A DNA stretch of 44,041 nucleotides from an uncultured virus (IMG/VR IMGVR_UViG_3300022660_003376). Lineage: Duplodnaviria; Heunggongvirae; Uroviricota; Caudoviricetes. The translations under genes were made by a program, and so were the position numbers. Below are positions 1 through 44,041 of the stretch, piece by piece (the first letter of the stretch is position 1; each line of letters opens with the position of its first letter). The notes under the pieces are model-generated. The model was not told where the DNA came from. It ran no database searches and was given only the letters and a program-made list of their open reading frames with translations. The DNA is taken from IMG/VR virus record IMGVR_UViG_3300022660_003376, one strand, 5' to 3'.

Positions 1-747
1 GAAACACAGGATTACCTTAGACAGCTGAATGAGCAGTATATAAAGTTACAGGAACAGCTTAAACTTTTAGAGGGTAAGCCGAAGCCTATAGCACCGTCAT
101 TCACATCGGGCACTCTGTTTTATCCTACAGTTGAGATAAACAATATACCTTTAACTAAAATACTATATATTAAAGAGTATTCACCTTGCAGGTATTTAAC
201 TTCATTTTTACTTGCTTACAGGAACTATTTAAATTATAAGCGTAATAAGAGAGTTAAGTTAGTATTTGTAATACAGAGAGGTACTTGCATTTCTAAGAGA
301 TATGATTTTGCTACGATGATTTCACAGGAGTCTGCAAAAGATGCATCTTTATTTAAGAATGACATAATAGCTGTTAATGTTCCGCAGAAGCAGGTTATTG
401 AAAGACTTCTTAATAAAGATGGTGGTAACTACGACATAGTTATTTTAGTAGACCGTCTTTACAGTGCGAATATTTTAAAAAGTTCACACAAGAACTTTAA
501 GAAGCTAGATGCAATATCAGGCAAGAGTGATATTACCAGATACGGCTTAAATACATCAAATGTAATATTACCTCACATAAGTTTATCAGGCAAAGAATTT
601 GGTTTCATACCTATTATTAAGTCATATCCTGCCGAGGATGAGAACAGCAGATATGTTGCATATCAGCATGCATGTGGCGAAAAGGGTGTTTTGGGTGATA
701 AAGACAAGTCTTTATACGATAAACTTGATAGTTTAATCGGAATTTAG
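1..747 (+). CDS. hypothetical protein, 5'-partial (extends beyond window start)
   Basis: Frame 1 is open from base 1 (ETQDYLRQLNEQYIKLQEQLKLL...) into the tracked ORF 316..747, so the true start lies upstream of the window. Confidence 0.8.
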   Translation, partial: ETQDYLRQLNEQYIKLQEQLKLLEGKPKPIAPSFTSGTLFYPTVEINNIPLTKILYIKEYSPCRYLTSFLLAYRNYLNYKRNKRVKLVFVIQRGTCISKRYDFATMISQESAKDASLFKNDIIAVNVPQKQVIERLLNKDGGNYDIVILVDRLYSANILKSSHKNFKKLDAISGKSDITRYGLNTSNVILPHISLSGKEFGFIPIIKSYPAEDENSRYVAYQHACGEKGVLGDKDKSLYDKLDSLIGI

Positions 748-762
748 TTAGGGGGTTAATAG

Positions 763-2955
763 ATGTTATTTAGACACAAGAAAAGAACAGTACCAGCGAT
801 AAAGTTATGGGATAAGATAGTTTCTTGTTGGTTAAGTAAGAATGATAGTACTCATGGTGAGTTACGTTCAGCACCATATTATATGGACATGAAGGGTATT
901 TATAGTGGCGAGAATAACGTAACTTATGTTTACACAATAGACGGGTATCCTGCTGAGTTAGATATCTCATACAGGAGTTTGCTTCGAAGAGAGTGTAAGG
1001 ACGGGGTACGAATATCGTTCATAAGTACTTTTGACAGACATAGGATACAATGGACATCACCGCAGATGAAATCAAAGCTTCGTACATGGAGATTGCTTGA
1101 CTCTGATGGTGAAGGCGTAGATGCTTATAATATACATGATAACATGGCTATACTCGATAGTCAGGCAAGACGCCGTGAGAGTATAGAGTATCTTACAGAT
1201 GCAGAAATAAGAAGAAGGCGAAAAACCTTTAAGTTTAGAAGTATAATGCTTGTGTCTGGGCAAAGAGGTGATAATTTCAATGATACAATAAAGGAATTGA
1301 CTGAGACCTGTGATGCTATGGGTATAAAGCTAACTAGGGTACTGTTAAATATTCAGGATTATCTGAGTGTGTTTAGTCCGTTTAGTTTAGAGTTTAGTGG
1401 TGATGTGTTAAAGCAATGTGGTAGTAATGTACTTACAGACGAACTGCTTGCAAGGCTAAACACATACGCTCAGGGTACTATCGGTAAGAGAGGTGAGTAT
1501 TGGGGTACTGATATTTATTCATCGTTCCCTTGCTTTAAGGAAGCAAAGAAAACCGCTGAGTCAAATGAAAGTTGGTTGATAACTGCAGAAGCAGGCGGTG
1601 GTAAATCGTTTTTTGTTAAGTCTTTGTGCTTTCAGTTGCTTGCAAATAGTAAGTTTAACGGAACGATAATGGATATCGAAGGTTTTGAGTACATACCGAT
1701 GTCATCTTACTTATCCAATCACGATGACGTGGTAGTTTTAAACATGGCTGAGGGTAGTGGTGTATATTTTGACCCAGTTGAGATAATATTGACTGGAGAC
1801 AAGGATAACGATGAGGGTATGTATAGTTTAAGTACATCATTCACATTGTCAATATTTAAGGTATTGCTTGGAGGGCAGGAAGATGACTGGGTAGACATAG
1901 TTATCAACGATGCAGTAGCTTTAACATACAACAAGCAAGGTGTATTTCAGGAGGATATGAGTACATGGCACAAGTCAAGGGGGTTGACATTGTATGATGT
2001 ATATAATACATTAAAGAGTTTGCTTTCAGACGTAAGCGATGGTTCTATATCTAATAAGTTCGAGCATTCAGACTATGATAAACGTGATAATCCAGATTTA
2101 ATGATGCATACAAATGATAATGACGTAAACAGCTTGGTTACAACTGACCAAGGCTATCAGAAAGCTGTTAATATGTGTCTTGCAAAGGTATCACGATACT
2201 TTGAGCGTGCAGGCACAAGAAGCTCATTATTCCGTAAGAAGATATCAGTTGAGGGTATCCGCAAGGTAAAACTTGTTGTATGCAGTTTCGGTATGGCAGG
2301 TAAGTCAGAAGTAAATGTCGACCCGATACAGATGTCTTTGATGCAGTTATGTGCAGCGAACATCTCATACTTACGCTCGATATTCTCAAAACTTGATGGT
2401 AAGTTTAACTTCAAGTTATGGGAAGAGTTTCAACGTTGGGGTGGTTTCCCTGATTCAGATAAGACAATCACAACAGCTTTAACTGGTGGTCGTAAGTTGG
2501 GCGATATCAATATCATAGTTACAAACAAAGTAAGTGATATACTTGCCAATGATAGATTTGGTATACTATCAAATATAACATCTGTAGCAATAGGTTGTAT
2601 TTGGGATGCTAAGGTAAGGGATGCTTTATGTGATAGATTATCTATTCCTCAGTTGAAACCAGACCTAAACAGGCTTGTAACTGAGAATAAGGATATGACA
2701 TCTTTCACTGAGGGTGATACGTTTATGAGTAATCCTTACAATAAGGCGTTTTTAATCGGCTTAGATAAAACGGTATTCACAATAGCTAGAATGTCATTAC
2801 CAGATGATTTGGCTCAAAGTGATATATTCGCTACAGGTGTTCGTACAGATATTCCAGATGATGATACATTAGAAGATGTTGATTGGGGTACTTCTGAGTA
2901 CGATACAGAAATATCCGAGGAAGACATTTCTTTTATAAAGAGTTTTGGTTTTTAG
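763..2955 (+). CDS. VirB4-like conjugative (T4SS) ATPase
   Basis: 730 aa; Walker A AEAGGGKS followed by IMDIEGFEY; Walker B-like KLWEEFQ; GRKLG motif; size and layout as in VirB4/TcpF-like proteins. Confidence 0.75.
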   Translation: MLFRHKKRTVPAIKLWDKIVSCWLSKNDSTHGELRSAPYYMDMKGIYSGENNVTYVYTIDGYPAELDISYRSLLRRECKDGVRISFISTFDRHRIQWTSPQMKSKLRTWRLLDSDGEGVDAYNIHDNMAILDSQARRRESIEYLTDAEIRRRRKTFKFRSIMLVSGQRGDNFNDTIKELTETCDAMGIKLTRVLLNIQDYLSVFSPFSLEFSGDVLKQCGSNVLTDELLARLNTYAQGTIGKRGEYWGTDIYSSFPCFKEAKKTAESNESWLITAEAGGGKSFFVKSLCFQLLANSKFNGTIMDIEGFEYIPMSSYLSNHDDVVVLNMAEGSGVYFDPVEIILTGDKDNDEGMYSLSTSFTLSIFKVLLGGQEDDWVDIVINDAVALTYNKQGVFQEDMSTWHKSRGLTLYDVYNTLKSLLSDVSDGSISNKFEHSDYDKRDNPDLMMHTNDNDVNSLVTTDQGYQKAVNMCLAKVSRYFERAGTRSSLFRKKISVEGIRKVKLVVCSFGMAGKSEVNVDPIQMSLMQLCAANISYLRSIFSKLDGKFNFKLWEEFQRWGGFPDSDKTITTALTGGRKLGDINIIVTNKVSDILANDRFGILSNITSVAIGCIWDAKVRDALCDRLSIPQLKPDLNRLVTENKDMTSFTEGDTFMSNPYNKAFLIGLDKTVFTIARMSLPDDLAQSDIFATGVRTDIPDDDTLEDVDWGTSEYDTEISEEDISFIKSFGF

Positions 2956-2984
2956 TTTAATAAATTTTGAGAGGAGTCATGGGT

Positions 2985-3905
2985 ATGACAGATTTAGATG
3001 ACAAGCCTAAGAAATCCAAAAAGCCGATATTTATATTAAGTGGTATTATTGGATTTATAGTTTTGCTTATAGTAGCGAATGTAGATACTGCAAACAAGGA
3101 AAAGAAAGCATTAGAGGCACAGCAGTCACAGAACAATGCAAATCAGGCTGTGGTAACAAACGTGCAGACTGCTATGGTTCAGCAAAACTTGAGTGATGCT
3201 GAATTAGAACAGCAGGCTCTTATTCAGACATTTGGTGAACCGCCTGTAGGTTTCAGATGGGATAATACAGGTGAGTTAATAGCTTTAAGTGATGAAAGTT
3301 TAACTTCTGAAGAGGTTGCATGGCGTTATTTGCAGGCTTTATCTAATAAGGATTTTGCAACAGCTCAGAAGTACGCACAAACTGGGTACTGTGTAAATAC
3401 ATACAATAGTTTTTACGATTCTGACTCTTATTCAACGTCTGAGTTAATGAGAACAATATACTCAGAAGCAATAGGTTCGCTTGAGTTACTTGAGTGCAAG
3501 CAGAATGGTATATTTGCTAATGGTACATGTATATACACTTTCAGGGCTAATATTCTTGATTTGTCTAATAAGACATTTTGGGAGGATGATAGCGAAGAGG
3601 TATTTGAGACAATACGTGGTTATACTGCGTATGAAAATGATACTTTAAAAGCAGAGCAATATGTAAACAATTTGATAATGGATTATTATCGTTCAGGCGA
3701 AGCTAAAATGCAGGAAGTAATGTTTGATATTGTTGTAGATAAGGTTAGGCTTGGTGGGTATCTTATTTCCGATGATTCGAACTTAGACGTAATATGTCGT
3801 TATATGGACGGTACAACAGTGTATCAGTATATAATGGATAAGTTTTCAGTTTGGTCTGCGGAGCAGGCAAAGAGTAAACCATTAGGCGAGGAGGTAGTGA
3901 ACTGA
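2985..3905 (+). CDS. bitopic membrane protein, probable transfer-apparatus component
   Basis: Basic N-terminus plus one TM (IFILSGIIGFIVLLIVA), Gln-rich stalk, AWRYLQALSNKDFATAQKY (NTF2-like start); RBS GAGGAG 2971-2976 favours ATG 2985. Confidence 0.7.
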   Translation: MTDLDDKPKKSKKPIFILSGIIGFIVLLIVANVDTANKEKKALEAQQSQNNANQAVVTNVQTAMVQQNLSDAELEQQALIQTFGEPPVGFRWDNTGELIALSDESLTSEEVAWRYLQALSNKDFATAQKYAQTGYCVNTYNSFYDSDSYSTSELMRTIYSEAIGSLELLECKQNGIFANGTCIYTFRANILDLSNKTFWEDDSEEVFETIRGYTAYENDTLKAEQYVNNLIMDYYRSGEAKMQEVMFDIVVDKVRLGGYLISDDSNLDVICRYMDGTTVYQYIMDKFSVWSAEQAKSKPLGEEVVN

Positions 3906-3906
3906 T

Positions 3907-4050
3907 ATGTGGTTTATTGTTTTTCTGATAATAATGGTGTCGGTTTATGTAGCTAAGAATAAAAAACTTGAGGAAGACTATCGGAGTGGATGGTTTGGGG
4001 TAACTGGCATATTTCTTTTGCTTTGGGTAGTGTTGTCTATAATATTTTAG
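3907..4050 (+). CDS. 47-aa two-TM membrane protein (not in ORF track)
   Basis: ATG 3907 to TAG 4050: MWFIVFLIIMVSVYVAKNKKLEEDYRSGWFGVTGIFLLLWVVLSIIF; GAGGAGG upstream; fills the gap between two genes. Confidence 0.7.
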   Translation: MWFIVFLIIMVSVYVAKNKKLEEDYRSGWFGVTGIFLLLWVVLSIIF

Positions 4051-4062
4051 GAGGTGTATTAA

Positions 4063-6465
4063 ATGGGCTTTGACGGTTTATCAGGCGGAGGAATGGATGT
4101 AGATTCTCTGAGAGCCGATAGAAATAATAGAATGAACCCACCAGACTTTGCCCCAGGTCAAGAAGACGATTTCTTTGATGACACTTTATTTGGTGGTAGC
4201 GGAGGCTTTGAAAGCAATTCAGGTTTCGGAGACAGTTTTGGTGGCGGTTTCGGTGGAGATAGCTTTGGTGGCGGTGGTTTCGGTGGTGCAGGCACATTCA
4301 ATGCACCACAGCAACCGCAACAACCTACTGAAGTTACATCAGTAGAGGATAAGATATTTGATGGTCTTGCTATAGGTGCTAAGAAAGCCTTTGCTTTCTC
4401 TAAGGCGTTTACTGTATCTATGAAGGGTTTAACACCTAAGTTTTGGGCTTCATGGGGTAGTAATACTTTTGTAGTTGGTTGTGCTTCTGGTGCATTGGGT
4501 TTAATACTCAAGTTATTCAAAGCTGGTACGATAGGTACTGATTTCTTAATAGGTGGTTTGTTATCATCAGCTGTTGGGGTATTTGTATTGATGTTTAAGG
4601 TAGATAAGGCTAAGGCTTACACTTCATTCTACATAGACGAAAATACAACTCCAATAGAGCAGGGCTTTGATGATAATGATTCTATGGATTTTGCAGAAGA
4701 TGATGCGTTTGGCGACGAAGACGCATTTGACGATGAAGACACATTTGATGATGACGAATTCGGAGATGAGGATGCATTTGGAGATGATGACTTCGCTGAA
4801 GATGATTGGGGTGACCAGTCGGATTTTACTGATGGTTCTGATGATTCTAGTTTCTTTACACAGGGTCAAGAGCCATCAGAACCTGTATCAATGGATGAAG
4901 CAGTTGAAACTCTTGCGGAGGTAGAGAAAGGAATGTTTACAAGACAGTATTTATTTGAGACATTTACTAAAGTTATGCCTAGTTATTGTGCTAACTTTTC
5001 TGAAGTAGAGGTAGTTACAGAAGATGATGATGACTTCTACAGATATGAGGGTTTTGTAAGAGAAGCTTGTTCTATTGTAGGTGTAAAGGATGAAGATTTA
5101 CCTAATCTTTTATCACTTGAGCGTACATTGCTTACTGAGAAACTTACGTTTGAAAGACCACCAGGTTTAAGTCCTGAGAAGGTAAAAAATCTTGCTGAAG
5201 AGTTAAGAAGCATGTATGCATATAACGGGGTATCTGTTCAAAATAGCGTAACAGTAGATTCTCAAGTTGTAGGTCGTAGATGCATTATAACAATATACAC
5301 TGGTAAGAAAATAAATGTATCTTTATCGGATATGTATAGCGACCAAGATTGCAAGGATTTTGTATTAAACACAAAGAATTACATGCCTATAATAATTGGT
5401 GTTACACCACAAGGTAAGATTATTTACACAGACTTCAAACAGATTGAGTCGATGATTGTAACAGGTATGCCAAGAAGTGGTAAGTCATGGTTTGTTAAGG
5501 CGATACTTGCTCAGATGTGTGCATATGTACCGCCTAGTGAGTTAAATATTTACATATGCGACCCAAAAGACGGTATCTCAGACTTTAAACCTTTTACATT
5601 ACCACACGTAAAGAAGTTCGCAACTACGCAGGAGAGTATTATAAATACACTAAGACATGTTGTTAGGGTACTTGCTCCAGAGCGTAAGAAAATTATAGGT
5701 GATGCAGGTTTTCAGAAAATATGGGATTACAAGGAGAAAAATCCTAATGTTCATATGCCTGTAATTTATATTGTTATAGATGAGGTTATGTCTTTAGTTT
5801 CAAACATGGGTACTGATAAAGATGCCAAAGACGAGTTTAAGGTGCTTTTAAGAGAGTTGATATCTCAGTTACCTGCTTTAGGTATAAGAATATTTTTAAT
5901 ACCGCATGTTCTCAACAACGAGATTGTCGAGAAGAAAACATCAGATATTGTCGCTTGTAAGATATCTGTTTGTGGTAATGCCGAGCACATTGAGAAAGCT
6001 ACTGGTTCTAAGCCAAAGGATTTTCCTTTTAGTTTATCAAATACTGGTGATATGGCTGTGAGAATGCCGATAGTGTCATCGTCAACTATGTTTATACATG
6101 CCCCTACACTTTTTGACACAGACGGCAAGGTAAATGATTATTTCGCATATATGAGCAAGGTATGGAGTAAGCTTGAGCCAGAAGAGGTAAGGGATTCACG
6201 TGCTACTGATTTATTTGAGGAACAAAACCAGCAAGAGTTACTCAACATGGCGAGTGAGGCATTAAATTTGGATGCAGATGATGCTGACTTTGATGTTTTT
6301 CTTGATGATGATACTCCATCTGATGTCAATGGTACAGGAAGTAATGAAACAAACGATTTACCGACTGAAAGAAGCTTATTCACAGATGAAAACGAGCAGG
6401 GTTTATCGGGTATCGCTGATAGTGCTGTTGCAGATACATCAGACGATGATTTCTTCTTTGGGTAA
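4063..6465 (+). CDS. FtsK/SpoIIIE-family ATPase (TcpA-like coupling protein/DNA translocase)
   Basis: Two TM segments ~aa135-180; Walker A TGMPRSGKS; ICDPK; Walker B IVIDE; Gly-rich and acidic linkers; RBS AGGAGGT. Confidence 0.8.
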   Translation: MGFDGLSGGGMDVDSLRADRNNRMNPPDFAPGQEDDFFDDTLFGGSGGFESNSGFGDSFGGGFGGDSFGGGGFGGAGTFNAPQQPQQPTEVTSVEDKIFDGLAIGAKKAFAFSKAFTVSMKGLTPKFWASWGSNTFVVGCASGALGLILKLFKAGTIGTDFLIGGLLSSAVGVFVLMFKVDKAKAYTSFYIDENTTPIEQGFDDNDSMDFAEDDAFGDEDAFDDEDTFDDDEFGDEDAFGDDDFAEDDWGDQSDFTDGSDDSSFFTQGQEPSEPVSMDEAVETLAEVEKGMFTRQYLFETFTKVMPSYCANFSEVEVVTEDDDDFYRYEGFVREACSIVGVKDEDLPNLLSLERTLLTEKLTFERPPGLSPEKVKNLAEELRSMYAYNGVSVQNSVTVDSQVVGRRCIITIYTGKKINVSLSDMYSDQDCKDFVLNTKNYMPIIIGVTPQGKIIYTDFKQIESMIVTGMPRSGKSWFVKAILAQMCAYVPPSELNIYICDPKDGISDFKPFTLPHVKKFATTQESIINTLRHVVRVLAPERKKIIGDAGFQKIWDYKEKNPNVHMPVIYIVIDEVMSLVSNMGTDKDAKDEFKVLLRELISQLPALGIRIFLIPHVLNNEIVEKKTSDIVACKISVCGNAEHIEKATGSKPKDFPFSLSNTGDMAVRMPIVSSSTMFIHAPTLFDTDGKVNDYFAYMSKVWSKLEPEEVRDSRATDLFEEQNQQELLNMASEALNLDADDADFDVFLDDDTPSDVNGTGSNETNDLPTERSLFTDENEQGLSGIADSAVADTSDDDFFFG

Positions 6466-6495
6466 ATAAAAATTTCAATAAGTGAGGTGGCATAT

Positions 6496-8055
6496 ATGGT
6501 AGTTTGTAATATTACAAAGTCCGAATTAATGTCAAGCCTTACTGCTTACGGTGTTGAAGTCAGCAAGGGTACTTCTGATTTATTCAAGAAATATACAGAG
6601 ATACGATGTGCAGATGGGTATACTGACCTATCTGCACATTCACACTACAATGAGGTAGTGCAGACTGCTGACTTTAACAACGATAATCAAGAGGGTAGTT
6701 TAGTGGATATAGATATGAGTAATGATTTCTCAGATTTATCTCCAATATTAGACAATAATGAAGTAGGGCAGAATACAGAAGAAGCAACAGAGGGTACTGA
6801 GGAGGTACATGAGGAAGTTGAAGCAACGGGCGATGTCGCTGAAGATGCGTTTAGTAATGTTGAGGATGAGGGGTATGAAGATTTAGACTTCTTAAATTAT
6901 ACAGCAGTAGAGTGTGAGGAAGAGTCTAGCACGGTAGAAGCAGAGGTCAATAACGAAGACTCTGAGGTAGAAACTAATAATGAAGGGGTTAATACAACAG
7001 AAGCAAATATTAGTGAGGTTGAAGAAGAACCTAAAACAGAGGGTACTGCTATAAGTGTTTCAGATGAGTATGAGTTAAACAACTTAGAGCAGGATGAAAA
7101 CATGGAAGAACAGGTAGAAATAGATGCTACTGCAACTATTTCAAATGAGAATATGAATGAAACAAGTTCTGATGAAGCTGACGAATTTGAGTCAGCTCAA
7201 TATGACCATGAAGACATATATTTCATGGATTGTGTTGCAGAGGAATTTTGTGAAATAGATAATAACCGTTCAAGTTGTCTTGACGAGAGTACGCCTACAG
7301 GTAATTTTAGTATAGAACAATCGTCATCTGATGCGGAAGAAGCGTTAGATGTAAGTAATAATACAGTGGGTATCTCAGCTATTGCAACTGAAAGCACATC
7401 TATTATATCAGAAGAGTCTGAGGAGGATGGAGATTTCAATTATAATACAGATGGTTATGACGAAGATACCGAAGACGGTTGGGATGCTGATGACGATATA
7501 GATAACTGGGGCGAAGGTGAAGCAGGTGACGAAGACTTAGAAGATGAAGACTCAGAGGATGAAGATGACTGGGACGAGGATGAAGATTCAGAAGAAGATG
7601 AAGGTTTTGATGAAGAAGATGAAGGTTTCGATGAAGACTTAGAAGAGGATGAAGGCTTTGGTGACATAGATAACTGGGATGATGAAGATTCTGAAGATGA
7701 CATTATTTCTAATGCTGTAGTTGACTGGTTGGAGAGTGGTTCAAATAGTATGTTTGAGAGACAGGCTGATAGTAGTCCAGTAATACCAATAAACCCAAGG
7801 GTATCACACCCACAAGAGACAGTTAGAAAGCCGAGTCCACCTAAGAAGCCCACATCTACGGGTATGAGTAAGCCGAAGCCAGCATCTGTTGAGGTAGTAA
7901 AACCGAGAGATGCTGATGCTAACGAGATTCGCACTTTCGTAAGAGAGCACCCTAAGTGCTCACATACTGATTTGGTAAAGTATTTTACAAGTAAGTCAAT
8001 TCAGAAGGCGTTACTCATGGGCAAAATCATAAAGAAAGGGAACATATACAAGTAA
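6496..8055 (+). CDS. very acidic low-complexity protein with small basic C-terminal domain
   Basis: D/E-rich over ~400 aa, Pro/Lys linker, ~45-aa basic tail; RBS GAGGTGG favours ATG 6496. Confidence 0.75.
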   Translation: MVVCNITKSELMSSLTAYGVEVSKGTSDLFKKYTEIRCADGYTDLSAHSHYNEVVQTADFNNDNQEGSLVDIDMSNDFSDLSPILDNNEVGQNTEEATEGTEEVHEEVEATGDVAEDAFSNVEDEGYEDLDFLNYTAVECEEESSTVEAEVNNEDSEVETNNEGVNTTEANISEVEEEPKTEGTAISVSDEYELNNLEQDENMEEQVEIDATATISNENMNETSSDEADEFESAQYDHEDIYFMDCVAEEFCEIDNNRSSCLDESTPTGNFSIEQSSSDAEEALDVSNNTVGISAIATESTSIISEESEEDGDFNYNTDGYDEDTEDGWDADDDIDNWGEGEAGDEDLEDEDSEDEDDWDEDEDSEEDEGFDEEDEGFDEDLEEDEGFGDIDNWDDEDSEDDIISNAVVDWLESGSNSMFERQADSSPVIPINPRVSHPQETVRKPSPPKKPTSTGMSKPKPASVEVVKPRDADANEIRTFVREHPKCSHTDLVKYFTSKSIQKALLMGKIIKKGNIYK

Positions 8056-8070
8056 TTAGGAGGTTATAAG

Positions 8071-10077
8071 ATGAAGATTAGGGGCAAGAGATTGTTCGCT
8101 ACTTGTTTAATATTAGCGTCAGTACTATGTACTATGACTGGTTGTTCTGATGCTGAAGTTGAGAGTCTTAGGAAGATTGAGGCTCTCAACGGAGAAAGTG
8201 AGTTTTCAAATGTAAATATGTCAGTTTCCGAGAAGGAGGCAGCAGTTTACACTCAGGTGTCAAACAGAACATTGTTAGATTTAACAGCTTTGGCTGATGT
8301 ACCAGATGGTGATTTGCAGACTGTATTGGGTTACATGGATTCGTTTGATGCTCAGTTATGTGGTTCTCTTGAGAAGAGAATTATTGATGATTGTTACACG
8401 GACTATTTGCTAATGGAGTTCCAGAAGACACCGTTTTATTGGCAGAGGACTAAGACTCAGGTGTTGGGTATGGATAGTGCTTCAAGAAGTATTGTATTAG
8501 ATGTAACTTACAACACTATAGACTTCAGAAAGGATATCCAGCAAGACTCAACAATAGTTCAGGGTGAGCCGAATTACACGCAGTTGATGTCTATACGTTA
8601 TGAGCGTTGGATGAATATACTCAAACTAAAGTATGGGTACAATAACAATAAAACATCATATGAGAGTATGCTTGCTGAATTTGAGAGTGTTTACGGTGAT
8701 GTAGACTCAATTATAAACTCTCAGCGTAATGACAGTTTAACTGACTCTATCTACATTACAGGTAATCAGAAAACATATACTGGACTTGTAGACAGTGATA
8801 TGGAACAGTTGGGTGCTTCGATGACTGTAAGGTTTATATTAGTACCGACATATACATTGGGTATCAATCAGGGGTACACTTGCAGACATATGTATGTAAC
8901 GTCATATGCTCTTGAGTCAGACCCAACAAAGCAGTTGGCTTTAGATACGGACTCTGATACTTTTGCGATTGCTTCATCTATATATAGTACATTAAATAGA
9001 TACTATATTTGTAAAGATGAAAATAATTTTAGTGGTTTATACAAACTTACTGATAATTTCGGTAGCCTTGATAAGCACTTTGAGGATTTGTTTGATACTA
9101 CATACAGAAAGCATGATAATTTTGATTTATCGATATTTAGCGTTAAGGGTACTAAGATTGAATGCGGTGTATCTGTATCGACGAAGATAAGACCAAAAGG
9201 CAGTAACATATCTCTCCCGATTTATACTGATAGATACTATTATACTATTGAGTTAATTGATGGTGAGTTGAAGGTTACAAATGAAGTATTACTCAGTAGA
9301 GTTATCGAGGGTGAGCCTGCGATAGATACTACTGAGATATCCACAACTGGTTTTAGTTCTAATATTACGCTTACTGATGATGATAGAAGAAGTATTGAGA
9401 CTTTAATTGCTGATATGGGAGCACAGCAGTTATTGAATGATACAATATCGGATAATTTCAATGCTCTTATCGATTTGAGTTTATCGCAGAGTCAGGTTGA
9501 TACAATAAAAACTAGGGCATCTTATTTCAGTGGTAAGAATAAGAAGAAGGCTGTATGGCTTACTTCATATTTGGTAGGTCATAATAACTATGCTTCAGTT
9601 AAGTGTTCTGAATTATATCAGGCAGACGATAATAGTGTTACTGAAACAGAAACGACTTATGATTTCATCAAAAAGGGTGGTAGTTGGTATATTTACGACT
9701 TCTCGTATACTGCACCTGTAAAGTTAGACACAGAAACGCTGACAACTAAGAATTCATTATGCGTATGTTCAGCAGGCAAGGTTGATAGTTTTGTATCTCA
9801 GGTAGAGTTTATAGAGAGTGAAGAAGTGGGTACGGATGATGAGGTTACAATACATTCTGTAACACATGATACATATACGCCTTTCCTCAAGAACGGATAC
9901 GCTCCACCTGTGGTAGACTCATCAGAGGAGAGCAATACTGATAAAGAGGAAGAGTTAAACAAGGTAGATACAAACAAGGAAGAGTCCACGGAAAGCGATA
10001 CTACGGAGAAGACTAATGAAGCGGATGATTCAGAAGAGTCAAAAGAGCCAGAAGTGACTACAACTGTTAATACATAG
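8071..10077 (+). CDS. large lipoprotein, probably conjugation-associated
   Basis: Signal peptide with lipobox-like MTGC; 668 aa; last gene before terminator; RBS AGGAGG. Confidence 0.7.
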   Translation: MKIRGKRLFATCLILASVLCTMTGCSDAEVESLRKIEALNGESEFSNVNMSVSEKEAAVYTQVSNRTLLDLTALADVPDGDLQTVLGYMDSFDAQLCGSLEKRIIDDCYTDYLLMEFQKTPFYWQRTKTQVLGMDSASRSIVLDVTYNTIDFRKDIQQDSTIVQGEPNYTQLMSIRYERWMNILKLKYGYNNNKTSYESMLAEFESVYGDVDSIINSQRNDSLTDSIYITGNQKTYTGLVDSDMEQLGASMTVRFILVPTYTLGINQGYTCRHMYVTSYALESDPTKQLALDTDSDTFAIASSIYSTLNRYYICKDENNFSGLYKLTDNFGSLDKHFEDLFDTTYRKHDNFDLSIFSVKGTKIECGVSVSTKIRPKGSNISLPIYTDRYYYTIELIDGELKVTNEVLLSRVIEGEPAIDTTEISTTGFSSNITLTDDDRRSIETLIADMGAQQLLNDTISDNFNALIDLSLSQSQVDTIKTRASYFSGKNKKKAVWLTSYLVGHNNYASVKCSELYQADDNSVTETETTYDFIKKGGSWYIYDFSYTAPVKLDTETLTTKNSLCVCSAGKVDSFVSQVEFIESEEVGTDDEVTIHSVTHDTYTPFLKNGYAPPVVDSSEESNTDKEEELNKVDTNKEESTESDTTEKTNEADDSEESKEPEVTTTVNT

Positions 10078-10095
10078 TGTAAATTATAATTATAT

Positions 10096-10146
10096 GGGGG
10101 CATTATTGTAACTCAGTTCGAGTTATGATGATGCTTCTATTTATTT
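10096..10146 (+). terminator. putative intrinsic terminator ending the transfer cluster
   Basis: GGGGCATTATTGTAACTC/GAGTTATGATGATGCTTC stem with G:U pairs, then T-rich tract. Confidence 0.6.
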
Positions 10147-10295
10147 GCCTAAAAGGTGCAAAAACAAGTAAGTTTGAAGAAGTTTTGTTAGTTACTTTTT
10201 AAAATTCTATAATCTATTTGCATTCTTGATATTTACTTTGATATGCATTGTATAAAGTGTATTAAACAAAAAATTATATCGAGGAGGATTTACAT

Positions 10296-12440
10296 ATGAG
10301 TAATGAAAATAACAAGACTGGTGTACACTACGGTAATAGTAGTATCGACCAGTTGTTAGGTGCAGAACGTGTACGTAGACGTCCTGCAGCGATGCTTGGT
10401 TCATCAGGTATTGATGGTGCAAGACATGGATTTACAGAAATCTATGGTAACGCATTAGACGAAGTAACATCAGGGTATGGTGATAGACTTGATGTTAAAT
10501 ATTATAAAGATGGTTCAATCTCTATTCGAGATTATGGTAGAGGTGTTCCACTTGGTTGGAATACAAATCTTAGTGCGTGGAACTGGCACATAATCTATAA
10601 TGAGTTATATGGCGGAGGTAAGTATACTAAAAACCAAGACAAGCTCAGAGAGATTAAGGATTGGAGTTCATTCAATGAGTTAGACTATAACTACTTATAT
10701 TCAGTTGGTCTGAATGGATTGGGTGCAGCATCAACTCAGTACACATCTGAATTCTTTGAGGTACATTCTTATAGAGACGGCAAGGTTACTAAGATGCGTT
10801 TCGAGAAAGGCTTACCTATCATAAATGGTGTACCTGTCAACGTGTTCAGAGAACAGGTTGATATGGAAGCGTTAGAACCTATCATAGAAGATACAGATGA
10901 GCCAAACGGAACATTTGTTTGGTGGAAGCCTGACTCAGACGTATTCACTGATACTGATGTAACTGGAAAATGGTTGCTTGAGACTTGTGAAAGTATCACA
11001 AATGTAGCTCATGTAAATCTTAATTTTATTGATGAGCAGACTGGTATTGAAAAGAATATACCAGCAGGCAACTTAGAAACGCTTGTGGGTATCATGGGTG
11101 GTAATAGTTTATATCACGATGATTCTGATAATCCTGTTATTTTCTCAGGCGAGGCGTTCAGTCATGGTACAACTAGGGTTGAGCAAGACCCAAACTACAT
11201 ATGGGTATGTAAGTTAGCTTTCTCAATTGGTATAACTGAGAAGAATGTACCACATAGATGTTTCCACAATGCTGTTAGAATGGCAAGTGGTATTCAGTAC
11301 AGTGCTGTTGACTGGGCAATCAGAACATTTTTCACTGATATAGCTCGTCAAAGGGGTATCAAGTTGGAAGAGTCCGACTACAAGAATATATTTACTGTAG
11401 CGATAAGCACATATTCGAACTACGCATCATTCCGTAGCCAGACAAAAGATGCTGTAGACAACGACTTCATACATGATTTGATATATGATGCAATCACAAA
11501 GAAGCTGACACTTGAGTATGGTAAGGGTAATAAGCACATACTTGCTTGTATAGAGCGAGTTATAGCGGATGCTCAGGTTAGAATTGCTACAAGGGAGTAC
11601 ATGAACCAAGCCAGAATTGCAAAGAAGGCTACAAAGCAGACGAAAGACCCCGAAAAGTTCTTAACAAGTAAGGCATATATTAAGAAGGACTATGCTAATT
11701 CTGAGTTATGGATTGCGGAAGGTGACTCAGCGAGTGGTGCAATCAAACAGGCACGTAACTCAGACTTTCAGGCAGTAATACATACACAGGGTAAGTTCTT
11801 AAATACTCTGAAAGCATCATTAGACAAGATACTAAAGAACAAGATAATCATGGATATCATAAGTGTTATTGGTGCAGGAATGGATATCGGTGAGGAATTA
11901 TTCGATATTAGCAAGTGTCGTTTCAGTAAGATAATAATTGCAACGGATGCTGACGTTGACGGGTATCAGATACGTGTTTTGGTATTCAACTTATTTTACA
12001 GTTTATGTCCAAAGATAATAACTGACGGCAGACTGTTCATTGCGGAAACACCTAGATTCGAGATAGTACTGTTTGACGGTACTAGGGAGTATGCTCGTGA
12101 CGATAAGGAACGAGACGAACTTCTTAAAGAGCATGGTGGCAATGTAAAGGGTGTAAATCGTTTTAAGGGCTTGGGTGAAATGAACGCAGATACACTCAGA
12201 TTAACAACAGTACATCCTGATACCAGAAGACTTGTTCCTGTTACATTGGATATGAAGGATAAATTCACAATTGATTTGATAGACGCTATGTTCGGTATGG
12301 ATAAGATGCGTATGAGAAGAACACTTCTTATTGAGGCACTTGGTGCTGACGTTGCAGAATTCATAGAAGAGAATGACGCTCTTCTTTCTGAGATTGATGC
12401 TCTCACATTTGATGAGGAGACTGAGGTTCAGGCGGTGTAA
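10296..12440 (+). CDS. gyrB: type IIA topoisomerase B subunit (GyrB/ParE-like)
   Basis: VRRRPAAMLG, EIYGNALDE, DYGRGVP, GLNGLG (GHKL ATPase); AEGDSA, ATDADVDG (TOPRIM); RFKGLGEM. Confidence 0.93.
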   Translation: MSNENNKTGVHYGNSSIDQLLGAERVRRRPAAMLGSSGIDGARHGFTEIYGNALDEVTSGYGDRLDVKYYKDGSISIRDYGRGVPLGWNTNLSAWNWHIIYNELYGGGKYTKNQDKLREIKDWSSFNELDYNYLYSVGLNGLGAASTQYTSEFFEVHSYRDGKVTKMRFEKGLPIINGVPVNVFREQVDMEALEPIIEDTDEPNGTFVWWKPDSDVFTDTDVTGKWLLETCESITNVAHVNLNFIDEQTGIEKNIPAGNLETLVGIMGGNSLYHDDSDNPVIFSGEAFSHGTTRVEQDPNYIWVCKLAFSIGITEKNVPHRCFHNAVRMASGIQYSAVDWAIRTFFTDIARQRGIKLEESDYKNIFTVAISTYSNYASFRSQTKDAVDNDFIHDLIYDAITKKLTLEYGKGNKHILACIERVIADAQVRIATREYMNQARIAKKATKQTKDPEKFLTSKAYIKKDYANSELWIAEGDSASGAIKQARNSDFQAVIHTQGKFLNTLKASLDKILKNKIIMDIISVIGAGMDIGEELFDISKCRFSKIIIATDADVDGYQIRVLVFNLFYSLCPKIITDGRLFIAETPRFEIVLFDGTREYARDDKERDELLKEHGGNVKGVNRFKGLGEMNADTLRLTTVHPDTRRLVPVTLDMKDKFTIDLIDAMFGMDKMRMRRTLLIEALGADVAEFIEENDALLSEIDALTFDEETEVQAV

Positions 12441-12446
12441 GTTTTT

Positions 12447-12487
12447 ATTGAGTTAGTCATATATCGGTATGGCTAACTCAATTTATT
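12447..12487 (+). terminator. hairpin/terminator
   Basis: ATTGAGTTAGTCATA-6nt-TATGGCTAACTCAAT inverted repeat directly after the stop codon. Confidence 0.6.
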
Positions 12488-12503
12488 CGTAGGAGGTAAA
12501 ATA

Positions 12504-13109
12504 ATGAAAGATTTTGTAGTTGTCGACATAGAGACTACTGGTTTAGTTAATACTATGCATGATATAATACAGATTGGTGCTTGTAAGGTAAAGAACGGGC
12601 TAGTAGACGGTAGCTTCGACCAATTTGTAAAGATAAGCGGTTCTATACCATATGAAGTACAACAACTAACGGGTATCAGGGATTCAGACTTAGAAGACGC
12701 AAACTCGATTGGTGAGGTATTGCAGGAATTTATTGACTTTTGCGAGGATTTGCCGTTTGTTTGTCATAACATACAGTATGATTATAATTTTTTACTTGAG
12801 AAGAGTCGCATTTGTGGCTTAGAGGCTGAGTTCACACGGCACAATACAAGAACAGGTATAGATACTCTTGCTCTGTGTAGAAAGTTTTATCCGAATGTAA
12901 GTCATAGATTGGGTTCGATGATAGAGTATTTAGGTATTACTCGTTTAGATGGTGAGTATCACAATGCTTTATATGATGCATATATGACGAAGCAGTTATA
13001 CACTTATCTGCTTAGTAAATACGGTGCTATGTTTGATGTAAAGACACCTATAAGCTTGGGTACATGTTCTGGAAGGAGGGCTGAGGGTGAAGCGTTTAGT
13101 TTCCAATAG
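12504..13109 (+). CDS. DEDDh 3'-5' exonuclease (DnaQ/PolC-exonuclease-like)
   Basis: ExoI DIETTG, ExoII HNIQYD, ExoIII HNALYDA. Confidence 0.9.
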   Translation: MKDFVVVDIETTGLVNTMHDIIQIGACKVKNGLVDGSFDQFVKISGSIPYEVQQLTGIRDSDLEDANSIGEVLQEFIDFCEDLPFVCHNIQYDYNFLLEKSRICGLEAEFTRHNTRTGIDTLALCRKFYPNVSHRLGSMIEYLGITRLDGEYHNALYDAYMTKQLYTYLLSKYGAMFDVKTPISLGTCSGRRAEGEAFSFQ

Positions 13110-13638
13110 GGGTACTGGTGATACAAAGAAACTCAGCAGAAGAATGCAGTCTATTTGCATGATTGTGGGTTTTGCACTCATTTTGAGTTATTTGTTTGTT
13201 TCGTTTGAGAAGCTACTATTCTTGGTGGCTGTATTCGATAAGAATAAGACTGAAATTAAGAATGATACCAGCTTGGTAGAGGTTACTGAGTTGACTATCG
13301 AGGGTGATACAGCACGGCTTATAATGGCAGATGATTCTACACGAGATGCTAGTACTTCACGCATGGTGCATCTAGGGAATACTGGACGTGATAAGATGTA
13401 CTACAGTGTAGATACAGACACTGTAATATATGAGTCAGCAAGAACATATGCTTGGACATTCTTACTTAAATGTTGGTATCCGATAATATTGGTACTTTCG
13501 ATAGGGGTATTCTGTTTATTGATTGTGGTTCGTAAGAAAGGAACGCAAGTTTTATCTGCAAAACCAATTAGGATAGCATGGGGTGTGCAGACTGTATTTG
13601 TATGCTGTTTCGGGGTACTCTGTTTTATAGTACTTTAA
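13087..13638 (+). CDS. membrane protein
   Basis: Three hydrophobic segments; start uncertain (GTG 13087 or ATG 13144). Confidence 0.65.
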   Translation: MKRLVSNRGTGDTKKLSRRMQSICMIVGFALILSYLFVSFEKLLFLVAVFDKNKTEIKNDTSLVEVTELTIEGDTARLIMADDSTRDASTSRMVHLGNTGRDKMYYSVDTDTVIYESARTYAWTFLLKCWYPIILVLSIGVFCLLIVVRKKGTQVLSAKPIRIAWGVQTVFVCCFGVLCFIVL

Positions 13639-13649
13639 TGTTTATAAGT

Positions 13650-13689
13650 ATGGCGGTAAACGTATTAGTTTATCGTCATTTTTTATTTG
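13650..13689 (+). terminator. intrinsic terminator
   Basis: ATGGCGGTAAAC/GTTTATCGTCAT stem plus TTTTTATTT. Confidence 0.7.
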
Positions 13690-13825
13690 AGTATACCTTG
13701 GAAATTTAATAATATTAAAAACTATAAAATAAATAAATTTCTGCTGATATGTGATTAAAATTATAAGTTAATCTGTTAGGCGGATTATATATAATAAATA
13801 AACGAAAAGGAGAGTGTAAGCTTTT

Positions 13826-15970
13826 ATGTATGATACAAGTAAAATGACTGAGGGCATGGATAATCTGCACAGAGGTTATGTAGATTACGCTAAGGAAGTT
13901 ATTATTTCCAGAGCGTTGCCTGCGATGCTTGATGGTCTTAAGCCAGCGAACAGAAGACTGTTATATACTGCGGAAAAGACTATGATTAAAAACGGTAATT
14001 ATTTAAAACAGAAGTCTGCTACCTTAGTTGGTGAGACTATGAAAATTCACCCTCACGGCGATGCTTCAATATATGAAACTTTAGTTCCGATGACAGACAA
14101 TAATGGTTCAATGGCACTTCCTTTATTTAAGGGGCAGGGTAACTTTGGTAAGTTTAACAGTACTGAGCCAGCAGGTGCATCACGTTACACTGAGGTAACT
14201 CTTGCTGAAATGGCAAGTAACTATTTTGGTGAGTTAGACGGTATAAGAATGAAACCGACTGAGGATGCAAGTGACGTAGAACCTGAATTACTTCCTGTTA
14301 GTTTCCCTGCAGTGCTATGTAATGCTACATCGGGTATTGCAGTAGGTTTTAGTTCGCAGATACCATCGTTTAATTTCAATGATGTTTTGGATTTGACAAT
14401 GGAGTATCTGAGAACAGGTGAATGTAAGACAATCATTTGTCCTGATTTCGTATCTGGTGGTTTCTACATAAAGAACAACAAAGAGTTAGAAAAGCTCATG
14501 AGAACAGGTAAGGCGAAGTTGAAACTTCGTGGTAGAGTTGAAAGAAATGATAAATACCTGACAATAGTAGAGTTACCACACGGTAAGACTCTACAGGGTA
14601 TTAAGAAGCAAATAGACTCTGCTGAAATCCCTAGCATAAGGGGTAGTGTTGGTGATACTTCGGACTTTGAACATGGTACTGGCTTGCTTGTTGAGTGTAC
14701 TTCAAAGAACAGAGTAGACGAGACGCTGTTGGCATTATATCGTGATTCCGACTTACAGTATACATTTAGTGCAAGAATGATGACAATACTGAATGATGTA
14801 CCGATAACAAAGGGAGTTTGGGGTATAATTGCTGAGTGGGTTAAGTGGAGAAGACAGGTTCTCATAACAACCTATAAGGTACAGCTTAAAAAGCTTGAGG
14901 CTGAAAGACGTGATGCTGAGGCTTTTGTTACAGTAACGTCTGATGAAAAGATAAAAGACCATATTGTTGATTTAGTAATACATAAATCAACTTCTGAGGC
15001 AGTGGACTACATAGTAGAAACATTCAGAGACAAGGGTATCACTAGAGACCTTGCTCAATGGATTGTTGGCAGAAGCCTGTCATCTTTTAGTAAGACAAGC
15101 AAATATATCGAAAGATATAAAACTTTAAGTGACAGAATTAATGCTATAAACAGTAGCATAACTAATATTGACGATGTAATTTGTGCTCAGTTGCAGGCGT
15201 TAAAAGATAAATATGGGGCACAGTGTCCAAGACGTACAGAAATATCCACAACGGATTATGAATTTGTGTCTGAGGACGAAAATGCTACAAAGGATACAAA
15301 CACATGCCAGTATATAATCAAGCAGGGCTTCTTGTCTAAGATAAGGGGTTCATATGTGGATACAGAATGCGACTTACATATCGAGGCAACAGCGAGTGAT
15401 ATTCTTATTGCGATAGATAATAGAGGACGTGTTCTCCGAATATACTGTGAGGATATACCGTATACAACTACAGACTTAGGTCAGTACTTACCGAGATATT
15501 TTGGTTTTGAAGAAGACGAAAGCTACAGAATATGGTGGTTAGGTAAACTTGACGGTAGTGAAAAAATGATTCTCTACTCAGACGGTAATGTAGGTTTCCT
15601 TAAAACATCTGAGTGGACTGGTGTTGAACGAAAGGTAAAGGTTATAGAGAAGGGTATCTCGGTTTCTTCAGCTAATAGTGTTGCAATGGTATTTGAGGAA
15701 GTACCTGAATGCTTGTTTGTAACAAGTAACAGTGGTAAGCTTGGTTTTGTTAATACAGACAGCATAAAGAGAAAGAACAGAACCGCAAAGACAAGGGTAT
15801 TTACAATGGATGAGGGTGAGTTTATCGACACATATGCGTTAATGTCACCGACTGAGGCAATTGTATTTGTAAAGAACCTTGACTACTATGCAAACACAAA
15901 GTTGAGATATCTTGAAACTCGTGATAGTCTGCTTGGTGATATTGATATGTTCCAAGATTGTTATGTGTAA
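13826..15970 (+). CDS. gyrA: type IIA topoisomerase A subunit (GyrA/ParC-like)
   Basis: SRALP..DGLKPANRR, HPHGD, GQGNFG, catalytic SRYTE, GIAVG, PDF; degenerate C-terminal domain with no clear GyrA-box. Confidence 0.93.
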   Translation: MYDTSKMTEGMDNLHRGYVDYAKEVIISRALPAMLDGLKPANRRLLYTAEKTMIKNGNYLKQKSATLVGETMKIHPHGDASIYETLVPMTDNNGSMALPLFKGQGNFGKFNSTEPAGASRYTEVTLAEMASNYFGELDGIRMKPTEDASDVEPELLPVSFPAVLCNATSGIAVGFSSQIPSFNFNDVLDLTMEYLRTGECKTIICPDFVSGGFYIKNNKELEKLMRTGKAKLKLRGRVERNDKYLTIVELPHGKTLQGIKKQIDSAEIPSIRGSVGDTSDFEHGTGLLVECTSKNRVDETLLALYRDSDLQYTFSARMMTILNDVPITKGVWGIIAEWVKWRRQVLITTYKVQLKKLEAERRDAEAFVTVTSDEKIKDHIVDLVIHKSTSEAVDYIVETFRDKGITRDLAQWIVGRSLSSFSKTSKYIERYKTLSDRINAINSSITNIDDVICAQLQALKDKYGAQCPRRTEISTTDYEFVSEDENATKDTNTCQYIIKQGFLSKIRGSYVDTECDLHIEATASDILIAIDNRGRVLRIYCEDIPYTTTDLGQYLPRYFGFEEDESYRIWWLGKLDGSEKMILYSDGNVGFLKTSEWTGVERKVKVIEKGISVSSANSVAMVFEEVPECLFVTSNSGKLGFVNTDSIKRKNRTAKTRVFTMDEGEFIDTYALMSPTEAIVFVKNLDYYANTKLRYLETRDSLLGDIDMFQDCYV

Positions 15971-15992
15971 CTATAATTCAATATAAGAAATT

Positions 15993-16025
15993 TTAGAGCG
16001 TTTATAAAACGCTCTAATTTTTTAT
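15993..16025 (+). terminator. intrinsic terminator
   Basis: TTAGAGCGTTT/AAACGCTCTAA stem plus T tract. Confidence 0.7.
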
Positions 16026-16071
16026 GTAGATACATCTAAATAAGTAACCTTAAATAAAGGAGGGTACGAAA

Positions 16072-16308
16072 ATGTTATTTAGATGTATGTGGTCTTTGTT
16101 ATTAGACGTAACAATGAGTTTTAAGGGTTTGTTGTTTTTAGATGTAATTCAAACTAACGGTTTATCTTGCATATTTTACTGCATAGACGAACAGAATGGT
16201 ACGTATAGTTTTTGGCGTTGTAAGTTTGGTGAAACACCTGCTATACTGGCGGATGGCTTATCAAAGGAGGATGCTAGATTTAAATTATCTATATTAGGTT
16301 TAAAATAA
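16072..16308 (+). CDS. small hypothetical protein
   Basis: 78-aa ORF with strong RBS AAGGAGG. Confidence 0.6.
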   Translation: MLFRCMWSLLLDVTMSFKGLLFLDVIQTNGLSCIFYCIDEQNGTYSFWRCKFGETPAILADGLSKEDARFKLSILGLK

Positions 16309-16394
16309 TTTATAAGTTAATAATTGTTTTTCGAGAATTTCATTTAGTTATATCATTTTTATAGAAATAAAAATGGTGGAGGTAAAAGAGTATT

Positions 16395-17894
16395 ATGGCA
16401 GATACCAATGTAAATGAGGTAGTTCTGACTCCTGACGAGAGACTATCTCAGCTTGCAGATATGCTATTGGCTAGTGTTTTTAAGAAAACAGAAGTATCTA
16501 AGGCTAATAGAAATATGTTATTTGGTCAGTTAAGTCCGAAAGGTTTCATAAATGAGCATCATATACTATACGCAGTATTATATAATTTTCGTGATAAGGG
16601 TATTGTTCCTGATTATGATTTCATGAAGTTATACTTGCTACGTAACGAAAAGGTAGTAAGAGACGCAACTAAGTATATTGATTTAAGAGCCTATGCTGAC
16701 CAAGATGAGTCACCAACAGTAGGCTACATCTATGGGGTACTTAAGCTATTCAAGAGACTTGAGAAGATAGAGTCGTTAGGCTGTGATGATTTTAATGTAA
16801 CTCTTGAAAAGTACAAAATTGAGTTTCAATCAAACAGTATTTGCGAAGCCTATAATTTGGCTAAGACAGCATTATATGATGGAATTAAACTTGGTAGACG
16901 AACATATCAAGGTTATGATGACAGCGTAACTCTCATTAAGGAGCGTATAGCTGAAATAGAGGGTATCATAGACAGCTCTAAGGGTGTCGGCTTCATAGAC
17001 TCTAGTGTTTCTGGTTTAGAGGATGATGACTCTGCAGTTGCGGTTAAGATAGGTGATTTCGGGGAAATAAAGGAGTTAAACGACCACTTGGGTGGTATTT
17101 ACGCACCTTATTTTTACTCAATACTTGCACCGACAAAGGGTGGTAAGTCTAAGTTCACAACTGCAATGATACATAATATTGTTGTAGAACACGGCATAAA
17201 TGCAGTAGTGTGGGCATACGAAGGTGGTTATCAAATGTGGTGGGCACAGTTACGTGCTAGACATTATGATTGGTTTTATAATCGTAATGAGCCTGATATA
17301 ACAAAGCATAAAACAGGGGTATCACAGAAAATCATATATGAAAAGACTTTTGCAAGTCCTGCAATACAGTCTGCTGAAAATGCTAGTCGTATTGATTTAT
17401 TTGCAAACAAGAACTATGGCAAAATAGTAATGATTGATAGACCGTTCAATCTTGAAACATTCATAAACGAGATAGATACTGCTGTAAAGGCAAATAACGC
17501 TAAGGTAGTGCTTGTAGACTACTTGCAGTTAATTAGTAGCGTATCTGGTGTAAATAAGTCACAAGCAATTGGTTTAGCTTATCAGCGTTTACTTGCATAT
17601 GCGAGAGATAACAAGGTAGCTATTATTTCACCAGCTCAGTTCAAGCAAGAGTTCATCAACGAGTTAGCTCAGTCCAAGAATGGTAGAGGTGGCGATACTC
17701 GTGTAGCAGGTGGTGAGTCATCAGAAATCGTGCGTACACCCGATATAAATATCGCACTTTACAGTACAGTTGAAGACTTAGAAGCAGGGTATATGCAATG
17801 TTTGTCGATACCTAGTCGAATGGCATCGCCATTTAAGACATTCGGTATGTATTGCGATTTAGCAACGTGTTTCTTTATGTCTATTGACGAATAG
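16395..17894 (+). CDS. DnaB-like (SF4) replicative helicase
   Basis: Walker A APTKGGKS, H1a WAYE, H2 VLVDYLQL, H3 ISPAQ, H4 GESSEIVRTPD. Confidence 0.85.
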   Translation: MADTNVNEVVLTPDERLSQLADMLLASVFKKTEVSKANRNMLFGQLSPKGFINEHHILYAVLYNFRDKGIVPDYDFMKLYLLRNEKVVRDATKYIDLRAYADQDESPTVGYIYGVLKLFKRLEKIESLGCDDFNVTLEKYKIEFQSNSICEAYNLAKTALYDGIKLGRRTYQGYDDSVTLIKERIAEIEGIIDSSKGVGFIDSSVSGLEDDDSAVAVKIGDFGEIKELNDHLGGIYAPYFYSILAPTKGGKSKFTTAMIHNIVVEHGINAVVWAYEGGYQMWWAQLRARHYDWFYNRNEPDITKHKTGVSQKIIYEKTFASPAIQSAENASRIDLFANKNYGKIVMIDRPFNLETFINEIDTAVKANNAKVVLVDYLQLISSVSGVNKSQAIGLAYQRLLAYARDNKVAIISPAQFKQEFINELAQSKNGRGGDTRVAGGESSEIVRTPDINIALYSTVEDLEAGYMQCLSIPSRMASPFKTFGMYCDLATCFFMSIDE

Positions 17895-17924
17895 TAGACT
17901 AGAAAATAGTCTACTTATTCGTTT
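17889..17924 (+). terminator. hairpin/terminator after the helicase gene
   Basis: GAATAGTAGACTA/TAGTCTACTTATTC inverted repeat. Confidence 0.55.
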
Positions 17925-18253
17925 AAATAGTAAATCAGATAGCTTTTGTATAAGAAATTTTATGAGTTAAATTCACATATAGCAAGTTCGGTTTGTGACC
18001 TGTTGTACTCTCAGTTTTGGGTGTTGAACCCCTTTTAGTTCATACTCAAATCAGTAGCAGATAGGCATGAAAAATTAAAGATTTTTGGCATTTTAAGATT
18101 TTTCGTGAATTTTGTAGACTTACTTTTGGGGATAAACTCAATAAAATAAGGGTATCTGATTTAGTGGTAGTTTGGTAATTAGTTGATTGTGGCTAATTAT
18201 GAGGAAGAATTGTATAGCGATATACAAATAGAAAGGAAAAATCGGAGGTAAAT

Positions 18254-18847
18254 ATGGGTAAGAAGAATGGTTATTGGGCATTTGCAGGAGCAGTTGGTGT
18301 GGTTGCAGGTTATGCACTTTGTAAACTTGTAGAGAGACATAAGAAACGCAGTGAAGAAAAGTTAGATACACTTAGTCCTTTTGAAGACGACTTTAGTCTA
18401 TTTGAAGATGATTTCTTTTCTTCTAGGGAGTCAGGAAAGCCTGTAGCTGAGACTTGGGATACAGATGATTGTGACATACCGAAATGCAGAAAGAACAGAA
18501 AGAATAAGTCTGATTCTTGGGAGGATGACTGCTCTGATGTTGAAGAAGATGAATACTTCGCAGATACTAATGAAGATGAGTATGTAGCTGACTTCGAGAA
18601 TGAAGGTGAAATAATCACAGCATCTGAGATTAGTAAAGCCGACCTAGGTGAAGATGAATATGTGGCTGACTTCGAGAATGAGGATGAAGTAATTACAGCA
18701 TCTGAGATTAAGGAAGCCGACCCAGATGAAGACTGGTCTTTTAGCTCTGAGGAAGGTAGTGTACCAGACTTGAATTTAGCCGATACGCTTCAGGAACACT
18801 CTGTTAAGGGTAGTAAAAGGGGTAGAAGAAGCAGAAAGAAGAACTAA
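18254..18847 (+). CDS. acidic protein with N-terminal hydrophobic anchor and internal repeat
   Basis: WAFAGAVGVVAGYALC N-terminus; duplicated EDEYVADFENE.E.ITASEI; basic tail; RBS GGAGGT. Confidence 0.75.
   Translation: MGKKNGYWAFAGAVGVVAGYALCKLVERHKKRSEEKLDTLSPFEDDFSLFEDDFFSSRESGKPVAETWDTDDCDIPKCRKNRKNKSDSWEDDCSDVEEDEYFADTNEDEYVADFENEGEIITASEISKADLGEDEYVADFENEDEVITASEIKEADPDEDWSFSSEEGSVPDLNLADTLQEHSVKGSKRGRRSRKKN
18571..18726 (+). repeat. intragenic tandem repeat, 2 x 78 bp
   Basis: TGAAGATGA(G/A)TATGT(A/G)GCTGACTTCGAGAATGA... starts at 18571 and 18649. Confidence 0.85.
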
Positions 18848-18872
18848 TTTATGTTAAAGAGGGTGTAGTTAG

Positions 18873-19277
18873 GTGAGTACATTATCATATGTAGCTATTA
18901 TACTTGTAGCACTTATAGTAATTGTATGTTTGGGTAGGATAAAGAATAAGGTGCGTTCTATGGTGCTTAGAATTTTGCTTGTGATTGGCACAGTAGTGTG
19001 CATCACAACAGGCACTTATAAGGATATATTACCTACAAAGGCTACTGTAGACAAATTAGTAGCTAAGGGTACTGAAATAAAACAGGAAATACAAACCGAG
19101 GGTATCTTGACAGACGAAGTACGTGAGAAAGTAGACGATTACAACAACCTTATAGACAAGGTTCAATCGGCTCGTGAAAGTACTCTTGTTTCGGGTTTTG
19201 TAAATATCTTTTGTTCTTCGGAGGATATGACAGACTTTGATTTCAGGAGTTTGAAAATAGATATTTCAGACAAATAG
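18873..19277 (+). CDS. membrane protein
   Basis: Two N-terminal TM segments plus helical tail. Confidence 0.7.
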   Translation: MSTLSYVAIILVALIVIVCLGRIKNKVRSMVLRILLVIGTVVCITTGTYKDILPTKATVDKLVAKGTEIKQEIQTEGILTDEVREKVDDYNNLIDKVQSARESTLVSGFVNIFCSSEDMTDFDFRSLKIDISDK

Positions 19278-19290
19278 AATATGCAGATAA

Positions 19291-19333
19291 GTACCGTAGT
19301 TATCAGCTTCTTGTTGATTTCTACGGTATTGTT
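19291..19333 (+). terminator. hairpin/terminator
   Basis: TACCGTAG..ATCAGC/GTTGAT..CTACGGTA stem. Confidence 0.5.
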
Positions 19334-19359
19334 ATGTAAAACAAATGGAGGTGTGTATC

Positions 19360-21498
19360 ATGTATACATATAATGAGTGTAATGACATAATTTTCGGTGG
19401 TGTTGCTCCTAAGCAAGCCGTGATTTCTACTTCAAGAGATAAGTCTACTATACTCAAATACTTAGGTAATGCCTTTGTAAGTTCCGCTATATTCAGGTCG
19501 GGTACGGATTTTCCTTGTGAGTACATATTTGATACAAGTGTACACAAGGGTACAGATTTTATTATGTATGTAAAGACAAAACCTTTTTCAGGTGTAGCTT
19601 TATATGCAACTGCTATGGAGGAGGTACTAAGGGTGCTTTCTTCTTGTAAGTATAAATTAGACACTTTTGAGAAGGAGTTTAACAATAATCATTTTCAGGC
19701 AATACTGCGTAGAGAGGGTTCGTATGATTTAAGTGCGTATGGTGAGGTATTGTCAGGCAGAGAATTTTTACGTGCAGTAATGCCAATAATCAAGGGTATT
19801 CTTGATGGTGATTTTGACGGTGCTTTTGTTGCAAGTAAGAATATGTCGAGTGGGAAGAAAAAGACTTTCGTGGAAAGGGTTGCTGAGTGTCGCAAGCGAT
19901 TAACTAGCAAGACCAAGATAGAAGTTGAGCGTGATGTGTTTGAGACAATGTTTGATGAAGCTTTAAATACGAGTGTAGCACGTGATTTTCACCGTTGGGT
20001 ATCTTCTATCGAGAATTTGATAAGGAATAAATTGAGCAGTAGTTGGGATTTAGTATTGAATAAACCTTGTGCATATTCTATACTTGAGACTGAGAGTGTA
20101 CTTTCGCTCATATTTAATCCGTGTAATGCTTTTGGTTTTATAATAGACAAGGTAGTAGTGGCTATGAGACCGAGAGATGAGTTTATTGAGTGCTATCTAG
20201 CTGAGAATAAGAGTGTACCTTTTGAGGAGCAGTCAATACATTTACATTTCAGTGATATTTTAAGCACAACAAATGATGCTTTAACGCAGAGGGAAGTTAT
20301 GAATATGATGGATTCTGCAATATCGAGGGGTGCAGACTCTATACTATTCTTGTTAGGTTTAGATTCCTCTAGTCGAAGTTTATCTCGTGTATGCACATAT
20401 ATCGAAGCAGAGACTAAGTCATTGAGGAATAGGAGACTAAGTATTCCTGTGTCTGTTTTATTTACTGAATTGGAGACTCGTGTACATAATGATTTAGCTA
20501 GGAAAAATTCCGCACTGGTAATGGATACTGATACATATATAATATTCGCTAAAGGGGTATCTATGGAGATTGAGGATGAGATAAAAGGCTATTGTGGTAT
20601 TCTGAGGGAAACTTTCTTATCAGATTATGTTGCAACACGCTTTACGGCTAAAAACCCTATACTTGAAGACAATGTTGATGTACCTCAGTATTTCAAGGAT
20701 AAACATAAGCCTGATGTATTCTTTAAGCTTATATTGACAATAAATCAGGGTGTTAAGCTTAATATGGCATCTAAATTACCGACAAAGACGTTTAAACTGC
20801 CTGTTCTTGATGAGGGTATTCCAGCTTTGACTGTGGGTATGGAAACTGATACTATGAAAGAAATGTTAGGTGCTATACAGAAGGGTTTAGCGTCTGATGA
20901 TGCAACAAGCGTATATCTTTTATGCAACAAGAGACTGCATTGTTCTGATATTGCAACTTATTTAAGACAGTTATCCTTAGGTTTAGGTTCGATGGGTATA
21001 AAAATGAGTGGCTTAATAAGACATGCATTTGCTCATCATTTTTCTAGTACAGCGAGTTTATTCAACAAGGATAATATACATATAAACTATGATAACTTAG
21101 GTGTAGACGGTTTAGATTGCTTATATTCTGAGGTATTGGCTTCTGCGGAACATGGTGTTGATATTGAGGGGTTATCGATTGAGTCTAAGTGCAGTCAATT
21201 AACTGAGTATTATTTAAATGCTTTATTCAATAATTGTACACTGTATAACAAGTTATTAAGCAGGGTAGCTTACAATTTAACCTATAAGTCTGATGTGGTT
21301 CAGACATTAATAGGTGATGTTTTGTCTGAGTCTAAAGGATTTAATTATATAATACATTCTTTACAAAGCGGATTTAAGGATATATTCTCAAGCGAGGATT
21401 TCTGCAGGGTATTTTTCGACAGTGTGTCTGAGATACTTACTAAGGAGATTAACAGAAATGTACTCACGCACAAAACATTAAATTTAAACAAGGTGTAA
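19360..21498 (+). CDS. large hypothetical protein
   Basis: ~712-aa ORF; GGAGG 19347-19351 favours ATG 19360; no motif recognised. Confidence 0.75.
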   Translation: MYTYNECNDIIFGGVAPKQAVISTSRDKSTILKYLGNAFVSSAIFRSGTDFPCEYIFDTSVHKGTDFIMYVKTKPFSGVALYATAMEEVLRVLSSCKYKLDTFEKEFNNNHFQAILRREGSYDLSAYGEVLSGREFLRAVMPIIKGILDGDFDGAFVASKNMSSGKKKTFVERVAECRKRLTSKTKIEVERDVFETMFDEALNTSVARDFHRWVSSIENLIRNKLSSSWDLVLNKPCAYSILETESVLSLIFNPCNAFGFIIDKVVVAMRPRDEFIECYLAENKSVPFEEQSIHLHFSDILSTTNDALTQREVMNMMDSAISRGADSILFLLGLDSSSRSLSRVCTYIEAETKSLRNRRLSIPVSVLFTELETRVHNDLARKNSALVMDTDTYIIFAKGVSMEIEDEIKGYCGILRETFLSDYVATRFTAKNPILEDNVDVPQYFKDKHKPDVFFKLILTINQGVKLNMASKLPTKTFKLPVLDEGIPALTVGMETDTMKEMLGAIQKGLASDDATSVYLLCNKRLHCSDIATYLRQLSLGLGSMGIKMSGLIRHAFAHHFSSTASLFNKDNIHINYDNLGVDGLDCLYSEVLASAEHGVDIEGLSIESKCSQLTEYYLNALFNNCTLYNKLLSRVAYNLTYKSDVVQTLIGDVLSESKGFNYIIHSLQSGFKDIFSSEDFCRVFFDSVSEILTKEINRNVLTHKTLNLNKV

Positions 21499-21518
21499 TT
21501 ATCACGGAGGTGAGGGGT

Positions 21519-21920
21519 ATGTCCTTACGAGCAAGATATGATAAGTTACTGGCTTCAGCGGTTGCTAGGCTAGTAACTACCACAGGTAAAACAGTAGGCA
21601 TGAGGTTGAAGTTATACGATATTGATGAAGACAAGTTTTTATACTTTGATTTCTCAATATCAATAATCAAGGATGAAGCGATAAGAAGCTTTCTAAAAAG
21701 CAATTTAGACAGCTTCGAGACACTTCCTTTATGCAAGGAAGTCACCAGACAGGTACAAAAGGATGGAGTTCCGACTATTGAGGTTTACAGTTTAACTCAG
21801 GAGGAGTATGATAAAGGCTTAATAGTATCGGAATTTGAGAATGAGTCAGAAGCACGAGGGTATCTTCTTTACATGATGGAGATATTCAAATGGAAGTCAG
21901 CAAGTCCATTAGAATATTAG
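21519..21920 (+). CDS. hypothetical protein
   Basis: ORF with GGAGGTGAGG RBS before ATG 21519. Confidence 0.7.
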   Translation: MSLRARYDKLLASAVARLVTTTGKTVGMRLKLYDIDEDKFLYFDFSISIIKDEAIRSFLKSNLDSFETLPLCKEVTRQVQKDGVPTIEVYSLTQEEYDKGLIVSEFENESEARGYLLYMMEIFKWKSASPLEY

Positions 21921-21938
21921 TTGGAGGTGAAAAATAGT

Positions 21939-24869
21939 ATGTTTACGCTTGTTGGTGTAAAAGAGGTAAATTCGGAGAAGGTGTATATAATACACGATGA
22001 TACAGACAGTTCATTCGAGGTAGCTAGTGAGGAAATGCTTAAGCGAGTTATAGTGATGGGGTTATCTATTCAAGGTATAACTCGTACTGCCACTGGTTTT
22101 GACGGGAGTTTTACATATTCATCTGAGTATTTCTTACCCGAACCAGAGGAGGATGAAGACGATTATGAAGATTCCGAGGATGATTACGATGATGATTGGT
22201 CTGATGATGACTCTGAGGATTTAGACGAAACTCCTGTTAGTGAGGATACTTCTGAACTTGAGGAAGATACAGATGATGACTGGGAAGACGATTACGATGA
22301 TTGGGATGAGTCTGAGGCTGAGGACGAAGATGATGACGATGACTGGGGAGACGAGTATGATGACTGGGATGATTCGCCAGAAGACTCTGAAATAGATAAG
22401 TTATATGCAATGCTCAATAAGGAGCAGAGTGACCTTTTAAAGAGATATTATTTATGGACATCACAGATATTATTCCAGAATGGTAGCACAGTCCACGGGG
22501 TACAAAGACTAAGTGCTAAGAATACAAAGAGAGCACAGGATAAGATTGCAAATATAGATGCTTTGAGAAAGCAGGGCAAGACGTGGGTATATGCAGGGTA
22601 TCTTGATTTAGGGTATCGTGGTGCTGATACTTGTAATCTTTGTGGTTCACCGTTGAGATATCAGCATTACATTTGTGATGCAAGCGTATCAGATGTAGAA
22701 ACTATGTTCTTTGGCGAAGACTATAGTAATATTGATATGGTTAAGTTATCTGACCATATAGCGAATGGTGATGTATTCCCATTTGGTATAGAATGTACAG
22801 GAGACTTTTTCGATATACCTAAGGAAGACCTTATTGCTATTAAGAAAAACCAAAGAGACGCTACAGAAGAAATGAAGTTCATGTATCGCTTAATGTGTAT
22901 GCCAGACTCATATAATAACGCCATTAAAAGCTTAAGGGTATTTGAGAATATAATGGATACTGTGGTGGTTTCGGCAATGCGTTCCAAGTTGTTTGCCCGT
23001 GTAAGTCGTTTTGAAAGTCCATTGTTGTCTTTCTATTCTCAGTTTAAGAATGCTGGATTGCTATATCCAAGGTCTTTGGTATTGAGACTGTGGCATATCT
23101 TTATAGAAAAGCAGTATCCTCTTAGGGTGACAAAATTTGTTCCGCAACTTAGCAGAAAAACGTTGTCTGAGTTAGCTAATATCTATTTAGCTTCTTATTA
23201 CAAGAGGGAAGCACCAGAAGACGTTAAAATAGTGCAGGAGGTGCTGGAGGAGTCTAGTTTAGGCTCACTAACTACGTCACCGCTAAATTACTTGCACAAT
23301 TTATTTTCATGTCAATTTCAAGGTATTTATACGTTTAATCCGACACCGCAGAAGAATATATCGGGCGTTATAGATTCACCTAGATGTCGTGATTTAGGTG
23401 GTTCAAACAAACAATCAAGGATTACTTTTGGCAAAATAACAGGGGTATCGGGTAATGCTTCACTACCTAAGCCAAACTACGAAGGGTATCCAATGTCGTT
23501 AAACGAGCCTAATGTTAATGGAATTGTACTTTCAGACGGTTGTGAGTTTACACAGGAATATTTATTCAAGCTATGTTTATGTTGTTACTATTATTCTGAG
23601 CGTAGTTCTCATAGTATATCGAGATTCGAGTTTAATGCAAAGATAAGGGGTTTTGTATACGACTATGAGCGTGGTGATGGTTATAAGAAACGTGCTGATA
23701 CATATATGTCTGCATACGATTTGAGACCATATTTAAAACAGGCTAAGTCAGAACTTAAGGCAAGAGTAGGTGTTGATGAGAAGGATTTATCTCTCAATTC
23801 TACAACTACTGTATACATTGCTAAGGGTGTTACTAAAGCTTATCGTAAATATATGGACACTTTAGACGACTTATTAGAGGTATTGAGAAGCGATTCTGCA
23901 GTAATTAAGAAAATGTACAAGTGTCTTGAGGATACAATTGATGAAGCTATTGAAAAGGAAATTCGGATACAGAATGAACTGTTAGATAAAATAAAAGAGG
24001 AGAAGCAGAAGGTTAATGAAGCTGAGGTAGCTAAACAGGAAGAGTTATATAAGAAGCTTGTAGACCAAAGTGATAAGCAAGCTATGGGTATCAATATTGA
24101 TGATATAAACTATACTGGGTTATCTCAGACAGACATAGATAACTTCAAATTAGCTTTACACATCAAGAAAGGCATCAAGAAGGGTGTAATACAGAATGAA
24201 ATGCTTGTGTCTGTTATGGCTGTTGCATCTGAGAATAAGCTTATGCACGATGTTATAGCATCAAAAGGTGACATATACTTCTCTATATATGAGACAGTTA
24301 AGAGAAACAAGGGTGCTGTTTCCGTAAAGCAGGCATATCGTTTAAAGCAGGCGTTGGATGCAGTTGTTGAGATTATACAATTCGGTGCTAAAGACGATAT
24401 TAAAAATCCTAACTTAAAGGCTAACACGTCAAGTGTTGATGCTTCAAATAACGATTCTGTGGATTCTGCGACTGATACCACTAAGAATGGTGCAACTGTA
24501 GTGTCAGTTCCATTACCAAGCGAGGAAGAAGTTGAGGAACAACCCATAGAAGCTACAGAGACTGTTGAGGAGTCAACGGTAGGTCAGGAGTCAATTGAAG
24601 AACAGCCTGTAGTAAACGAAGAACCAATTGGGGTATCTGCTGAAGCACATGAGTCATCAAGTAATACGACTACAGTTGATATTTATTCAAGCCCTGAATT
24701 GAGAGACTTATTTAACAAGGCTGTTGATGGGTTATCTGTTCTTAAAGCTAAGGTATCTGTAAGGGATTACACTCGTTATGGCATGACTTTAAGGGCGATA
24801 AAGTCTAGCTTGAAAGTAACTCTAAGACAGCGTGAAACATTGCTTGAGATTGAGAAAATCTTAAATTGA
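21939..24869 (+). CDS. large multidomain protein (N-terminal module, acidic tract, Zn finger, coiled coil)
   Basis: GGAGGTG RBS before ATG 21939; D/E-W tract; CNLCG...HYIC...GIEC motif; coiled coil ~aa670-720. Confidence 0.8.
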   Translation: MFTLVGVKEVNSEKVYIIHDDTDSSFEVASEEMLKRVIVMGLSIQGITRTATGFDGSFTYSSEYFLPEPEEDEDDYEDSEDDYDDDWSDDDSEDLDETPVSEDTSELEEDTDDDWEDDYDDWDESEAEDEDDDDDWGDEYDDWDDSPEDSEIDKLYAMLNKEQSDLLKRYYLWTSQILFQNGSTVHGVQRLSAKNTKRAQDKIANIDALRKQGKTWVYAGYLDLGYRGADTCNLCGSPLRYQHYICDASVSDVETMFFGEDYSNIDMVKLSDHIANGDVFPFGIECTGDFFDIPKEDLIAIKKNQRDATEEMKFMYRLMCMPDSYNNAIKSLRVFENIMDTVVVSAMRSKLFARVSRFESPLLSFYSQFKNAGLLYPRSLVLRLWHIFIEKQYPLRVTKFVPQLSRKTLSELANIYLASYYKREAPEDVKIVQEVLEESSLGSLTTSPLNYLHNLFSCQFQGIYTFNPTPQKNISGVIDSPRCRDLGGSNKQSRITFGKITGVSGNASLPKPNYEGYPMSLNEPNVNGIVLSDGCEFTQEYLFKLCLCCYYYSERSSHSISRFEFNAKIRGFVYDYERGDGYKKRADTYMSAYDLRPYLKQAKSELKARVGVDEKDLSLNSTTTVYIAKGVTKAYRKYMDTLDDLLEVLRSDSAVIKKMYKCLEDTIDEAIEKEIRIQNELLDKIKEEKQKVNEAEVAKQEELYKKLVDQSDKQAMGINIDDINYTGLSQTDIDNFKLALHIKKGIKKGVIQNEMLVSVMAVASENKLMHDVIASKGDIYFSIYETVKRNKGAVSVKQAYRLKQALDAVVEIIQFGAKDDIKNPNLKANTSSVDASNNDSVDSATDTTKNGATVVSVPLPSEEEVEEQPIEATETVEESTVGQESIEEQPVVNEEPIGVSAEAHESSSNTTTVDIYSSPELRDLFNKAVDGLSVLKAKVSVRDYTRYGMTLRAIKSSLKVTLRQRETLLEIEKILN

Positions 24870-24936
24870 TGTGTTCCTTTAAATGTTTGATATTCAAATA
24901 AATTATAAAATAAAGACGGTATAGGAGGTAAATAAT

Positions 24937-25593
24937 ATGCCAAATTTTAATGAAGAAGCGAAGAGAGCACAGCAGTTACCAGCGAGTTTGCAGTTTGCAA
25001 TCGTAACACTTGCAGGCAACATCATGAACGGGGCATTCTGGGGCTTCACGTCATATGAAGAAGCTAAGAAGTACTCCGAAGTTCTGAAAGCTGATAGCAA
25101 CATAGTCGTAAGACGCATTGGCAAGGATGATGCAGTTCTTGTTGAGGTGAACCCAGATTATCTGCTTAAGGCGGTAGCTGTATCTGCACCTAATTTGCTT
25201 GACGCATCAGATGTTAAGGAAATGAAAGAGGGTATAGCAACAGCCATTGCTCAGATGGAGAAATTCCTTATGAGTAAGGCAGATAAAAATTATAAGGGTT
25301 ACATAGGTGTATATTGTATCAATGATACACCAACAATAACATATAAGGGTACTGCATATCCTGCATTTCGTATAAATATTCAGGGTGCTTTGAAAGCATT
25401 AGCAAACTGGGGTTACTGCGTAAATGTAAATAATACTTTCGTTACACCGCAACAAGCATCTCAGAATGCAAGTGCTTTGTTTACTAGTATGACTATGAGT
25501 CCAACAGCAACGGGTATCTTCTTGCAAGTGCAGAGTACGTTAAATACAGAGCAGTTAAATGCTTTAAAGGCACAGCGTGGTTTTAAGAAGTAA
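24937..25593 (+). CDS. hypothetical protein
   Basis: 218 aa, strong RBS AGGAGGT, own terminator. Confidence 0.8.
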   Translation: MPNFNEEAKRAQQLPASLQFAIVTLAGNIMNGAFWGFTSYEEAKKYSEVLKADSNIVVRRIGKDDAVLVEVNPDYLLKAVAVSAPNLLDASDVKEMKEGIATAIAQMEKFLMSKADKNYKGYIGVYCINDTPTITYKGTAYPAFRINIQGALKALANWGYCVNVNNTFVTPQQASQNASALFTSMTMSPTATGIFLQVQSTLNTEQLNALKAQRGFKK

Positions 25594-25599
25594 TCACTT

Positions 25600-25637
25600 A
25601 GAAGGGTCTGATAACATATCAGACCTTTTCTTATTTA
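25600..25637 (+). terminator. intrinsic terminator
   Basis: AGAAGGGTCTGATA/TATCAGACCTTTTCT stem plus T tract. Confidence 0.7.
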
Positions 25638-25659
25638 ATAGAATATTGGAGAGTAGTTT

Positions 25660-25983
25660 ATGTTCTATGATAATCTTAAAAGAATATGCAAGGAGAACGG
25701 TGTAGGTATTACTAAGTTAGTTGAGACGTCTGGTGTAAGCACGGGTAACATATCAAATTGGAAGAGTGGTAAGTATCCTAACTCTGAGGTTGTTATTATA
25801 CTTGCCAAGGCACTCAACTGTTCGACTGATGCGTTACTTCTAGGCGAAGACAGGAAGATTACGAAGTTAAGTGATGAGGAATTAAAACTATTAGCTTTGT
25901 ATAAATGCCTTAGTCCTGAAGAGCAAAGCGTTTTATACGATAAAGCATTAGACTTGTTTAAATCAAACTACAATTTGGGTTAA
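25660..25983 (+). CDS. XRE/Cro-CI family HTH regulator
   Basis: LKRICKENG..ITKLVETSGVSTGNISNWKSGKYP...LAKALNCSTDALL; typical LSDEELKLL tail. Confidence 0.9.
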   Translation: MFYDNLKRICKENGVGITKLVETSGVSTGNISNWKSGKYPNSEVVIILAKALNCSTDALLLGEDRKITKLSDEELKLLALYKCLSPEEQSVLYDKALDLFKSNYNLG

Positions 25984-26048
25984 ATTTATAAGTTTGCTTG
26001 TAAGCCTGTTTATATAAAATATACAATAATATGCTAGGAGGTATGAAC

Positions 26049-26447
26049 ATGGTTCTGATAGCATGTACTGACAATAAGGGTACAATGCGGTTTAATAAAA
26101 GAAGAGTTTCACAGGACTCAGTTATTATAGATGATATCTTAGATATATCTGGAAATTGGTTAAAAGTATTTCCGTATTCATATGAGTTATTCAGTTCAGT
26201 AGAACAGGTTTCTATAGTTCAGTCTTACGACTCATTGAGTGCAGGCGATATATTTTTCGCAGAGCAGTCAGGTTTAGAGGTACTTAGAGATAAAGTACGT
26301 ACATTAGTTATTTACGATTGGGGAGTAACATATCCGAAGGGTGAAGTATTTGATTTTGCTTTGACTGATTTTGCATTGGTTGAGGAAAAGAAAATAAAGG
26401 GTAGTTCTCATGAAGAAGTAATAAGGAGGACATATCGTCATGTATAA
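26049..26447 (+). CDS. conserved hypothetical protein, possibly DHFR-like fold
   Basis: MVLIACTDNKGTMRFNKRRVSQD ... KGSSHEEV, a pattern recalled from a Clostridia family usually found next to a non-specific nuclease; GGAGG favours ATG 26049. Confidence 0.55.
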   Translation: MVLIACTDNKGTMRFNKRRVSQDSVIIDDILDISGNWLKVFPYSYELFSSVEQVSIVQSYDSLSAGDIFFAEQSGLEVLRDKVRTLVIYDWGVTYPKGEVFDFALTDFALVEEKKIKGSSHEEVIRRTYRHV

Positions 26448-27531
26448 GAAAATAATAAGTTTAGTTTCAGCAATAGTTTTAAGTAGTTTGTTCACAGCAT
26501 GTGATACAGAAGATGTTGAGTTATCGGGTAGTTTAGGAGAGTCAACGTCAATAACTACATCAGTAGAGGGTACTAGTTCAGAAAGCGATTCTGTAGGTGA
26601 GGCTACAGAGACAAGCATTACTACAATCACAGAAGTTACAGAGACGGTGGTATCAAATGAGTTTGATACGTCATCGTTAAACTATATTGATTTTGATTTC
26701 AGTTCGATACCTGAATTTAGCAATGAGCCATTTTACATAGTAAATGATAATATACCATTCTTTTCAGTTTCGGAAGAGTTAGAGTCATATGAGTACTATT
26801 CAGAGTTAGACTCTTTGGGCAGATGCGGTATTGCACACGCTTGTATCGGCAAAGACATTATGCCAACTGAGGAACGTGGTAGTATTGGTAGCGTAAAGCC
26901 TACAGGATGGCATTCTGTAAAATACGACTCTGTAGACGGCAAGTACTTATATAATAGATGTCACCTAATTGGGTATCAATTATCTGGCGAAAATGCAAAT
27001 ACGCAGAATTTAATCACAGGTACAAGGTACATGAATGTAGACGGAATGCTTCCATTTGAGAATATGGTTGCAGACTACGTAAAGGAAACGGATAATCATG
27101 TACTTTACAGGGTAACACCGTACTTTGAGGGTGAGGACTTACTCAGTAGGGGTGTACTTATTGAGGGTAAGTCATTAGAAGATGACGGAGCAGGCATACT
27201 TTTTAATGTATATGTATACAATGCACAGCCAGACATAGAAATCAATTATGCAACTGGCGAGAGTTTTGCATTTGAACCTAAGTCAGACATTACAACAGAG
27301 CCTACTGTAATCGAAACAGAACCAGAAATAATCGAGACTGAACCACCTGTGGTAATTCCCGAAGTGGTTACAAGAGATTATATTTACAACACGAATACAG
27401 GCAAGATACACAAACCAAGCTGTAGTTCTGTGAAACAGATGAATGAAGAAAACAAAGGGTATCATACTGGCACAATAGACGAATTGGAACAGCAGGGCTA
27501 TGTGCCTTGTAAGAAATGCAATCCATTTTAA
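26440..27531 (+). CDS. lipoprotein DNA/RNA non-specific endonuclease with C-terminal Ada-like metal-binding domain
   Basis: Lipobox FTAC; LDSLGRC; beta-beta-alpha-metal motif YNRCHLIG, NLITGTRYMN; C-terminal NTNTGKIHKPSC...PCKKCNP. Confidence 0.88.
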   Translation: MYKKIISLVSAIVLSSLFTACDTEDVELSGSLGESTSITTSVEGTSSESDSVGEATETSITTITEVTETVVSNEFDTSSLNYIDFDFSSIPEFSNEPFYIVNDNIPFFSVSEELESYEYYSELDSLGRCGIAHACIGKDIMPTEERGSIGSVKPTGWHSVKYDSVDGKYLYNRCHLIGYQLSGENANTQNLITGTRYMNVDGMLPFENMVADYVKETDNHVLYRVTPYFEGEDLLSRGVLIEGKSLEDDGAGILFNVYVYNAQPDIEINYATGESFAFEPKSDITTEPTVIETEPEIIETEPPVVIPEVVTRDYIYNTNTGKIHKPSCSSVKQMNEENKGYHTGTIDELEQQGYVPCKKCNPF

Positions 27532-27544
27532 CGGAGGTAATTTT

Positions 27545-28030
27545 ATGCTTGAGAAATTTATATTTTCGCCTAGTATGCTAAAGGAAGCAACAGCATGCGT
27601 AGGGATTAATGGTCAGTTCACTGAGTTTGATTTAGGCTCTGAGTGCTTATTTAACGATGCTATTATTAAGTCATTAGAAGACTTAAAGGAGTCATTAAAC
27701 GAGGGCACTTATTTCAGAATTGGAAATTCCCATGCAGAGAGATTTATTTTTAGGAAAGATGCTTGCACAGTAGTCAAGGGTACGGCGGACTTCGAATGCA
27801 GTGGTATCAAGCAGACAGCTAAGGTAAAACTTGCTATTCCTTATGTACGTGAAGAGATTGTAGTACAGAAGTTAAGTGAACTAAAGCGTAGATACAACGA
27901 TAAGGATAGTCTTGAGGTGGAATTGGGTTTGTTATCCTGTGATATATCGGGCATAGAACTAAAAGTAGGAGATGTAGACTCTTATAACGCTTTGCTTAAG
28001 GCTGTTGGGGCTGATTTTAGACCTTTCTAG
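27545..28030 (+). CDS. hypothetical protein
   Basis: GGAGGT RBS before ATG 27545. Confidence 0.7.
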   Translation: MLEKFIFSPSMLKEATACVGINGQFTEFDLGSECLFNDAIIKSLEDLKESLNEGTYFRIGNSHAERFIFRKDACTVVKGTADFECSGIKQTAKVKLAIPYVREEIVVQKLSELKRRYNDKDSLEVELGLLSCDISGIELKVGDVDSYNALLKAVGADFRPF

Positions 28031-28097
28031 TTTTGGAGAGGTTTTGCGGTTAATGGGTTCTATAGTTGGTTGCTTAAAATTTTAGGAAGGTGATATT

Positions 28098-28427
28098 ATG
28101 ACACTTACATTTTCATTTGATGTTGATGCATATATAGAAGATTTTATAGAGAGTTCAGATGATGAGTTCAATGGCTATGAGATAGAAAAAGCCAACGAAG
28201 GATACTATTTTGATGGCGAGTCTATTGCTCTTTCAAGGGAAGACTTATTTAAGACGCTTTATGCTTTGCTTGCTTATCAGGATATAGTATCGGAAAACCA
28301 ACGAATACTGGACACAGGGTATGCTTCGATAGACTCCGATATCCGTAGTGCTATATCTGAGAGAGACAGTTCAATACCGTTTTCGACTTGGCTCAGAACG
28401 GAAATTTACCCGATATTGAGGAGATAA
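28098..28427 (+). CDS. hypothetical acidic protein
   Basis: ORF with AAGGTG RBS, closely coupled to the next gene. Confidence 0.7.
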   Translation: MTLTFSFDVDAYIEDFIESSDDEFNGYEIEKANEGYYFDGESIALSREDLFKTLYALLAYQDIVSENQRILDTGYASIDSDIRSAISERDSSIPFSTWLRTEIYPILRR

Positions 28428-28428
28428 T

Positions 28429-29001
28429 ATGACGCTTGAAGAATATGTTTTAACCTATAAGGATTCTGATGGAAATATAGTAATTAATATCGCTGATTAC
28501 TTTGAGAGGTTTATCAAGCCGTTAGACAAGAAATTTGAAAATAGTTCGTTTCACACTCACAGAACAGTAATATGTTGCTTTAGAGACCACGATGATAACG
28601 ACCCATCTTTAGGTACGATTAATCATAGACATCTAAAAGGCGTTAAGGTATATCACTGTTTTGGTTGTGGCAAGTCTGGCACAGTAATAAGACTACATCA
28701 GCGTATCCAACAGGAGTATCATAATAGGAAGTTAAGTGATACGGAGTCTGCTCTGGAATTGTGTGACTTATTTGGGGTAGATGCCTCGAAGTATCGAAGT
28801 ATAGCTAACAAGAGTGAAAAATCGGGGTACTTGGAGCGTAGTCGCAAGGCTGATTTATTTGTATATGCATACGCTTTACCTGAGTTTAAGGATGAACTAC
28901 AGACTGCAAGAACAGCTAAAGTAATGCTTATGGAACGTGCTAAGATGATAAACTCTGCGATAGTAAAAATGACAGCAACATCTAAGAAGTTGTATGATTA
29001 A
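28429..29001 (+). CDS. stand-alone CHC2 (DnaG primase-type) zinc-finger protein
   Basis: CCFRDHDDNDPSL...YHCFGCGKSG, followed by helix SALELC; no TOPRIM domain. Confidence 0.8.
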   Translation: MTLEEYVLTYKDSDGNIVINIADYFERFIKPLDKKFENSSFHTHRTVICCFRDHDDNDPSLGTINHRHLKGVKVYHCFGCGKSGTVIRLHQRIQQEYHNRKLSDTESALELCDLFGVDASKYRSIANKSEKSGYLERSRKADLFVYAYALPEFKDELQTARTAKVMLMERAKMINSAIVKMTATSKKLYD

Positions 29002-29015
29002 TAAGGTGTGTTATT

Positions 29016-29924
29016 ATGGAGCATTATTTCGTATATTTCAATAGCAGTAGTGGTACTGACGGGCATGTAGTAAGTGGCTGTGTCCCAGGGGGTAATTGGG
29101 TGATACCTGTGGATTTTAGTGTGGATAATAATTTAATGCTCACATGGGCACAAGATAAACAAAGACAGTATATAGAGGGGTTATTATCTTTAGAAACAGA
29201 CTATAAAGGCTTATTACAGTATGTTATGAGGGCTAAGTTATGTGGTTTACCTGTAGAATATGTTACTTTGGTATATGACGATAGACCTATAAATATATTG
29301 GATTTTAGTTACGATGATTTATTTAAGGAAACTATATTAGTTAGTGGTAGTGAACTGTACGATGAGACTGATATAGAAGATATAATCATAAAGAGGTTTA
29401 GGCGTGATGTAGAGTTAGACCGAAGGAATAGGGTTTATTCTTACTGGTATAATTTCGAGAAGAAGCATTGGTTAATTATTTCTAAGATAGACGATAAACT
29501 GTATATACAAATCGAGAAATACGGGGTATCTGAGCCATACGAGTATTGTATAGATAGCGTATCACGTATTACTGGCGTAACACTAGACAGCATCAGTTCC
29601 GAAACAGGTATAGATTTTAAAGAAGATAAGTTCTTCAGGGTATCAATATATTTCTTCATAGCAATGCAAGTATATATCAAAGACCCAAGTAAACTAAAGT
29701 ATTTGAGTGATGATATTATCAATCACGAGGCTTCATCTAAGACTGATTTAGATATGAGTAAGTTTAGCGTTTTGGGTGAGTTGGTATTAAATGCAGGGTT
29801 ACTTCAGTGGTGCGTTGACTGTGAAATACCCTCTGATTTACAGTTGGGTGTATCGAGTGGCAGTTGGAAAGACCCAAAGACACAAGAAAACGTGTTAAAT
29901 TTATTAAACAATAAGGAGATATAA
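29016..29924 (+). CDS. hypothetical protein
   Basis: 302-aa ORF in a tight operon. Confidence 0.75.
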   Translation: MEHYFVYFNSSSGTDGHVVSGCVPGGNWVIPVDFSVDNNLMLTWAQDKQRQYIEGLLSLETDYKGLLQYVMRAKLCGLPVEYVTLVYDDRPINILDFSYDDLFKETILVSGSELYDETDIEDIIIKRFRRDVELDRRNRVYSYWYNFEKKHWLIISKIDDKLYIQIEKYGVSEPYEYCIDSVSRITGVTLDSISSETGIDFKEDKFFRVSIYFFIAMQVYIKDPSKLKYLSDDIINHEASSKTDLDMSKFSVLGELVLNAGLLQWCVDCEIPSDLQLGVSSGSWKDPKTQENVLNLLNNKEI

Positions 29925-29927
29925 CAA

Positions 29928-30902
29928 ATGAACATAGGTATTTCAGTCGATGATATAGATTTGTTTGTAGAGCCTGTTATACAGCCACAGAATACCGAAC
30001 CTGTATATAAGACTTTAACATCGGAGTCAATATTATCTGTATTTAAGAGTGGTATTGGTTTGGATATCGCTAAAAACCATACGGGTGTAAGCATATGGCG
30101 AGACGGTGTATTAACTACGCAGGGTTTTGCAATAGATATGGAGTATGAAAAGACCGACTATATGGCTGAAGCGAAGATGCGTTTAGAGTTCAAGAAAAAG
30201 CTGACTGAGATACTGCAGGGGTATGACTGGGAAGTATGTGTTGTAGAAGACGTTTACGGAGGTACAAATTTCGACACAACACGTAAGTTATTGGCTTTAA
30301 ACTGTGTTGTAGATGAATTGGCTCTTGAGGGTATCATTAATATAGAACACATATACAGGCTTAAGGAAGCTGAATGGATGCGTAGTCTTAGGCAACTCAC
30401 TAAGGCAGGTAGGCGTTTAAACTCTAAGTATGAGTGTCAAGCGATATTAGAGTATATAAACTTTCCATTTTATCTTGAAAACAAGGATAAAACGGATACT
30501 TACAAGAAGTCGATATTCTTTGAGGATAGATGTGATGCTACTGGTCAGTTACTTGCTCTTGCTTTGAAGATGACAGAAGTAGATAATGGTTTAAAGAGTA
30601 GCTCTGTTAAGTTATCTAATGTTTATATGGAATACTTCGAGGACGATGACGATATTTATTTAACTGGAGATAAGGTTCTTTGTGAGGCTAATATATTAGT
30701 TGAGGAATATCCTGAAGGTGTAAAGAATGTGGAGTCTGTTTTATTAGAATTTGTGGAGAAAAACCCAGATTACATTATAATGATGAGAGTACAAAATGTT
30801 CAATTGGGTACTTTCGGAATAGCCAATGGGTTTACATATTACGAGCAAGGTTTTGGGTATCTTGTTTTTTATGATAAATCCTTGAGACGTAAGTATAAAT
30901 AA
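29928..30902 (+). CDS. RuvC-like Holliday junction resolvase with C-terminal extension
   Basis: GIGLDIAKNHTGVS, VVEDVY, EW, DRCDA: RNase H-fold acidic motifs. Confidence 0.7.
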   Translation: MNIGISVDDIDLFVEPVIQPQNTEPVYKTLTSESILSVFKSGIGLDIAKNHTGVSIWRDGVLTTQGFAIDMEYEKTDYMAEAKMRLEFKKKLTEILQGYDWEVCVVEDVYGGTNFDTTRKLLALNCVVDELALEGIINIEHIYRLKEAEWMRSLRQLTKAGRRLNSKYECQAILEYINFPFYLENKDKTDTYKKSIFFEDRCDATGQLLALALKMTEVDNGLKSSSVKLSNVYMEYFEDDDDIYLTGDKVLCEANILVEEYPEGVKNVESVLLEFVEKNPDYIIMMRVQNVQLGTFGIANGFTYYEQGFGYLVFYDKSLRRKYK

Positions 30903-30919
30903 TTCAAGGGGGTATTATA

Positions 30920-31189
30920 ATGGTATCGAAGTTTATGGTAATACAGACGATAGCTAATGAGGTAGGTGTGAAGTCAATGCAAAGAGGTGCTTCTGGTGTA
31001 AGTCAAACTGTAAAAATAGAAGAAACGCCAGCATCTCTTAGACATGCTTGCACAATGGGAGGAATATCGTATTTACCGAAGAATATGTATACTTGTGATT
31101 TATCGGGTGGTTATGGACAGCCTGTAAGTATACCTTATTATTTCTGTAGTGTTTGTGGTAAATTCTTTATATACAATGATTTCATGTGA
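30920..31189 (+). CDS. small Cys-containing (Zn-ribbon-like) protein
   Basis: HAC ... YFCSVCGK. Confidence 0.65.
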   Translation: MVSKFMVIQTIANEVGVKSMQRGASGVSQTVKIEETPASLRHACTMGGISYLPKNMYTCDLSGGYGQPVSIPYYFCSVCGKFFIYNDFM

Positions 31190-31206
31190 CAATTGGTGGG
31201 TAGTTT

Positions 31207-31857
31207 ATGTTTTATTTAATAGAGTTAAAGAACCATGCATATGTGCTAGACACATCTGATAATGTTATTGACAAGGTTTCACGTGCGACATTTAACAAAA
31301 TAATCAAGAGCATAGCAATACAGGGTGCAGGTACATCGTGTAATGATTCAGTGCCTTGTGTACCTAATGATTATAGGGTACTAACTGATTTAAGAAGTTC
31401 TTGTGCATTGGTTTTGAATGAAATATTCACGATAGTGGATGAAGCAGGGATACATACACATTTTGCAGGCAAGGCGATAGTGACTGGAATAAAGGGTATG
31501 CAGACCTTGAAAAATTTATTGTCTTGTGGTATAATTGCATTGAAGTCCGTAATAAATCTGGATGGTCTTGTATTGGATACTACTGAGGTAGCAATTACAT
31601 ATACTGCGAATACATTTGATACTTTGCCTAATGGCATATATCTTTCAGACTACTTGATATTTAGCTATTTCTATGCTGATGCTAATAGGGAGTATATGAG
31701 TGTATCTAAGAAATTAGATTTTCCATTCAATGCACCCTACGGCTTATCGTCTAATACGTCTATGTTTCAGGAGTTTGAATTTGCAGGAAATTTTAAAAAG
31801 ACGTACTGGGATTTAAGACAGTACCTATTAAATAAATATATTGTATTAAAAATATAG
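31207..31857 (+). CDS. hypothetical protein sharing an N-terminal module with 21939..24869
   Basis: MFYLIELKNHAYVLDTSDNVIDKVS...IAIQG. Confidence 0.7.
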   Translation: MFYLIELKNHAYVLDTSDNVIDKVSRATFNKIIKSIAIQGAGTSCNDSVPCVPNDYRVLTDLRSSCALVLNEIFTIVDEAGIHTHFAGKAIVTGIKGMQTLKNLLSCGIIALKSVINLDGLVLDTTEVAITYTANTFDTLPNGIYLSDYLIFSYFYADANREYMSVSKKLDFPFNAPYGLSSNTSMFQEFEFAGNFKKTYWDLRQYLLNKYIVLKI

Positions 31858-32090
31858 GGGTATTCATAATTCAAGACTTTTTATTCAAAATAAGATTGCG
31901 AAATTTTAATACAGACATTACGCTAGTTAAGCGGTCTATGAAATAAAACATTAACAAAAATTACGAGTTAATTCATATGACGAAGTTCGGCTCAAAATGT
32001 TTAAGTAATTTCAAATTTTAAAATAAAATTCAGCTGATACTCTTAATAATTGGTGTATCAGCTAAAACTTTGGTTTAAGTGGGAGGCTTT

Positions 32091-32378
32091 ATGGACACGA
32101 GCATTACGAGAGTAGTTATAGATTCGTTCACTCCACAGACAAGTGGTACTTGTGCTGAGGTATCAGTAGTAATAAACGATGCTTTAGCTATACATAAGAT
32201 TTCAGTGATAAGCGGAGAACGAGGGTTATTTGTTGCGATGCCAAATACAGGTCAGACTAAGATGTCTAAGAACGGTAAGCGTTTCTCAGACATAGTTCAC
32301 CCTCTTAATAAGGATTTGGCATCTCAGATATCAGATGCTGTTTTAAATGCATATAATGCAAAATTAAAGAGTAAGTAG
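32091..32378 (+). CDS. spoVG: SpoVG-family nucleic-acid-binding protein
   Basis: IT.V.I...A.VSVVINDALAIHKISVISGERGLFVAMP...FSDIVHPL...I..AVL.AY; GGAGG before ATG 32091. Confidence 0.9.
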   Translation: MDTSITRVVIDSFTPQTSGTCAEVSVVINDALAIHKISVISGERGLFVAMPNTGQTKMSKNGKRFSDIVHPLNKDLASQISDAVLNAYNAKLKSK

Positions 32379-32381
32379 GGT

Positions 32382-32420
32382 AAATCACGGGTACTTTACA
32401 AAGTATTCGTGATTTTTTCT
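32382..32420 (+). terminator. intrinsic terminator
   Basis: AAATCACGGGTACTTT/AAAGTATTCGTGATTT stem plus T tract. Confidence 0.75.
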
Positions 32421-32466
32421 GTGATATTGAATATATTTAATAGTAAAATGAAAGGTGGTATAATAT

Positions 32467-34047
32467 TTGGGCAGGGCGAAGATAGTAGAGTATAAAAATG
32501 ATAGATACAAGGGTAGTCTAACTGATGCTCAGTGTGACCAGTTGGAGCGAATAATAGATATAGACAGCAGAGGCGAAGCTTTTCATGATTTAACTCATTT
32601 GATATATGAACTTTCTGAGACAGACACTCATAAGCTTATAACTACTATGGAGGAAGAAGGGCGAGAAGCGGACGATATTGATATGAAGCATGGTACGCTT
32701 ACACCTATGCAAACTACAGGCGTAGCGTATATGTACATAGCTAAGGATTGCATGTTGGGTGACTCGGTTGGTCTTGGTAAGACTATAGAAACTGCTGGTC
32801 TTGTACGTATGTTACAGCAGGAGTATGCACAGCAGGGCAAGGAGTTTAAGTATTTGATGTTGACTGAGAAGAACCTTATAAATCAAACAAGGTTTAAGAT
32901 GGTTCGCTTCACAGGGCAGTATGTGCATAGCTTGGAAGGAGACAAAAAGAGTTGTTCTAATTTTATATCTTGGTATCCTTTCGGGACTAATTTAAGACAT
33001 AGTATAGTGGGTAGTCACACCTTACTTAATCAGCCTGTTTTTACTGCTTGGTTGGCTGAGTGTTATAGTCAGGGTATGTTTCCATTTGATATGTTAATTG
33101 TGGATGAAAGTGCTGTTTTAGGCAATTCCACGGCAGGCATCTCTAAGAACGCATCGATATTAATGCCGTACTTTAATCGTAGGATATTTTTAAACGCTAC
33201 ACCTTTCAAGACTAAGCTTGATAGTTTTTATAATCAGCTTAATTTGTTAGACCCTAAGTTACTGCCAACAAAGACTAATTTCCAAGCTGAGTATGTAATA
33301 TTTGATTATCGAGGAGCATATCGCAAGCCATCGGGTAAGTATAAGAATGCTAATCAGTTTAGGAGACTAATTGGTTATCGTTATTTCGCCAGAACGAGAG
33401 AAGAGAAAGGTGCTGTAATGGAGGGTTGTACTGGTAAGGTTGTTGTTTCACCACTATCCAAGGCACAGAAAGAGTGCTTAAGGAAAACAATGATACCGCA
33501 AATGGTATATGATTGCCCTAGTGCAATAGACCCAGACATAGATTATTGTATGGATAATGTGCCGAAGCTACAGAGTATATATCAACTGCTTACCGAAGAT
33601 TGTGTAGATGCAGAGACAATATTGATATTTGTAAATTACCATGAGGCACAGGAGTGTTTATCTGAGTGGTTGACATGCAATGGGTATTCCAACAGGATAC
33701 TCTGTGGTGAGACTAAAGACGCTGATAGGGTACGCATAATAAATGGTTTTAAGAATGCTGATTTTAGGATTCTTTTAACTAATGTACAGAAAGGTCTTGA
33801 CTTTGGTAATTGTGATTACTGTATATTCTACAGTTTCGACCCAAGTCCAGCAAATATGGTACAGTTCGAGGGTAGAATTACCCGTAGTTTTGACATAATA
33901 AATAAGCATATTATGCTATTATGTTCTGAGGGAAAAGAACTTGATAGATTAAATGATGTTATCAAGGCAAGAGCGAAAGCCAGCTCTGAGTTTACGAAGG
34001 CAGACTTGTCTTGTGTAATGTCGTTATTATTGGATGGTAAAGGATGA
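32467..34047 (+). CDS. SF2 SNF2-like helicase
   Basis: GDSVGLGKT, IVDESA, LNATP, ILIF, KGLDF, QFEGRITR. Confidence 0.85.
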   Translation: MGRAKIVEYKNDRYKGSLTDAQCDQLERIIDIDSRGEAFHDLTHLIYELSETDTHKLITTMEEEGREADDIDMKHGTLTPMQTTGVAYMYIAKDCMLGDSVGLGKTIETAGLVRMLQQEYAQQGKEFKYLMLTEKNLINQTRFKMVRFTGQYVHSLEGDKKSCSNFISWYPFGTNLRHSIVGSHTLLNQPVFTAWLAECYSQGMFPFDMLIVDESAVLGNSTAGISKNASILMPYFNRRIFLNATPFKTKLDSFYNQLNLLDPKLLPTKTNFQAEYVIFDYRGAYRKPSGKYKNANQFRRLIGYRYFARTREEKGAVMEGCTGKVVVSPLSKAQKECLRKTMIPQMVYDCPSAIDPDIDYCMDNVPKLQSIYQLLTEDCVDAETILIFVNYHEAQECLSEWLTCNGYSNRILCGETKDADRVRIINGFKNADFRILLTNVQKGLDFGNCDYCIFYSFDPSPANMVQFEGRITRSFDIINKHIMLLCSEGKELDRLNDVIKARAKASSEFTKADLSCVMSLLLDGKG

Positions 34048-34051
34048 TTTT

Positions 34052-34408
34052 ATGTTTAGAAGAGTTAAACTACCAAATGATGTAGTAAATACAATAAGAA
34101 ACACAACAAGAGATTTTTTAGACTATGCAGTAACTGACGTAAGTAAGCAATTACCACGTGAGTATCATTCAATAAATACTTCAATAAGGCGTATGCGAGA
34201 CGTTTACAGACATTGTTTGTGTCTTGCACTTGGTTTACAGAGTACACCAAACTTCACGGGTATCGATGCGGTGTATCCTTTGTTTACTGCAAGAATGCGT
34301 GAGCAACTGGGTAAATATCTGGAGTGTTCAGAGGAATATCGCAGAGGGGTACTTCAGTTTGGGGTAAATTGTTTTATAGATTTAACTGATTCAAGGAGGG
34401 GTTATTAA
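34052..34408 (+). CDS. hypothetical protein
   Basis: ORF coupled to neighbours (TAATG overlap at 34406-34410). Confidence 0.65.
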   Translation: MFRRVKLPNDVVNTIRNTTRDFLDYAVTDVSKQLPREYHSINTSIRRMRDVYRHCLCLALGLQSTPNFTGIDAVYPLFTARMREQLGKYLECSEEYRRGVLQFGVNCFIDLTDSRRGY

Positions 34409-35274
34409 TGCAACAGCAGACATGTCCATACAACTGTAAGAATGGAAAGGTTATGAACCGAGTTACAAGAAAGATGGAGACTTGTCCTCATTGTGCGGAG
34501 TTAAGGGCGAAGCAGGCAAGAGGCGAGGCGGTATGTGAGGATGGCACATACATATATGACTATCTGAAAGTTCCAGAGAGATATACTGGTTTAGCTTTCA
34601 GCATGGACTTGGTGATACCACCTAAGTTTCAGCAAACTAGGCTTATACCAGAGTCTATAGACGAGGTTGATATAGTACTGAAGTCGTTAATAAATGACGT
34701 AACATTAGGTGAAGTACCTAATAGAACATACTTATTTAACTTAGGTGAATGTGCTGATATTTCAGCCTTTGCGTTTCCTTTCTTAATAAAGGCATACAAG
34801 GCAGGGTTAAAGGTAGCACCGTTAGTAACATCACTGGATTTACAGAGACTGCGTGTAAAGCTTGAGCGTTCATTCGACTTAGACTACACCCCTGTAACAG
34901 TTCTTGAACATTACGGTGATAACTATGACGATTATCTTAATGCAGATGTTTGCGTAGTGGTTCTTGATGCTGGTGCGACTATGAGGGATTTAAATGCAGT
35001 GCGAGGTTTAATAGATAATCGTGCTGACAAAGGTCGTGCAACATTAGTATTTACATATGCGTATTTCGATAGACTGTTTGCATTGTGTACGCATGGTGAT
35101 GAGTTAAGTTTACGTTTGGCTACTTTAATTCAGGTACGTTATCAAAAGCGAGAAAACGGAAGCTCAAATAGGGGTACTAATGCTAGTCAGCAACAACCTA
35201 CGCTATCTTTTGTGCAGGAGATATCAAAGAGAAGTCTTGACACAAACATCGGTATTGCACAGGCAGATTTTTAA
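34408..35274 (+). CDS. Zn-finger plus degenerate DnaC/IstB-like AAA+ protein
   Basis: CPYNCKNG...CPHC, KVPERY, YLNADVCVVVLD, LIDNRADKGRATLVFT; no intact Walker A. Confidence 0.55.
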   Translation: MQQQTCPYNCKNGKVMNRVTRKMETCPHCAELRAKQARGEAVCEDGTYIYDYLKVPERYTGLAFSMDLVIPPKFQQTRLIPESIDEVDIVLKSLINDVTLGEVPNRTYLFNLGECADISAFAFPFLIKAYKAGLKVAPLVTSLDLQRLRVKLERSFDLDYTPVTVLEHYGDNYDDYLNADVCVVVLDAGATMRDLNAVRGLIDNRADKGRATLVFTYAYFDRLFALCTHGDELSLRLATLIQVRYQKRENGSSNRGTNASQQQPTLSFVQEISKRSLDTNIGIAQADF

Positions 35275-35294
35275 AAAATTTTTATAAGACTTGC

Positions 35295-35323
35295 TTGACA
35301 TTGCATAAGAATTGTGTTATAAT
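35295..35323 (+). promoter_or_regulatory. consensus sigma-A promoter P1
   Basis: TTGACA (35295-35300), 17 nt, TATAAT (35318-35323), with extended TG. Confidence 0.9.
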
Positions 35324-35329
35324 ATAGGC

Positions 35330-35435
35330 GTGGTAAAGGAGAACTGTGCGAAATTAGGTTCTTCTTATATAACACCTTGTGATTTAATATAATGTTGTGC
35401 GTGAAGAGGGCAAGTCTTAAGACTTGCCCTTTTTC
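35330..35435 (+). ncRNA. putative small RNA 1 (~105 nt)
   Basis: Lies between P1 and a perfect terminator; 5' hairpin AAGGAGAAC/GTTCTTCTT; ACACCTT tract; no ORF. Confidence 0.55.
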
Positions 35436-35439
35436 TTTT
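35404..35439 (+). terminator. intrinsic terminator
   Basis: AGGGCAAGTC-TTAA-GACTTGCCCT plus TTTTCTTTT. Confidence 0.85.
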
Positions 35440-35462
35440 GATTATATGAGTGAGGTGGTATT

Positions 35463-35762
35463 ATGGGTATAGGTTTGGAAGACAGGAAGAAGGTATTTTA
35501 TAGAATAGTAGATGCTTTTACTCTTATATGTTTTGTAACGTTTTTGTCGCTATGCTTCTTACATAATCTTTGCATAGCTTGTGTGAGTACAAATAAGCTT
35601 TCTGAGGAGATAGCTTATGGTGTTTTAGATATGGTTTCTAAAATCAGACATATATTTAGTGTATACGCTCCAATCACATTAGTTTCGTGTATATTTTGTT
35701 TATGTTGTTGGGTAGTTCGTATTAGAGAGGAGTTTAGATGTAATGGCAAGAGTAAAACTTAA
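35463..35762 (+). CDS. small two-TM membrane protein
   Basis: GAGGTGG RBS; two Cys-rich hydrophobic segments. Confidence 0.7.
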   Translation: MGIGLEDRKKVFYRIVDAFTLICFVTFLSLCFLHNLCIACVSTNKLSEEIAYGVLDMVSKIRHIFSVYAPITLVSCIFCLCCWVVRIREEFRCNGKSKT

Positions 35763-35926
35763 TTGCAAGTGTGCTTTATGTGGTAGTATGTTTGAGCATA
35801 TAAAGTTTTTGAGTAGTAGAGAGCAGGCTGATGCTTATACAAATGCTTAAAAGCTACGGCTTATTTAAGTTGTATATTTGTTTAACTGAGACAAGTGCGG
35901 AAAAGTTATTGCAGGAATTAGCATAG
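35743..35926 (+). pseudogene. probable gene remnant (CxxC N-terminus, broken frame)
   Basis: GAGGAG RBS, MARVKLNCKCALCGSMFEHIKFLSSREQADAYTNA* (35743-35850), then overlapping 27-aa frame 35843-35926. Confidence 0.4.
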
Positions 35927-35933
35927 AAATCTA

Positions 35934-35962
35934 TTGACAAAGTATAAAATATATGCTATAAT
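35934..35962 (+). promoter_or_regulatory. consensus sigma-A promoter P2
   Basis: TTGACA (35934-35939), 17 nt, TATAAT (35957-35962), with extended TG. Confidence 0.9.
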
Positions 35963-35968
35963 TCTAGT

Positions 35969-36045
35969 ATAACATTACACATTATGTAATGTATCTCCTA
36001 GTATGAGCCGTGCTTTACTGACCGAAGCATGGCTCATGTTATTTA
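35969..36045 (+). ncRNA. putative small RNA 2 (~75 nt)
   Basis: Hairpin ACATTACA/TGTAATGT, unpaired ATCTCCTA, then hairpin ATGAGCCGTGCTT/AAGCATGGCTCAT; no ORF. Confidence 0.6.
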
Positions 36046-36051
36046 TTATAC

Positions 36052-36080
36052 TTGACAAATAGAACTATGTATGCTATAAT
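36052..36080 (+). promoter_or_regulatory. consensus sigma-A promoter P3
   Basis: TTGACA (36052-36057), 17 nt, TATAAT (36075-36080), with extended TG. Confidence 0.9.
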
Positions 36081-36086
36081 AGGTGT

Positions 36087-36190
36087 ACCATGTGATAGTC
36101 ACTTATAAAGAGGTACTCCTTACTTCATGATTATCATTATGCTTAATTTTTTCTTTAGACCATACTCACTAACATGAGTATGGTTTTTCT
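36087..36190 (+). ncRNA. putative small RNA 3 (~100 nt)
   Basis: Stem TGATAGTCA/TGATTATCA enclosing ACTCCTT; terminator AGACCATACTCA/TGAGTATGGTTT plus T tract. Confidence 0.55.
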
Positions 36191-36330
36191 ATTATATTAT
36201 ACAGAGGAGTTTCTAATAGTAAGTTATTTATGCAGAAATAAGTATAGGTTCGGCACGTTTCATAAGTTTTTGTATAAAACGTGTTGTTTTGTATATTAAT
36301 AAATTCTTATTTAAAGAAAGGGGTATTCCT

Positions 36331-37746
36331 TTGAATAATATAAAATTAGAGATATCAGACTTTTTAAGTTACTATGATTTAAACGGTGATGAGGCTATAG
36401 AGAGTGCTCATGTTGAGAGATTAGAAAACTTTATATATCAATGCAACAAGGCTATGGTTGATGGCACACCTTTAGTAGCTGATGCTATATACGATAGATT
36501 GTACGATATATTAAAGACCGTCAATCCCGATTCGAGATATTTAAAAGAATTGTGGTCGGATGCAGATGAGGTTGAAGACGAGGAGTTTATAAATGATGAC
36601 TTACAGCTCCATTTACGCACAAGCCCTATGCTAAGTATCTGTACATGTAAGTCATATGATTGTCAGGAGTTACTCGATTTCGTAAAGAGACTTCCTGATA
36701 ACACACCATTTGACGCACATATTTCCTGTAAGGAGAATGGACATGGTATAAGAATAGTATACAAAGATGGTGCTTATGTAAGTGCTACAAGTAGAGCAAG
36801 ACGGTCTGCAGGTCATGATATAACAAAGCAAATGGGTATAATCCTTGCAAATCAGGGTCTTGACTATATAGAAGACTTTGCAGAGCGTGGTATAGTTGAG
36901 GTTCGTGGTGAGGTTGTACTACCTTTAAGTAAGTTAAGTGATGCAAGAGCGTATAACCCAACAATAGCTTCTGCATTCTCAGGGGTATCATCTATGTTAA
37001 GAGACAGTGCTACTCCAGAGGAGAATTTACTGCTTAACTTTATTGCATACAAGGTATTATTTGATGATGCTGAGTTTGAAACAAAGTCTGAGGAGTACAA
37101 TTATCTCGATAGTTTAGGCTTTACAGTACCTTTACATTGGCTTGTAGAGGGTCTTACAAAGGAGACTTTGCTCGCAGAGTTACCTAGTATAGTAAGTGAC
37201 TGCGAAGACTCAGTATTGGGCGAAAACGGTGATGAAGCTTATGACTATTACACAGACGGTCTAGTATTCGAGTTAGACGACAGAGAATTATTTTATTCTT
37301 TGGGTGGTGACTCTAAATACAATTATGGTAATGTAGCCTTAAAAGTGGGGTATTGGAAGCAGGATATGCTTTCAGGTTATGTGCAGTGTATAATGTGGAC
37401 TGACGGAAAGGTTAAGTACTCCCCTGTTGCTATAGTTGCTGAAGAGCCAGACATGATTGAATTTGAAGACTTGGATAATCACGACTATATTAAATCTCAG
37501 AGTGAAATTTCCAACTGGAGTGAGTTGGGTGTTGCAACTCAGAACGGTAATAGGGTGAGACGAATACCTTTATATGAGCCAAACAACATTGCTATACTGA
37601 ATGCAGTTGTGGGTAATATACTGCACTTTAGGTATGGTGGTGAAGCAGGGGTAGTTCCTTGTTTCAGTGATGGTACACCGTTATCTGAGGGTCGCATTTC
37701 TCAGATATTTGAGGATGAGGAAGATGCTTGGGATTATGGTGACTAG
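36331..37746 (+). CDS. divergent NAD-dependent DNA ligase-like protein (Ia, adenylation and OB domains only)
   Basis: DAIYDRL, PMLSI, motif I CKENG, EVRGE, TDGLV, ALK, SPVA; no Zn/HhH/BRCT; TTG 36331 follows AAAGGGG. Confidence 0.8.
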   Translation: MNNIKLEISDFLSYYDLNGDEAIESAHVERLENFIYQCNKAMVDGTPLVADAIYDRLYDILKTVNPDSRYLKELWSDADEVEDEEFINDDLQLHLRTSPMLSICTCKSYDCQELLDFVKRLPDNTPFDAHISCKENGHGIRIVYKDGAYVSATSRARRSAGHDITKQMGIILANQGLDYIEDFAERGIVEVRGEVVLPLSKLSDARAYNPTIASAFSGVSSMLRDSATPEENLLLNFIAYKVLFDDAEFETKSEEYNYLDSLGFTVPLHWLVEGLTKETLLAELPSIVSDCEDSVLGENGDEAYDYYTDGLVFELDDRELFYSLGGDSKYNYGNVALKVGYWKQDMLSGYVQCIMWTDGKVKYSPVAIVAEEPDMIEFEDLDNHDYIKSQSEISNWSELGVATQNGNRVRRIPLYEPNNIAILNAVVGNILHFRYGGEAGVVPCFSDGTPLSEGRISQIFEDEEDAWDYGD

Positions 37747-37758
37747 GGTATTCGGATT

Positions 37759-37795
37759 AGAGTTATGTTCTTAGGGGCATAACTCTTTATTTTTA
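37759..37795 (+). terminator. intrinsic terminator
   Basis: AGAGTTATGTTC/GGGCATAACTCT stem plus TTATTTTT. Confidence 0.7.
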
Positions 37796-37911
37796 CATTT
37801 ACGTATTATGAGATTTTATTTAATAAATCTCATGTTTATATAAGGTGTTTCAAAAATTTTATGATACTTTGGTAATAAGATAAATAAATCTATGAATATA
37901 GAGGTGATGCT

Positions 37912-39258
37912 ATGAAAGACCACAGAGACCATAAGGGCATGCAGTTCAGGTCATTAAATGCGATGCTTGATTACTGGGGAATTACAGGATACGCTTATAG
38001 AAAGCAGATATCCGAGGGAGTAGAGTTGCGTACTATACTTGAAGCTAATACTGCCGAAGTTTTAGACGGCGGTTTATTTGCTCGTCAGTCTGAGTATACG
38101 AATATTGATGAGTTAATTGAGGCAGTGTACTATAAGGGTAAAATCTATAATTTACTTGGTAAGAACAGTCCTTTGGAGTTTATTATCAACGAGGGCTTGC
38201 TTTGTTATTTGCTTGCTAGGGCGTTTGGGTATGTTGTAAATATAGACGAAGGAGTAACTGCATTAAATGATACTGAGACGGTGCTAAGTATCAGCTTGGA
38301 GTATGTATTAAGTGCTATACCAGATGAGATTGTATCTTTACTTGCTTGGGTACAACCACTTGATATAGTAATAGATAACTATAGAAAAGGTGCTGACGTA
38401 TACAAGTCATTCTTTACACCTAGAACACACTCTCCTAATGTAAGTAGTGCGTACAGGTTTACGTTAGGACAGTATTACTTTAGGAATAGACTGAGTTTGT
38501 TAATGTTCTTATCGAACTTGGGTATCAAAACAAGGTTCGTTACAACGGATGTTTATGCTTCTGATGGTAGACAGCAACTTGTATTCATGGACACAAACAA
38601 TGCTACGGTATCATACATAAGAGATATGGATGCACAGGAGGTCTTGAGTAATCTAAGCGGTGCGAGTGATGAATTAAAAATCGGAGATACTACTGATAAC
38701 GAAAAGTCATATTCAAATAAAGCAGATACTAACGCTGTTTTAGAGGAAAAGGTGTCAGACTGTAATAAGACAGAGAAAGAATTTGACGATACAGAGGAAA
38801 TATTTGATAATATGGAGGTCGTGCCTGACGAAGACGAGCATATTGAGGATTATGTGGACTCCCCTAAATATTATTTTGTGGACGTTGACGGTGAGACTAT
38901 ATTAACTAGCTTAGAGGACTTTGAAAAATTGCATGATATACGTGCTGACTTGGTATATGCACGTATATCTGAGGGTTATGTATTGAGTGAAGCGATAACA
39001 AAGGGGTATTTCGCAAATTCTTCTGACGATGGACGTTATGATTTCCCTGATGGTATCGAGTTATACGATGTTCGGTTTAAAACTTTACTTGAGATATGTA
39101 ATGCTGTAAATATACCTTGTAGTGTGGTTTTAACTCGTTTAAGAAGGGGTACTTACAGCACTTATCTTGATGCTTTGTTAGCTCCAACGGCTGATAGAGA
39201 TGTTTGTAGCATGTTATTCAAGCTATTTTATGAGCAGGAGCGAGGTGTTAATAAATGA
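37912..39258 (+). CDS. repeat-module putative DNA-binding protein
   Basis: Modules such as DHKGMQFRSLNAMLDYWGIT..YRKQISEG and SLEDFEKLHDI...VYARISEGYVLSEAI. Confidence 0.65.
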   Translation: MKDHRDHKGMQFRSLNAMLDYWGITGYAYRKQISEGVELRTILEANTAEVLDGGLFARQSEYTNIDELIEAVYYKGKIYNLLGKNSPLEFIINEGLLCYLLARAFGYVVNIDEGVTALNDTETVLSISLEYVLSAIPDEIVSLLAWVQPLDIVIDNYRKGADVYKSFFTPRTHSPNVSSAYRFTLGQYYFRNRLSLLMFLSNLGIKTRFVTTDVYASDGRQQLVFMDTNNATVSYIRDMDAQEVLSNLSGASDELKIGDTTDNEKSYSNKADTNAVLEEKVSDCNKTEKEFDDTEEIFDNMEVVPDEDEHIEDYVDSPKYYFVDVDGETILTSLEDFEKLHDIRADLVYARISEGYVLSEAITKGYFANSSDDGRYDFPDGIELYDVRFKTLLEICNAVNIPCSVVLTRLRRGTYSTYLDALLAPTADRDVCSMLFKLFYEQERGVNK

Positions 39259-40124
39259 GTTTGAATTATATTATTGCAAGAAATGTAGCTGATAAGGAAG
39301 GCAAGAAGACATTCGGGGAGTTAGCCAGCCTAATGGGGTATAATGTTGTTGCTTTGGCTTCGAGATATGCTTCAGGTTGGAGTGATGCGGAAATTGAACT
39401 CTCTAAGAGGGATGGTCTGGAGTTTTCCAGACAGGCTACATTTGATTTAAACGGAAAGATATACTCTACTGCAGGATTGTTTTGTTCTAAGTACTGTATA
39501 AACTTTCAGAAGTTGATTGAATTAACTGAGTTTATGAAAACTGCTGATGAGTTCAAATATATTGTTCGTTTATTGCAGAGTCAAGGTAATCATGATGAGG
39601 CTATACAGGCTTACAAGACGAGCATTTTGCCTGTAGCCAAGCCAGAAGAACAAAGCACATCAGATGAAGGTGACAATATTGAGGCTAAAGACGCTATAGA
39701 CAAGCTGACACAGGCTATAATCAACAACAGAGACCAGATAAAAATAATAGATGGTAGGGGTATTTCTTTTAATAGTCTTTCAGCATTGCTTGAGAATAAG
39801 GGTTATGTTGTAGACGAGGAAAGATTTAAGAAGAGACTCTTTGCAGGGTTTACGTTAGAAGAGTCTGTTTCCGATATTCTGTCTAATACATATTTGGCTT
39901 CAAGTAAAGACACTGGTGAGTATGACTTCCCTGACGGCATTGACGGGTGTAGTTTCGTGGATTACTGTAGAAAACACGGGGTACTACCTCAGTATGCTTT
40001 AACAAAATACAGGAGGGGTACATTAAATCAAACGATACAGGATATAGTTGATGATTGTCGTAGGAATAACGGCACTCTTGAAGCGTGTATTAGGTGGTTT
40101 ATCTCTTTAGACGGAGGTTCTTAA
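39255..40124 (+). CDS. paralogue of 37912..39258
   Basis: Shares SS.D.G.YDFPDGI and R...G(W/F)(S/T).EE modules. Confidence 0.65.
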   Translation: MSLNYIIARNVADKEGKKTFGELASLMGYNVVALASRYASGWSDAEIELSKRDGLEFSRQATFDLNGKIYSTAGLFCSKYCINFQKLIELTEFMKTADEFKYIVRLLQSQGNHDEAIQAYKTSILPVAKPEEQSTSDEGDNIEAKDAIDKLTQAIINNRDQIKIIDGRGISFNSLSALLENKGYVVDEERFKKRLFAGFTLEESVSDILSNTYLASSKDTGEYDFPDGIDGCSFVDYCRKHGVLPQYALTKYRRGTLNQTIQDIVDDCRRNNGTLEACIRWFISLDGGS

Positions 40125-40125
40125 T

Positions 40126-40509
40126 ATGGTGTTTCTTTCTAAGGTAGGGAATTTCCTACAATATGATATGGATACAGACAGCAGACTAAGAAGTGCCGTA
40201 GACTATATTAATCAACACGTAACGTTGTATGATGCTTATCTGCCGTTTAATATGATTAGGGAAGTTTCTTTATATACGAGACAGCTACCTAGTGCTACAA
40301 TAATTAATTTGGTAGATGTATATAAGCTAATCTATGGTAAGTCTAAAGTACGAATTGGTTCATTGGGGGTACGCTTTACTAAGAGCAAAAAGGAATTAGT
40401 ATGGGTACATTACAGCAAGGGCAGGCGTGAAACTGTGAGTATAGATGTTGGGAAGTCTGCCCAGAGATTGATACACTTAGACTCATTGGTGAATGGCAAG
40501 AAAATTTAA
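40126..40509 (+). CDS. hypothetical basic protein
   Basis: GGAGG RBS; closely coupled to upstream gene. Confidence 0.7.
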   Translation: MVFLSKVGNFLQYDMDTDSRLRSAVDYINQHVTLYDAYLPFNMIREVSLYTRQLPSATIINLVDVYKLIYGKSKVRIGSLGVRFTKSKKELVWVHYSKGRRETVSIDVGKSAQRLIHLDSLVNGKKI

Positions 40510-40580
40510 TATTTATTATATATTGTACAGGTAAATATTACTTGATACCTATAAATTTTATATAAGGAGAGTACATTACT

Positions 40581-42149
40581 ATGGCTAATTTTGAAAACTA
40601 CGATGATTTATTAGATGATGAAGAATTTGATGATATGTTAGATGATGATGATGAAGAAAGCGATGATATGTTAGATGATGAAGAAGAAAGTGGTGATATG
40701 TTAGACGCTGAAGAGGACGAAGGTTTTCTCGGAGAGGATGATGACTCTATCGGGGATAGTTACTCTGAACAAGAAGCTTCAGAAGACGAGGCTGACTATT
40801 CTAATGTAGATGACTTGGACGGTGATACTGAGGATATTATCACTAGTGCAACTACAGCAGACACAGCTTTTCAGGAAAGCAGTGCTGTTGATGAGCAGTT
40901 ATTAAAGCTTACAAGCGATAAATTCTCTCTGGAGCGTAAGACTATAAAAATAAAGGAAATAGGCTACAGCGAGTTTACCAAGAGGGGTAGATGGAAGACT
41001 GTAACAGGTTTAACTCAAACTGTTAAGGAACTTGGGGTACTTACTCCAATTCACGTAATGACTACTGAGGTTGACGAGGATGATGACGATAGTTTCAAGT
41101 ATGTTCTTATAGACGGCATGCGTAGGGTATTCGCATCTATTAAGAACGGATTAACTGATATTGAGGCTGTAGTTTGGGATTTCAAAGACAAGGATTTCGG
41201 TGCTGATTTAACACTGGCTTTAGGTTTAATGCTTAATAGACAGCAACGCAGACAGTGGTCTGAGGTGTGGGACTTATACAGAATACTTGAGATGCAGTCA
41301 GCTATAACCCCAGGAACTCTTGAGTTTTTGTTACAGCTTGAAAGCGGAGATGCAATGAAGCTTAAAGACGTAATGCTTTGTGAATACTCGGAAGTTAAGG
41401 AGTCCTTGCTTAATGGTGAAAAGGACTTGGACGGAGCATATAAGATGCTTGCAAAACTACGTAAAGAAGAAGACCAATTAGCAAAAGACGATGCTACTGG
41501 CTTTAGTGATACGGTAGAAACTGCTGAGGAATTTAGAGGTGATTCTGTAAGTGCACAGGACGGACAGCTCACCGACCAAGACGTATATGAATTGCTTGAA
41601 ATGGCTGATAGTTTGGATTCAGAAGATGTATCTGAGGATGATTTTAATGCAATGAATATGCAAGCTGAGGGGTATGCAGACCAGCAGAAAGTTGGAGAGC
41701 GTCATCCTCTCGACCCTACTTTGAGACAGTCTGTTCTGGTACGTGATAAGTTTACTTGTCGTTGCTGTGGTATGAAGATGATAGGTGCTAGACTGGGATT
41801 GATAGCGGTGCATCACTGCATTCCTGTACATGCAGGCGGTAAAGATGTACTTGAGAACCTTATTACATTGTGCTTAAACTGCCATGTTGACTTGCATGTT
41901 ATGGAGCGTAACGGTGGTTCTATCATGATGAGTAAGGAAGATTTCGATGATTTGTTGCCTAGTGAGCAGACTTCATTAAAGCGTGCTTTAAGACTTGCAC
42001 GTGTTGCTATTGAAGCAGATAGACGAAAAGGTTTATCTAAGGAACAGGTTTCAGAAGCAACAAAGTCGGCTGTAAGACACATAATGCCAGGAACAGGTTT
42101 GAAAGAGAACCAGATGGCTTACAGCAATGCTCAACATGCTGAGGTTTAG
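40581..42149 (+). CDS. ParB/Srx-domain plus HNH endonuclease fusion with acidic N-terminus
   Basis: VKELGVLTPIHV...YVLIDGMRRV (ParB-N); RDKFTCRCCG...VHHCIPVHAGGKDVLENLITLCLNCH (HNH). Confidence 0.85.
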   Translation: MANFENYDDLLDDEEFDDMLDDDDEESDDMLDDEEESGDMLDAEEDEGFLGEDDDSIGDSYSEQEASEDEADYSNVDDLDGDTEDIITSATTADTAFQESSAVDEQLLKLTSDKFSLERKTIKIKEIGYSEFTKRGRWKTVTGLTQTVKELGVLTPIHVMTTEVDEDDDDSFKYVLIDGMRRVFASIKNGLTDIEAVVWDFKDKDFGADLTLALGLMLNRQQRRQWSEVWDLYRILEMQSAITPGTLEFLLQLESGDAMKLKDVMLCEYSEVKESLLNGEKDLDGAYKMLAKLRKEEDQLAKDDATGFSDTVETAEEFRGDSVSAQDGQLTDQDVYELLEMADSLDSEDVSEDDFNAMNMQAEGYADQQKVGERHPLDPTLRQSVLVRDKFTCRCCGMKMIGARLGLIAVHHCIPVHAGGKDVLENLITLCLNCHVDLHVMERNGGSIMMSKEDFDDLLPSEQTSLKRALRLARVAIEADRRKGLSKEQVSEATKSAVRHIMPGTGLKENQMAYSNAQHAEV

Positions 42150-42175
42150 AGATTATACGCAAGTTATATTGTAAA

Positions 42176-42212
42176 CAGTGGGAGTATCTTTATGGGTACT
42201 CTTTTACTGTGT
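42176..42212 (+). terminator. hairpin/terminator
   Basis: ACAGTGGGAGTATC/GGTACTCTTTTACTGT imperfect stem. Confidence 0.5.
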
Positions 42213-42229
42213 AATCTGGAGGTGGTTAT

Positions 42230-42682
42230 ATGTCTGATATGGAGAAAAAGAATATTGCAGAGGGTGCTAGAAGAGTAATAAGCTTGGAGAAAAAGAGTAT
42301 TAACAATAAGGCACAGAGGGTAGCCTATCCAGATACGCTTTATAATGAAGAGATATATCCTAAACGTGAAGAAGTGATGAAATCAGAATGTAAGGTTGAT
42401 TTAACGAAGTATGCAGTTACAGGCGATACTGAACAACATGAAGGTGTTACGGAGTCACCTAAGAACAAATGGGTGCAGATTATAGAATTAATTGTAGTTT
42501 CAGTGTTAATTCTTGTAGTTATGATACTATTACTTAAGTGTTTTGTTCCCTATGCAATCTCTCTTTTGGTTTCTATTACAGGTAAATCAATTGCAATAAT
42601 CATTAGAGACTTGTTAGGTTTATCTTTTCTTTCTGGTATAATTGTTATGGTGGGTAGGACAGCTAATAAAGAGGGTAAGTGA
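42230..42682 (+). CDS. membrane protein, RVAYP-motif family copy 1
   Basis: RVAYPDTLYNEEIYPKR plus C-terminal TM segments. Confidence 0.75.
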   Translation: MSDMEKKNIAEGARRVISLEKKSINNKAQRVAYPDTLYNEEIYPKREEVMKSECKVDLTKYAVTGDTEQHEGVTESPKNKWVQIIELIVVSVLILVVMILLLKCFVPYAISLLVSITGKSIAIIIRDLLGLSFLSGIIVMVGRTANKEGK

Positions 42683-42683
42683 A

Positions 42684-43001
42684 ATGGTTCAGGAGAGTTT
42701 AAAACAGGATACAGTAGTTGTGAAACAAAGTAACGAATATATTGTTGAGTGTGAGGAACAGTTATCAGATAATGCTTTGTGTGCTGAGTCTGAGGAAGAA
42801 GATGTGCTTATTGAAGCAATAGCGATACTTATTGCTGTGTTGCTTGTGTTAGTAGCTCTCACATTAGGGGTATTTCTGTTTACACTATTTATAAAATTTT
42901 GTTCTTTGCATTGGGGTATGTCTGTATATGAGGGTACTCTATTAGGTGCGGTGTTGATATTGCTATTTTTATTTTTAGTTGTATTTATAGGTACTTTATA
43001 A
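42684..43001 (+). CDS. two-TM membrane protein
   Basis: ATG 42684 after GAGGG; two long hydrophobic segments. Confidence 0.7.
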   Translation: MVQESLKQDTVVVKQSNEYIVECEEQLSDNALCAESEEEDVLIEAIAILIAVLLVLVALTLGVFLFTLFIKFCSLHWGMSVYEGTLLGAVLILLFLFLVVFIGTL

Positions 43002-43051
43002 TTCATGAAGAGGGCTTATATTTGATTTAATGAGTTTTAGGATGTGATACT

Positions 43052-43651
43052 ATGAGCAGAAAGTTATTGAGTTTAGACAAGGAAAACGGTGGCAAGGTTT
43101 ATATAGGTGTAGATGCAGAAAGCTATGAGCGAGCATTCCCGAAGCCAAAAGTAAATAATACAGAGGGTATGCCTACTAAGTCTATACAGTTAGATAGCAA
43201 TGGTATGAGGGTAGCTTATCCTAAAACTCTGTATCATAATGAAATATACGCTAAGTCTGAAGACTTTACTCCTGTTAAAGTAAAACCTAGTTTGAGTAAA
43301 TACCGTAGGGCTACTAAGAAAAGAGCACTTAGCACAGACGTGTCATCTGCTAAAGTAAAGCCTAATTTGAGTAAATACTATAAGACTACTAAGCAAAGGG
43401 CAATTAGCACAGATGTGTCATCTGCTAAAGTAGTTAAAATCAAGGGTAGGAGCATTTCATCAAAGAGAAACCCCAAGTCACGTTATGAGTTTTATAGGCA
43501 TAAGTTAGTTATAGCACTTTTAGCGGTAAGTACACTTTTAGCAGTAAGTGTGCTTTTACTTGTACTTTATTTGTTGGCTAGGATTTCGCCAATAATACCA
43601 GTAGTATTTCTTAGTATCTCACTCCTTGCATATGGGAAATATATGCGTTGA
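43052..43651 (+). CDS. membrane protein, RVAYP-motif family copy 2
   Basis: RVAYPKTLYHNEIYAK, basic 25-aa repeat, C-terminal TM segments. Confidence 0.75.
   Translation: MSRKLLSLDKENGGKVYIGVDAESYERAFPKPKVNNTEGMPTKSIQLDSNGMRVAYPKTLYHNEIYAKSEDFTPVKVKPSLSKYRRATKKRALSTDVSSAKVKPNLSKYYKTTKQRAISTDVSSAKVVKIKGRSISSKRNPKSRYEFYRHKLVIALLAVSTLLAVSVLLLVLYLLARISPIIPVVFLSISLLAYGKYMR
43276..43432 (+). repeat. intragenic tandem repeat, 2 x 75 bp
   Basis: TAAAGTAAA(A/G)CCTA(G/A)TTTGAGTAAATAC...GTGTCATCTGC at 43276 and 43351. Confidence 0.85.
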
Positions 43652-43750
43652 GATGCGTAGAAAATCACGAGATATTGCGTTATACACCGTATAAAATATA
43701 TACAAGCAATTTTTATACGAGAAAAATAATGAGTTATCGGAGGTTAGATT

Positions 43751-43915
43751 ATGAGTAATATAGGTACGAGCCGAAAGACTATAAATCTTAATAAAGGAAT
43801 AAGCACTTCTCATATAGGATATGATGGAGATGGTTGCAGAGTGGCTTATCCAGATACACTATACTCTGAGGAAATATATCCTAAGCGAAATGATACAGGC
43901 TTATTTAGAAAAGAC
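43751..43915 (+). pseudogene. RVAYP-motif family copy 3, apparently interrupted by an IS insertion
   Basis: RVAYPDTLYSEEIYPKR present, then the frame runs into the IS end at 43916 and stops with no TM segments. Confidence 0.6.
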
Positions 43916-44041
43916 GTGACATCCTCCCCCACCTGTAGAGGTGGGGGCTTCCCATCTCTATAGATAAGTTTCGGTTCTCGTTCGATAGTACTAACGTACT
44001 AAGCATAAGCGAGCTAACCCCGTATGTCCTACGGTTTTTAT
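43916..44041 (-). mobile_element. right end / omegaRNA scaffold of an IS200/IS605- or IS607-type TnpB element (partial)
   Basis: Minus strand reads ACCGTAGGACATACGGGGTTAGCTCG...GAAGCCCCCACCTCTACAGGTGGGGGAGGATGTCAC; subterminal hairpin 43926-43947; TCAC end. Confidence 0.75.

Follow-up and report, generated by a model that had tools for sequence, protein, structure and literature searches.

KOPS (GGGNAGGG), the motif of E. coli FtsK, and SRS, the motif of B. subtilis SpoIIIE, are G-rich words repeated along the whole replicon with a strong bias to the G-rich (leading) strand. Chi is a short G-rich word on the same strand (GCTGGTGG in E. coli, AGCGG in B. subtilis), and known Chi sequences vary between Firmicute genera. 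Short words that occur in abundance and favour the movement of self DNA include the DNA uptake sequences DUS of Neisseria and USS of Haemophilus, of which USS are reportedly spread evenly, and the clt/TRS repeats recognised by Streptomyces TraB. In phage T7, the strand bias of EcoP15I sites reflects escape from type III restriction through loss of one orientation, and the extended pentamers of the T7 primase are GGGTC, TGGTC and GTGTC. To our knowledge, neither genome-wide enrichment nor even spacing is a feature of primase sites. Phage and organelle primases are described as using sites of 3-4 nt with a cryptic 3' base (PMC5737085). Firmicute DnaG is reported to initiate at CTA or TTA, i.e. 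NTA, and the primase zinc-binding domain to set trinucleotide specificity and to be able to act in trans (PMC2978363).

A named relative of the DNA described here is pXO16 (pBTHD789-1, NC_018516) of B. thuringiensis sv. israelensis. Its transfer is reported to be single-stranded and to reach 100% of recipients, whereas oriT-less plasmids and chromosomal DNA are moved only at about 1e-5 to 1e-6; mobilisation of rolling-circle plasmids by pXO16 is said to require an intact, correctly oriented single-strand origin (PMC6199540). According to one account of the plasmid, its relaxase and oriT have not been identified (PMC9673590).

A pXO16-like gene module

The window, by which we mean the whole 44,041-nucleotide stretch analysed, is part of a giant pXO16-related plasmid; the element derives from metagenomes of animal faeces and the bovine gut. 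As reported for pXO16 (PMC6199540), every coding sequence lies in a single orientation, here the plus strand. The two also share a gene module and its order (FtsK, SpoVG, SNF2/DEAD helicase, HTH, GyrB-like, GyrA-like, DnaB-like, CHC2, NS endonuclease), although the GyrA-like protein is just 37% identical to that of pXO16. Pfam matches identify a HerA/DUF87-type ATPase of 730 aa (763..2955; DUF87), which is VirB4-like by context, and a type II topoisomerase pair (10296..15970) whose GyrB-like (10296-12440) and GyrA-like (13826-15970) genes flank an RNase T-like exonuclease (12504-13109). They further identify a DnaB-like replicative helicase (16395..17894; DnaB_C) and a DNA/RNA non-specific endonuclease (26440..27531; Endonuclea_NS_2), both syntenic with pXO16 genes, a SpoVG-family protein (32079-32378) and an SNF2/DEAD-type helicase (32467-34047), a gene pair that pXO16 has too, and an NAD-dependent DNA ligase-like protein (36289..37746; DNA_ligase_aden).

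GGGTA is enriched on one strand

The plus strand of the window carries 172 copies of GGGTA and just four of TACCC, its reverse-oriented form, at 22135, 28407, 29827 and 33879 (22135..33883). These are the four that the first-pass annotation, made by eye, had noticed when it called TACCC rare, and its other tallies hold on exact counting. It gave about 14 GGGTA in each of two stretches, which contain 14 (1-3000) and 13 (20000-23000); it put GGGTA at roughly half of all GGG runs, and TA follows 172 of 379 G-runs of three or more (45%, versus 16% after exactly GG); and GGGTAT (85) and GGGTAC (44) are indeed the majority, with 129 of 172 sites. The copies that it placed right after stop codons, at 31858, 32378 and 37746, adjoin or overlap a stop, and a further copy at 6460 has the stop codon inside it. 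The local consensus around the sites is (A/G)GGGTA(T/C)(T/C).

Base composition predicts 54.5 copies, Markov models of orders 1, 2 and 3 predict 45.6, 69.5 and 117.4, and shuffling of codon order predicts 60.3±6.5. The annotation had proposed that a spurious enrichment would disappear under a codon- and dipeptide-preserving shuffle. When synonymous codons were shuffled within each gene, holding protein sequence (hence all dipeptides) and codon usage fixed, 77.3±6.1 copies were expected, with a maximum of 94 in 300 shuffles (z 15.5), and the enrichment stayed. GGGTA ranks first among pentamers by strand difference, by Markov z and by synonymous-shuffle z (10.4 in this ranking, runner-up 4.8). 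None of its 15 one-letter variants is enriched in the window, AGGTA, TGGTA and CGGTA (the weaker GTA contexts) included; all lie at or below expectation. Depletion of TACCC in the window is not significant (4 versus 8.2 expected in the synonymous shuffle, z -1.5); since TACCC is near expectation, the polarity amounts to one-strand enrichment of GGGTA superimposed on a G>C skew of 0.25. Repeats are ruled out, as no two of the 172 sites share a 15-mer or 25-mer context. We conclude that the strand-polarised enrichment of GGGTA is real and beyond chance.

Enrichment extends to all three codon phases (4.2x, 2.8x and 2.0x in the window) and, as the annotation had also claimed, to non-coding DNA, where it is higher: 14 copies versus 4.1 expected in the window and 213 versus 38 in pXO16, or 3-6x overall versus 2-4x across the phases. 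The array spans 1..44041 with a mean gap of 254 nt. In three replicons the largest gaps are 822 (the window), 1080 and 1710 nt, the gaps have coefficients of variation of 0.79, 0.85 and 0.81 (random placement, 1.0), and GGGTA ranks 1/111, 1/139 and 2/246 among frequent pentamers for evenness of spacing. Individual sites turn over while the density stays.

The same polar word recurs in relatives found with the GyrA-like protein as query. The shuffle test reveals the bias in each of the 14 family members to which it was applied, and in raw counts GGGTA is polar in 19/19 clade loci versus 0/35 distant loci. The word persists across this pXO16-like family of giant Firmicute plasmids, from Bacillus to gut-metagenome elements and from 31 to 47% GC. 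The whole 350-kb circle of pXO16 has 930 copies versus 46 in reverse, uniformly all round. The core there is GGGGTA (658/930), whereas the window favours GGGTA(T/C)(T/C). A polarity switch at ori/ter, which the annotation had suggested looking for, does not occur in the two long relatives examined, the pXO16 circle included. Four plasmids co-resident with pXO16 in the same strain show no GGGTA enrichment (GGGTAT relative to a backwards control is 0.7-0.95 in these and 3.1 in pXO16), and pCW3 and three phages lack the signal. On the same strand of pXO16, GGGTC is strongly avoided (11 versus 78.5). Other strongly deviating words in pXO16 include AAACT and AGAAG (z about 13).

Because the enrichment withstands the shuffle, is confined to this exact pentamer and is missing from other replicons of the same strain, we conclude that GGGTA is a selected, element-specific, oriented cis-signal of the pXO16-like family and not a coding by-product. 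The occurrence in all phases and in non-coding DNA, the spacing and the family-wide distribution likewise uphold the core proposal of the first-pass annotation, an oriented sequence signal.

The split primase as a candidate reader

The array suggests a built-in directional signal for DNA copying or transfer. It may be read by machinery encoded on the element itself, the likeliest, if still tentative, reader being the element's own split DnaG-type primase. The window encodes a stand-alone CHC2 zinc-ribbon protein of 190 aa (28429..29001, plus strand; Pfam PF01807, E 3.3e-6, above the curated cut-off), which corresponds to the zinc-binding domain of DnaG-type primases and matches a PHROG DNA primase family. 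Its zinc ligands are kept in the homologues of pXO16 and of another family member, G001, both of which encode a separate DNAG_N+Toprim core; hence, a candidate reader is available.

We infer that the motif strand is the lagging-strand template or the transferred strand and that the primase reads it. The CHC2 protein and the separate catalytic core would together recognise GGGTA, with 5'-GTA-3' as the initiation trinucleotide, its 3' A cryptic and its T templating the first base. The two upstream Gs would yield a C-rich primer, pppACCC, able to anneal stably in AT-rich DNA. GGGTA, on the G-rich coding strand, would lie on the lagging-strand template if replication is co-oriented with transcription, and the motif strand would need repeated priming too, provided that conjugation delivers this strand to the recipient. 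Even spacing would ensure that no point lies more than about 1-2 kb from a start site. Priming of the transferred strand seems to be limiting, given the reported need for a single-strand origin in rolling-circle plasmid mobilisation by pXO16 (PMC6199540). Reverse copies are not clearly selected against (46 versus 59.6 expected in pXO16 and 52 versus 42 in G001, besides the window), which fits one strand alone being read, as single-stranded DNA.

Sites described for Firmicute DnaG (CTA/TTA; PMC2978363) and T7 gp4 (GTC; PMC5737085) are short words on a single-stranded template, as proposed for GGGTA. Like the NTA sites, GGGTA has a central T and a 3' purine, and it would yield the same primer, pppACCC, as the GGGTC of T7. 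The family encodes a DnaG-type zinc-binding domain and catalytic core, as primase systems do; unlike the known primases compared, the family's predicted enzyme is split into two proteins.

Several observations count against the primase. In T7 the known primase sites show neither enrichment nor polarity (GGGTC 39 versus 55 on the two strands, TGGTC 79 versus 62, GTGTC 43 versus 42), whereas GGGTA is enriched and evenly spaced. The primase site suggested by the first-pass annotation stands as the best of its candidates but is unproven, and T7 shows that enrichment is not a necessary property of known primase sites. The lack of enrichment of AGGTA, TGGTA and CGGTA also counts against it, as does the predicted single-strand accessibility of GGGTA (0.56 and 0.55), which is no lower for permutations of its letters. 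One site per 250-380 nt seems denser than Okazaki-fragment spacing would need, and the avoidance of GGGTC in pXO16 is not predicted by the model. Spacers of <60 nt in pXO16 hold 88 of its 930 sites, and GGGGT probably doubles there as a ribosome-binding site, a further point against priming. Because all genes lie on one strand, the polarities of replication, transfer and transcription are not separable.

Other readings of the array

A somewhat unlikely alternative to the primase is that GGGTA is a dispersed directional transfer signal that loads or orients a DNA-export machinery, similar to KOPS or to the clt repeats of TraB, and stands in for the oriT not found in pXO16. The reader would be the FtsK-like ATPase or a partner. 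This FtsK/SpoIIIE-family protein (800 aa; 4063..6465, plus strand; Pfam) is probably the coupling or translocation ATPase of a transfer locus, and has conserved counterparts in G001 and pXO16; among solved structures it lies closest to chains of FtsK, EccC and a DNA translocase coupling protein. The lack of a recognised relaxase and oriT (PMC9673590) favours such a signal, as does the gap between transfer of pXO16 and of oriT-less DNA (PMC6199540), which implies some cis-feature on pXO16, and the motif is uniform round the circle, evenly spaced and family-specific. However, the protein has an acidic low-complexity C-terminal tail and no gamma/winged-helix reading domain, with no match to Ftsk_gamma (PF09397) even at E<=1. 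A guide for a double-strand translocase predicts depleted reverse copies, and none of the window, pXO16 and G001 shows clear depletion; pCW3 has an FtsK-like coupling protein, TcpA, yet no such signal; and pXO16 transfer is reported to be single-stranded (PMC6199540).

Like KOPS and SRS, GGGTA is a G-rich word that recurs throughout the replicon and strongly favours the G-rich (leading) strand, in the presence of an FtsK-family ATPase, here element-encoded. It differs from KOPS in having 5 nt instead of 8, a polarity that never converges on a dif-like point, a reverse orientation not clearly depleted, an FtsK-like protein that lacks the gamma domain, and a plasmid family, not a host, to which it belongs. 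The annotation's idea of KOPS-type FtsK loading is therefore not supported: there is no gamma domain, no convergence point or switch round pXO16, hardly any loss of reverse copies, and no signal in pCW3. Two further ideas of the annotation, a ParB-binding site and a modification site, are purely hypothetical. GGGTA is short and abundant like DUS/USS and clt/TRS, but those are read on double-stranded DNA, are not limited to one strand, and serve uptake or double-strand transfer, unlike the single-strand transfer reported for pXO16 (PMC6199540).

An action at the level of RNA or transcription is improbable; here a factor would bind GGGUA in mRNA, or GGGTA on the non-template strand inside the transcription bubble, and influence stability, processivity or antitermination in the manner of ops/RfaH. 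The motif strand is the sense strand throughout, the ops element includes GGTAG, and a SpoVG-family nucleic-acid-binding protein is conserved. GGGTA is also part of Shine-Dalgarno-like spacers and of terminator stems. A terminator-like hairpin after SpoVG, read directly from the sequence (32378..32430, plus strand), has GGGTA in its 5' arm and pairs by G-T(U) wobble, not TACCC, in its 3' arm, and several of the 12 non-coding TACCC of G001 sit opposite GGGTA in such hairpins. However, the distribution along genes is flat, and enrichment continues downstream of predicted terminators (45 versus 13; 77 intergenic regions, three replicons); it is seen too in the central thirds of long intergenic stretches, which together hold 33 sites over 11.7 kb. 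No NusG/RfaH-type NGN domain was found in pXO16 or G001, in a search positive in 10/14 control genomes, and we know of no RNA-level signal at four copies per kb across all reading frames.

We regard as quite improbable a Chi-like or self-marking signal that tames a helicase-nuclease (host AddAB or an element enzyme) or shields the element from its own nucleases. GGGTA shares with Chi its shortness, G-richness and leading-strand bias, and the 5-nt Chi of B. subtilis has a comparable density; Chi is read on a single strand, so reverse copies are neutral, as for GGGTA. Nucleases and helicases in the family include the NS endonuclease and ParB-HNH protein of the window and SbcCD-, RecJ- and RecD-like proteins of G001, although no homologue of the RecD-like protein was detected in pXO16. 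As a property of the host, Chi is common to the host's replicons and varies between genera, whereas GGGTA is missing from the four co-resident plasmids and constant across a family of 31-47% GC; a host Chi, as the annotation had envisaged, is hence unlikely.

Very doubtful is one-strand nicking of GGGTA by the ParB-N/HNH fusion (522 aa; 40581..42149, plus strand; Pfam), modelled on small HNH nicking enzymes of phages and giving entry points for strand displacement or transfer: G001 and pXO16 have conserved homologues of the protein (44% identity between window and G001, 37% between G001 and pXO16), sites on a single strand would spare double-strand breaks and no pXO16 relaxase is known (PMC9673590), but 3-5 sites per kb seem harmful for a nickase target, and the model does not obviously predict selection for more, evenly spaced sites.

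We give equally little credence to a functionless by-product of composition skew, codon-pair bias or context-dependent mutation. G>C skew and coding bias alone would already produce a ratio of about 9:1 (77 versus 8 expected), and the deviation of AAACT and AGAAG in pXO16 is as such a process might produce. Against this stand the persistence of enrichment in the protein- and codon-preserving shuffle, its extension to every phase and more so to non-coding DNA, its restriction to the exact word, a spacing that ranks among the most even (1, 1 and 2 in three replicons), and the unenriched co-resident plasmids, which share host mutation and translation. Like the EcoP15I sites of T7, GGGTA is a non-palindromic word in essentially one orientation; unlike them, where one orientation is lost without gain in the other, it shows a 2-4x gain on one strand, with the other near expectation.

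Enrichment of GGGTA on the coding strand

We counted GGGTA and its reverse-oriented copy, TACCC, on the plus (coding) strand of the window and found 172 of the former and four of the latter; no other pentamer shows a greater strand difference. By-eye estimates in the first-pass annotation had given a similar picture, and they proved accurate. It reported about 14 copies in each of positions 1-3000 and 20000-23000, where we count 14 and 13, and it placed four rare TACCC copies where a full count finds exactly four. It also judged that roughly half of all GGG runs continue as GGGTA (172 of 379; TA follows exactly GG in 16% of cases) and that most sites are GGGTAT or GGGTAC (129 of 172).

The base composition of the 44,041 bp (A 32.3%, T 30.5%, G 23.2%, C 13.9%) predicts 54.5 copies of GGGTA, and Markov models of orders 1-3 predict 45.6, 69.5 and 117.4. 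The enrichment also survives a codon- and dipeptide-preserving shuffle, which had been named as its refuting test. In 300 rounds of synonymous shuffling, with each protein (hence all dipeptides) and per-gene codon usage unchanged, 77.3±6.1 copies are expected, with a maximum of 94; the 172 observed correspond to a z-score of 15.5. Shuffling codon order gave 60.3±6.5. Ranked among pentamers against the synonymous null, GGGTA comes top (z 10.4; runner-up 4.8), and no word that differs from it by one letter (15 in all) is enriched.

As had been noted, the word occurs in all three codon phases, with excesses of 4.2-, 2.8- and 2.0-fold, and in non-coding DNA. Non-coding copies exceed expectation in the window (14 vs 4.1), in a 140-kb IMG/VR relative, G001 (59 vs 13), and in pXO16, a 350-kb circular plasmid of Bacillus thuringiensis sv. 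israelensis (213 vs 38). The forward orientation is enriched 2.2-fold in the window and the reverse is near expectation (TACCC: window, 4 vs 8.2; G001, 52 vs 42; pXO16, 46 vs 59.6). Hence, the polarity of the window reflects a gain on one strand, added to a G>C skew of 0.25. This differs from the bias left by escape from type III restriction, where one orientation is lost and the other is not gained.

Two ordinary sources of such sites were ruled out. All 172 copies have a unique 15-mer context, so they are not copies of a repeat or of paralogous genes. A start codon 2-10 nt downstream is possible for at most 18 of the 172, internal codons included, which excludes ribosome-binding sites as the main source of GGGTA in the window.

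GGGTA is spaced more evenly than random placement predicts. The coefficient of variation of the gaps is 0.79 in the window, 0.85 in G001 and 0.81 in pXO16 (random, 1.00±0.03-0.08), no gap exceeds 822, 1080 and 1710 nt, respectively (expected maxima, 1434, 1517 and 2779), and gaps below 30 nt are under-represented. Among frequent pentamers, GGGTA ranks first of 111 for evenness in the window, first of 139 in G001 and second of 246 in pXO16, where only its overlapping neighbour GGGGT is more even. The distribution is flat along genes, and long genes that lack the word number 0 of 17, 0 of 52 and 5 of 83, respectively. In relatives that are 84-93% identical at the nucleotide level, 49-82% of GGGTA sites are conserved, compared with 47-72% for all pentamers; density is maintained while single sites turn over. 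GGGTA thus behaves as a statistical signal, as do KOPS, Chi and priming sites, rather than as a set of individual binding sites.

Occurrence in a family of giant plasmids

All 40 long ORFs of the window lie on the plus strand. Pfam searches identified a HerA/DUF87 ATPase, an FtsK/SpoIIIE ATPase, the GyrB-like and GyrA-like subunits of a topoisomerase, an RNase T-like exonuclease, a DnaB-like helicase, an HTH protein, a non-specific endonuclease, a CHC2 zinc ribbon of DnaG type, SpoVG, an SNF2 helicase, a NAD-ligase-like protein and a ParB-HNH fusion; the FtsK-like ATPase, primase zinc finger and ParB that the first-pass annotation had recognised are all among them. Rfam and tRNA scans of the window detected no Rfam family and no tRNA. 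The N-terminus of the FtsK-like ATPase (4063-6465) is rich in Gly/Asp; the protein also has a membrane-like segment, long acidic linkers and, at its C-terminus, an acidic tail whose last residues are FFFG.

Metagenomes contain hundreds of relatives of the GyrA-like protein, on contigs that reach ~500 kb. Its best match in PLSDB, at 37% identity, is encoded by the 350-kb B. thuringiensis sv. israelensis plasmid pBTHD789-1, with which the window shares nine syntenic gene types in a single orientation. This record is pXO16, a giant conjugative plasmid whose coding sequences are all in the same orientation (PMC6199540). Judged by the shared syntenic replication/transfer module and the one gene orientation, the window is part of a pXO16-like family of giant conjugative plasmids. 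A similar gene set is described for the Inocles, giant plasmid-like elements (PMC12340149); compared by description, they differ from the window family in having two replichores.

Metagenome runs containing window DNA come from animal faeces and the bovine gut, with no RNA run among the runs listed. A near-identity DNA search of a phage collection gave no match to the window, nor did a first IMG/VR scan with a single protein. PHROG detected no phage structural gene in 130 ORFs of G001 (E<=1e-5), which its record estimates to be 73% complete, or in 29 ORFs of the window (1e-4); a tailed phage was rejected, since neither set has a hit to a capsid, portal, terminase or tail family. G001, filed as a provirus in IMG/VR, seems to be a piece of a pXO16-like plasmid, judging by its genes. 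It also has clamp, clamp-loader, RNase H and ligase genes. On its minus strand (L091:14471-17851), next to a gene for a DnaG catalytic core, lies a gene for a 1126-aa protein with a RecD/TraA-type helicase half (AAA_30, AAA_19, UvrD_C_2) and ~550 unassigned N-terminal residues. The protein could be a relaxase-helicase; searches of pXO16 and the window detected no homologue.

To define the extent of the signal, we used the clade found through the GyrA-like protein. In all 19 clade loci of at least 8 kb (among L001 and L005-L027; GyrA-like identity 38-52%, GC 31-47%), raw GGGTA:TACCC counts range from 47:6 to 115:4. A set of 35 more distant loci has no GGGTA bias, with at most 21:12. Under the synonymous shuffle, GGGTA is enriched in 14 of 14 members, with z-scores of 3.0 to 17.8; these are 11 loci, pXO16, the window and G001, five near-duplicate and two short loci having been left out.

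The first-pass annotation had suggested looking for a switch of polarity at an origin or terminus. We made this check on pXO16, as a whole circle, and on G001, and found no switch. The pXO16 circle carries 930 GGGTA against 46 reverse copies, with 20-36 forward and 0-6 reverse in each of 35 ten-kb bins and a uniform G skew. G001, whose genes are all on one strand, carries 660 on the coding strand against 52, and its 29 five-kb bins are all alike. In pXO16 the core is GGGGTA, the top hexamer, which accounts for 658 of the 930 sites (288 expected). We also sought opposite-strand genes in G001 and pXO16, as a way of telling transcription from replication, and found none; the other strand of pXO16 has 20 ORFs of at least 150 aa, which look like antisense artefacts. 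Polarity thus never switches; these replicons look unidirectional, and the polarities of transcription, replication and transfer are inseparable by sequence alone.

As a host control, we analysed four other large plasmids co-resident in the same B. thuringiensis strain. They contain GGGTAT at 0.7-0.95 of a backwards-read control (120/154, 77/81, 50/63 and 36/52), whereas pXO16 contains it at 3.1 times that control (380/121). No GGGTA signal was found in pCW3, which conjugates with an FtsK-like coupling protein, or in three Firmicute phages with distantly related topoisomerases. Judged by these plasmids and phages, the GGGTA bias is a property of the element family and not of the host.

Candidate roles of the GGGTA array

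The reading that we rank first, tentatively, is that GGGTA is a putative site at which the element's own primase prefers to start. The window, pXO16 and G001 all share a conserved DnaB-like helicase and a conserved stand-alone CHC2 zinc-binding protein. As a separate protein, a DnaG catalytic core (DNAG_N + Toprim_2) is encoded in G001, and pXO16 has a homologue; none was found inside the window itself. The zinc-binding domain of DnaG sets the initiation trinucleotide and can work in trans, and the trinucleotides of Firmicute DnaG are CTA or TTA (PMC2978363). Other primases start at GTC, GTT, GCA or (G/C)GGA, the 3' base being cryptic (PMC5737085). GGGTA ends in GTA, which matches the NTA form of the Firmicute sites. 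As a template it would yield a pppACCC primer, reportedly the one made by T7 at GGGTC. By the usual skew rule and gene co-orientation, the G-rich strand would be the lagging-strand template. Mobilisation of rolling-circle plasmids by pXO16 requires an intact, correctly oriented single-strand origin (PMC6199540), which suggests that in this system the incoming strand's priming is a limiting step. It is the combination of replisome genes, trinucleotide fit, predicted strand assignment and limiting priming that places the primase first.

Several results count against a primase. The primase sites of T7 itself, used as a control, are neither enriched nor polar; weaker GTA contexts are not enriched in the window; the predicted single-strand accessibility of GGGTA is no different from that of its letter permutations; the density of sites is above the apparent need of Okazaki spacing; and a primase does not account for how strongly GGGTC is avoided on the strand that carries GGGTA.

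Transfer provides the setting for a broader proposal. In PMC6199540, pXO16 is reported to pass on DNA in single-stranded form via a distant T4SS, to reach 100% of recipients within minutes, and to mobilise oriT-less plasmids and chromosomal DNA; PMC9673590 describes its relaxase, oriT and replication mode as still unidentified. Speculatively, the GGGTA array may be a plasmid-long, distributed 'single-strand origin/origin of transfer': an even, one-strand signal read by plasmid-encoded proteins, either a primase that travels into the recipient, or acts early there, or an export motor. Such a signal would let a single strand of 250-700 kb leave from any point and be made double-stranded in minutes, with no need for a classical oriT-relaxase pair. 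It would explain why pXO16 reaches every recipient while oriT-less DNA moves hundred-thousand-fold less well. That GGGTA is a dispersed transfer or loading signal in place of the missing oriT is, as a claim of its own, doubtful.

A signal acting on RNA or on transcription is improbable. A search of pXO16 and G001 found no NusG/RfaH-like factor, and enrichment continues past predicted terminators: the DNA that runs from these to 40 nt before the next gene holds 45 sites, compared with 13 expected. Intergenic GGGTA is ~4-fold enriched in every length class of spacer, and long spacers, divided into thirds, hold a similar number of sites in the first (42), the middle (33) and the last (37). With terminators and promoters predicted only, the evidence leans towards a DNA-level signal. 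In some terminator hairpins the 5' arm contains GGGTA; at 32378-32430 of the window, the 3' arm pairs through G-T(U) wobble, so that no TACCC arises, and in G001 several of the 12 non-coding TACCC copies sit opposite GGGTA in terminator hairpins. The pXO16 spacers below 60 nt, 4.9 kb in total, contain 88 GGGTA (18 per kb), chiefly within AGGGGTA. GGGGT probably serves there as a ribosome-binding site, and these counts suggest that the pXO16 family uses GGGGT as a ribosome-binding sequence.

We consider it still less likely that GGGTA is a Chi-like signal, an analogy also drawn in the first-pass annotation, or a self-marking one. Chi sites are over-represented in the replicons of their host and are recognised by host AddAB/RecBCD; a host Chi is unlikely here given that the four co-resident plasmids have GGGTAT below the backwards control and that the same word spans a broad family (GC 31-47%). 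The case for a KOPS-like signal orienting FtsK, another early suggestion, is weak. KOPS and SRS are read by the winged-helix γ domain of FtsK/SpoIIIE, whereas the 800-aa FtsK-like protein of the window has no match to PF09397 (γ) at E<=1, and its last ~80 residues are acidic low complexity. KOPS and SRS also switch polarity at the origin and converge on dif or the terminus, and GGGTA does neither in pXO16 or G001. The non-permissive orientation of KOPS and SRS is selected against, reverse copies of GGGTA are not clearly so, and pCW3 lacks the signal despite its FtsK-like coupling protein. A one-strand nicking site for the ParB-HNH protein and a functionless by-product both seem very improbable.

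Strand-biased words that impart architecture to DNA are already known, for example KOPS, SRS and Chi. If one of the roles proposed for GGGTA is true, such a sequence would be owned here by a mobile element rather than by a chromosome. We did not find described the combination seen here, a word of a mobile-element family that is absent from co-resident replicons, has uniform polarity round a 350-kb circle and is the most evenly spaced of frequent words. Our literature search found nothing linking GGGTA or GGGGTA to phage, strand or pXO16, although prior mention in the primary pXO16 papers (Makart 2015, 2018) is possible. Within a large family of giant elements from animal and human guts, pXO16, a long-studied and very fast conjugative plasmid, seems to be the sole member in culture. 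The finding matters because pXO16 is culturable while its oriT, relaxase and replication mode are open problems: an even, one-strand pentamer shared by the family offers a tangible cis-acting way into the copying or movement of these replicons, and its function is directly testable in B. thuringiensis. As a practical marker, a GGGTA:TACCC ratio of 15-40:1 together with G>C skew flags family members in metagenomes and orients fragments.

Additional sequence features

GGGTC on the coding strand is depleted in the window (5 vs 10.6 expected), G001 (1 vs 37.5) and pXO16 (11 vs 78.5). Its complement, GACCC, is enriched on the same strand in pXO16 (132 vs 67) and G001 (43 vs 15), as is AGACC. GGGTC/GACCC may be a second polar word.

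Five palindromic tetranucleotides are wholly absent from the 44 kb of the window, against Markov-1 expectations of 122 (GATC), 41 (GCGC), 35 (GGCC), 27.5 (CGCG) and 23 (CCGG). CTAG is low (63 vs 181, Markov-1), and pXO16 has a single GATC where 611 are expected. The missing palindromes look like strong restriction-site avoidance. GAGCT occurs once in the window (29 expected by synonymous shuffle, 48 by Markov-1), and GAGCTC is absent. Homopolymer runs are also avoided, with 5 AAAAAA against 24.5 expected in the window and 36 against 793 in pXO16.

Two ORF-free stretches of the window, 35269-35465 and 35757-36291, have no Rfam match and no GGGTA. They contain several near-consensus σA-type promoters (TTGACA, ~17 nt, TATAAT), each followed by hairpins and T-runs, and may represent genes for small RNAs. 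An unusually C-rich inverted repeat lies at the window's 3' end (43930-43990), in C-poor surroundings; it reads roughly CCTCCCCCACC, a loop and GGTGGGGGC.

Follow-up and report, generated by a model that had tools for sequence, protein, structure and literature searches.

In phage lambda, the strong promoter pR' makes a short RNA without an open reading frame (6S RNA) that ends at the intrinsic terminator tR', and the genes behind it need read-through by Q; the N/nut arrangement is similar. In IS10, fold-back inhibition silences transcripts that come from outside the element by a pairing that hides the start codon. SPO1, a large phage of Bacillota, uses the host sigma-A for early transcription and carries clustered strong early promoters and terminators, with early units that encode small proteins. 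To our knowledge, cataloguing of the small RNAs of huge phages has only just started, and for phages of gut Bacillota there is next to no information. In the giant phage 201phi2-1, short units with a terminator directly past the start site gave 11 small RNAs (PMC11512511). The short-unit RNAs of 201phi2-1 and phiKZ are below 250 nt in length, intergenic or derived from 5'UTRs, and of unknown function (PMC11512511).

The locus described here lies in a window of 44,041 nucleotides (the whole stretch of DNA that was analysed), which belongs to an uncultured huge phage with a Bacillota host from the animal gut. Three units (U1 to U3), each with a promoter (P1 to P3), a predicted RNA (u1 to u3) and a terminator (T1 to T3), are found there together with the following features:

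35262..35294, + strand: A/T-rich UP-element-like stretch before P1, from the sequence and a repeat search
35295..35323, + strand: P1, with a perfect -35, a 17-nt spacer and a TG-extended perfect -10
35330..35440, + strand: u1, predicted RNA of about 110 nt, with a 5' hairpin (35336-35366), a weak middle hairpin (35368-35399) and T1
35403..35434, + strand: T1, predicted intrinsic terminator with a 14-bp stem (6 GC) and a U tract to about 35439
35463..35762, + strand: gene of a 99-aa small membrane-type protein, 29 nt 3' of T1, with its Shine-Dalgarno (SD) sequence at 35451-35457
35743..35850, + strand: 35-aa ORF overlapping the end of the 99-aa gene, no family in PHROGs or Pfam
35934..35962, + strand: P2, perfect extended promoter
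35969..36049, + strand: u2, predicted RNA of about 80 nt, with an 8-bp hairpin (35972-35992), an AUCUCC linker (35993-35998) and T2
35999..36041, + strand: T2, 18-bp stem (6 GC) with a weaker U tract
36052..36080, + strand: P3, perfect extended promoter whose -35 hexamer begins 10 nt past the T2 stem
36087..36193, + strand: u3, predicted RNA of about 105 nt, with a long hairpin (36089-36141), a U-rich linker and T3
36157..36186, + strand: T3, 12-bp stem (4 GC)
36331..37746, + strand: gene of an NAD-dependent DNA ligase (PHROG 3869, E 5.7e-29; 648 homologues)

The three promoters all match TTGACA-N17-TATAAT exactly, with a TG one base ahead of the -10 hexamer, and lie on the + strand within 790 bp. 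Perfect sites of the type TTGACA-N17-TGnTATAAT number three in the 44-kb window against 0.10 expected from shuffles, and at least three were reached in none of 100 shuffles, which bears out an earlier sequence-only reading that had noticed three perfect extended sigma-A promoters at the locus and no others in the window. The terminator stems start 79 nt (T1), 36 nt (T2) and 76 nt (T3) past the -10 hexamers. An ORF of at least 25 aa with a ribosome-binding site was found inside none of the units; by eye, u1 holds an SD-like AAGGAG followed by a 3-codon frame in a hairpin loop, and u3 a 16-codon hydrophobic frame with an SD-like tract 13 nt from its ATG and its stop inside T3. The further claim that each promoter is followed by a strong terminator with no credible ORF is correct for all three units. 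The predicted folds reach -36.0 kcal/mol for u1 (z -4.88), -30.0 kcal/mol for u2 (z -6.65) and -28.8 kcal/mol for u3 (z -5.12), and in each case none of 200 shuffles folded as well. Sequence prediction thus gives the units the generic features of small-RNA genes, namely a promoter and an intrinsic terminator of their own and no ORF. Three perfect promoters that run straight into terminators probably make three short non-coding early RNAs. A search of the whole window against Rfam 15 at the gathering score returned no match, and the best match in 35200-36400 at E <=10 was the L20 leader (RF00558), with 26.1 bits where the gathering score is 58.7. Membership of u1 in this family was rejected, given a score so far below gathering and the absence of about 20 nt of the core from the alignment.

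The surroundings of P1 contain a further structure, which links the promoter to its own terminator:

35285..35419, + strand: long-range helix set in which the promoter region 35285-35328 pairs with 35376-35419 (the 3' half of u1 and the 5' arm of T1)

The last 10 nt of the UP-like stretch (35285-35294) are an exact repeat of the T1 3' arm, the 10-mer repeat joining 35285 and 35418. In the predicted helix set, 35285-35296 pairs with 35408-35419 as a competitor for the 5' arm of T1, with further helices beside it. The whole set comprises 34 pairs, 9 of them G-U, and forms a near-continuous hairpin of 139 nt with an MFE of -47.3 kcal/mol (z -6.72) on the + strand; the - strand reaches -23.4. The flank of P1 brings a gain of -31.5 kcal/mol, where shuffled flanks give -11.5 +/- 2.8 and none of 300 does as well, and a gain of only -8.1 or -12.7 is left when P2 or P3 is put in its place. 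At full length, the MFE favours T1 (-51.4) over the forced antiterminator (-47.3), and any bypass would therefore depend on the order of folding. Within the P1-started RNA, no alternative fold that removes T1 was found (one condition was folded), and a 9-bp T1 with its U tract persists when the 5' arm of u1 is blocked. The antiterminator that a classical attenuator holds inside the RNA of its own promoter was thus not found in U1; a helix competing for the 5' arm of the terminator is present, but only with sequence upstream of the P1 start site. Since the pairing partner is promoter sequence, present only in RNA started further upstream, only P1-started RNA should stop at T1. This promoter-embedded bypass of T1 is, as a modelled mechanism, a new observation here; pairing with the promoter region, and not a trans target, may be what shapes the middle of u1. 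The same pairing was also considered as an Frpo-type single-stranded DNA hairpin promoter; this was rejected, as only two of the six -35 bases and three of the six -10 bases lie in pairs, and as G-U pairs, 9 in 34, are weak in DNA.

Pairings around U2 and U3 extend as far as the ligase gene, the start of which is likely to be the TTG at 36331, as judged from the N-termini of homologues:

36187..36351, + strand: predicted fold-back of the segment past T3 (36187-36213) onto the ligase start region (36320-36351)

The fold-back encloses an extra hairpin (36251-36286) and has an MFE of -39.8 (z -4.60), which none of 300 flank shuffles equalled; it lowers the probability that the ligase start region is unpaired to 0.08, against about 0.3. 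RNA leaking past T3 would, in this model, fold back on the ligase start codon. In addition, the flanks of the -35 hexamers of P2 and P3 form a 14-bp helix that closes U2, with a gain of -15.0 against -5.3 +/- 2.1 in shuffles (0 of 300 as good). A helix enclosing U3 brings a gain of -10.9, which 6 of 300 shuffles equalled, and is equally good on the minus strand, so that it may reflect DNA symmetry or chance. Ahead of the ligase, three hairpins stand in series, and behind each comes a U-rich run. The stretch from T3 to the ligase shows no evident sigma-A-like promoter, while several relatives have one 25-45 nt upstream of the gene (by eye), which favours P2 and P3 as the ligase promoters here. 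In the predicted folds, the surroundings of U1 and U3 look designed to stop these promoters from expressing the neighbouring genes, and with such insulation stand-alone RNAs fit better than simple leaders.

Replication genes surround the cluster: upstream lies an SNF2 helicase, downstream the ligase, and close by are primase-type, DnaB-type and topoisomerase II genes; the helicase operon upstream of P1 has no terminator before P1. The 99-aa protein has two helices of membrane type, varies fast from strain to strain, and has no family in PHROGs or Pfam, its best Atlas score (0.80) being at chance level. Its gene begins 29 nt past T1 without an intervening promoter, which counts against reading U1 as an insulated unit. 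The nearest relatives of the ligase share 99, 75 and 73% identity with it, and the units sit in a variable accessory segment that is missing from related phages. GC skew is positive across the whole 44 kb (0.16-0.39), without any turn, and no iterons or tandem repeats were found in 35100-36450; a replication origin at the cluster was rejected on these grounds.

The phage occurs in DNA runs from animal guts and faeces in several studies, and among the 21 runs listed for it none was of RNA. Close strains were found in two sequencing runs. The contig from run X10, which covers 35145-35687, has at most one difference in 35224-35443 as opposed to 21 in 323 flanking nt (about 6.5%), and within U1 conservation is as high in the transcribed part as in the promoter. 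The sequence from run X15 is alike up to 35439 and then diverges, with an SD and an ATG again present. Both runs show a 1-nt deletion at 35982, in the loop of the u2 hairpin, and a further 1-nt deletion in X15, at 36048 on a contig of low depth, abolishes the ATTATA that follows T2. Together with the sequence elements, their statistics and the predicted folds, this strain-level conservation of U1 is established here. Beyond such near-identical strains, no homologue of the units was found in 80 related loci or in phage collections: megablast and blastn searches of 50,697 phage records found only a 46-nt chance match, and blastn of 35201-36340 against the 80 loci only promoter-level matches. In IMG/VR, the exact T1 and T2 patterns and the product of the upstream gene had no match, and the ligase none as a single sequence and one distant locus in an alignment-based search; the ligase profile matched nothing in species-representative genomes. 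A terminator follows within 150 nt of the promoter in 3 of 3 cases here versus none of 20 strong promoters in the 80 related loci, and a looser cut-off gave one promoter-to-terminator pair among the 198 promoter-like sites and 92 terminators of those loci. By these sequence counts, three pairs here versus one in 80 loci, the layout is lineage-specific. The earlier idea of a giant mobile element with an RNA-based control system finds no support, as the element is a phage and the units are absent from the 80 related loci. The motif TTATAAG favours intergenic positions in the window (7 of 10), and its candidacy as a family-wide phage promoter was rejected, since in the relatives only 45 of 158 copies fall outside ORFs (16% of bases).

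The pyrimidine tracts complementary to an SD that had been claimed for the three RNAs (at 35373, 35995 and 36116) are indeed there. CTCCT is rare on the + strand, with eight copies in the 44 kb, two of them in u2 and u3; CACCT, the u1 type, is more frequent, at 22 copies in the window. The u2 tract, clearly single-stranded with a probability of being unpaired of 0.93-1.0, is the only one so exposed; those of u1 and u3 are about half paired (0.48 and 0.52), and the long hairpin of u3 (36089-36141) contains the pair of SD-like sequence and CUCCUU. Presumably, the exposed CUCC-type tracts of the units resemble the anti-SD tail of the ribosome. For each RNA, the best contiguous helix with the translation-initiation regions of the window falls on an SD sequence, with a score reached by 46 of 1460 (u1), 19 of 1451 (u2) and 60 of 1465 (u3) natural control segments (top 1.3-4.1%); these target statistics are modest and post hoc, and take the initiation regions of the window as the target set. 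Any pyrimidine tract will pair with SD sequences. Long interrupted duplexes with initiation regions (duplexfold) were ambiguous and were given little weight: u1 with the gene at 29016 gave -34.0, which at least 1 of 40 shuffles reached and none of the 57 natural segments; u3 with the gene at 21519 gave -35.6, which no shuffle out of 40 reached, as against 3 of the 58 natural segments; and the best duplex of u2, -20.2, was reached by 9 of 60 natural segments. The proposal of trans-acting RNAs that occlude SD sequences stands in part, in that the best helices do fall on SD sequences, in the top 1-4%. On these models anti-SD action is plausible, most clearly for u2. The u2 hairpin was also compared with CRISPR repeats by exact matching, the only hairpin so compared, and a role as RNA anti-CRISPR (a solitary repeat mimic) was rejected: its 17-nt core matches once in each of 70 loci, a number close to chance, and in no arrays.

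The explanation that we tentatively prefer, with rather less than even confidence, is that U1 to U3 are insulated, self-contained early small-RNA genes of the phage. P1 to P3 would be host sigma-A promoters of maximal strength, each running into a strong intrinsic terminator, and for this reason three abundant early RNAs are expected: the host RNA polymerase would make the ORF-less u1, u2 and u3 once the DNA enters the cell. Such units have a precedent in the 11 small RNAs of 201phi2-1 (PMC11512511). The units would be insulated from the neighbouring protein genes rather than serve them. RNA started at P1, with no fold that removes T1, would stop there. The T1 competitor, being built from promoter sequence, exists only in upstream-started RNA; helicase-operon RNA would thus sequester the 5' arm of T1 before the 3' arm is made, pass the terminator and continue into the 99-aa gene. 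At the other end, RNA leaking through T3 would bury the ligase start codon by the fold-back. The RNAs themselves would most likely act in trans, their exposed CU-rich tracts (clearest in u2) pairing with SD sequences of phage or host mRNAs. Promoter firing, terminator function, the kinetic bypass and all trans action are what we infer from the elements and folds. A bolder version, which we consider doubtful, combines a "start-site aware" terminator that nests an early small-RNA gene in an operon with a trio of RNAs that re-programme translation initiation of the host or of the phage replication module during takeover.

A lesser but real possibility is that the units are conditional leaders, P1 driving the 99-aa gene and P2 and P3 the ligase, with T1 to T3 as regulatory terminators that a phage antitermination factor or RNA element would override later, after the manner of lambda Q at pR'-tR' or of N/nut, and with the short RNAs as by-products comparable to lambda 6S RNA. 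This would explain why T1 is followed after 29 nt, with no promoter in between, by the 99-aa gene and its good SD, why run X15 keeps the promoter-leader-terminator head ahead of a diverging gene, and why the ligase is preceded serially by three hairpins with U-rich runs and lacks the evident promoter of its relatives. A hairpin and a pyrimidine tract between promoter and terminator also recall, by analogy, nut-type sites. Of the 11 short units of 201phi2-1, 8 are derived from 5'UTRs (PMC11512511). Nevertheless, the P1-started RNA offered no T1-removing fold, and the one antiterminator that exists requires sequence from before the start site; if T3 were read through, the ligase start codon would be buried in the RNA, and two complete tandem promoter-terminator units (U2 and U3) are odd for a single leader. 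No Q-, N- or NusG-like family was found when 21 window proteins were compared with PHROGs and 37 with Pfam, which is a weak point because most of these proteins have no family.

Three other explanations have lower standing. The units are unlikely to be processing or stability cassettes, in which the enclosing helices would be sites for a double-strand-specific RNase on a polycistronic RNA, activating or silencing the next gene, with the promoters secondary. The near-continuous hairpin of U1, the closing helices of U2 and U3 and the 165-nt closed structure from T3 to the ligase start would suit this, as would the ATTATA found 4-7 nt past all three unit terminators and past none of nine others; yet it leaves three perfect promoters and an UP-like element unexplained, the U2 helix requires read-through of an 18-bp terminator, that of U3 is no better than its minus-strand counterpart, and the ATTATA after T2 is lost in run X15, in a low-depth contig. 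We give slightly less credit still to the act of transcription or the promoter DNA being the function, as a polymerase sink, in replication activation or for RNA primers, the RNAs having no sequence-specific role. Promoters of maximal strength whose products are terminated at once, among replication genes, are what it predicts, and it accounts equally well for insulation from neighbour genes, but the skew without a turn, the lack of iterons and tandem repeats, the position in an accessory segment that related phages lack and the conservation of the transcribed part of U1 all speak against it. Least probable of all is that the units encode tiny peptides or belong to a toxin-antitoxin-like cassette of abundant RNA, leaky terminator and small membrane protein. 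The frames in u3 and u1 and the small, two-helix, fast-varying 99-aa protein could be taken in its favour, as could the order promoter-RNA-terminator-protein, which by analogy matches type III toxin-antitoxin loci; however, the SD spacing of 13 nt and the stop within T3 make the u3 frame a poor one, u1 has no tandem repeats, the 99-aa protein is without family and at chance level in Atlas, and with all parts on one strand there is no type I antisense pairing. A type III (ToxIN-like) assignment was rejected on the same two grounds, the missing tandem repeats in 35100-36450 and the missing family of the protein.

If the RNAs are made, they would be candidates for takeover factors that act early and need no protein synthesis. 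An antiterminator embedded in the promoter, if true, would be a compact design rule by which a short RNA gene and its strong terminator can lie inside an intact operon, and it could serve synthetic biology as a terminator that discriminates between promoters. Should the units instead be leaders controlled by antitermination, they would show where an uncultured phage family switches from early to middle expression.

As regards the described systems, the span 35330-35443 of u1 aligns end to end with the L20 leader (RF00558), with a purine-rich 5' hairpin and a terminator in common, a likeness of generic architecture only. RsaE/RoxS-type small RNAs of Bacillota share with the units a 5' hairpin, an unpaired pyrimidine-rich tract, a terminator hairpin and their own promoter, and u2 fits this plan best; the units differ in being phage-borne and in having a single CUCC-type tract each instead of several C-runs, and gave no Rfam match to the RsaE/RoxS type at E <=10. 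The host-takeover module and early sigma-A promoters of SPO1, as far as they are described in PMC13401047 and PMC6873191, are a further system of comparison, from which the present units differ in holding no credible ORF. With 201phi2-1 and phiKZ, the likeness is that of giant phages with start-then-terminate units (PMC11512511). Those units use the phages' own promoters in a Pseudomonas host and come from RNA sequencing (PMC11512511), whereas ours, with no sequence relation to them, are a clustered trio of perfect host sigma-A promoters known from the genome sequence. Unlike in lambda, no Q- or N-like protein or site was identified, and the sole bypass found is a helix made from sequence upstream of the promoter. 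It is at this point that U1 recalls IS10: in both, sequence from upstream of the promoter is present only in RNA started outside, and a long-range pairing would alter the fate of that RNA. The predicted pairing at U1 differs from that of IS10 in that it would hide a terminator arm and let outside transcripts pass, whereas the fold-back past T3, on the start codon of the ligase, would work in the same sense as IS10.

Three exact TTGACA-N17-TATAAT promoters, all TG-extended, form the sole such set in the 44 kb, where 0.10 perfect promoters were expected by chance from shuffles and three or more were reached in 0 of 100 shuffles. Every coordinate that an earlier sequence-only reading had assigned to this cluster is right, and so is its layout of promoter followed by terminator, the terminator stems starting 79, 36 and 76 nt past the -10 hexamers of the three units (U1-U3), respectively:

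35295-35323 (+), promoter P1 of U1, additionally preceded by an A/T-rich UP-like stretch
35330..35440 (+), predicted RNA u1, ~110 nt
35403-35434 (+), terminator T1
35463..35762 (+), gene for a small membrane-type protein (99-aa gene)
35743..35850, 35-aa ORF
35934-35962 (+), promoter P2 of U2
35969..36049 (+), predicted RNA u2, ~80 nt
35999-36041 (+), terminator T2
36052-36080 (+), promoter P3 of U3
36087..36193 (+), predicted RNA u3, ~105 nt
36157-36186 (+), terminator T3
36331-37746 (+), NAD-dependent ligase gene (profile match)

The folding z-scores of u1, u2 and u3 are -4.88, -6.65 and -5.12. The units had been described as ORF-less, and in fact no ORF of at least 25 aa with a ribosome-binding site lies inside any of them. 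ATTATA occurs at +4 to +7 past all three unit terminators versus none of nine other terminators. At the Rfam gathering score the units gave zero matches; an L20 leader aligned end to end with u1 at a permissive threshold, but was rejected with 26.1 bits versus 58.7 and its core absent. Past T3, another hairpin (36251-36286, 10+3 bp, followed by a U-rich run) precedes the ligase ribosome-binding site and may be a third terminator-type hairpin in the series.

This layout is rare among the relatives. Three of the four strong promoters of the window, namely all the perfect ones, have a terminator within 150 nt downstream, versus 0 of 20 in 80 related loci (613 kb); when the cut-off was loosened, the relatives yielded one pair from their 198 promoter-like sites and 92 terminators, versus three in the window. 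Synteny comparison with related loci revealed a conserved backbone running from the 29928 gene through the ligase to the 40581 gene with variable filling between, the helicase block and the promoter cluster being confined to this phage. No homologues of the units were detected in the 80 related loci or among phage sequence records, and searches of IMG/VR with exact T1 and T2 patterns found none.

The window is read, from its gene content and signals, as part of an uncultured huge phage with a gut Bacillota host, because it carries a SpoVG gene, strong GGAGG-type ribosome-binding sites and sigma-A-type promoters. All its long ORFs lie on the + strand, and profile matches include two topoisomerase II subunits, a DnaB-type helicase, an FtsK-like protein, an SNF2 helicase (32467-34047), an RNase T-type exonuclease, a DnaG zinc ribbon and a ParB-HNH protein. 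Ligase homologues (n=648) come from contigs reaching 474 kb, and 79 related metagenome loci from contigs reaching 360 kb. None of the cultured phages is close to the window; its topoisomerases match best, at 32-34% identity, those of uncultured faecal phages and of Geobacillus virus E3. The DNA of the window is present in DNA runs from faeces and bovine gut that several studies generated. GC skew is strongly positive throughout 1-44041 (0.16-0.39 in each 1-kb bin) and all genes share one strand; the window sits well within one replication/transcription arm.

SpoVG is a nucleic-acid-binding regulator of Bacillota; its phage-encoded homologue (32091-32378, Pfam E 6.8e-20) is located 3 kb upstream of U1-U3, with a 233-nt non-coding stretch (31858-32090) before it and two terminator-like hairpins after it. 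The motif TTATAAG(T) occurs at 13761, 16310, 25986 and 35282, and with one mismatch at 36258; seven of its ten + strand copies fall within ~3.6 kb of non-coding DNA, often 63-85 nt before a start codon. This placement suggests a possible phage-specific promoter element; intergenic enrichment is weak in relatives (45 of 158 copies outside ORFs). The second-longest gap of the window (17895-18253, 359 nt non-coding, between a terminator and the 18254 gene) contains several hairpins, without an Rfam match at gathering score.

U1 has a putative antiterminator embedded in its promoter. The 10 nt immediately before the P1 -35 hexamer exactly repeat the 3' arm of T1, and 35283-35421, folded as RNA, is predicted to form a single long hairpin (-47.3 kcal/mol, z -6.72; -23.4 for the opposite strand), in which the promoter region is linked to the transcribed one, as far as and including the T1 5' arm, by 34 pairs, nine of them G-U. 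The observed energy was reached by 0 of 300 shuffles of the promoter flank only, and swapping P2 or P3 in for the P1 flank did not reproduce the gain. RNA started at P1 is without the upstream arm and, in folding, retains T1 even with its 5' hairpin opened. Since no strong terminator was found between the upstream helicase operon and P1, transcripts from upstream would carry the arm, which would sequester the 5' arm of T1 before its 3' arm had been synthesized, so that transcription would run on into the 99-aa gene. Folded in full, the RNA still favours T1 by ~4 kcal/mol, and thus we infer that the bypass of T1 would be kinetic.

Contigs of four other runs were compared over 34400-37800 (207 differences, 40 of them listed). 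The run X10 contig carries 22 differences over 35145-35687; the 21 listed are all outside 35224-35443, and therefore no more than one change falls in these 220 nt, which reach from the UP-like stretch through T1. The flanks have 21 changes in 323 nt, and the pooled rate predicts ~9 in the 220 nt. In run X15 similarity stops at 35439, directly past T1, and a different gene start with similar organisation follows; there is no contig cover over 35540-35653 in that run. The 99-aa gene region (35444-35762) is strongly variable among strains (18 differences in 244 nt in run X10), U1 before it being nearly invariant. U2 shows a 1-nt deletion at 35982, in the loop of the 5' hairpin (two runs), and T>A at 35965, between the -10 hexamer and the start site (three runs); a 1-nt deletion at 36048, at low depth, removes the ATTATA past T2. 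The P2 stretch (35927-35963) is matched at 80% or more by several unrelated contigs, which then diverge, in all four runs compared (summed depth 43 for run X8). Such contigs probably carry similar AT-rich promoters that belong to other members of the community or to another part of this genome.

Pairing also surrounds U2 and U3. The -35 hexamer flanks of P2 and P3 form a 14-bp helix enclosing u2 (0 of 300 shuffles as good); the closing helix of U3 is weaker and equally good on either strand. The segment immediately past T3 folds back onto the ligase start region (MFE -39.8, z -4.60; 0 of 300 flank shuffles as good), whose predicted probability of being unpaired is 0.08 with this fold-back versus ~0.3 in shorter RNAs, so RNA leaking through from P3 should translate the ligase poorly. 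Also past T3, 36200-36212, with a GAGGAG ribosome-binding site, is a 12/13 copy of 35723-35735 before the 35-aa ORF. The copy past T3 lacks a following start codon and may be a vestige of a small gene since lost.

The proposal that anti-Shine-Dalgarno tracts in these RNAs occlude ribosome-binding sites stands in part. When the best contiguous helices were sought against 41 initiation regions of the window, all fell on Shine-Dalgarno sequences (u1 on the ParB-HNH gene, u2 on the FtsK-like gene, u3 on the 21519 gene). The observed helix scores were reached by 46 of 1460, 19 of 1451 and 60 of 1465 natural control segments and by 64, 52 and 156 of 1500 shuffles for u1, u2 and u3, respectively, statistics that are compatible with occlusion but far from proof. 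The pyrimidine tract is clearly exposed in the predicted fold of u2 only, and CTCCT is rare, with eight copies on the + strand of the window, two of them within u2 and u3.

We tentatively read U1-U3 as insulated early small-RNA genes, a reading to which we give somewhat less than an even chance. That they are antitermination-controlled leaders is rather unlikely. In favour of leaders, the 99-aa gene sits 29 nt past T1, the ligase has no evident sigma-A promoter, several relatives having one by eye, and the majority of short units of the giant phage 201phi2-1 derive from 5'UTRs (PMC11512511). A simple leader, however, is at odds with U2 and U3 standing in tandem and with the insulation, that is, no internal antiterminator, bypass from upstream only and the fold-back. 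We regard processing cassettes as improbable, roles in transcription only or as an origin as slightly more so, and peptide or toxin-antitoxin-like functions as the least probable.

Compared with known systems, a promoter-embedded antiterminator would be a new variant, one that we did not find described in the literature; its nearest concept is presumably IS10 fold-back inhibition, on which a literature search gave nothing. Small phage RNAs that each have a promoter and a terminator of their own are a known kind; the new case here is a cluster of three, each driven by a perfect host promoter, in a huge phage of Bacillota.
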